From Leucoraja erinacea (Eukaryota): 64,000 nucleotides of DNA. Made by a program: the position numbers and the translations under genes. This document shows, piece after piece, positions 1-64,000 of the stretch. The DNA lies in assembly GCF_028641065.1 (NCBI RefSeq), contig NC_073408.1, positions 10,478,001 to 10,542,000 of the forward strand, given 5' to 3'. The notes beneath the pieces are model-generated. The model saw nothing but the letters and a program-made list of their open reading frames with translations. It was not told the DNA's origin and did not search any database. The first letter of the stretch is position 1. Each line of letters opens with the position of its first letter.

Positions 1-1509
1 TCAGAAAATGGTGGAAACGTCCAAATAATCTGAGAATCTTGTTCTACGTAACAAATGAAGATACTAGTGACCTCAAGGTAGGGGATATTTTTTTATTTAT
101 TCGGACATGGCAAGGACAATAATTTTAGGTAAGTGGAGGGAATGATTATGGTCTCAGTGCTCTTCAAGATAAAATTAAATTGAAGCAAGTAAAATAATTA
201 AATCTTCAGTAAACATTAAAAGCCAGGCATAAATAATCCAGGTACATGTATACGGTGAAATTAAAATGACCAAAGAAAGCTACAAAGGCCATTAACAAAA
301 ACATCCAAAGGACAACAGTAAAAAGACCAAAAACTGGTAAAAAAATAAATATTACCAAAAAGGTGATAGGGATAATAAATGAAGAGACGGAGACAGTTGA
401 AATACTGTGCCTTCATTTTGAGGTAATGGAAATTGTGACTGCAGAATAAATGTCCGACAGACCATCTTAAGAAAAGCAATTGTTCATACAAAAGTCCCAA
501 AGGAAGCTCCAGAACAAAGAGGCAATAATGTTCTAAACATTCTGAAAACAAGATATGTGCCAAAACTGGATAAATGTGGGATATCTTTTCAGAAAAGGAA
601 ACTATAGAAAATTTATACGTGCCAAAATTGGCAACCAACCAGAAGACCCAGGGGACAAAACTACTGGACAAATATTTATTCCGCACGGATTTCTATAAAG
701 GTACGACATGAGCTCAATCAAGATAGACCTCTGAAATAAAACAGGGTCACAGAAAAAAGTTCATGCATTTAATTTGGAATTTTTTACATTTGATAATAAA
801 CCAAATAGCAAATTGAATGGAATATATGGGACCTTGTGAACAAAGGACAATGGCCAGTTGTAAAACTTTCCATAACTGGAAAAGTTCACTTTTCATCATT
901 CTGCAATAGCTTTGTTTATTTTATCTTCCATGTGATTTGGATTTAGGAATTAAGGAAATAGTTTAAGTTTGTTGATAATTTCAAATTAGAAAATGTGGCA
1001 AACTGTGAATGACTTAATGTATGTGTACAAGTCTGATAGGGCTGGACAAATAGATGGTCAGTATAATGAAGCAGCTACAAGAATGGGCAACAGAATTGCA
1101 CGCAGTGATACTATTTGAAATGGAATAACAAAACACAATGACGTTCATTTTGCAAACAGAATGCAAAATTCCCAAACTTGTTGACAGAGTTCCACTGATT
1201 TCTTAACAGTTTTCTGCCTCTGGACATCACATGAAATTTCTCAGCACTGACATAGTGGCGAGGGAATAAACGGCTTTTGGATCTTGCACCAGATCAGATC
1301 CTTTTGGAACAAAATTAGAACGTGCGAGAGTCTAAAGTTTGTTAAGGATTACCACGAGACAAAATTGGGATCAGTTATTTCCACTGATTGGTGAATATTT
1401 TCACAAAACGGGAAAATGTAGACAAAATTATTTCCATGGGCAAGGCAGAAAATGTTTGAGAGTCGGCAGTAAATGGATAAGATACCCAACATTATAACAC
1501 TTGACAAAC

Positions 1510-1630
1510 CTGTATTCACAGTATTCACATCTGAATGGCTTCTCGTCACTATGGCGGAACTTGATATGGTTCCGCAAGGCAGATGGTGCTGGGCAGGTCA
1601 TATCGCAAAATGGGCACTTGTAATAATTCA
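1510..1630 (-). CDS. HINFP: HINFP coding exon 6
   Basis: ttttctag|TG...TACAG|GTTTG; [40 protein letters not shown]. Confidence 0.93.
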
Positions 1631-4600
1631 CTAGAAAATAAAAGCATTCATTCAAATCCAAATTTGAAGGACACACCACTGTTCAGTAACAACTCAGGAG
1701 GCTTGGCCAGTGACTAAAGTAAGATTCATCCAAACCAAAAACATCATTCTAATGACTCTTAGACTTGTGACCAATTTTAGAACGAAAGTTAACACTCTTG
1801 ACTAGTGGAGGCATGTCAAGGAAGAAAGTGCTTAGAATGTTTAAACCTCTAATGAACTGGGCTCCAACATGCAGGGACTGTTGAAGACTTTGGTTATCAA
1901 AATCTTCAATTCACCCCTATTAATTTCAGCAACGAGACTCCGACTAATAGATAAATATGACCAATTCTTAAGGAGTTGGTCTCCTTTCATCGACTTTTTG
2001 GAATCATGTGATGCAGCGGTACCGTAAAGATTGCTGATTTCAGTTCATGCCGCGGATAGATCTACATCTCTGAATAAAGATTTGAAAATTTCTCTTTTAA
2101 GGGGCCTTCTCTATTTCTACTTTCCACTTTTTCTTTTTTTTATATATATATACACACTTCACGTTTTTCTATTCTCTATCATCTATTTTTCCTCTTTCCA
2201 TTGTTTTCTTTTTCTTGTCTTGCTTACTTCCTTTTCAAAACATAAAACTAGAGGTTGTACATAGAATGGATTACGGTATGACATAGTTGGCACCTAAAAT
2301 TAGGTTCCACTGTATTGTTTTGTACTGTATTAACTTCTAATAAAATTAAAAAAAAAAACGAACCTTCTTCCTCTTATGGTGGGAAACCTAAAGATTATAT
2401 CCATGGAGAATGCAGTGGTATGGACTGGAATTTGCAGCTATAATAATGGCAAAACAGCAGCTTCACAATTTTGGAGCATGTGTAATACTCTGTGAAGATC
2501 CTGAAGTTGCTGTCAGCGTTTCAAAACTCTTATCGAACGCATTATTCTAGAGCATTCCCATCATTGGGAAATGTTAAAGTTATTCACAAACTAATCTTTT
2601 CATTAAAATATCCTGAAAGTTATTTTTTGTTGTTTGCTGGTGCGTCCAATTCAATGTTATAATAAGCCACCATTACACCAAAAGAAAAGAAAATCACAGA
2701 ATGCAGTCGCAAAGTTTCAAAAACACATGTTAGGAAATTTGATATTTTAAGGTGTATATTTTAACCTTGTTTCAGCATTTTAGAGCGTTAGCAAAAATAT
2801 GCCTTTTCTTTCCCATTTTAATTAACTTTGATGATGGGCAAAGTTAAAAAGATGTGCGGGGCAAGCTTTTGTAAAATGCAGAGGGTGCCTGGAATGTGTT
2901 GCCAAGGGTGGTGATAGTTACGATACTGGCATTTAAGAGGCTTCAGGATAGGCACATGGACATGCGGAGAATGGAGGCCTATGGATCATGTGCAGGCAGA
3001 TGAGATTAGTTTATCTTGGCATTATGTTCAGGAAAGACATTATGGGATAAAGGGCCTGTTCCCGTCTGTACATTTCGATGTTCTGAGATGACACGATTGC
3101 TGGCATCTGACGTGATGGATGACAGGAGTCAACTACTCCAGAGATCGGTAGAACTACGTGGACAACTTTCTTTGAAAAAAAAAAAGTGGACTCTGTTGAT
3201 CATAAAATCTAGAGTATTAGGGATTTCCAAATAGTCATAGAATCAGTAATACAGCAGAGAAACAGGCCCTTCTGCCCAGCTTGCCCATGCCGACCAAGGC
3301 ATCTACACTAGTCCCACCTGCCTACATTTGGCCCGTATCCCTCTAAACCTTTCCTATCCATGTATCTGTCCAAATATCCTTTAAATGTTATAATTTCTGC
3401 CTCAACTACCCTCTCTCCAAATGGGAGATGATCACCTGGACAAACCCAAATGACGTTGGTGCAAGTAGGAACACCATTTGGTTAAAATAATATTAACAAA
3501 AAGTGGCAAATATTCATACAACAGGATGCCAATTGATAGGGTGAAAAACACCCTGGAACTTGACTTGCCATGATGCCGCATGTGATCCCTGAGTAGCCTT
3601 TCAGTGGCAAATCTTTTAGAGCAGTGGGAGCACTGGAAGCGTTGATCTAGTGAGACAAAATAAAACTCATCACAGGCAATTCTTATAGCAATAGGTTCAG
3701 TATTGTGTAAAAATAGACAGTCACATGCTGCCTTTGTGTATCCGTATCTAGGTCAATGACATCAAATGACATGTGTTATCACAACCCATTTTGAAGTATC
3801 TGGCTTTATATCAAAGTCACACAGTAAATAACTTCTGCCGGATACTGCCTCAAAGGACAACAGATTAACCCACTTTACAAACCATGTAACAACTGCGAAC
3901 TGGGGTTCACTTCCAGAAATATTTTCAATCTTTCCACTGCAGTTGTGCAGTGGTTAGGAGCTAGGCTATGTGCATAATTTCAATGCCCAGACCACGCTTT
4001 GGGTAACCATTTAAAAATATCGTCGTTACAAAAAAAAAAAACTTCTCTTGAAGCGGCCTACAGCGGTGGAGGACAGCACAGCTACAGTGAGCCAGGCCGA
4101 CTCAGCAACACAGCCAGGACAACTTACAGACACATGAAAATTGCGCAAAACTGGCGACTCCGTATACTGCCAGTGTACTACTGTTATACAGTAATATTGT
4201 ATCTGAGATGCTTATCCAAGATGTATTCAAGTGCTTATGTATAGTGATACATGTACTGAGCAGCATGCAAACATGAATTTCACTGTACCTTGGTACATGT
4301 GACATATAAAGAACCATTGATCATCGAACAATCCAAGGACATTTTACTTACATTCCGTGGCTGTCTGCCTGCGGATGTGATCAAAGAATTTGGTGTTGCT
4401 GGCAAACATTCCCCCACAAGTCGGGCATGCCACCACTTTCTCCTGAGTGTGACTTCGCAAATGTTCCCGTAACTTAAACTTTACTTTGAATGTTGCCTCA
4501 CAATCTAAAGGGGAACAAATGGGTAATAAATATCCAAAAAAATAACAGTAATGATAAGATGTGCAGATTAAATAAATAGTGAATGATTTAAGTTAAGTTT

Positions 4601-7600
4601 AGCGAAAACAGGCCCATTGAGTTCATGTCGACCAGCGATCCCCGTACACCAGCATTATCATCGGGACAATTTACAATTCTTACTGAAGCCAATTACTTCA
4701 AACCTGTACGCCTTTGGAATGTGGGAGGAAACCGGAGCTCCCGGAGAAAACCCACGTGGTCACAGGGAGAACATACAAACAGCACTCGTAGTCAGGATCA
4801 CACCTGGGTCTCTGGCGCTGTAAGGTAGCAACTCTACTGCTGTACCACCCTTCTCTTTGTTCAGAGAATCAGTTAAACATATGCATTCAGATCCCAGTCA
4901 ATCCTTTCAATTGCATTGAGATCCCGATATTCTATCTAACCAAAATATATTTATCTGTATTGTTTAATAAATGTCATTATCCTTACCTTTTGTTAGCTAA
5001 CATGGAAACATACCATTGTCCCCTGCAGCCACAGCTCAAATTGAGTTCCCATTATGTAATTATCAATGTGTAGCATTATATGAAACTTGTGCCTTTGCAA
5101 ATTGGAAAACACTCAAGCTTATTCTCCCTTTCCTGATTACTTAGTAAAACTGTCCTAACACAACGAGCTTGCTAGGAATTCATAAATTTCGACTCATAGG
5201 ACAGCTAGGTTTGCTGTGCAAATTATAGTGTGTGAATAAGAACCTGACAACCAATCTAGCTCCATTTAGGGCTCACCTTTCCAACAGCACGGAATTATAA
5301 TATTAGTGTCTGTGGTTGCATCACGATCTGAACACATTCCATGCATGTCCACGTGCCTGTAGAACCATTCTGGATTCTCAAAAGTGCTCTAAAAATGAAA
5401 ACAGCACATCAACAAATGGGAAAGCAAAACGATAAGTGATAAACTGTTAAACACAACATGCAGCCTGTACAGATGTAGGCATGCAGAGGTACATGGGGAA
5501 ATCACACACAGACACAAAATGAGGCTGCACATGCAGCAAAGGAGGCAACTGATCGTACTTGGGAAGTGGCATTTTGCTCCTTCATCCAATATCATTGTCA
5601 GAATAGGACTATATTGTTATGGTCACCGCAGATTAATATAATAAAGCTCAATGCAAGGTTTTCAATGTTTAGTCAGCACAGTGGTACAGCTAATAGAGTT
5701 GCTGCTTCATAGCGTCAGGGATCCCTGACCTCCAGTGTTGTCTTTATGGAGTTTGCATGTCCTCCCTGTGAACACATGAGTTGCCTGCAAAGAGAGACAG
5801 GTCAGCAGGTTCATTAGCCCCTGTAAATGGTTCCTGGTGTGTCGATGTTGGGTAGAATCTCGGCAAAATTGGTGGGAATGTGGGAATAATAAAAACGGGG
5901 AAACAAGGAACTGACAAAAGACACAAAGTGAGTAACTCAGCAGGTCAGGCAGCATCTCTGGAGATGGGTCTTCGTCAATAATAAAATGGGATTTGTGCAA
6001 ACGGGTGGTCGATGGACGGTGCGGATTTGGTGGGCAAAGAGCCTATTTCTATGCTAAAGGTCTCGATGATTCTACCATACGAAGGGCAGAGTTAGAAGGA
6101 CCAAGAAACAAGACTGGGTGTGGAAACAAACTTCCAAGATGATTGAGCAACTCACGTCACAGTGCCCCCAGAGGCAAATAAAACTCTCTGGAATTTCTGG
6201 AATGATATTACGGCTCTGCCGATCCAATAAACAATGTTCGAGTTCAGTCTGAGCCTGGAGAGTCTGCAGACCCCAGTATTTAAGCTTTGTGTGGTAGGCG
6301 TGAAAATATACATGTCGGATCACGTCTGTTGAACTCTCCACCGAGTAGAACCCACAGTCGGCCCACAGGCACTGATGCTCCTCTGAGAAATAAGAGGACA
6401 AACAAAGTGGGTCAATGAGGACGGTTAGTTATTGGACAGAAAATAAATAATGCTGGGAATTCTCAGCAAGTCAGGCAACACCTGTGGAGAATCGCAGAAT
6501 TAACACCTAAAAATGGTCACCTTTCAGGTTTCTAGTAATGAAAGTGTTTTGTATCCCTGTTCCTGCATCGTTTTATCTTCTCTTCCCCTGTCCTCCCTTA
6601 CCTCCTTCTGTTACATCTCCCAGACGGCTCAGTGGTGATTGACAAACCTGCACTAAGCTGGTAACACCACAGGTTTCAGTCAGTCTATTGGTCTGCACCC
6701 CGTCACATGCATTCACGTTGTCCTCTCCAATCATTTCAACTTCTTGCTACACAAAACATTTGTTCCAAATGGTCACAGTTCTAATGAATAGTGATGGACG
6801 CATGTCATACAGCAATGTGTGCAAGAGTAACACCCACTTAATTTTCTAGTTCCATTTCCCTTGTCGGCAAATCATCAATATAAGAGCTGTTGGTTCTTTC
6901 TAGTTAGTTATGGTTGGTGTTAGCTGTAATCGGGGAAGTTAGTATGGAGACGATAACTCACTCTATTAGACAAAGGAGTGATAACTGGGCTGGGATAAAG
7001 TTACAGCATGGAAACAGGCCCATCAGTCCAACTTGCATGTACTGATATAGATCCCACATCTACACTAGTCTCACTTGCCCGCATTTGGCCCAAATCTCTC
7101 TAAACTTTCCTATCCATGTACCCGTCCATGTGCCTTTCAAATGTTGTTATAATACCCTACTTCAACTACCACCCATAGCATATTGTTCCATATACCCACC
7201 ACCCTCTGTGAGAAAAAGGTTTTCCCTCAGATCCTCATTTAATCTTTCCCCTCTCACTTTGAACACATGTGGGACAGGCAGCATCTCTGGAGAGAGGAAT
7301 GGGTGACCTTTTCGGTCGAGACCCTTCTTCACTGGCTTGATTCCCCTACTTTGGGTGAAAGCCTCCATTGACCCCATCTATTCCCCTCATGATCTTATAC
7401 ACCTCTTTAAGATCACCCCTCATCCTCCTGCGGTCCAAGGAATAAAGTCCTTGCCTGCTCAACCTCTCCCCAAGGCTCAGGCCCTCAAGTACCTGCAACA
7501 TACATGCAAATATTCTCTGCACTCTATCTCTCCAGAGATGGTGCCTAATTTGCTATGTAATAAAAAAGCAGTAAATAGAGTATTTAATTTTTGTCACAAA

Positions 7601-8257
7601 AACAAATGGTTCTCCTATTTTACATCCCATTTGCAGAATCAAAATTTCAAACTGAGCAATATACTTTCAAAAATCTGTGTGTGTTAATCTGGGCATGCTC
7701 CTAAAAACAAAGGTTAAAAGATCAAATTAGTATCACAGGGTAGACATTAATTATTTTCGAGTTTATCAGAACACAGTAGAAATCTTGAAGACCGCTAATC
7801 ATTCCTGCCTCACAAGCAGAATATAAGGGAGAGAGACACACAAAGTGCTGGAGTAACTCAGTGGGTCAGGCAGCATCTCTGGAGAAAAAGGATAGATGAC
7901 GTTTCGGGTCGGAGACCCTTCTTCAGAAAAATGGGTAACTAAATGGCCCATTGAGTTCTATCTGCAAGAGTTATTCAAATCCAGGCAATACTACCATTGG
8001 CTATCATTAAATGATGCCATTTCTGGTGAAATATACTGTTTTTTTTCTCTTCCACTCAAAGGTTGCTACCACCAGATCAACCCACCTTGTGGCTCATTAT
8101 CACTCTCGTCTCCTTGGATTTGCTCCTTTAAATGCTCCTTCAAATGCCCCGCGATGTGATTGCTGAAATCTTCCATTCCAGATGCAGTAAATCCACACGA
8201 CCCCCATTCACACAAAAGCACCAGAGAATCATATTTCATATTCTTTCCAGCTGCCAT
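1510..8257 (-). CDS. HINFP: Histone H4 transcription factor HINFP (C2H2 zinc finger), 5' six coding exons; gene continues past base 1
   Basis: Exons 8086-8257, 6156-6382, 5277-5388, 4352-4504, 3569-3646 and 1510-1630 splice in phase. Peptides [75 protein letters not shown] and [19 protein letters not shown] closely match vertebrate HINFP as recalled. Confidence 0.96.
1935..2358 (+). mobile_element. 5'-truncated L1/Tx1-like LINE 3' end
   Basis: Encodes ...[17 protein letters not shown] (resembles the F..W.PF..FL end of fish L1 ORF2), then a T-rich UTR, AATAAA and an A-tail. Confidence 0.55.
3569..3646 (-). CDS. HINFP: HINFP coding exon 5 (GC donor)
   Basis: cactag|AT...CATG|GCAAGT; [25 protein letters not shown]. 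Confidence 0.9.
4352..4504 (-). CDS. HINFP: HINFP coding exon 4
   Basis: ctttag|AT...GAAT|GTAAG; [47 protein letters not shown]. Confidence 0.93.
5277..5388 (-). CDS. HINFP: HINFP coding exon 3
   Basis: ttttag|AGC...AAAG|GTGAG; [16 protein letters not shown]...CCWK. Confidence 0.93.
6156..6382 (-). CDS. HINFP: HINFP coding exon 2
   Basis: tttctcag|AG...GAC|GTGAG; [12 protein letters not shown]...LWGHCD. Confidence 0.93.
8086..8257 (-). CDS. HINFP: HINFP first coding exon
   Basis: ATG at 8257 (acceptor TAG| just upstream, exon starts 8267); [23 protein letters not shown]...; donor G|GTGGG. Confidence 0.9.
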
Positions 8258-8990
8258 GATGTCACACCTAGTTAAATAAGAATACAATTTATGTTAATAG
8301 TTTTCAGACTACTTCACCAGTGTGCATAAAACTACATTTAGTGCATTAACTAATCAAATGTTTAATTATTGGTTCATGATCACAGGCCATAGGCAGCTTC
8401 AAAGACACTATAATTGTCATCATTCACAATTTCAAATAGACAGAGTTCTCTGTCCAGGCATTTACATTTTAATGCACTAAGATACATGAGCAGACTTTGG
8501 AAGCTTTAAAAGTTTTAACTGCCTTTCTAGGATCTAATACTTTTCCAAATCTGCATCTGCATTTCACTCTAGATATTCCTCTTGTGGCTTTGGCGATCAG
8601 AGTCATAGGGTCATGCAGCACGGGAACAGACTAACCCTAACAAACTAAGTCCAACTAACCCTTGTTGTCCAAGGTGATAATCTATGATAGTCCCATTTCC
8701 CTGAATTTGGCCCATATCCTTCTAAACGTTAAAGAGACCTTAAACCCTACAGAGGCTGCATACGATCATGCAGAAATGAGGAACTGTAGATGCTGGCTTA
8801 TATTTAAAAGAAAGACAAAGTGTTGGAGTAACTCAGCATCTCTGGAGAACATGGATAGGTGACATTTCAGGTCAGGACCCTTCCTCCCAATCCGAAGCAT
8901 CACCCATCCACACTGTCCAGTAATGCAGCCTGACTTGCCAAGTTATTCCAGCACTGTGTGTTTTTATCCATTCACCTGATGATCACTTAA

Positions 8991-9297
8991 GGGCCTGTCC
9001 CACTGTACGAGCTAATTCAAGAGTTTGCCCGCGTTTCCCCTGATTCGAACTCGGAGAATTACGGTAATAGCCGCTCGTAGGTACTCAGGGCTCTTGTGGA
9101 CATTTTTCAATGTTGAAAAACGAGTCTTCACGAGCTTCCCACGTTTCCAGAGTACCTGCCGTTAGCATTACAAGCCGCTAAGAGACGTCCCGTGCTCCGA
9201 CGTACCCGCTACATACATTCTACGTGCTTACCACGAGTTTGATTTTGTTTTAAACTCGGGAGAGCTCTTGAATTAACTCGTACAGTGGGACAGCCCC
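8991..9297. mobile_element. MITE, PIF/Harbinger-like
   Basis: ~35-bp imperfect TIR GGGCCTGTCCCACTGTACGAGCTAATTCAAGAG / CTCTTGAATTAACTCGTACAGTGGGACAGCCCC; TAA on the left flank. The superfamily call is an inference. Confidence 0.8.
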
Positions 9298-9999
9298 TTC
9301 AAGGTATCAGTATTGCAAGCGTTTTAAGATGTTAAATTGAATTGTCTGTATACCAGCTTTGTGATGTTGGTCACACTGTTTATGTAACTTCTTTATTAAG
9401 GAAAACTGGTGAAACTGTGAAAAATATTTACCCCGTCTTCCGTTTTGCCATTTTGTTCTGCTCAAATCACATCCTACATCCAGGCAAATCTTTTTTCGTT
9501 GATTGTTTGCATTTTCAGGCACGTAGATGCACAATATACCAGTATGCATAAAACTACATTGACTTTGTCTTGGTTGCCAGTTACAATCCACTCAGAAATC
9601 CAGGAAGTTGTTAATTTACTTCAAGTGATGTTGTCGCACAGGGCTACCCAAGTTTCCGATGATAGATGTGGAGGTTAGAAAACTTCCTAAAAAAAAAAAA
9701 GAAAAATTAGTGGCATTTTTGGTTGAATGCATCGTGCACCATCATACCAATTTGCTTGAGATTTGAACTCCCTTGTATGTTGAGCATCAGAGACTCACTT
9801 CATATCGTATATCAATAAAATTTAGAATTACATTCACTGAAATCGTTCAGGTTATTGCAGCCCCTGTAAACATTAAATGCAGATTTCTTTCAGATAGTAG
9901 AGAAATCAAATCAATTCACACTGCCTACTGTTGCTCACTACGAAATTGAAGTTTACTGCGGGTTTACAACATAGCACCAACTAAAGCTTTTAACAACAC

Positions 10000-10540
10000 T
10001 CTCCCTTCCCCACCAGGCTCTCACCTCACCCTCTGCTTCCTTTCCTGTATCTCGCCTTCCTTCCATCCTCCTCTCCCTCACTACCCTCCCACCACTTCAT
10101 CTCCTTCCCTCCCACGCCCTTACCCTCCCTCATTCCCTCCCTCCACCATACTCTCCAGAAACCGTCGGCCCCACTCTTCCCCCTTTCCTATTCCCATCCT
10201 CTCCCTTCTCAAATTCCCCCCTTCCACCTCTCCATTCCTCCCTCACCTACCCTCTTTCCCACCTTCCCTCTCCCACCTTCCTTCTCTCCTCACTCCCACC
10301 TTCCCTCTCCCTCTCTCCCACCTTCCCTCTCTCTCTCTCCTCACTCCCACCTTCCCTCTACCTCTCTCCCACCTTCCCTCTCTTCCTCTCCTCACTCCCA
10401 CCTTCCCTCTCCCACTACTATCTTCCTTCCCCCTCTCTCTCTCCCTCACTCCCACCTTCCCTCTACCTCTCTCCCACCTTCTCTCCCTCGCCCTCTCTCT
10501 CTCCCTCTCCCTCTCTCCCACCTTCTCTTCATCCTCCAGT
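10000..10540. repeat. Polypyrimidine/polypurine minisatellite (CTCACTCCCACCTTCCCTCT-type units)
   Basis: C/T-dominated with very few G on the + strand; recurring units at ~10260-10520. Confidence 0.9.
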
Positions 10541-10544
10541 TTGA

Positions 10545-10925
10545 GCCTGGAGTCGGCACCGGAAGTGCACTGGCTGGCGGCGGCGGGCCACTTCCGGCGG
10601 GTGGACCAGTGTCGGGGCGGGGGGCGGCGGCGCAGGGTCCGGGTCCGGGTCCGGGTCCGGGCTGAGGCCGGCGGTTCAGTGACGAGGCCCCGTCACGACA
10701 TCACTCCCGCCCGCCCGCGGCCTCAGCGACTCCCGGGAACCGCCGGGCCGGAGCCGCCGCCGCCGATTGGTGCAACTGAACCAAACTCCCAGCCAATGGG
10801 AGGTCGCGGCTGGGACAAAAGCGTCCAATCAGCGGCTGTCCCGCCGGTCCGACCTCAACAGAGTCCGGACGGAATCATCAGACGCGAGGCTGCGGCGAAA
10901 GGTTCCGCCGCCGGGCAGGTGCAGG
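10545..10925 (-). promoter_or_regulatory. CpG-island promoter / probable non-coding first exon region of HINFP
   Basis: CpG-dense block ~2.3 kb upstream of the ATG exon. Contains paired ETS sites CCGGAAGTG (10559-10567) and CACTTCCGG (10589-10597), a GC box near 10616, CCAAT/ATTGG boxes at 10766, 10793 and 10825, and (GGGTCC)4 at 10635-10658. Confidence 0.8.
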
Positions 10926-13467
10926 CTATTCAGCCCCACAAATACATACCAGTCTTCATGTACAACACCAGCTCCTCCTACTGGTCTTCATCGACCACAG
11001 CAGCATAACTTGTTCCTAAGTATTTAACATATATAGCAGGAGTTGACAATTTGATCCTATACATACACAAAATGTTGGAGTAACACAGCGGGTCCGGCAG
11101 CATCCCTGGAGAAAAGGAGCAGGTGATGTTTTGGGTCGAAACCCTTTTTCAGACTGAGAGACTCCTCCTGCCCTGATCTGCCATTCATCAAGATCATGGT
11201 TGATCCTCTACATTAGCACATTTTTCCACACTACTGAATCATCCCTAAATCTACAGACATCATCTAATATATATTTTTTGATTAACTTAATGACTTCACC
11301 TCCACAACCCTCTGAGATAGTTCCAAAGATTTACCATCAATATTAAGAATTGATCGGGCTTACCCAAAATGTCAACCATTCCTTTGCGCATATAGATGCT
11401 GCACAATTGCTGAGTTCCTCCAGCAGTTGTTTTGTTCTAGATCTCAGTATCTGCAGTCTCTTAAAAAAAATACCTTCCCAGTCCAAAATGGCCCTCATTA
11501 TTATAAATGCAACCATGGTTCTAGATCCCTCAGCTGTGATAAATATCTTCCCTGCATTCAGCCTGTCAACCCTTATAGGATTTTTTTCCGGTTTCAGTAA
11601 GAATATTTCTGGAGAATATAGACCCACTCTTGCCTTGTATGACAAAGCCACTATCCCTGAAACCAGTTGAGGGAATGGTCCATTGCCTCTTTACTGCTTT
11701 TGAAGATCTCCTCTGCAGTAATTTATGAAATTACTGGGGCTCTGGAGATGCTGGTGGTTTCACCAGTTGAGTGCAGATAGAAACATTCTTCCCCATCACT
11801 CCAATCTCTCACCCAGACACAACCACTGCTGTCCATATGCCATATTCAGCAGAAGGGCCTCGTGCCAAAACATCACCCATTCCTTCTCTCTAGAGATGCT
11901 GAGTTACTCCAGCTTTTTGAGTCTACAATATCCATCTTGATAGGTTGATGTTGTCTCTGCTCAATAACTTCTCTGAGGAATACCATCACTGATAATGAAA
12001 GTATCCTTCTATTCCTAAGCTATGTCTTCAGGTCTGTTGTAGAATTAAAGATGTTGACCAGAGATGCTGCTGGGTTTAGTGGCTGAGGCAGACATGACAA
12101 TGGCATTTAAGAGACTTTTGGATAGGCACATGGATATGCAGGGAATGGAGGGATATGGATTATGTGCAGATAAATAAGAGATGGCATTGTGTTTGGCAAG
12201 ATACTTTGTAGGCCAAAGGGCTTGTTCTTGGGCCATACTATTCTATGGTATCTATCACATCAGAGCCAATAGTACTATCAAGCTGCAGATTACACATCAG
12301 AATGTGTTTAAGCAGTTTATTGTCATGTCTACTATAAAAAGAAGACTGTCTGCATTGTTACACTTCCAATGGCCATTTGATTTTACCCTCCTGGCTGTAA
12401 CAAGATAATTTTCTTTCTGCCAGTAGGAGTCCTACTAGTGTAAAAACGTCAGAAGTCGAGAGATGTTTGTTCTGTCTAATCTATTATAAAACACCATTTA
12501 ACCATTACTTAGCTGAAATTTCACTTGCAGTGCTCATTGAAGACGACAACAAACTGCTCCTGCAATACCACCCAAATGGGATTGCAGTTTTGCAATTCTA
12601 TGATTTGTTGCAATATTAGTACTTCATTCAAAGAGTTTAAACAACCAAATGCAGAGAAATAGTCGTAGAGCTATGCAGCACAGAGACAGACCCTTTGGCC
12701 CAACTCATCCATGCTGACAAAGTTAACTAACCAAGCTAGTCCCACTTGCCTGCACCTGACTCATATCTCTCCAAAACATTCTTATCCATGTACCTGTTCA
12801 AGTGTCTTTTAAGTGTTGTAATTGTTCCTGCCTCAACCACTTTCTCTGTCAACTTGTTCCATATATGCACAGCTCATTGTGTGATAAAGGTGTCCCTCAG
12901 GTCCCTTATAAATCTTTCTCCTATGAACTTAACAGACATGGCCGTCAGTTTTAAACTCCCCTGCGTTGAGGGAAAGACTGGATATTTACCTTATTTATGC
13001 CCTCTCATGGTTTAATAACCCTCTATCCCTCAGACTCCAACATTCCAGGGAAAAAAGACCCAGCCTATCCTTTTAACTTAAACCTTCCAAACTCTGTAAC
13101 AAATCTTGCATATCTTTTTGTACCCTTTCCAGTTTAACAATATCCTTCCTACAGCAGGGGCAACCAAAACTGTACATGGTACTTCAAATGTGGCTTTAGC
13201 AATATCTTGTACAGCTGTAACATGACATTCCAACCTCCGCACTAAATGTACCCTGACGATTAAGGCAAACATGCCAAACACTCTCTTCATCATTCCTGCA
13301 ATCCAAGTCAAGTGTGCCGCTTTGTCCTTGATAGTGCTGAGCTTCTGGAATGTTGCTGGAGTTGCTTATCCCTTGCATGGTGAGTAGACAGTGAGGTGTC
13401 AGAAGGAGAGTCACTCACCAACTGATAATCTCTGACCTGCCCTGGTAGACACATTATTTATGACGCT

Positions 13468-13665
13468 TAGACACAAAATGCTGGAGTAGCGGGCCAGGCA
13501 GCATCTCTGGAGAAAAGGAATAGGCGACGTTTCGGGTCGGAACCCTTCTTCAGACCCGAAATGTCGCCTATTGCTTTTCTCCAGCGATGCTGCCTGACCC
13601 GCTGAATTGCTCCAGCATTTTGTGTCTATATTTGGTATAACCCAGCATCTGCAATTCCTTCCTAC
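13468..13665. mobile_element. Penelope-like terminal repeat in inverted (fold-back) arrangement
   Basis: TAGACACAAAATGCTGGAG...GGCGACGTTTCGGGTC is mirrored by GACCCGAAATGTCGCC...CTCCAGCATTTTGTGTCTA. Confidence 0.7.
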
Positions 13666-16068
13666 CCATTATTTATGTGGCTTGTCCAGTTGAATGTCAC
13701 TCTGAGCTAAGTCACATTAATTTTGGCAGTTAACAGTCATCAAAAGCTGACTTAAAAAGGTGTATTTTTCACTTTCAATTTGTGAAGAAGCTTGAATTAG
13801 GATTCACATACGTTTTTACATTCAGTAAATTCTCTGAAGTTTTTATTTGGTTCCTGAAGCCACAGTTGTCAGAGCCCTATTGTTTATATTGTCACCAACT
13901 GATGGAGAATCATATTCTCAATTATGCACACTTCTACACAATTTTATACACAATGTATAAAAAAGTAACATTCTCTTACATATTATTCAAATATTCATTT
14001 ATCTTTCAAGTTACCAGATTTAGAATAGGGTCACGACAAGACAACACACATATAGGAAAGACTCACCATTAAAAGATTTCAGAGCAGTGGATTAATTTCA
14101 GTGTCCCGATGCAATATTTTATTCTTACCATGGACACACAAAATATCTAGCTGATAGAATCCCTGTTCCTTAAACATTATTTTAAATAATTGCTGTTAAA
14201 TTATCATTATTTAACTGAGGGAAGTAAAATGTGATGATAATTGATGCAATTTAATGTGCAGTTTTATTCAGTTGATTGAGTTGTAAAGTCTTATAAATAA
14301 ATTACTTTCTTTTAAGGCTGTCAGCAATGCATCAATGCTGAATGTCTTAGGACTTCATCCAGTGTAGTTTGCTCTTAAACATGCTTCTAGTTTCCATTTA
14401 CAGCTATTATTTTAAGCCTGCAGCTACTTCTTTGGATTGTTGACCCCCAAAACAGACTTCTAGGGTAAGGCCCTGATGGTGCCTTCTGTCCATTCCCTCC
14501 ACAGATGCTGTCTGAAGAAGGGTTTCGGCCCAAAACGTTACCTATTTCCTTCACTCCATAGATGCTGCTGCACCTGCTGAGTTTCTCCAGCAATTTTGTG
14601 TACCTTCGATTTTACAGCATCTGCAGTTCCTTCTTGAACAACATGCTGCCTGACCTGATGGCTTCCTCCAGCATTTTGTGTTTTGCCCCTAGGGTCCTGT
14701 TTGTTGACTGTAAATTGCATAAATAACCACTTACTGTCCTTGCAACATGCACACTTTACAAAAATAAACAATTTACTAACTGTCCCCTTTGCCTCAAGTT
14801 ACCCGAACCATATAGGAAAGATTCACCATTGGCAGTTCATGGCATTGACCATATTTGTAAGAATTTGCACTTCTCCACATTCTGCACAGCAAAAATTCCC
14901 TTTCCAAGAAATCCGAGACAGTGCCCAGGTGAGGAAACACTACACCACTCTATCATTCTTCAATTTCACTCAATTTAGAGATACAGCATGTAAACAGGTT
15001 CTCCAGCCCACCGAGCCCATACCAAACCTCGATCACCCGTTAACACTAGTTCTATGTTATCCCGCCATCTCATCCATTCCCTACACAAGGGGCAATTCAC
15101 AGAGTGCAATTAACCTGCAAACTCCAATGTCTGGGGCGTGAGAGTAAACCCATGCGGTCACAGGGGGCACATGCAAACTCCACACAGACAGACCACCAGG
15201 TCAAAATCAAACCCGGGTCTCTAGCGCTGGGAGGCAACCACTTGCTTTATTAATAATTTTTGAATGTTAGTTATGCAGTGTGTGCTTTGACATTACTAAT
15301 GGTGTTACTGACAAACACTGCCTCAAGCTGCATGGCTTTCAAGTTAAAGCTCAGGAATGTCAATACATTTTCTCTTAGTGTAGTCCATCTGCCAGACACA
15401 AAGATGTCTCTTCAGATTACTCCCTAAAGTCATTGTTATCACTACTCAGACAGGATATTTTATGAATGAAGTAAAATGCCAGTCGTGAACTGGAATGATG
15501 CAAGAGCTCGAGTGACTTTACAATCATTGGTAAGATAAGGGCTCAGTCTCCAGAACTGAACAAATAATCTTGAAATTAAAACAAAGGATTCAAGAAAGTG
15601 AAAGGCTCTTCCTTACATCAAGATAGTGAAAGGCTCTTCCTTACATAAAGCATCCTTTGATATTGCACCAAGTTCTAGAGGAACATAGAGCAAAGATGTG
15701 TGCAACATAATGAAGTGCATCATTCAAGAACAATTACATTGAAATTGTCCCCATGCAATTTGGAGATCCAGTCACATTATTTTATGCAGTCACTTAAATC
15801 ATAAAGACAGACCATTACACCCACAGTCTCTCATTAGATTCCTTCAATGCTCACATGAATTAGATCAAAATATATTCAAGACCAATTTTTAGCAACATTA
15901 TTTAACAATGAAGTGCACTAACAATAAAAATCAAATCAAAATCCCAACTCCGCACATCCAACCAAGCAATCAATTGACACCCAGGTGTTCTGTAAGCGAG
16001 GCAGGCAGGTCAGAGTTAGACAACTCCCAAGAGGAATAATCCATGCTTCAAATATTTGCAAATGAGAA

Positions 16069-30365
<14,297 letters not shown>

Positions 30366-30545
30366 CTGCGGGCGGGGAGAGTGACGAGGGGAGCAGGCCC
30401 GGCCCGGCGCGTCTGACAGGGGGAGTAAAGCCGGGCTCGTCGCCTCATCCCACGGCCGGGGCCCGCAACGACTAGGCCTCTCCACGCGATGCGCATGCGC
30501 GCCGACAGCGCGGTGAATGCTGGGATTTGTAGTCCGTCTCTCTAG
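30366..30545 (-). promoter_or_regulatory. DPAGT1 CpG-island core promoter / 5'UTR with NRF1 and ZNF143-type sites
   Basis: TGCGCATGCGC (NRF1 consensus) at 30490-30500; GACTACAAATCCCAGCA on the minus strand at 30518-30534 (ACTACAnnTCCCA, ZNF143/THAP11 composite). Confidence 0.8.
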
Positions 30546-30554
30546 TAACTCACT

Positions 30555-31043
30555 GTATAACCATATAATAATAACCATATAACAATTACAGCACGGAAAC
30601 AGGCCATCTCGACCCTTCTAGTCCGTGCCGAACACATAATCTCCCCTAGTCCCATATACCTGCGCTCAGACCATAACCCTCCATTCCCTGCCCATCCATA
30701 TAACTATCCAATTTATTTTTAAATGATAAAAACGAACCTGCCTCCACCACCTTCACTGGAAGCTCACTCCACACAGCTACCACTCTCTGAGTAAAGAAGT
30801 TCCCCCTCATGTTACCCCTAAACTTCAGTCCCTTAATTCTCATGTCATGTCCCCTTGTTTGAATCTTCCCTACTCTCAGTGGGAAGAGCTTTTCCACGTC
30901 AACTCTGTCTATCCCTCTCATCATTTTAAAAACCTCTATCAAGTCCCCCCTTAACCTTCTGCGCTCCAAAGAATAAAGCCCTAACTTGTTCAACCTTTCT
31001 CTGTAACTTAGTTGCTGAAACCCAGGCAACATTCTAGTAAATC
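30555..31043 (-). mobile_element. CR1-clade LINE 3' fragment
   Basis: ORF 30646-31032 LSYRERLNKLGLYSLERRRLRGDLIEVFKMMRGIDRVD...TRGH...FFTQRVV..W..LP; (ATATAACC)-type tail. Confidence 0.92.
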
Positions 31044-32831
31044 TAATTTGTCATGTTGTTACTTGTGGGCGGAGCACCAAGGCAAATTCCTTGTATGTGA
31101 ATACTTGGCCAATAAACTTACTTACTTATCCAAGGGTGCAGTGGTTAGTGAGATAGATACAAGATGCTGGTGTAATCATGGATGATCAGCCATGATCATA
31201 TTGAATGGCGGTGCAGGCTCGAGGGGCCGAATGCCCTACTCCTGCACCTACTTTCTATGTTTCTATGTAACTCGGCAGGACAGGCAGCATCTCTGGAGAG
31301 AAGGAATAGGTGGCATTTTGATTGAGACCCTTCTTCGGACTGAGAGTCAAGGGAGAGAGAAACTACAGATATGGAAGGGTTCAAAGGTGTGAAAAGTTCA
31401 TAAATTCAAAAGTGATAGGAGCATAATTAGGTCATTCGCCCTATCAAGTCTACTCCGCCATTCAATCATGGCTGATCTATCTCTCTCTCCTAACCCCATT
31501 CTCCTGCCTTCTCCCCATAATCGCTGACATCCGTACTAATCAATGACATCCAGACTAAACGGGAAAAGATTAGTAATCAAGGATAGATCAAAAGGACAGA
31601 TCAAAGCAGATGCTGATCAAGGTAATGTGGGAGGAAGGAACTGCAGATGCCGGTTTACACCGAGGATAGACAAAAAATGCTGGAGTAACTGCAGCAGGTC
31701 AGGTAGCATCTCTGTAAAGAAGGAATAGGTAACATTTTGGGTTGATACCCTGCTCCACAGCTTATAGTGTGCTCAGAAGCACTCTATAAGCACAATCATA
31801 CAGCAGTACAGGAGTGCAACAATTGTAGTATTGAATGTAGTAGACCATTCGGCCCTTCAAGCCAGCACCGCCAATCACTGTGATCATGGCTGATCATCCC
31901 CAATCAATACCCCATTCCTGCCTTCTCCCCATATCCCTTGTCTGACTCCGCTTTCTTTAAGAGCCCTATATAGCTCTCTCTTGAAAGTACCCAGGGACTG
32001 GCCTCCACTGCCCTCTGAGGCAGAGAATTCCACAGACAAATTCGAGCTGCTTGACTGCAACTTTGTATTTACATTGTTGGTTTCTTAGCACTGTGAAGAA
32101 AATAGCAATGTAACTGATACTTCTGCTCACCATACAATCAACAATGCCAAATGTCCAATTTGGATCTTCTGATCACATCTGTGCACCCAGGCAATGGGAA
32201 ATGTGTGTGAAACTTATCAAACAATATCTAACTGGAAAAGCACTACACTAATATCAAATTATAAATAAACACAATAACTCCAGCTTTAAAGTTGCTTTTA
32301 TTTCACTACTAAGATTTCCATTTGTTTTCTGCATTCAAGAATTTGAAATATTAATGCACAAAATTGATGCCTCCTGGTGGTGAAACACACACAATAGACC
32401 AATCTTCCAGAAATGCACACCATTTTATGAATTAGCACCAAGAAATGAACTAAAGTGGTGACAACCTCTAAATTGTTACTTCTCACAGTGTCAATAATTG
32501 CTAATTAAATGAACAAAGTGTTTTAAATTAAAAAAAACATTAAACGTTAGATGTTTTTATTCTATGAGCATTTCATAGAACAATGTAACAAAATAGAACA
32601 ATGTGTACACACAATGTGGGTTAGAAATTTGCCTGTGAAGTTGAATGTTGTACCCCAGTAAAATAATGCTGTGATAAAGTAATTTCAGACGTTACGTCGT
32701 TGCATTCGCAGCAAACCATTTTTATTGCACTTTTCTGTATTGCAAAGCCACATCATCTGTGCATGTATGAAGAAATGCGAGTTGTAAATAAATGCCATGC
32801 AAATACTGTAAAAACAAATTTTTATTCTGTA

Positions 32832-33522
32832 CTAGACTAAGTGGGACCCGTTGGGCTAGTTGCGCTAGTATGGGTGTTGCGGGCCGAAGGTACTGGTTTC
32901 CAGAGGGCTAGTATAGACATTATGAACCGAATGGATTCTTGGGCTGGCAGCCAACTGTTGCAACGATTTTAAAAGCAAAGCCAAGGCAAACAATTGGGCA
33001 GCAGCCACCCGACAACCAAAATTCATTTTGTGAACACAAACTTCTTAAAAAGATGAGGCAAACAATTGTGCAGCAGCCACCTAACAGCTGCATCGAGGGG
33101 ACTCACCGTGGAGTAGATGTGCGTTCAGTGTGATACGCAGCTCAGAGCCATGACCCTCTCGCTTCCTGGGTCTGGCAGACACTGAGTGAGGAACTACACT
33201 TTCGGCTTTCTCCAGCTTTTTTGTGTACCTTCGATTTTCCAGCATCTGCAGCTCCTTCTTAAACTACACTTCCGGGTTTTATAGTCCCTCCCCCCTGCGG
33301 CTAGCGGGGGCAGCAGAGAGAATGGGGATTTTTAAAAAAAACATTAATATCTCTCTGATTTTTCATCGATAGGAAAGATCCTATAAGATAGGAAGGCGGA
33401 TGGGGGCTCTGAGCGAGTTGGCCAAAAATGACGGCCGTTAGGTGGCGGCATTCTCTCGGAAATCACACCACAGCGAGCCAAAAACGGTCAAGATCAGACT
33501 TTTAGTAATATAAATATATAGA
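32832..33522 (-). mobile_element. Non-autonomous Helitron
   Basis: Minus strand reads A|TCTATATA...GCCCAACGGGTCCCACTTAGTCTAG|T: 5' TC, 3' CTAG, subterminal hairpin remnant, AT target, no TSD. Confidence 0.75.
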
Positions 33523-34169
33523 TATCAGCTTTCTCAGTGGTGTTTTGTGAATTCCAGAAGAGTGCATTTCCATTACTTAACCTGCTGTAATGTGGAAAAT
33601 GCCTGATCTTACAGTTGCTCATCACAAATAAGCTTCCAATGACCAAAACATAACCTTACTTTGGTTTGCTTTGTATTTAAGGAATGGAAATACATAATTA
33701 GGAGAAAATAGCTGCAATTTCTATCCAAGTTACTATTATTAATTATACCGTTTAAACCCAGCAGTTGCCTTCAGAAGGACAAATTCTTTGAAGCTTAAAT
33801 TTTCAAACTGGGGGTAGACAATTATATTTAAAAAAAGTTTTCATTCTATGCGTAGGTGATAAACTGTGGTTTTGTGGGATGGGGCTGGGCAGACTGGAGT
33901 TACTGAACCTCTACTCCAGACCAATGATTAGTATACAGTAGTCTATTAATATGAATCAATTCTTAAAATAAGGCTCCAGAGAAGGAAATGAAATGATTAC
34001 AACTCATGGTTAAGATGCTCTTGGAAGGCAGCAGCTCTACCGCTGCACCATTGTGCCACCTTGGAATTTTAATTTTAATCATTTGGCAAAATCTGCGGGT
34101 TATTCACTGAACATTCATGTCTTTATAGCAATAAGACCCAGCTCTCGGTGGGTCTCGGCAGTTGTACAT

Positions 34170-37100
34170 TCACTCATTGTTTTTCTCTATTTTATGTTGT
34201 CCTTCATTCGTCTTTTCACCTTGCTGGTTTGGTTGGGTTGAAACTCTGTTGTTGTCTCTGATTTCTCTTTCCTGCTGAAGGTATAGAAAAGTATGCAAGT
34301 TTTTCCAGTTAGAAAGCAGTGCCAAACTCTTTCCTCCCAGTCAGCATCTAAATTAGGCAATCCTGAACTAATTTACAGATCTTTTCTAGAAACGTTAATC
34401 TGTACGATTACTGTACTCCATCTACTTGCTTTAACAAGTGTCTGGTTTTTGGAAACATCAGGAGTTGTTTGCAAGATTTTCTACCATTACCAAGTAGTGA
34501 TTATTATTGCAAAACACAAAGTGCTGGAAAAACTCAACATGTCAGGCAGCATTTGCAGAGGGAGACAGACACAAAATGTTGGAGTAACTCAGCGGGACAG
34601 GCAGCATGTCTGGATAGAAGGAATGGGTGACATTTTGGTGAGAGACCCTGGAAGTTCCCATAACAGTTACTCACTTTGAAATAATTCATCCAGTGCAGAA
34701 GGCTTTGCAATGTCTTTAATGAAGATGGCAAGGTGCTATATTCGGTCTTATATTCTTTTATCGAGCTGCTTTAGAACCCTAAATCTCCATAATCTTTGGG
34801 AGTCATGACAGATATGCAGAGAATGGAGGGATATGGATCACGTGCAGGCTGTTGAGAATTGTTTACCTTTGTATTGTGTTCGGTACAGACATTAAAGGTT
34901 GTAGAGTCCTGTGCTATACTGTTCTATGACACTATTGTTAATCCTTGACATAAAACACATTAAATGGGTAAATATTACCTCTCCAGCAACAGTCAGAGAT
35001 TCTGTGTCTCTCAGTTTGACATTCAGTAAATCAGCAATTGCTTCTAAATGAACTTCTGGGCAGTCTTCATTTTGGAGTAGGTCAACATGTGTACGTAAAG
35101 TAGGGGAAACACAGAGTCGCAGAAAGAATGTTTCCTTGAAGATGCCTCTCAGTGCCTAGGATAATAACACAGTACGTTTGTAAATCTAATCTGTTGAGGG
35201 GCTGACCAAACTAAGTTTTAAGTCTGGCTGTAATGTAATTTTGTTGCCGTACCTGGTGGAAAAACGTGAGGTAGAGAGGATTGGAATCATCCCTCAGCTC
35301 ACCCGCAGCAATGTGAGCCAAACAGTGAACCAGGAGCAGGGAGAAGTCACCCACCGATGTCAGTTGTTGGCGTCGAATAAACAGCTCTTTCCGAGAATGC
35401 TGGAATACAGAAGTCTTGTTATAATGTCCCAAGCGATAAAACAGAATGGAAACAATTCTAGTCCTTATGCAATGAAAACAGAAGATGCTGGAAATATTGT
35501 TCTGAAGCTCGAATAGAGAGAGCAATGTTAAAAACAAAATGTTCATTATTCCGATACCAGAGGTTGAGGTTAGTCTAAGGTTGGAACCAAAGTACAGAAG
35601 GGACCTTTTCACAATGGGTGGTTGCTTCACTTTGCCACGTTATGGGATATGGATCATGAGTGGGCAGATGAGATTAGTTTATCTTAACATCATGTTTAGC
35701 CCAGACATTGTGGGCTGAAGGGTTGTTCCAGTGCTGTGCTGTTTTATGTTCTATGTAGTGAAGATACATTGATCTGGAAATTCCCTTTGCATGCCACTAC
35801 AATTTTCTGTGGGACACGAGTGAAGTTTATCTAAACCCAATTGCTGGATGCATTTGGGATCTTCATCTGATCAAACTTGTGGAAATTTGGTCTGTCTTCC
35901 CTCAGCATTTGAAGTGATAAGCTATGGGGGGTGATGCTGTTTGATCTGTTGGAGGCAACTTCAAGTTTGTTGTCTATATTGGGCTTGGTATCACCGTGCT
36001 CACTCTCATGTGCTATCATTGGATGGAGGTCACTTCGTCATCTCAAGGAAGTGGCTCCTTGAACAAATGACACATCAAGATGGTTCTTTTCATTAGGGCG
36101 CCATGGTTACCATTCATGTGGACTCGTGACATCATTGACCCCGAGAGGAGCTTGTGCCCATCTGGAGGCTGGTGTCTCTCTCAGTAGTCTGCATACTGAC
36201 CTTTAACAAAGTTAAGAATGGGATCCTTCAGCGCAGCAGCTCCATGCCGCTGGGCATTATTGACCCATTGAGGAACAGGCACAGGTATCGACCCTTCCTA
36301 AGAATGTACTGGACTGATGTTACATACTGTACCTGATAATAAAATGAATTCCGGAATTTATTGCGTGTATAATTGTTCATGGGCAAACTGGAGGCAAGAA
36401 GTAGGTTTATGTCTGGGGCCTGTGGAAAAATTACGAAATGTTACTCTTATGCCATAAAACATAAGTGACAGCTCGTTGTAAAGGGGCAAATGTAACATAT
36501 AATCTGGGCCTGCGATGAGTTTCTCTCCCATTATTATACTATTGGTTTCAATGAATAGCCTTATGTTTCAAATATCCAATGATGGCTTGGTCGCTGTCTG
36601 AAAAGAAACTTGTAAGATGTTCCATGTTTATGTAAGCATGTGGGTGTAAAAGTGTACATCTTTGGCTGTACTGTTGGTTTACATCTGAATGGAGAAACAT
36701 TTAAAATCAGAGCAGGGACAGTCCATTTGGCTCTTTGGGGCTGCTCCATTCTTTGAAGCAATCAGTATTCACTTCCCACTTTTTCTCCATATCCCTTGAT
36801 CTCTTTAACATTAAGAAATTTCATTGGGCGGCACAGTGGCACAGCGACAGAGTTACTGCCTCACAGCGCCAGGGTCCAAACCTGACTGCAGGTGCTGTCT
36901 GTGTGGAATTTGCATGTTCTTTGCATGGGATTTCTCCAGTTACTCTGGTTTCCTCCACTTTCTAAGGACATGCAGGTGTGTGTGTTACTTGCCCCTAGTG
37001 TGTACAACTTAAACTAGTGTATGGGTGATCGATGGTCGCCGTGGACCGAAGGGCCTATTTCCACACTGTCTCTAAACTAAATACTACTTCCTTCTAGAAT

Positions 37101-40100
37101 AAATGTAATCTTGGCTCCACAGGTTGTCCACTCTCTGGGTAAAGACATTTCTCCCGATCTTAGTTCTGATGGCCAAATCCCATTTCCTGAGGGAAATTTC
37201 AGTCATTAGGAATATCCCATTCCCACACTGACCTTTCTGTCCTGGACCTCCTCCATTTCACTTGGGTAGCTTACACCCCAGCGGTATGAACATTGACTTC
37301 TCTAACTTCAAATAGCCCTTGTTTTCCATCTCTCTCCATCCCCTCCCCCTCCCCAGTTCTCCCACCAGCCTTACTGTCTCCGACTACATTTTATCTCTGT
37401 ACCGCCCACTCCCCTGACATCAGTCTGAAGAAGGGTTTTGACCCGAAACGTCACCCATTCCTTCTCTCCATAGATGCTGCCTCTCCTGCTGAGTTACTCC
37501 AGCATTGTGTGTCTATCTTCAATTTAAACCAGCATCTGCAGTTCTTTCCTATGCATTAGGAATATCCTCCCTACAGCTAAGCTACCATGTCATGTCAGAA
37601 TTTAATGTGTCTATTAGATACTTGTCAACTCTAGTGAAGATAAGCCCAATCACCTAATCTTTCCTCATGTATTCATTCTGCCATTCTAGGAAGCAGACTA
37701 GCTCCCATCCAAGTCAAAAGATTGGCAAGTAATGTAAATACGCCTTTCAGTAGCTAATCTTCAAATATTTTCAACATCCTGGAGACATTATTAAATTCTC
37801 TCTTGGCTGTCTCCATTTTGCATAATAGTAAACATAAACAATGATGCAGGTATGCTGGGGGAAGTTAAAATGTTTCATGGCTTCAAGATCTTAAAAAAGA
37901 AAACATAGGGAAGAATAAAACTTGACTTCAGGAAAGAGAGAATGCAAGATTCCAATTCCAGGTTACCTCACAAATGTCATCACAGCTGCTGGAACTCACA
38001 TTGATTATTCTCTTCACAAGCTGTGCTATGAAGATCCCAAAACGATAGACATCTAGCTCACTCCCAGAAAGCTTCTCAATGCCCAGTGGCATCAGGTTTC
38101 CTTCACATGTGCACCCTGCATCCACAATGTCTGTGCATGGGCTGTCTGTTCCTGTAACAGAATGGTGCCTCTTTCAATCAATAGCAACTTCTGCAACAAT
38201 TTTGTCATAACAAGGTGTTTCAGAGATGAATTAGCAAACAAAATTTGGTAACTAACCACAAAATATGAATATTAGGGATATTAGGAATGATGGCCAAAAG
38301 TTTGAGCAGATTGTGAAAATGAAAGGTTTGTGCCTGTGTAGTGATTCCTATGTTGCAAATGCCTTGTCTTCACCAAAGCCCTTATGAAATTTCTTCCTTC
38401 ATTATTTGTAATGAAAGAAATGTGGCAGCCAAATAACTCTCACACACAAGGGTGCAAGGATCCAATGTATGAATATTTGATGAAGCGTACATGTTGGCCA
38501 GGCTACTGTGGATAATTCCACTATTCCTCTTAAAATGGTACCATGAGAGGTTTAATGCCCATGTGAAGTGATTATCAGATTAATATCTAATCTGAAAGTT
38601 AGCCCTCTGGCAGAATGGATAACTAGAATCTGCAGTTCCTTCCTACGCATTCCCTTCCGACATGAGCTGAGAGGCCGCCTAAAATTTTATATACAGGTTT
38701 CAGGAGCAGGAATTAACCCCAGAATATGTAGCTCAACCACAAGAGTGTTATCCATTGTGCCACTACAGGTTTTAAGGAGCACCTTTGAGGAAGGCAGAGT
38801 GATGGAAAGCTTTAGACTGGGAAATCATGAGCTCAGGGCCTTGGTCGACGAAGGCACAGGCACCACTAATGAAGTGCCTGAAATCACAGGTTCAGAGGAC
38901 TAAAACTGGAAGAGGAGCAATGTCTTAGAGGATTGAAGGATTGGACAAAATTGTACAATTGATGGGCCATGTAAACCCATGGAGGGATTTGAAAAGGTTG
39001 GAATGTCAAAGTTGGTTAAGCAATAATGGGATATGGTGATGGACAACCAAAAGGAGTGGAGCAGACAAGTGATTTCATCGGAAGTTGCCTCGGATTGATC
39101 AACAAGTCACTATACCTTGATAGTTGACTTTGGCTTCATCAGTTTCCTGTTGATCATCTTTATCTTGTGGAGCCACCCTGGCCTCTGGATTTGCTTTCAG
39201 GTGTTCATTGATTTCCGAAAGGAGTTTGAAGAGTGGGGACTGCAGAACCATCTTGATAGAGTCTTTCACTATAGGTATGAAAAAATTCAACATTCAGTGT
39301 TGAGTCTGAAGAAGTGTCCCAACCCAAAATGCCATCTGTCTATTCCCTCCGCAGATGCTGCCAGACTTGCTGAGTACTTTGAGTTTTACTCAGCAATCTA
39401 AGTTCAAGATATAGGAAGATGTTAAGTATGATCTTGCATTTACATCTTGCGTTCATCTTAAATAGAAGAGCAGGACCTGTACATCACTGGCACAACAAGT
39501 GCCATCTTGGCCATGGATGATGCTTACCCAAGGTAGCCCTGGGTCTTTGAAGGAACACTGGAACATTCAATGCAACAAAACCTGCCATTTGTTCAAAGGT
39601 TTTGGTGGCTGAGTAAAAGAGAGAATAATATAGTTTAATTATAGCATATCAAAATCATAAAATAGAAACATGTCTATCTATCAAGAAAAGACATAAAATG
39701 CTGAATTACTCCACATGTCTTTTCTTGATAGATAGACATAAAATGCTGGAGTAATTCAGCAGGCAGGCAGCATCTCTGGAGAGAAGGAATAGGTGACGTT
39801 TCAGGTCGAGACCCTTGATCAATCTGAAGAAGGGTCTCGACCCGAAACATCACCCAGTCCTTCTCTCCAGAGATGCTGCCTGTTCCGCTGAGTTAATCCA
39901 GCATTTTGTGTCTGCAGTTTAAACCAACATCTGCAGTTCCTTCCTACTCTTTTTTTTGTACCTTTTTATGATTTCATGTCATCCCTAAGCACAGAACATA
40001 GTGTTGCAGAATTATTCTGTTGCAGCGACAGAGAAAAAGCAGATCAAAAGAAGTGCACGTGCCTGAGAAGACAGAATTGGAGGAGAGCAGAGATCCCAGA

Positions 40101-43100
40101 GGGCCATTGAACTGAAGGAAGTTATGAGGGAAGGGATGAAGCCTGCAGTCCTTTCCAATGTGCAGCTTTGAGGGGTTGCTGGGCTGTGAGCAGACATTGT
40201 GCAGCTCGGACCTTACTCAAGCAGCAACTGGTGGGCTATTCAGAAACTGTCATCATAGATTCCCCAGAGAGCCAGCTTATTGACTTCAATGAAATCCCAG
40301 GAGGAAGACATTCTATTTGTGGTGCACATTTCTGACTGAATCACCCTCTTCATACCTTCGTTTAGAACCTGTTCGACTTGTTGCGAATGTCTAGCCTCTT
40401 CCTTCTGCTCTTCCGCTAATTTCTGCTCTGCAATTCTTCGTCGGCTGTCGGCTCTTTTCCCCTTTCTCCTCGCCTCCAGATCCTTCTCAATCTGTGCAAT
40501 CTCCTGCTGAAGACCCTTCTCCTGGAGCTGCAGCCTTTCACTATGCTCTTTAATAAGTTTCTGCAAGAAAGTAGTTGTTTTTTTAAACTTAACGAAGAAT
40601 GGCAAATCATTAACTCCTTTGGGAAATTTCCATTCACGAGTGGCAGTTTAAGAACAATCCTATTATGTGAAATGGAAGACCAAGAATAAGAAAATTTTGC
40701 TGAGATTGTATGAAACTTTGATCAGTCAAAATCTGGTCATAGACATAGAGTCTTACAGCGTGGAAACAGGTCCCTCGGCCCAACTTGTTCACACTGGCCA
40801 ACATGTCCCGTCTACACTAGTCCCACCTGCCTGTGTTTGGTCCACATCCCTCTAAACCTGTCCTAACCACTTATCTGTCCAAATGTTTCTTAATATCCAA
40901 AAGTATCTCAACTACCTCCTCCAGCAGCACGTTCCATACACCCACCACCTTCTGCGTGAAAATGTTACCTCTATTAAACCTGATGAATTATACACAGGTT
41001 TGGTCTCTATACCTCAGAGACAGTGAAACATCGATTCAACAATCAGATTCCTACGCTGGCAAGGATGTTCAATGATGAGTGACTGAATAGGACTGGCTAT
41101 GCCCACTGGAGCTGAGAAAAGTAAGAGGTGATCTCATTGATCTCATAAGACTGCAGTGACATTGTATCTATGAACACGAGAGTCTCCAATAAGGGAACAA
41201 AGTAAGAGATTCACCATTTAGAAATGGGAGCAAGATCATTTTCTTTTGAGAGGGACAAAAATCTTTAGGATTCTCTGTCAGAGACCTGCGGTCACACCAT
41301 TATTGAGCATTTTCAAGGTGCATTTTGGATGTCAAGAGTATTATAGGTTCTAGAAATCCGACTGGAAAATGGGGCAGAAATCCATGTCATTGTTTGGATG
41401 AACAGGGCTTGAAGTCTCATGTAACCTGTAATATTCTATAACAAAACAGAGAGCGCAGAACATAACAGAATGGGAGCAGGCCTTTTGGCCCAAAATGTCT
41501 GTGCCAAACATGATGCAAAGGTAATCTAATCTGCTCATGATCCATACTCCTCCATTCCCTGCATATCCACATGCCTATCTGAAAGCCTCTTAAACGCCAC
41601 CATCGTATATGTCTTCACCATTGCCCCGAGCAGCACGCCCCAGGCACCCTCCAACCTCTATGTAAAGAAAAACCACCCACTACAACTTTGGTCATTTTGC
41701 CTTAAACCTATCTAGATTATTATCAAGCCAAACACTTGAGTACTAAAAGAACAATGTATTAAGGGATTAGCCATATCATCATAGTATAGATGTATTTGTA
41801 ACAGTGCAGGATCATCATTTAAAAATGTTGTGAATTTATCATATTGACAGAACGTTACCTCTCTGAGTTGAAGTATCAGTTCCCCTCGTTCCAGTTGGTC
41901 TTGAAATTTGGTTTCTTCCTCCATCATCCTCAGGTTGTGCCGTTGCTTCTTCTTCAGAAGTTCGTGTGCGATGATCTCTTCAGCTATCTTGTCTTCCTTT
42001 GCTAGACTGGCTTCAAGTTCCTCAATCTACACAGTGATCAATCCACAGGGAAATGAAAAAAATATATAAACTGAAGATTTATACTGTGGGCAATTTCTCC
42101 ATTTTAGCTGCAGATTTTGTTTGATGATGGTCTGGGGAAAGATCTTGAGATGTTTTACTGTGTTAAATGTGTTCACACAACAGGACAGTGCAGGAACAGG
42201 CCATTCGGCCCACAATGTTGGTGCCAAACATGATTGAATGATTACTTTGTCACATGTGACGTCACAGTGAAATTCTGCATACCCAAGGAATGATAGCTGT
42301 ATGAATGTAGATTAAATGTAGAATGTAGATCAAATCAGGGTAGCACGAAAATCTGATATATTGCATTATCTGCAATGATCTGCAATATTAAATGCTCTTT
42401 TTGTAATAATCACAAACCTCTTCTTTTACAGCCATTTCTCTTATTTTTTGCTCCCGACATCTCTTCTCATTAATATTTTGCAGTTGCTCCTGTAGTTCCT
42501 TCATCCTTGCCTGTCGGAATGCCTTCAGTTCAGTCACCATGTGTTCAGCTTCTTCAACACACTGTATAACAGTAATAGATGATGACAGACTTGAAGCTTT
42601 GATCAAGTTAGAGTCACGCAGTGTGGGAACAAGCCCTTCAGACCAACTTGCCCTCGCCAACCACCATGCCCCATCTGCAATAGTCCCACCTGCCTGCATT
42701 TGGCTCATGTCTCTCTAAACCAATCTGATCCATGTTCCCCACATAGCAAAGGCCCATAATCAGTCTACCACCAAGTCTTTGTTTTAACAAATGATTATAT
42801 AAGATCATAAAATATTCGAGCCCATAAGTATGCTAGTCAGACTCTTGTACACTTGAATGTCACTGACACACAAGGATAGGGAAGTGAAATGACAGATGGA
42901 GTTTAAGCTGAGCAAGTGTGAGGTGTTGCACTTTGAGAGGTCAAATGTAAAGAGAAAGTATATGGTTAATGGCATGACCCTTAACAACATTGATGTGCAG
43001 AGGGATCTTGTAGTCCACAGCTCCCCAAAAGTGGCAATGTTCAAGGGAGAAGTGCAGTGCAAGTTTTTATTTTACATTGAGAGTGGTGGGTGCCTGGAAC

Positions 43101-46100
43101 GCGCTGCCAGGGGCAGTGGTTGAGGCAGATATGATGGTAGCATTTAAGAGGATTTTGGATTGGACAGGGAATGGAGAGATATGGATCACGTGCAGGCAGA
43201 GGAGATTATATTAACAGCACTATGTAGAGTCCGCAGGGCCTGTTTCTATGCTGTACGTTTTATCTTCTGTCTAAGGTGGTTTGGTTGAAATATTTTTCCG
43301 TCAAACTTGAAGTGTTAAATGTAAAGTTTCGTTAGCAAATTTCTCTAATTCCGGAAGAGATTGAGAAAATGCCGGAGTGCCGGTATATCAATAGATGACA
43401 CAGATATTTTCACATTACCAACCTTGTCAGAGGTGAATGGTTTTAAGCTATCAGCAAATTCCTGAAGCTTTTTCTCTCTTAGTTCCAGTAAGGCATTGAC
43501 AGATTTCAGGTCCATCAAAGCTAGATGTTGGCCTTCTGCTTGGTTGCGCAAGGGTTTTATGTTTGCGTCATCAACCTCTGCCAACCATTGCTGCAACACA
43601 AGTCAGAACGCATGCCATCATTCATTTGTTTTAACCACAGAGTTAGAGATTTGTAGAGCAAGGAAACATGTCCTCTGGCCCGCCACACCCAATACATTCT
43701 GAAATCAGCCAGGGGCCATTGTAAATGGCAGAGATAGGTTGTGGGGACCACAGGTGTGTATAACGTCAAGTTAATGGAGGTTAAAATGAGAAACGGTAAC
43801 TAGAAAAGCATGGGAATAGTCACGGCTAGAGAAAACATACTTGCAAAATTAAACAGCCATCTTGTCTTCTCTTCATCAGATCTTTTCATCATTCAGATCT
43901 TTGAATCTGAAATGACAGCTCTGTTTCTCTTCAATGGAAGCAGCTTTGCCTGTTGAGTATTTCCTGTTTTATTTGTATACACTAATAACATCTCTGGACA
44001 TCAAGAACGAGGAAGATGTACAAACCTCCACACAACAGTGCGATGCATCCCTGCATTCCTGCTGCTGCTTTTTTAGACTCTGATCCAGGAGAATGTACTG
44101 CCGCAGGTGGCGTAACAATTGGAAAAGGCAAACCACGGTTCCAATGTCACCTTTCCCATCTCCTGTCCTTGCTTGCCTGATCGCCTGTTCCTCCTGCAAT
44201 TGCAACTGAAAATGCCAGAGAAACAGAAGATCAAAGAACAGAATGGCTGATGCAACCCAACCCACAGCATGGCTTCACGATAACTCTCTATTCCTTCTCC
44301 CTCTGGTTATCTTGCTTAAGGTATTTACACTGCTTCAGTAGTCAGCTCCAGTAACGTGCAACGTTATGAGCAAAATAGGTTGCACCTCGTGCTACTTCAT
44401 TCTCTACCCTTCTCTCCCCCAGAGTGTTTTGAAAGCTTCACCGCATTGAATCTACTCTGATCTACTCTGATCAAGAAGGCTCATCAGCGTCTCTTCTTCC
44501 TGAGGAGACTGAAGAAGGTCCATCTGTCTCCTCAGATCCTGGTGAACTTCTACCGCTGCACCATCGAGAGCATCCTTACCAACTGCATCACAGTATGGTA
44601 TGGCAACTGCTCTGTCTCCGACCGGAAGGCATTGCAGAGGGTGGTGAAAATTGCCCAACGCATCACCGGTTCCTCACTCCCCTCCATCGAGTCTGTCCAA
44701 AGCAAGCGCTGTCTGCAGAGGGCGCTCAGCATCGCCAAGGACTGCTCTCACCCCAACCATGGACTGTTTACCCTCCTACCATCCGGGAGGCGCTACAGGT
44801 CTCTCCGTTGCCGAACCAGCAGGTCGAGGAACAGCTTCTTTCCGGCGGCTGTCACTCTACTCAACAACGTACCTCGGTGCCTTCCAATCACCCACCCCCC
44901 CCCCCCCCCGGACACTTATTATTATTTATTCAAATCGTTTGCTATGTCGCTCTTCCAGGGAGATGCTAAATGCATTTCGTTGTCTCTGTACTGTACACTG
45001 ACAATGACAATTAAAATTGAATCTGAATCTGAATCTGAACGAGGCAACCTGCACCAGTTCCACCAATTCCCCTCGTAACTCTGAAGGCACTATTTTGGAA
45101 AATTCATGGTCCCATTACTAAAGCTCAACATCAAAATATGTTGAGATACATTGAAAAGATACCTTGTTCATTCAATAATTCAGATCTCTTTCAAAATCGA
45201 AAATCCCAATAAGACAATATTCGACTGGGCAAGGAACTGGTCCGGAATTCCTCTTGATTTTTTTTTTGCAGCATCAGTAGAATCTTTTGTCGATTAACCC
45301 GAGTGCCATTTGCAATCACATTTCCTGAAACTATCATCAGGATTCTGAAGAAATTGGAGCCAGTTGTTTAAAACCTACATTTAACATTTAATGCTCATGA
45401 AGAATCACCTGTTCCTCTACAAGGTCCTGACGCTCCTTGTACTGTAGGGCAAGCTCTCTCTGCAGGTCCGCGTTGTGTTTGTTTGACTGCGCTGCGGAAT
45501 CCTCTCGACTTAATGTCTGCGTCATAGACACATCTTCATTTTCCTCCTACAGTTAGAACAAAACTCAATTATTAAACACTTGCCCATCTCACCTCACTGT
45601 TTGCTCCTGTACGCAGACAATATCTATGTTGATTTATAAAATGTTGGTAAGGCCATATGTGAGGTATTGTGTGCAGTTTGGGTCGCTACATTGCAGGAAG
45701 GATGTGAAGAGGGCGCAAGAGAAGTTTACCAGGACACTGTCTGGATTGGAGAATATTAGCTGTAAGTATAGATTTGACTAACCTTGGGTTATATTTTCTG
45801 GCACGTTGGAGGCCGAGCCTTAAAGAAGTTAATAAAATGATGTAACGCATGAACAGGGCAGACACCCAGAATCTTCACCCCCCCATGGAGGAAATATCAA
45901 AGACTGGAGAACAGGATGGATATGGATCATGGCAGAGGATATTATTTTAAGTTGGCATCATGTTCACCACATACATTGTGGGCCAAAGAGCCTGCACCCG
46001 TGCTGCACCGTTCTCTGCCTCTACTAAACGTGATTAAACATGATTTGTGGAGGGAGTGCATCTTTAGGTGAGGCTCGTTCTTACATGTGGATTTCCCACT

Positions 46101-49100
46101 GGCATTATCTGTTGGTTTCTCTCTTCTCGCTGCAGCCTGAGGAGATTTGAAAGTTTTCTTACATGTTCCTCCTGCAGATACCTCCCAACTGTAGATGCTG
46201 TTCGTTCACCCGAGGGACAGTCTTGTTTGCTGAGAGGTTTGCCATCAGCTTCATCTAAATTCTGCATCTGGGATTGAAGAGGACAACATGAAAGGCCAAC
46301 CACTCAGGATCAGACAGCGCGTCGTCCACAGAGCGCAGAGGGTTATTGGGACACAGCTACCAGCCTTGGAGGGCATCTACCACACACGGTGCCTTAGGAA
46401 GGCCATCAGCATCCATAAAGACTCCTCACACCCTTCTAAGGGACTGTTTGAACTATTTCCCTCCGGCAGACGTTACAAGGCCTTCTACGCCCGAACCTCC
46501 AGACTCAGAAACAGCTTCATTCCCAGAGCTATAGCGGCTCTGAACCGGCCCTGCTGAGTGCCCCCCATCCCCCCTGGACTCTCCCTCGGATGATCACGTC
46601 GCACAGTTTATTTATTTATTTTTTTACATTGGTTGGAAGCTGCATACCAAATCTCGTTGCACTGATGAGCAATGACAATAAAATATATTATTATTATTCT
46701 TATTATTCTTATAAAACAGGCCATTCGGCCCACACCATATCCACACAAACCAGCGTCCATCTATCTGTATTAGTCCCATCTAGCACTTGGCCCGTAAACC
46801 TTCTTTGCTTCAGTGCCTGTCCAAAGCCTTATTCTCAGTGCCTCTGCTTCCACCATTCTCGCAGGCAGTGCATTCCAGGTACTCACTACTCGGGTTATAA
46901 AAGATTCCCTTCTGATTGACTTCAAATATCTTACCCTTTAACCTAAATCCATGTCCTCTACTTTTATCTCTCTTTGATATGGGAAAAGATTTCCTGTAGT
47001 CTACAAGATTACAGGATAGATGTGTATTCCAGGTACTCGCCACTCTCTGGGTATAAAAGGTTCCCATCTGATACAGGAAGTGCTGTGAGCTTCTCTGGTC
47101 GAAGGCCAGGCAGGTTCTATTGGATGCCAGTTTTGGCTAATGGGAGCCCAGGCTCTGCTCTGCTTCTGAGAACATAAACGTCACTTTAAACAAGTTTAAA
47201 AAGTCTGAGAATTAGTTTTGAGCATTCACAGGGAAAAATATGAAGTAAACATAGGTCTGTGTGTGTGTAACTGTACCTGTAACCTACTGTAGATATCTAT
47301 TTTTGTATATACTCTGATGAGTTTCCTGATATCCTGCGTCACTAACATTGAGGCTTCCAGTGACAATTCGCAACTTTGTAGAGGCGGGAGTGAGTGATAC
47401 GTGAAGCAGGCCTCCTTGTCAACCAAATGTGCAACAGGGTTTTGCACACAGCTCTCGCTTGTCTCCAATGGTAGGGGAACCTTTAAAGGAGGTCAAAATA
47501 GGTTTTAAATCAGTGTTTACCTTAATATTTTTAATGATCTAATATTGTTTTACATTTTGTTTTAGGTAAATTATATATGTTAAATAAATAATCTTTATAA
47601 AAAAATGTTTTGAATGGTTAACTTGGACACAATCTGAGTTTTTCACAATTGGTCATTTGATTTGACCTGTTTGTGCTCAATCTTTCCATAGAATTTTTGG
47701 AAATCAGTGATCAACAGCTTCAATCCGCTAATTATGTCTTTCTCCATTTCTAGGATGTTTTTGGGCATCGCCAGTTTAGGGTCAAGCCCAACTTCCATTA
47801 GAGCCACAGCATGTTGGTCATGCAATGCCTGCACTGATTTTCGACGTTGTTCCATCAAATCCATCAGCAGTTTCTCCATCCGGTCAGATTTTCCACTATC
47901 CTCTTCCTCCTGCAACTAATCGAACAGCAAAAAAACTTCTTTCAATGCTTTGCACAAATATCAGCATGCATATTATTTATAGCTGGGATGTAACTCGCTG
48001 TACTACACACAAACCAGCTCTCTTCCCCCCCCCCCCCCCCCCCCCCCCCCCCCACCCATCAACTCTATCTACATTTCACACTACTTTGGAAAAGCCACTA
48101 ACTTAATTAAGAACCACTTTCACCCCCGTCAGTTTCTCTGCTCAGCTTTCTCATCAGGCAGAAGATACAGAAGCTTGAAAGGCCGTAACACCAGATTCAG
48201 GAATAACATCTTCCTTACTGAACAGACCTCTCCAACGTAATGCTCTAGTCCTGATATTCCAACCTACCACATTATGGACCATGCACTTTTTTTTTCATTT
48301 GCACTTTCTCTGTAACTGTAACACTGTAATGTTCTAACACTATAATTTGCACTCTGGTGTTCTTCTCTTTGCTCTAACTGTTGTACTTGTGCATGTTTTG
48401 GTTGTACGCATGTATCGTATGGTATGAATGGATAGCAGACAAACTTTTTCACTCTTTCTCGGTACACATGACAATAATAAACCAATAAATAAATGAACAA
48501 ATTAATATCGTTATCCACCATCCTGCAGGTTTCTGCGCCTTGCGATGGGCACGATTAGCATACCCTGTCCATTTAAATGCTCCCCATCATTGCTGGGATC
48601 TTGTGTTCTAGGCCCCCAATTCTTCAGTGAGAGAATTTTTTTGAATTCATCAAGAAAATAAACTTCCTGTGTGTGGTCTGCGTGTGTCTGGTGCTCTCTA
48701 TCACTCACATACCTCTTCTAGCACCTGGCAAATTTTCTTCACTTCATCTGATATCAAGGTGATCTCCAACTGGACTGCCTCGGATGCATGCTTCTCAATG
48801 TGAAATCTTACAATGCCGCCGGGATTAAAAGGAACAAAAATAGAAAAAATATCATTTAAAATGAAAGGAATGGCGCCAAGAAGTGGGGATAGTTGCTACT
48901 TAATCTCACTGATATGTAACTGGAAGAGATGTCAGATTACGAAGAGGGGTCCAACTGTGACCAACAAGGAGTTCCGGGATAGATGCTGGAGTAACTCAGC
49001 GGGACAGGCAGCATCTCTGGAGAGAAGGAATGGGTGACATTTCGGGTTGAAACCCTTCTTCGGACAGGGCATTTCCAAGTCTTTGACTCCATGGCAAAAG

Positions 49101-52100
49101 TCCAAATGCAAATTGGAGGAATAACAACTCATATTTTGCTTGGACATTGTACAACCCAATGGTATGAATATTTATTTCTCGAATTTCAAGTAACCCTTGC
49201 AAACCCTCTCTCTCCACCCCTCCCCCAGCCTAGTCATCATACTAGCTTCACTGTCATTCTGTTGCGTTTCACTGTCTGTTTAACTCGTTATCACATAACC
49301 CACAGCCAACAATAGACCATTGTGGGCTCAACCTTTTTTTGATCGGCATTACTTTTTGCACATCTTTCATTTATTTGTTCTATATCTCTCTCTATATGAC
49401 CATCTATAGCTCTCGTTTCCCTTTCCCCTGACTCTGCCTGAAAAGGGTCTCGACCCAAAACGTCACCTGTTCCTTTTCTCCAAAGATGCTGCCTGACCTG
49501 TTGAATTACTCCAGCTTTTTGTGCCTATCTTCATTGTAAAACATAGTTTGCCTTTGTTAGCAACACCCAAGGTTGATTCCAATAGGATTTGATTAGATCG
49601 TTCTGGTGCTGATGTTAGATGGGTTTTCAACACACTTTAGCCCCCTTTCCCACAAATGAAAAGATCTTTAGGTCCACAAAAAACATACCCCAGCATACCA
49701 CAGTGGCACAGCGAGAAGAACAGCTGCCTTAGAGCTTGAGTGAAACAGGTTCATTCCTGCGGTGCTGCCTGTGTGGAGTTAGCACCTTCATTCTGCGTTC
49801 CTCCAAAATGCTCCAGTTTCCTCCCACAGCCCAAAGACATGTGGGTACGTACACCAGCGATCGGCCGCTGCAAATTGCTGGTGTGTAGATGAGCAGTGAA
49901 ATCTATGGAAAGTTTATTGAAATGTGCTGGGAATAAAATGTGATTTGTGTAACTTAACTCTATGGGAAAGTGGGTGGGTGGGGGTAAAATTGGATTAGTG
50001 TAAATGGGTATGTGATGGTTGGCATGGACGCGATGGGCCGAAGGGCCTGTGTCCACGTTGTATGACTCTGTGACATCAGTGGTTCACCACAAAATGCCCC
50101 TCTTTCCTCCAATTTCATGAATCAAAGTACTAGTCCACTGCATTCTCATTTCTATCTTAATGCTCACTCCCTCCAAAAATGGTGGGGAATTTATGGAGTC
50201 CAAAATTCTTCCCTTGGAGTCTCCTTTTTAAAAATTCTATCAGGCTGCTCCTGTGAAGAATGCCCACCTGATTAGCGCTTGCCTCTCTGCAAGCACGTCA
50301 TCATGTATCGGAGATGATCCAGAGGCCGGTGTTTCAGGAGCCGCAGCGAGGAATCTCACAGGAGCTTCGGGAAGCTCTGGATATGGTAGCAGCCCAGCTT
50401 GTGAGCTACCACCGACAACAGGACCTGTTTAAAATAAAATATTGCGCATTTTAAAGCAGAATAAACCTTTTTTAAGGTGTCAACAAAATAGAAGGAAGGA
50501 CTTGCTACATTGTATTAGCTCATTGAGCATTGTTCATTGCTTTGAATAGCTGGGAGTCGCTCAGCGGTACAGGGAGCTGTGCTATGATCAGGGTTCGATC
50601 CTGGCCTCTGGTATTGTCTGCAAGTTGTAGAACTACATTCTCCCATGTGCTCTGGTTGTCTCCCACATCCCAAAGTTAAGCAGGTTGGCAGGTTAATTTG
50701 AGATATAAAATGCCATGAAGCAGGATGTGTTCACCTTTTTTGCAGCTTAAAACAACGTTTTCTCACTCCATTTTAATACGTTTCAGAAACTATATATACA
50801 GTAACTGTTGTCAAGCACTGCATTTTTAAGGCAGCATTTCCTGGATTGGGAATGTCAGGGACTGGAATAGGAGCGGCAGCACAGGCACTGGGATGGAAAG
50901 GGATGACATTTTTGGCCGTCATTGAAGGAATGAAGTGGACCATAGCTTGTTGTGGTATTGTTGGAGTTTGACTTTGCGCTCCACAAACACACTCACTTAC
51001 TAAACACCTGTACCGATAACCCTCGTTATAATTTCTTATCATTTCTTGTAGCTCTTTCCGCAACTAAAAATGTATTTTTGTTACTGCAAGCTAAAAATAC
51101 TAAAGGCTGTTACACAGTTTAATAATTATTGAACAAGTGATGACTGAAGCAATTTCAATGGCCTACAACACTGTAAACCGCAGCTTGCGTTCTTAAAGAG
51201 ATAGTGCTGTCTGATTACTATGGGGTCGCTCCTCCTGCTGTAGTTTAGTTCAGAGATACAGGACTGAAACAGGCCCTTCGGCCCACCGAGTCTGTACCGA
51301 ACAGCGATCCTCACACATAAACACAATCCCACACACAGGTGAAGAGGTGAGTATCAATGGAAACTGAAATGTCCAACCTTTGTTTGATACAGAAGGAAGA
51401 GTGGCTGGAGAATGAATAATGTTTCTGTCAGTCTTCAAAAGGTTTATTAGTTGCTTAATAAGAGGGAGCATGGTCCTGATGGTTGAATCTGGTGAGCCAT
51501 GAAAGAGGTTGGTGTGCTGGCTCTTGGTTAACTGGTAATCACCAAAATGATAGACATCTCCAGACAGAAGACCCTGAAATGGAAAGTTCCACAAGGTGAG
51601 GGGTGGGGATGATAAAGGCTATAGGATCACAACACTCTTTATTCTAGCCCTCTGTATTGCAATAGATGTTCCCCAATCTGCCTGGGTAGTTACCTTGGCT
51701 TCCAGGACATATAGTTCTGCCAGATCTCTCAGATGTCCCAGTCTGATGTACACCATGTCAAGGCCAGTCCAGTGGATTATTATGTTTTCCTGAAACTCTT
51801 GAATCAGCAAGGTTTTCAACTGTAAGTAAATGAGAATGACCGGTCAGTTGTGCACTCAGGATGGGGCTTCCATGGGAATAACGAGCGTCTGTGTGAGATT
51901 CAAACAATATCTTCTATTCGGATTGTTACTCAAGCCTGCCATCAAAACAGAGACACAAAAGACTTTAGATGCTGGAATCTTGCTCAAAAAACAAAGTGCT
52001 GGAGAAACTCAATGGGCCAGGCAGCATTGGTTGAGGGAAATGGACATACGGCAATGTTTTGGGTCGAGACCCTTCTTCAGGCTGATGCAGTAATGGGGAG

Positions 52101-55100
52101 AAAGCATAAGAGAGGTAGGGGTGGGGCAACACCTGCCTCCCCCTCCCCTCCCAACTTGTATCCAGCTATTACCAGGATTTTTTACCACCTCTACCTCTTT
52201 TTTTCCAGCTTCCTCCACCCTTAGTCCATCAATCTGAAGACAGATTCAGATCTGAAACATCATCTGTTCATTCCATCCATAAATTCTGCCTGACCCGTTG
52301 AGTTTCTCCAGCACTTGATATCTTCTTACACGAACTGGTTTAAAATTTGTCAAGTCAAGAGTGTTTAATTGTCAGCTGTCCAAAAACGGAACACTGAAAT
52401 TCTTACTTAAAGCAACATGACAGGTCTGTTAATACAGTGCTCAATATAATAAACATAAATAAGTTCAATACATTAAAAAAAAATCCAATATTAGTGCAAA
52501 ACAAAATGAAAATCCAAAGTCGCTAGCACAACCAAGACAGGTCTGAAGAAGGGTCTTGACCCAAAACGTCACCTATTCCTTCATTCCATAGATGCTGCCT
52601 CACCTGCTGAGTTTCTCCAGCATTTTTGTCTACCTTCGATTTTGCCAGTACCTGCAGTTCTTTCTTAAACAAGACAGTTCATAGTTCAGTTGGAGTTTGT
52701 AGTGTTCAAAGCCTAATGATTGTTTGGAAGAATCTATTCCTGAACCTGGTGTCACGTTTTCAGAGTCCTATATCTTCTGCCCAATGGTAGGAGTGAAATG
52801 AGAGTATGGTCAGGGTGGAGTGTGTCCTCAGTGATGCTGGCTACTTTTTTGAAGCAGCGCCTCCTATAAATCCCTATGACGGTGGGGAGATCAGTACCCA
52901 TGATGGACCAGGCAGTGTCCACCTCTTTTTGTAATCTCCACCATTCCTGGGTGTTCCAAGTTCTTGTAATGGTCTTGGGAGGCACTTTGGAATTCTGTGG
53001 ATATGAAATAAACTTTGGAACCTCAAAGTATGGGGACTATTCATACTTATTCTATTTTATATTCTCCAGGACTGGAAAGGTGTTGAAAACCTTATTTTTC
53101 TATTTCTTTCTTTCTTTTAAAATCTTTTTATTCGTTTTTTTTTCCAAAAAACCAAACCAAAAAAGAAGATAAACATAACAATGATACTGATACATAGGGA
53201 TCAGGATTACATTAATAACAGGTATAACCTTAATACGAGTCCAGTGTCAAAATACATATTGAATATAGACCTCCCGGTCTCTATGTAAATAGTTAAATGT
53301 TTAAAAGAAAACTTATATATGTAGAAAAAACCGCAAAGATAAAAAGGAAAATAAAAGGAAGAACCCCCCCCCCCTAAACTAAAGGGAATAGTTTTTTTTA
53401 CACCAAGGTTGATGGGTGCTTGGAACACACTCCCGGGGTGGTGATCGTGGCAGATACAATAGTTAGCAACGTTACAAAATTTTGAGATTTAAAAAATCAA
53501 GTCCGTAATTTATCCCATCAGATAAAGCATGAAAAGAAGTTTAATTTGACACCTAATTCACTTTCATATCTCAAGTATTTAAAAAGTTATGGCCATTTTC
53601 ATACTCGGAAATTAGCATCTTGTTCCCTATTGATTTTCTATGGACATAACAAAAAAGCTGTGATCGTGTGCAGTCAAAAGCCCATAACCTTCTTAAAAAT
53701 TAAGAGAACTGAATGAAATTTTCAGTTATCGTAGATTGAACCAATCTGAAACAAATATAAAATAATCTTACTTGGATGACCTGAAATTAAAGCATATAAT
53801 TAGTTAGTTACCCAAGTGTAGCTAATTTCAAACGTCAATTACTAGATCTAAACATCTATCCATTTCTTAATAAATGATTAACATTTTTAAATAGCCTAAG
53901 TGTCCAAATAATATTCATAAATAATTCACAATAAAACATGATTTTTAAATCTCATTTACATTAATTCGTAGGCCAAATGGAAGGAATTTAGTGTTTAATT
54001 GCTGTAAATTAAAGTCCATTTAAATCAGCTTTCTAGTGGGTTCCTGTGAACGCGCTGGTTTAGAACGTTCACATTGCGGTAGATTTGTGCCTCAAATACC
54101 CAGAAAAATACTGCGGGATATAATGGGCCCAAAATGAGCTACTCGCAATATTAAACTTTGTATAAAGGGATCTTAAGAATCCCTTTTTAATGTAAAAATA
54201 AGCAGCCTACCTTCTGCTATTTGCACTATGCGACCCTGACAGCTGCCGGTGGTCGCGGGTTTAGAGATTGATTTTTAAACTACTATAACTATTATACGAG
54301 GCCTTTAAAACTAATAATAGCTTTTGCGACGGGGTCTTCCAGCGATTTTTCGTTAATAATTAACTAGGCTGAACATCTTCGATTTGAACAGCCTAGAGAA
54401 AATCGCGTTTTAAACCCGCCCCCCTCTAAACGGCACCAAAATCGCGCACACCCGCAGCGACAGATTTTCAGCGACGCTTCAGGTAGGCTTTGCAACATAC
54501 CTACAATAGTGGGATTTAAGAGGCTTTTGGATAGGCACAGAGCTATGGAGGGATGTGGATTGTGTGCAGCCAGTTAACAATCGGTCTTGGCATCCAGTTT
54601 GGCACCAACATTGTGGCTGAATGGCCTGTTCCTGTACTATACTCATCTATGTTGTAAATCTTTCACACTGTTATTTGTAATCATTTGGCATTTACCGAAC
54701 TTGCTGTAATTGGCACCGACAGCTCCAAGATCAAGTCAGTCGCCATAGCAACCCACCACCCCAATAATCAGCTGTTTGCAACATAGAACTTGTATTTATA
54801 AAATCTAGGCTTGTGAATGCTGCTTGAACGAAAATACATTTATCACCCTAAACACCCACTTATCAAAGCACAGGAGAAAGCCAATGATAATGTACTGCTG
54901 GAAAGCTGAAGAAGAACGCCATGTAATCCATAGCTTTGTAAACTTTAGGAAGCTATCCGATTTTCCCACTGCCCTCGGCTTCTTTTCCATACTCCCAACT
55001 TATTTAGTTTTTAGTATCGTTCCAACACCATCTTGATGGGCAAGGGGTGGGAGATTGCAACTGCCCTGTTTCAACGGATGCAATCAACCCAGTGTGCACA

Positions 55101-58100
55101 ATCAAATAAGATCAAATAGAACAAGTTGTCCTACAACTTTATGTGCACACCATACGCAAGAAGAAGTTGATGAGCATTATTGAATCTCAACCGAAGCCCA
55201 CATTGTCTGCGTCGCACATTATACCAAGTTTAAACTAATCTTCTCTGCCTGCATATCCCTCCATCAACCTGCATATCCATGTGCCTATCCAAAAGCCTCT
55301 TAAATGTCACTATCATATCTGCCTCCACCACCATCCCTGGCAATGTGTTCCAAGCACCTACAACCCTCTGTATAAAAATCTTGCCCCACACATCTCCTTT
55401 AAATGTTGCCCTTCTCACCTTAAAGCTATGCCCTCGAGTGTTTGACATTCCACCCTGGGAATAAAGTTATGACTGTCTACCCTATCAGTTCCTCTCATAA
55501 TTTTATAAATTTCCATCCGGTCTGCTCCCCCACCTCCCAGCCTCCAATGTTCCAGAGAAAACAATCCAAGTTAGTCCAACTTCTCCTTAATACCTTCTAA
55601 TCTAGGCAGTGTTCTGGTAAATGGTTGCTGAATTACAACAGTAAGTTTATTACTGGGTGTACTAAAAAAACCATTCGCTAACAAACAATGATATTGTTTC
55701 TTGCCTTGGGTGAAGAACAAGAACAAGTTTGATGGTCAAGCACAAGAAACCCTTTAAATAATTAAGAGAAACCGAAATCAGAACAGTTGCAGTACACATG
55801 GTGCCCTCACCTGAAGGTACTTCAGTGGTGAGGCTTCTTCTGCCTGCTGGAAGGCAGCGTCCTGTGCCTGCTGCTGTTGACCTCTCTTTCGAGCCTCGTC
55901 TTGACTCATCTTTTCAGCAAACTGTGCCACCTTTTCAACTATCGCCCGAGCTGTGGCTACGAATAACATCTGCTGCTCCACCTCCTCCTTGTCCACTGTA
56001 CGGTGAAGAAGACAGGAGAGCATGCCACAACAACACTGGCAGGTAACGGGTAGAGCCAAACAGAAATGCAAAACACCGCAGCACCCTTGCCTTGTTTCAG
56101 AGATGGCGTGGGGAGATTCATTCTCTCCCTATATGAGCATAAGGAATAGGAGTAAGATTAGGCCATTTGGCCCATCACGTCTACTCCGCCATTCAATCAT
56201 GGCTGATCTATCTCTCCCTCCGAATCCCATTCACCTGCCTTCTCCCCATAACCTCCGACACCCGGACTAATCAAAAATCTATCGCCCTCTGACTAAATAA
56301 ATTTCTTCTCATCTCCTTGCTAAATGAACGCCCTTTAATTCTGTGGCTATGACCTCTTGTCCTAGACTCTCCCACTAGTGGAAATATCTTCTCCCCATCC
56401 ACTCTATCCAAGCCTTTCACTATTCTGCATGTTTCAATGAGGTCCCCCCTCATTCTTCTAAACTCCAGCCTAACTAATTATATGCTTTAATTTCAGGTCA
56501 TCCAGGTAAGATTGTTTCATATTTGTATCAGAATGCTTCAATCCATAATAACTGGAAATTTCATTCAGTTCTCTTAATTTTTAAGAAAGTTATGGGCTTT
56601 TGATCACATCTATGCTTTTGAGTTAAGTCAATGGAAAAGCAATTGGGAACAAGATGCTAATTTCCGAGTATGAAAATGGCCATAACTTTTTTAATACTGG
56701 AGATATTAAAGTGAATTAGGTGTCAAAAATAAACTTATTTTTATGCTTTATCTGATGGGATAAATTGCAGACTTGGATTTTTTAAATCTCAAAATTTTGT
56801 AACTTTGCTAAATATTGTACCGAGAAGCTACGCAGAATGTGGACTGTATTTACACTTCCTGATGTCTTGCTATTCTCTTCCATAACATAAAACAGAGAAC
56901 ATAAGTGGACTAATAGCATCAGAGGTCTCGTATGAACAGAAAATATAGAAGGGAAAAGAGAAATAAAAATCCAGTGTCTTGGGGTACCTGAATGGTTAAA
57001 ACGCATCAATGTTTGGGAAACAGAGAACGAGTTAGTTGTAAGTTGCATTTGGACATAGGGTTACCTTGTGATACCAAAACAATCGCATCAGCTGGCATCA
57101 GGGATGACAAATGTGATCCGTCTATGTCCCTGCGTTGTGCTTCATTCTGGGCACAGACGTGTAAAAGGGTGATTACTTCACCAAGAGCTCTCACCTCATC
57201 CTCAACCTGAAGACAATCAAGTAGAAGGATTCAGTACCTGCTGCATGGAACATCATCTACAAAACCCGAGGCAGGAGCGTGACCAATATTACCAGACTGA
57301 AGCTTGTGTCAAACGCTCAAGAGTTACAGTGTAGAAATTGAACTAATCTTACAGAATCATAACGGAATAACAATGAAATTAAATAAGTGAAGTGAAAGGG
57401 CTAATGCAAAATCTTATTAATCCAATGAAAAAAAATCCTTGTTAAATAAGGAAACTAAAGCTGTTGATAAGCTAAAGATTGTCTACATTTTTCTGATATG
57501 GATTTTAACTTCTGTATAATCGTTCAAAACCAGAGGGGTCAGGGAGAGATTGTTCTGCTGTGATAATTGTATGGAATAATTGGATTCCAAAAAGCCTCAA
57601 GCATTCTCAGAACAGTCTGAACAGATATGAACCCNNNNNNNNNNNNNNNNNNNNNNNNNNNNNNNNNNNNNNNNNNNNNNNNNNNNNNNNNNNNNNNNNN
57701 NNNNNNNNNNNNNNNNNNNNNNNNNNNNNNNNNNNNNNNNNNNNNNNNNNNNNNNNNNNNNNNNNNNNNNNNNNNNNNNNNNNNNNNGTATGATTCATAA
57801 ATTTACGATTATTAACTCGAGCATAAACTAAATATATTGATTCAATCATGATGCTGTACCTGGTCAAATCTGCAGTCGGGTTCGGTGTCAGAGACCTTCC
57901 GCAGTAAAACTTTTAAAGCATTAAATAGAGTTTCTTCCTTCTGTTGCTGATGCTGCCAATGTTCACGTCTACACTGGAGTTCTTCCTTCAGGGCATTGAG
58001 CTGAGTGGATACACACAGATGTAACGTCACCTGGGAGCACTGAACCATCACAGAACTTCAACAGTGACTATTTTCAGCACCATAACACGTCCCTTTGAAC

Positions 58101-60786
58101 TGAAGCTGAACCCAGCCAGTGTGTTTGAAGTGCACCCTTGCTATATCTACAGGGCATGAATGAACTCTCGTTTCCAGTTACAACTACTGATATCAATGAG
58201 GTTGCAGGATGGAAAACATGGCAAAGGAAAAAATATTACTCTGGTGCAGTAGGAGGTTTACGTCGCATGGGTGAGATTGGTACATGTGTCAGAGCAGAGG
58301 CAATTTCATTACCTCATTCTCTCCTTCCCTATAACTAAAATATATTTTAACTCAAACGTACCCATAAATTCCAATTGATTTTGCGTCATTAACCTGCACT
58401 AAGGGATAACTCGGAGTGGTGAATCAACTTATGGGGTCTTCGTTATGAAGAGGGGGTGAAACCAATGTGGAAGAATTTACAACTTCCTTCCAGACAAAAC
58501 CTGAAGTCAGGATTGATTTAACCTTTCATGTGGTGCTGTAAGGCGACAACAAAAAAACACAGCACAGTGGCGTGGCTGACCGAATGCGCCTCACAGTGCC
58601 AGAAACCCAGGTTCGATCCTGACTTCGGGTGCTGTCTGCATGGAGTTTGCACGCTCTCCTTGTGACCATGTGGGTTTCTACAGAGTGCTCCGGATTTCTC
58701 CCACATCGCAAAGACATGCAGGTTTGTGGGTTAATTGGTTTCTGCAAATCTCCCCTCGTGTGTAAAGAGAAAGTGGAATAACATAGAACAGGTGATTGAT
58801 GGTCGGAGTGAACCTGGTGGGCCGAAGGGCATCTTTCTATGTTGTATCTTTCAATCAATGAATCAAATGCTGTATCACTCTACCATCCCATACAAATTCA
58901 AGGACAGAGACATCAGCTGAATTACGTCACTCATCATCGCAAAGGTTTATGTGACATCTGACCTGATTGGTACTGGCACATAAAAATCTAAAGAGGGAAA
59001 GGCTTTGTTCATTCAAAATTGACAGAGAAAAGATGCAAAAAACCTAGCGACACTTCAGAGAAGATTTACTTGAATGGGACGAGGATTTTAGCTGTAAGGT
59101 TAGGTCGTGGCTATAATCCTGAGCAAAGTTGCTTGAGGAAGATTTTAAAGGATGATGGCAGTTTTAGACAAGGGAAGCAAAAGAAAGGTCTTCCCATTAA
59201 TTGATGGCACGTGGACAAGAAACACAGATATTCTCAGCAAGTGGTAAAGGAGGGATGTGAGGAACATTTTCTCCACAGTGAGTGATAACAATGTAGATGC
59301 CAATGTGATGTGATCAGAGATGATCAACGATTTGCGGCACAATGGCACAGTGGGAGAGTTGCTGCCTTACAGCGCCAGAGACCCAGGTTCGATCCTGACT
59401 ATGGGTGCTGTCTGTACGGAGTTTGTACGTTCTCCCTGTGACCATGTGGGTTTTCTCCGAGTGCTCCGGTTTCATCCCACACTCCAAAGATGTACAGATT
59501 TGTAGATTAATTGGCTTTGGTAAAAATTGTAAATTGTCCCTAGTGTGTAGGATAGTGCTAATTTATGGTCGCTGATTGGCGCAGACTCAGTGGGCCGAAA
59601 TACCCATTTCACCACTGTACCTCTAAAGTCTAAAGGCTAAAGTAAAGATTTCAACGGGAAATTGGATTGGCACCTGAGAGAAATAAACTTGCAGGGAGAT
59701 TGGGATAGAGTGAGGAAATGGGTTTGAATGGATCGTTCTATAGAGAATTGCTATGAGTGAGATGAGCTGGACGGAATATTTTGTAAGCATGTAACCATTT
59801 TACAACTCTATGAATTTCATATGCAAGTGGATATTAGCTCTTCAAGTAATAAAGCTAGTGATTGTCACCTTATCACCAGGAACACACCAGTATGTAACAG
59901 GCAATCGATATATCAAATACCTACACATGCATAGTTGATTCGACTGCCACTGGAATTGCCTGGGTGTACAATCACATTGCTTATATAAGAAATGATTTGT
60001 CTAAACATGAATGGCCGAGTAGGTTGAAAGTCACAATGGCATTTCCCACTGCATTACCATTTCCCCATTCAGCCTTCGTTTCATGCAACCTCCTGATGAC
60101 TGTAGGACAGGCACCACGATTCCTGTCTGTGGATCTCTGCGGGCTCCTACAACTGGGCCAGTTTCACCGGTGATGGGGTCAAAGCTTCTGGCACCAAGAG
60201 CAATCGGTATCAGTCCTAGAAAAGGTGAGAGGGGAAAAGATTTAATAGGAACCTGAGGGGCAACATTTTCACACAGAGGTTGGTGGGTAAATGGGATGAG
60301 TTTCCGGTGGAAGTAGTTGAGGCAGATGCAATGAAGAATGATGAATGAATGATACTCTATTATCACACGTGACATGTCACAGTAAAATTATTTGTTTTGC
60401 ATGCCATACACAAAGTATGCAAAGAGTCACCACGTATAGGGCACCTAACAATCTTTAAAAGGTTGGACAGGTACATGGATAGGAAAATTTGAAAGGGATG
60501 CAGGTAAATGATATTAGCTTAGGTGAGACATCTTTGTCAGCATGGGTGAGCTAGGTAACCATGTTGGAAAGCCATGACTCTCTGTTAGGTTTTAATGAGT
60601 TTAAGCATTAAATACCTTTTCCATCAGGATCCTCCATGGTCCCAGCAAGGGGGATGAGTCGGCCAGTAGCTGGATTGGATTCCACCCCTAAAATTGGCAC
60701 TTGCAGGCCAGAGCCTCCAGGGTCAGGAATCTGCATCCCTACAACGGCAGGGATTAGTAAACCTGTGCCGGCAAATGGGATCATCC
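34170..60786 (-). CDS. Large uncharacterised multi-exon protein (DP.TG-repeat region, long coiled coil, globular C-terminal domain); 5' end not resolved
   Basis: Phase-consistent GT-AG exons: 60616-60786, 60058-60215, 57860-58000, 57065-57206, 55811-55995, 51694-51819, 51378-51573, 50268-50424, 48713-48806, 47667-47915, 47277-47480, 46085-46267, 45409-45546, 44026-44205, 43423-43590, 42418-42561, 41859-42026, 40356-40560, 39116-39268, 38000-38151, 36333-36419, 35253-35399 and 34979-35155 (3725 nt, open). Probable last exon 34170-34271/34274 (CAGCAG acceptor, TGA at 34170-34172). Confidence 0.85.
34979..38151 (-). CDS. Unnamed gene: C-terminal globular domain exons (38000-38151, 36333-36419, 35253-35399, 34979-35155)
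   Basis: CEGNLMPLGIEKLSGSELDVYRFGIFIAQLV | APDINLLLASSLPMNNYTRNKFRNSFYYQ | HSRKELFIRRQQLTSVGDFSLLLVHCLAHIAAGELRDDSNPLYLTFFHQ | ALRGIFKETFFLR. Confidence 0.88.
36827..37082 (+). mobile_element. tRNA-derived SINE (HE1/V-SINE-like)
   Basis: GGCGGCACAGTGGC..AGCG A-box-like head, GTGCTGTCTGTGTGGA.TTTGCA core, CR1-like tail GAAGGGCCT.TTTCC...CTAAACTAAA. Confidence 0.75.
37230..37550 (+). mobile_element. Penelope-like element 3' end with terminal repeat
   Basis: ...LGSLHPSGMNIDFSNFK* followed by CTGAAGAAGGGTTTTGACCCGAAACGTC terminal repeat. Confidence 0.75.
39116..47915 (-). CDS. Unnamed gene: coiled-coil exon block (10 exons, mostly phase 0)
   Basis: E/K/Q/L-rich helical peptides, e.g. KLIKEHSERLQLQEKGLQQEIAQIEKDLEARR and ELKAFRQARMKELQEQLQNINEKR; canonical splice sites. 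Confidence 0.85.
44455..45038 (+). mobile_element. Rex1/Babar-clade LINE 3' fragment
   Basis: KKAHQRLFFLRRLKK...FYRCTIESILTNCITVWYGNC...HPNHGLFTLLPSGRRYRSLR; (GAATCT)n tail. Confidence 0.9.
46313..46705 (+). mobile_element. Rex1/Babar-clade LINE 3' fragment
   Basis: QRVVHRAQRVIG...SHP..GLFELFPSGRRYK...RLRNSFIPRAI; (TAT)n tail. Confidence 0.8.
53464..54503. mobile_element. Non-autonomous TIR DNA transposon (hAT-like?) nested in a CR1 tail
   Basis: Direct repeat CAATAGT at 53457-53463 and 54504-54510 (extendable to TACAATAGT); imperfect TIRs TAGCAACGTTACAAA / TTTGCAACATACCTA; host CR1 sequence resumes on both sides. Confidence 0.75.
56137..56469 (-). mobile_element. CR1-clade LINE 3' fragment
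   Basis: RGDLIETCRIVKGLDRVD.EK.FPLVGESRTRGH. Confidence 0.8.
56470..56810. mobile_element. Partial, inverted second copy of the 53464 element's left end
   Basis: Reverse complement of ~53464-53810, ending TTTTGTAACTTTGCTA. Confidence 0.8.
57635..57787. other. Assembly gap (153 N)
   Basis: Run of N within an intron. Confidence 1.
58560..58860 (+). mobile_element. tRNA-derived SINE (HE1/V-SINE-like)
   Basis: B-box GGTTCGATCC at ~58610, conserved core and CR1-like tail. Confidence 0.8.
59335..59640 (+). mobile_element. tRNA-derived SINE (HE1/V-SINE-like)
   Basis: A-box-like TGGCACAGTGG, B-box GGTTCGATCC, core GTGCTGTCTGTACGGAGTTTG. Related copies at ~4590-4850(-), 5675-6060(+), 14970-15240(-), 49700-50070(+), 60915-61230(+) and 63050-63380(-). 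Confidence 0.85.
60058..60786 (-). CDS. Unnamed gene: two exons of Gly/Pro-rich DP.TG repeats (60616-60786, 60058-60215)
   Basis: GMIPFAGTGLLIPAVVGMQIPDPGGSGLQVPILGVESNPATGRLIPLAGTMEDPDGK|GLIPIALGARSFDPITGETGPVVGARRDPQTGIVVPVLQS; phase-1 junction fits. Confidence 0.88.
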
Positions 60787-61692
60787 CTGTGGGAGAATCA
60801 AAGTCATCAGCAAAATTAACCCGCATTGCATATGCTGTTTGTCTATACCCTCATGTGTCATTGCACCCGTATCTAACCTCTTACAGAATATGGGAACATG
60901 GGGAAGCTGATGTAAGGTGTTGGCATGGTGACTGCCTCACAACACTAGGAATCCAGGTTCTATACTGACATCCGGTGCTGTCTGTGAGGAGTGTATCTTC
61001 TCCCTGAAACCACTGGTGCTCTGATTCCCTCCCACATCCCTATTATGTGTTGGTCCTTAATTGATTCCTGTAAATCACCAGTTAGTGTAAGTCACATGGA
61101 GAAGCAAAAGCGGAGGTAAGGGTGAATCAGTGGAAAGGGGTAGGGGGATATGTTGAATTGGATTGATGTGATTTCACTGCTGGGAGCTGGAATGTACTTG
61201 TTGGGCCAAATGACCTTCTTCTGTTTCATAATAAGTATGTGACACTATGATTTTCCTGTTCACCATCTATTCCTGTTTCTGACTGAAGATACACATGGAA
61301 CAGCAGCAGTATGAATATCAGGTCAACTATTCATTGAAGTGAACATGTTATACAACCAAATGAGAAGCCCAAGATAGTATCAAAAACCAGAGTAATATCC
61401 AAGTACAGCCATCTGTCTCTCACTTGTTGAGTGTAGGTTTGGAGGCTAAGAACTGAGGGAGTGGGCCACATCACCTCTGGAAGACATGCCCATCTGATAC
61501 AAGTTAGAGTGCTGCCTGACTACTTGAATATCCAATTTGGTGGTTGATGGGCTCCAATTACAAAAGTACAGTGTAAATAAACAGTGTCCTGGAAGGGATC
61601 GTGGAAATGGGAGATGGAAAACTGAGAAGCGTTTTACGGGGATAATTTTCATGCGGGCTAGAAGCTGTTGAACAGACTCCCCAACCTTTCTC

Positions 61693-62822
61693 ATAGAATA
61701 GAATAGAATAGTTTCTTTAATGTCATTGTAACATGGACCATGTACAACGAAATTTAAAATGTCAGCCAGTCAGTGCAGCATTCAAACATTTCTAAAAGCT
61801 AACGATACATACACGGTAAAATAATAAAGATAAACAACTAAATAAATATCACGAACAAAGCACGCATAAACACCCAACCCTCCATCCTTCTGTCGATTTC
61901 ACAGTTACCACAGTCCCTTAGTCTGTATCGCCCCTGCGTTCCTTGGCGGCTACATTTAGTGCTTTTATAGCAGTGGGGCAAAAACTGTTTTTTAGTCTGT
62001 TCGTCCTTGTCCTTGTAGATCTGTACCGTCTGCCTGACGGCAACAGTTCAAACAGGGAGTGTCCGGGGTGGGAAATGTCCTTTATGATATTCTGGGTTTT
62101 TTTGGTGCAGCGGGAACTGTGTAAGTCCTCCAAGGTAAGGAGAGGGCAGCCGACAATCCTCTGGGCGTTGTCAATGACCCTCTGGAGCGCTTTCCTCTGA
62201 GCCGCTGTGCAGCTGGTGTACCACACGCATACACAGTATGTTAGTATGCTCTCAATGGAGCACCGATAAAAGGACAGCAGCAGTCTCTGAGTGATGTTGT
62301 TCTTCCTGAGCACCCTCAGGAAGTGCAGTCTCTGCTGGACCTTTTTCAGCAGCGCAGTGGTGTTCACGCTCCACGTCAGGTCCTCCTCAATATGGATTCC
62401 CAGGAAGCGGAAATCCGCCACCCTCTCTACACAGTCCCCTCTGATAGTCAATGGTACCATGTCCGTTTTGTTCTTCCTGAAGTCTATTATTACTTCCTTT
62501 GTCTTTAAGGTGTTGAGGAGCAGGTTATTTTCTTCGCACCACACTGTCAGCTGCTCCACCTCATCCCGGTAGGCGTACTCGTCCCCCCCGGAGATGAGTC
62601 CCACCAACTGTAGTGTCATCCGCAAATTTGACAATGGTGTTGCTGTGGTGGGCGGGGGTGCAGTCATGTGTGTAGATGGTGTAGAGCAGGGGGCTCAGTA
62701 CGCAGCCCTGTGGAGAGCCGGTACTGAGGCTGAGGGCCGTGGATGTGTGATGGCCCACTCTGACTCTCTGGCTGCGACCCGACAGGAAGCTATTTATCCA
62801 CGTACAGGTGGAGTGTGGAAGT
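61693..62822 (-). mobile_element. Rex1/Babar-clade LINE, 5'-truncated, RT C-terminal half with one frameshift
   Basis: WINSFLSGRSQRV...TGSPQGCVLSPLLY..YTHDC...KFADDTTV / GLISGGDEYAYRDEV...LPSGRRYRS; frameshift near 62605; (ATAGA)n tail on +. Confidence 0.93.
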
Positions 62823-64000
62823 TTGCTAATCTAACCCTTCAGGTCCAACCTACCAATATGAGCTTCCAGATGTCCTACAATGAATGACCCATGGCAGATC
62901 AATTGGTGGAATCAAAGTAAGATTTCATCTCAAGAATGGATCGAAGCTGGTTTCTATCACGCTATAAAGCTGTTTCATAGTCCGTGTGCTGACCTGAAGC
63001 CAACGTTGAATTTTACTCCCAATTAACTAACACCTTCCCCAACCATGGAATCATATAGACCCCCCAGTTGCCTCCTTTCGAGTCCGCACCAAATCATCAA
63101 ACATCCATTTATACTGTCGTTCTTTAATCTAATTTTATTCTCTCTCACATTCTCATCAACTCTCCCCAAATTCTACCGCCCCCTACACACTCGGGGCAAT
63201 TTACAGAAGCCAGTTAATCTACAAACCCACATCTCTTTGCGATCTGGGAAAAAAACAGAGCACCCGGGGGAATCCACACATTCACGGAGAACCTGCAAAC
63301 TCCACACAGACAGCACCCGAGGAAACTTGGGGCGCTTGAACTGTGGGTCAACAGTTTACCCAGCTGTGTCACTGTACTGCCCATTTTTCTAAAAGATAAC
63401 CCTTGACTAACAGCCACTGGCTTCAAGTTATAGAACCTTGGGGAGCTGAGGAAGATGCTCTACAAATTTGATTTCTAATCTACTCTGGTTTGCGTGCAAG
63501 CTTTGGCCCATGCTGTGTACCTGTACACATGCAGGGGAAATTGAGACAGTTGAGGTTAAAGTTACAGGTATCTTGGGATGCACAAGCAGAGGCAGAGAGC
63601 ACAAAGGCAGAGAGCTTATCCTCTTCATAAAACTCTGGGGAAGTCAGAAGAGTAGAGGGTGCTGGAATCATGAGCAAAACACCAAGTTCACAAGTAACCC
63701 AATGGGTCAGCCAGCATCTGAAGTGAATATGGACAGACAACGTTTCAGATCGGGACACGTCTTCAGATTGAAGAATGCTCAGTCATATTCAATTCTGATC
63801 ATCACACCTTGGGAAGGAATAATGGATCACAGAAGAAGCAACAGTTCCAGGGATGAGGAAATTCATCTGCAGCGACAGACTGGAGAAATTGGAATGGTTC
63901 TCCTTGGAGTGAAGGCGTTTGATAGAATATTTGATAGAGATACACGTGGCACAGTGCCAGAGCCCCAGGTTCAATCCAAGCTATGGATACTGTCTGTATG

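Follow-up and report, generated by a model that had tools for sequence, protein, structure and literature searches.

The minus-strand locus at the centre of the window, the 64,000-nt stretch of Leucoraja erinacea DNA analysed here, is a real, intact gene whose 3' part lies in the window, and by sequence comparison it is almost certainly the orthologue of fish si:dkey-103g5.4 and mouse Gm32742. The window is predicted to encode the inner half of a membrane-spanning protein, whose Cys-rich ectodomain and membrane helix would lie 5'. Structure modelling indicated that its C-terminal domain very probably has a zincin fold without the catalytic Glu. As a whole, we lean with modest confidence towards a single-pass receptor-like tether with a zinc-binding, non-cutting zincin-fold tip, possibly at the cilium or flagellum.

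A chain built from stop-to-stop frames and splice sites contained 24 exons (3830 nt), with AG at every acceptor, GT at every donor and a single, terminal stop. The original prediction had described 23 canonically spliced exons joined in an unbroken frame of 3725 nt, which matches this chain minus its 105-nt terminal exon. The RefSeq model and a long-form relative revealed an additional exon (exon 19; ag/GTAAGC, phase 1-1), giving a final model of 25 exons, 3911 nt and 1302 codons plus a stop at 34172-34170 (Table 1). The RefSeq model XP_055516680 (LOC129712352) is partial and spans exons 16-25 only; its last 472 residues were identical to those of our model, and its junctions and stop agreed. 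Nothing in 60800-64000 matched as an upstream exon, and the 5' end of the gene is located outside the window. Intron 3 holds an assembly gap of 153 N (57634-57786), across which the frame is continuous and no exon is missing relative to the relatives' alignments. Two candidates were rejected as exons: a protein-like, Pro-rich open reading frame of 96 codons in intron 7 (51063-50776, minus strand), with no fitting donor and no homologue, and a repeat remnant at 47165-47030. The former sits where coelacanth and lungfish carry extra linker sequence.

Table 1. Exons of the skate gene in the window; percentages are identities to homologues.
Feature	Positions	Strand	Description
Exon 1 in window, phase 1-1	60616..60786	-	Beta-hairpin repeat block B; 80% to Mobula/Chiloscyllium homologues
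Exon 2	60058..60215	-	End of repeat block B; 73-75%
Exon 3	57860..58000	-	Helical / coiled-coil segment; 69%
Exon 4	57065..57206	-	Helical segment; 66%
Exon 5	55811..55995	-	Helical segment; 67%
Exon 6	51694..51819	-	Helical segment; 79%
Exon 7	51378..51573	-	3' end phase 1; short-form models splice exon 7 straight to exon 20; 70%
Exon 8	50268..50424	-	Pro-rich linker; opens skippable block 8-19; 59%, Mobula only
Exon 9	48713..48806	-	Coiled-coil block; 74%
Exon 10	47667..47915	-	Coiled-coil block; 71%
Exon 11	47277..47480	-	Coiled-coil block; 60%
Exon 12	46085..46267	-	Coiled-coil block; 57%
Exon 13	45409..45546	-	Coiled-coil block; 59%
Exon 14	44026..44205	-	Coiled-coil block; 68%
Exon 15	43423..43590	-	Coiled-coil block; 62%
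Exon 16	42418..42561	-	Coiled-coil block; 37% to lungfish; XP_055516680 match starts here
Exon 17	41859..42026	-	Coiled-coil block; 61%
Exon 18	40356..40560	-	Coiled-coil block; 66%
Exon 19, 81 nt	39528..39608	-	Closes skippable block; absent from the original prediction
Exon 20	39116..39268	-	Helix running into C-terminal domain; 62%
Exon 21	38000..38151	-	Predicted zincin fold begins; 64-67%
Exon 22	36333..36419	-	Beta strands of predicted zincin fold; 86%
Exon 23	35253..35399	-	Active-site-like helix: His 35327-35325, Cys at Glu position 35324-35322, His 35315-35313, invariant Asp 35288-35286
Exon 24	34979..35155	-	C-terminal helices; 54%
Exon 25, coding part + TGA stop	34170..34274	-	~60 residues shorter than five other shark and ray-type models

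In a local set of ~250 proteins, each of the 24 exons tested had a homologue from another species (best E <= 1.3e-6); identity was 54-86% for 23 exons and 37% for exon 16. The pyrimidine share before acceptors was 0.68, against 0.46 at 1811 other AGs (p=7e-11), and the donor score was 3.9, against 1.8 at 1358 other GTs (p=6e-14); as the sites were picked by eye with the consensus known, both p-values are to some extent circular. A decaying pseudogene would explain why the skate protein lacks the last ~60 residues present in five other shark and ray-type models, a tail that was not found in 30400-34300. It would also fit the RNA data: in 4 of 12 raw-read RNA runs (tissues and species coded), depth on exon-only bins of region 33500-43700 was 0-0.9, with reads piled on repeats, and no exon junction was among the 15 listed of 1174 read joints. 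One run, X15, had traces in the orientation expected of minus-strand RNA. Decay is nevertheless very improbable, given 1302 open codons across 25 exons with intact splice sites, the identity retained in nearly every exon, the intact His/His/Asp motif, and a RefSeq model with identical junctions and stop. Past the stop, a short interspersed repeat starts ~110 nt downstream (34170-33990 region), and two ATTAAA occur at 34079 and 34073.

The gene had been placed immediately upstream of DPAGT1, and a DPAGT1-like gene indeed starts ~3.8 kb further downstream (ORF at 30617-30210) on this strand, followed in the same orientation by HINFP-like zinc-finger exons (8293-1431, minus strand). The DPAGT1-like exons (30365-17700, minus strand) include two near-identical copies of an exon-like stretch, at 22387-22097 and 18750-18520, each adjoining a ~700-nt GC-rich palindromic repeat element (22450-23160 and 18810-19580); a duplication within the locus or an artefact of assembly may explain this. 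No C2CD2L-like frame was noticed between the DPAGT1-like and HINFP-like exons, in contrast to the human order, and the gene itself is not C2CD2L, as had been stated. Rodent and bird orthologue models (P0213 and P0224) were fused with neighbours, namely a HOATZ-like sequence (PF17664) and ankyrin repeats with a source label 'OCA domain', hinting that in amniotes the gene's neighbours are HOATZ and POU2AF genes, not DPAGT1.

Of 78 candidates, a search with exon 1 alone matched 21 proteins; four of these are named si:dkey-103g5.4, and the sources span sharks, rays, sturgeons, teleosts, coelacanth, lungfish, lizards and turtles. The original prediction suggested that the family was possibly lost in mammals; this fails, since mammals carry orthologues. 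With the warthog member as query, 61 proteins were matched and 44 were named mammals (rodents, bats, carnivores, ruminants, camel and armadillo), including mouse Gm32742 ('Predicted gene 32742' of rodents) and rat RGD1562811. Scoring in this search was limited to the 7,997 candidates with the most shared words, and among its 61 matches there was no human or ape protein; the prediction that the gene would match no named human gene accordingly held among the matches found. The primate members were a truncated Saimiri isoform of 685 residues and a partial Macaca model in which the first motif His is replaced by Arg. Because these two models look fragmentary and no human or ape protein was among the matches, the orthologue has possibly been lost in primates.

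In a tree of the C-terminal domain, the skate grouped with Narcine and Chiloscyllium (support 96) inside a 40-row clade (SH-aLRT 99) whose named rows were all jawed vertebrates. The tree came from a quick IQ-TREE search of this one domain with 94 rows covering it, most mammals and short fragments being excluded. Identity between the skate protein and the si:dkey-103g5.4 / Gm32742 group was 29-69% over long stretches, and the DPxTG repeat region, helical region and C-terminal domain follow the same order in both. The designations si:dkey-103g5.4, Gm32742, RGD1562811 and LOC129712352 thus denote the same gene as the skate's; they are placeholders without a function, so that the description as an unnamed gene was right as to a functional name but not as to database entries, where si:dkey-103g5.4 and the partial LOC129712352 exist.

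A profile of the C-terminal domain retrieved 670 cluster representatives at E<=0.001, of which 150 were listed. Deep members were named from 30 proteins looked up, many without names. They included the protists Fabomonas (7499 aa), Chromosphaera (7076 and 6410 aa), Diphylleia, Cryptobia, Rhabdomonas, Percolomonas (4786 aa) and Lapot; animal members came from echinoderms, hemichordates, amphioxus, annelids, molluscs and brachiopods. Neither land plants nor fungi were named in this small, biased sample of named matches. As had been proposed, the family is ancient and uncharacterised, and its giant members occur in fishes, invertebrates and protists.

Full-length relatives shared one order: in most an N-terminal hydrophobic stretch, then Cys-rich CxxGxYC repeats, which are Ephrin_rec_like / GCC2-GCC3 repeats, a conserved juxtamembrane beta domain of 110 residues, one hydrophobic helix and a long tail made of a coiled coil, two blocks of DPxTG hairpin repeats, a further coiled coil and the C-terminal domain. 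Giant relatives had 43-159 CxxGxYC repeats, and vertebrate members had few, with an ectodomain of ~470 residues. Each full-length relative had a single strong hydrophobic window followed by 1,100-2,800 residues. A single-pass membrane protein of type I topology is predicted from these sequences, and the window-encoded part would therefore be entirely cytoplasmic. Vertebrates, Lingula, Fabomonas, Diphylleia and one Chromosphaera gene have DPxTG repeats; echinoderms, the other Chromosphaera gene and proteins of ~4700 residues lack them. The juxtamembrane domain of the relatives may resemble a cupredoxin-like fold; its 24-sequence profile matched nothing in PDB at E<=10, and its Pfam rows included no cupredoxin. 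Atlas placed the ectodomain nearest unnamed animal clusters (0.86), which is a lead only. Pfam gave nothing above cutoff for 10 vertebrate homologues, and phmmer of the Mauremys protein against PDB gave 0 matches at E<=1.

The architecture read earlier from the letters, with Gly/Pro-rich DPxTG repeats, a coiled-coil-like middle and a compact alpha/beta domain, was confirmed; that reading had seen neither the single membrane span nor the Glu-less zincin prediction. Only the second of the two repeat blocks is in the window. A model of both Mobula blocks (58 sequences; pLDDT 87.8, pTM 0.80) combined numerous short strands with a long helical hairpin that separates the blocks, and ended in a helix. 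At E<=0.001 Foldseek matched it to nothing in PDB or among viral models, and adenovirus fibre rows were rejected (prob <=0.04). The beta part had no match in any library, with VIA rows mainly on the helical hairpin; it was barely tested, because the hairpin filled the match list. On this model, the repeat module may be a new fold.

Exons 8-19 encode residues 373-1030 and have phase 1 at both ends, so the block can drop out in frame. The distance from the repeats to the C-terminal domain was 800-944 residues in the skate and nine named genera (lungfish, frog, lizards, turtles, alligator and birds), <=280 in 39/39 named mammalian models, which lack the block, and 259-406 in 7/7 named ray-finned fishes. 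The skate, which lacks the terminal ~60 residues, is thus a long form, in contrast to the mammalian and ray-finned models, and the block was likely lost in those two groups, judging from the aligned models. Six further models, from three chondrichthyans, Mauremys, a snake and a bird, likewise had a short distance. Sharks, rays and turtles have both forms, which suggests alternative splicing or annotation differences.

Structure comparison matched the C-terminal domain to the zincin fold, with YbeY-family proteins at ranks 3, 9 and 13 of the fold list. No sequence-profile library supported this assignment: searches of Pfam, PDB-sequence, PADLOC and PHROG gave weak or coiled-coil rows only, and YbeY was absent among the Pfam matches listed for 8 and for 75 members (25 of 52 weak families listed for the latter). 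In Atlas, the nearest clusters were unnamed bacterial and phage ones (0.93-0.94; a lead only), and a DUF3684 cluster was a weak lead (0.87). The skate motif is HCxxH, with Cys at the position of the catalytic Glu. That Glu was present in 0/218 proteins, the position holding any small residue (Cys, Ala, Thr, Ser or Gly). The first His was found in 210/218 proteins and the second in 216/218; an Asp nine residues past the second His, in 213/213, is a candidate third ligand by conservation. Near-invariant Ala, Pro, Asn, Ser and Gly surround the predicted cleft.

Such conservation of the ligand residues and the cleft, together with the YbeY ranks, could also point to an active Glu-independent metal hydrolase (a YbeY-like nuclease, or an amidase or isopeptidase), the protein then being a receptor with an intracellular enzyme. 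We consider this improbable, since the Glu position tolerates any small residue, the likely third ligand is Asp and not the His of YbeY, and the first His is gone in eight of the 218 proteins, several of them mammalian. With the cutting residue absent, the zincin tip likely grips partner proteins rather than cutting them, and on the model, binding without catalysis is the probable role of the domain.

For the tether reading, we propose that the Cys-rich rod would contact ligand or matrix outside the cell and that the cytoplasmic coiled coil may serve as a spacer, its length set by the in-frame block of exons 8-19. Partner binding would fall to the repeat module and the disarmed zincin; His/His/Asp could retain the metal, while the open cleft would hold a peptide without hydrolysis. 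The ciliary setting, which we put a little below an even chance, is the weakest step of this explanation. Of two thin ciliary hints, one is the rodent orthologue model fused to HOATZ; the other is that the seven named protist members have flagellated cells.

An alternative unconnected with cilia, in which the protein serves generally in cell-surface adhesion or as a scaffold and ends in a pseudo-peptidase tail, would fit the architecture and fold evidence equally well, and the ciliary hints are background knowledge or come from one fused gene model. This is nonetheless unlikely, as the family is retained in free-living flagellates of distant supergroups, and land-plant and fungal names are absent from the small, biased sample of named matches. 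Still less likely is a surface sensor like the apicomplexan CRMPs, in which the Cys repeats would trigger docking or exocytosis of a secretory organelle (e.g. acrosome, extrusomes) in place of a ciliary tether. Both have Ephrin_rec_like / GCC2-GCC3 repeats, and loss of CRMP blocks rhoptry secretion, according to the accessible part of the report; however, CRMPs have 9 membrane helices, against one here followed by the long tail (10.1101/2022.02.24.481622), and the Cys repeat is found in many unrelated proteins.

The gene is already known as a nameless, often fragmented database model with no Pfam domain in the cytoplasmic part. In the literature searched, which did not extend to subscription journals and supplements, no paper mentioned 'dkey-103g5.4' and no description of the family was listed. 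Single mentions of Gm32742, in a table of PMC10531624, and of RGD1562811, in PMC5068731, were found in the accessible parts of these papers. Among relatives, si:ch211-286b4.4 is a putative giant paralogue. The accessible part of one study gives si:ch211-286b4.4 as testis-enriched (10.1101/650218). New here are the assignment of a pseudo-zincin, a receptor-like architecture shared across eukaryotes, the block of exons that can be skipped, and what looks like decay in primates. What is gained is a predicted fold, a candidate site (His, His and Asp at 35327-35286), and handles in mouse Gm32742 and fish si:dkey-103g5.4. Metal ligands often decay in pseudo-proteases; the predicted zincin would have lost its Glu before the discoban/opisthokont split and kept its likely metal ligands, which is unusual among them. 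The repeat module may add a new fold, and primate decay, if true, would mean that the human lineage lost a gene of great age, which is a rare event. At its boldest, and with rather low confidence, the locus may belong to an undescribed, eukaryote-old receptor family, running from flagellates to mouse and decaying in primates, with a Cys-repeat rod of up to ~160 units, one span in the ciliary or flagellar membrane, beta-hairpin repeats without a solved relative, a tunable coiled coil, and a Glu-less, zinc-holding zincin acting as a client trap or in new chemistry.

Several known systems resemble parts of this protein. The CRMP / PCRMP proteins of apicomplexans have a long Ephrin_rec_like / GCC2-GCC3 ectodomain, as in the relatives of the skate gene, but they differ in membrane helices, and the accessible part of their description mentions neither DPxTG repeats nor a zincin-fold tail (10.1101/2022.02.24.481622). 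Tiamat (NO VEIN, DUF3684) carries an inactive Wss1-like domain without HExxH in a large multidomain protein, its metal ligands being absent or too far apart, as stated in the accessible part of the source (10.64898/2026.09.30.754977). In the skate family, in contrast, the ligand residues are near-invariant, and there is no ATPase or nuclease domain. The likeness to YbeY (UPF0054) lies in the predicted zincin fold and an HxxxH motif without Glu. YbeY lacks the zincin Glu yet is active, has His as third ligand, and is a small soluble RNA-processing protein. The skate family differs in the Asp, not His, that follows the motif and showed no sequence match to YbeY. Finally, Wss1/WLM, SPRTN (SprT) and the minigluzincins abylysin, selecase and jannalysin share 6-14% identity with the domain of the skate family, which differs from all of them in lacking the catalytic Glu (218/218), in having Asp rather than His as the likely third ligand, and in sitting at the end of a membrane protein.
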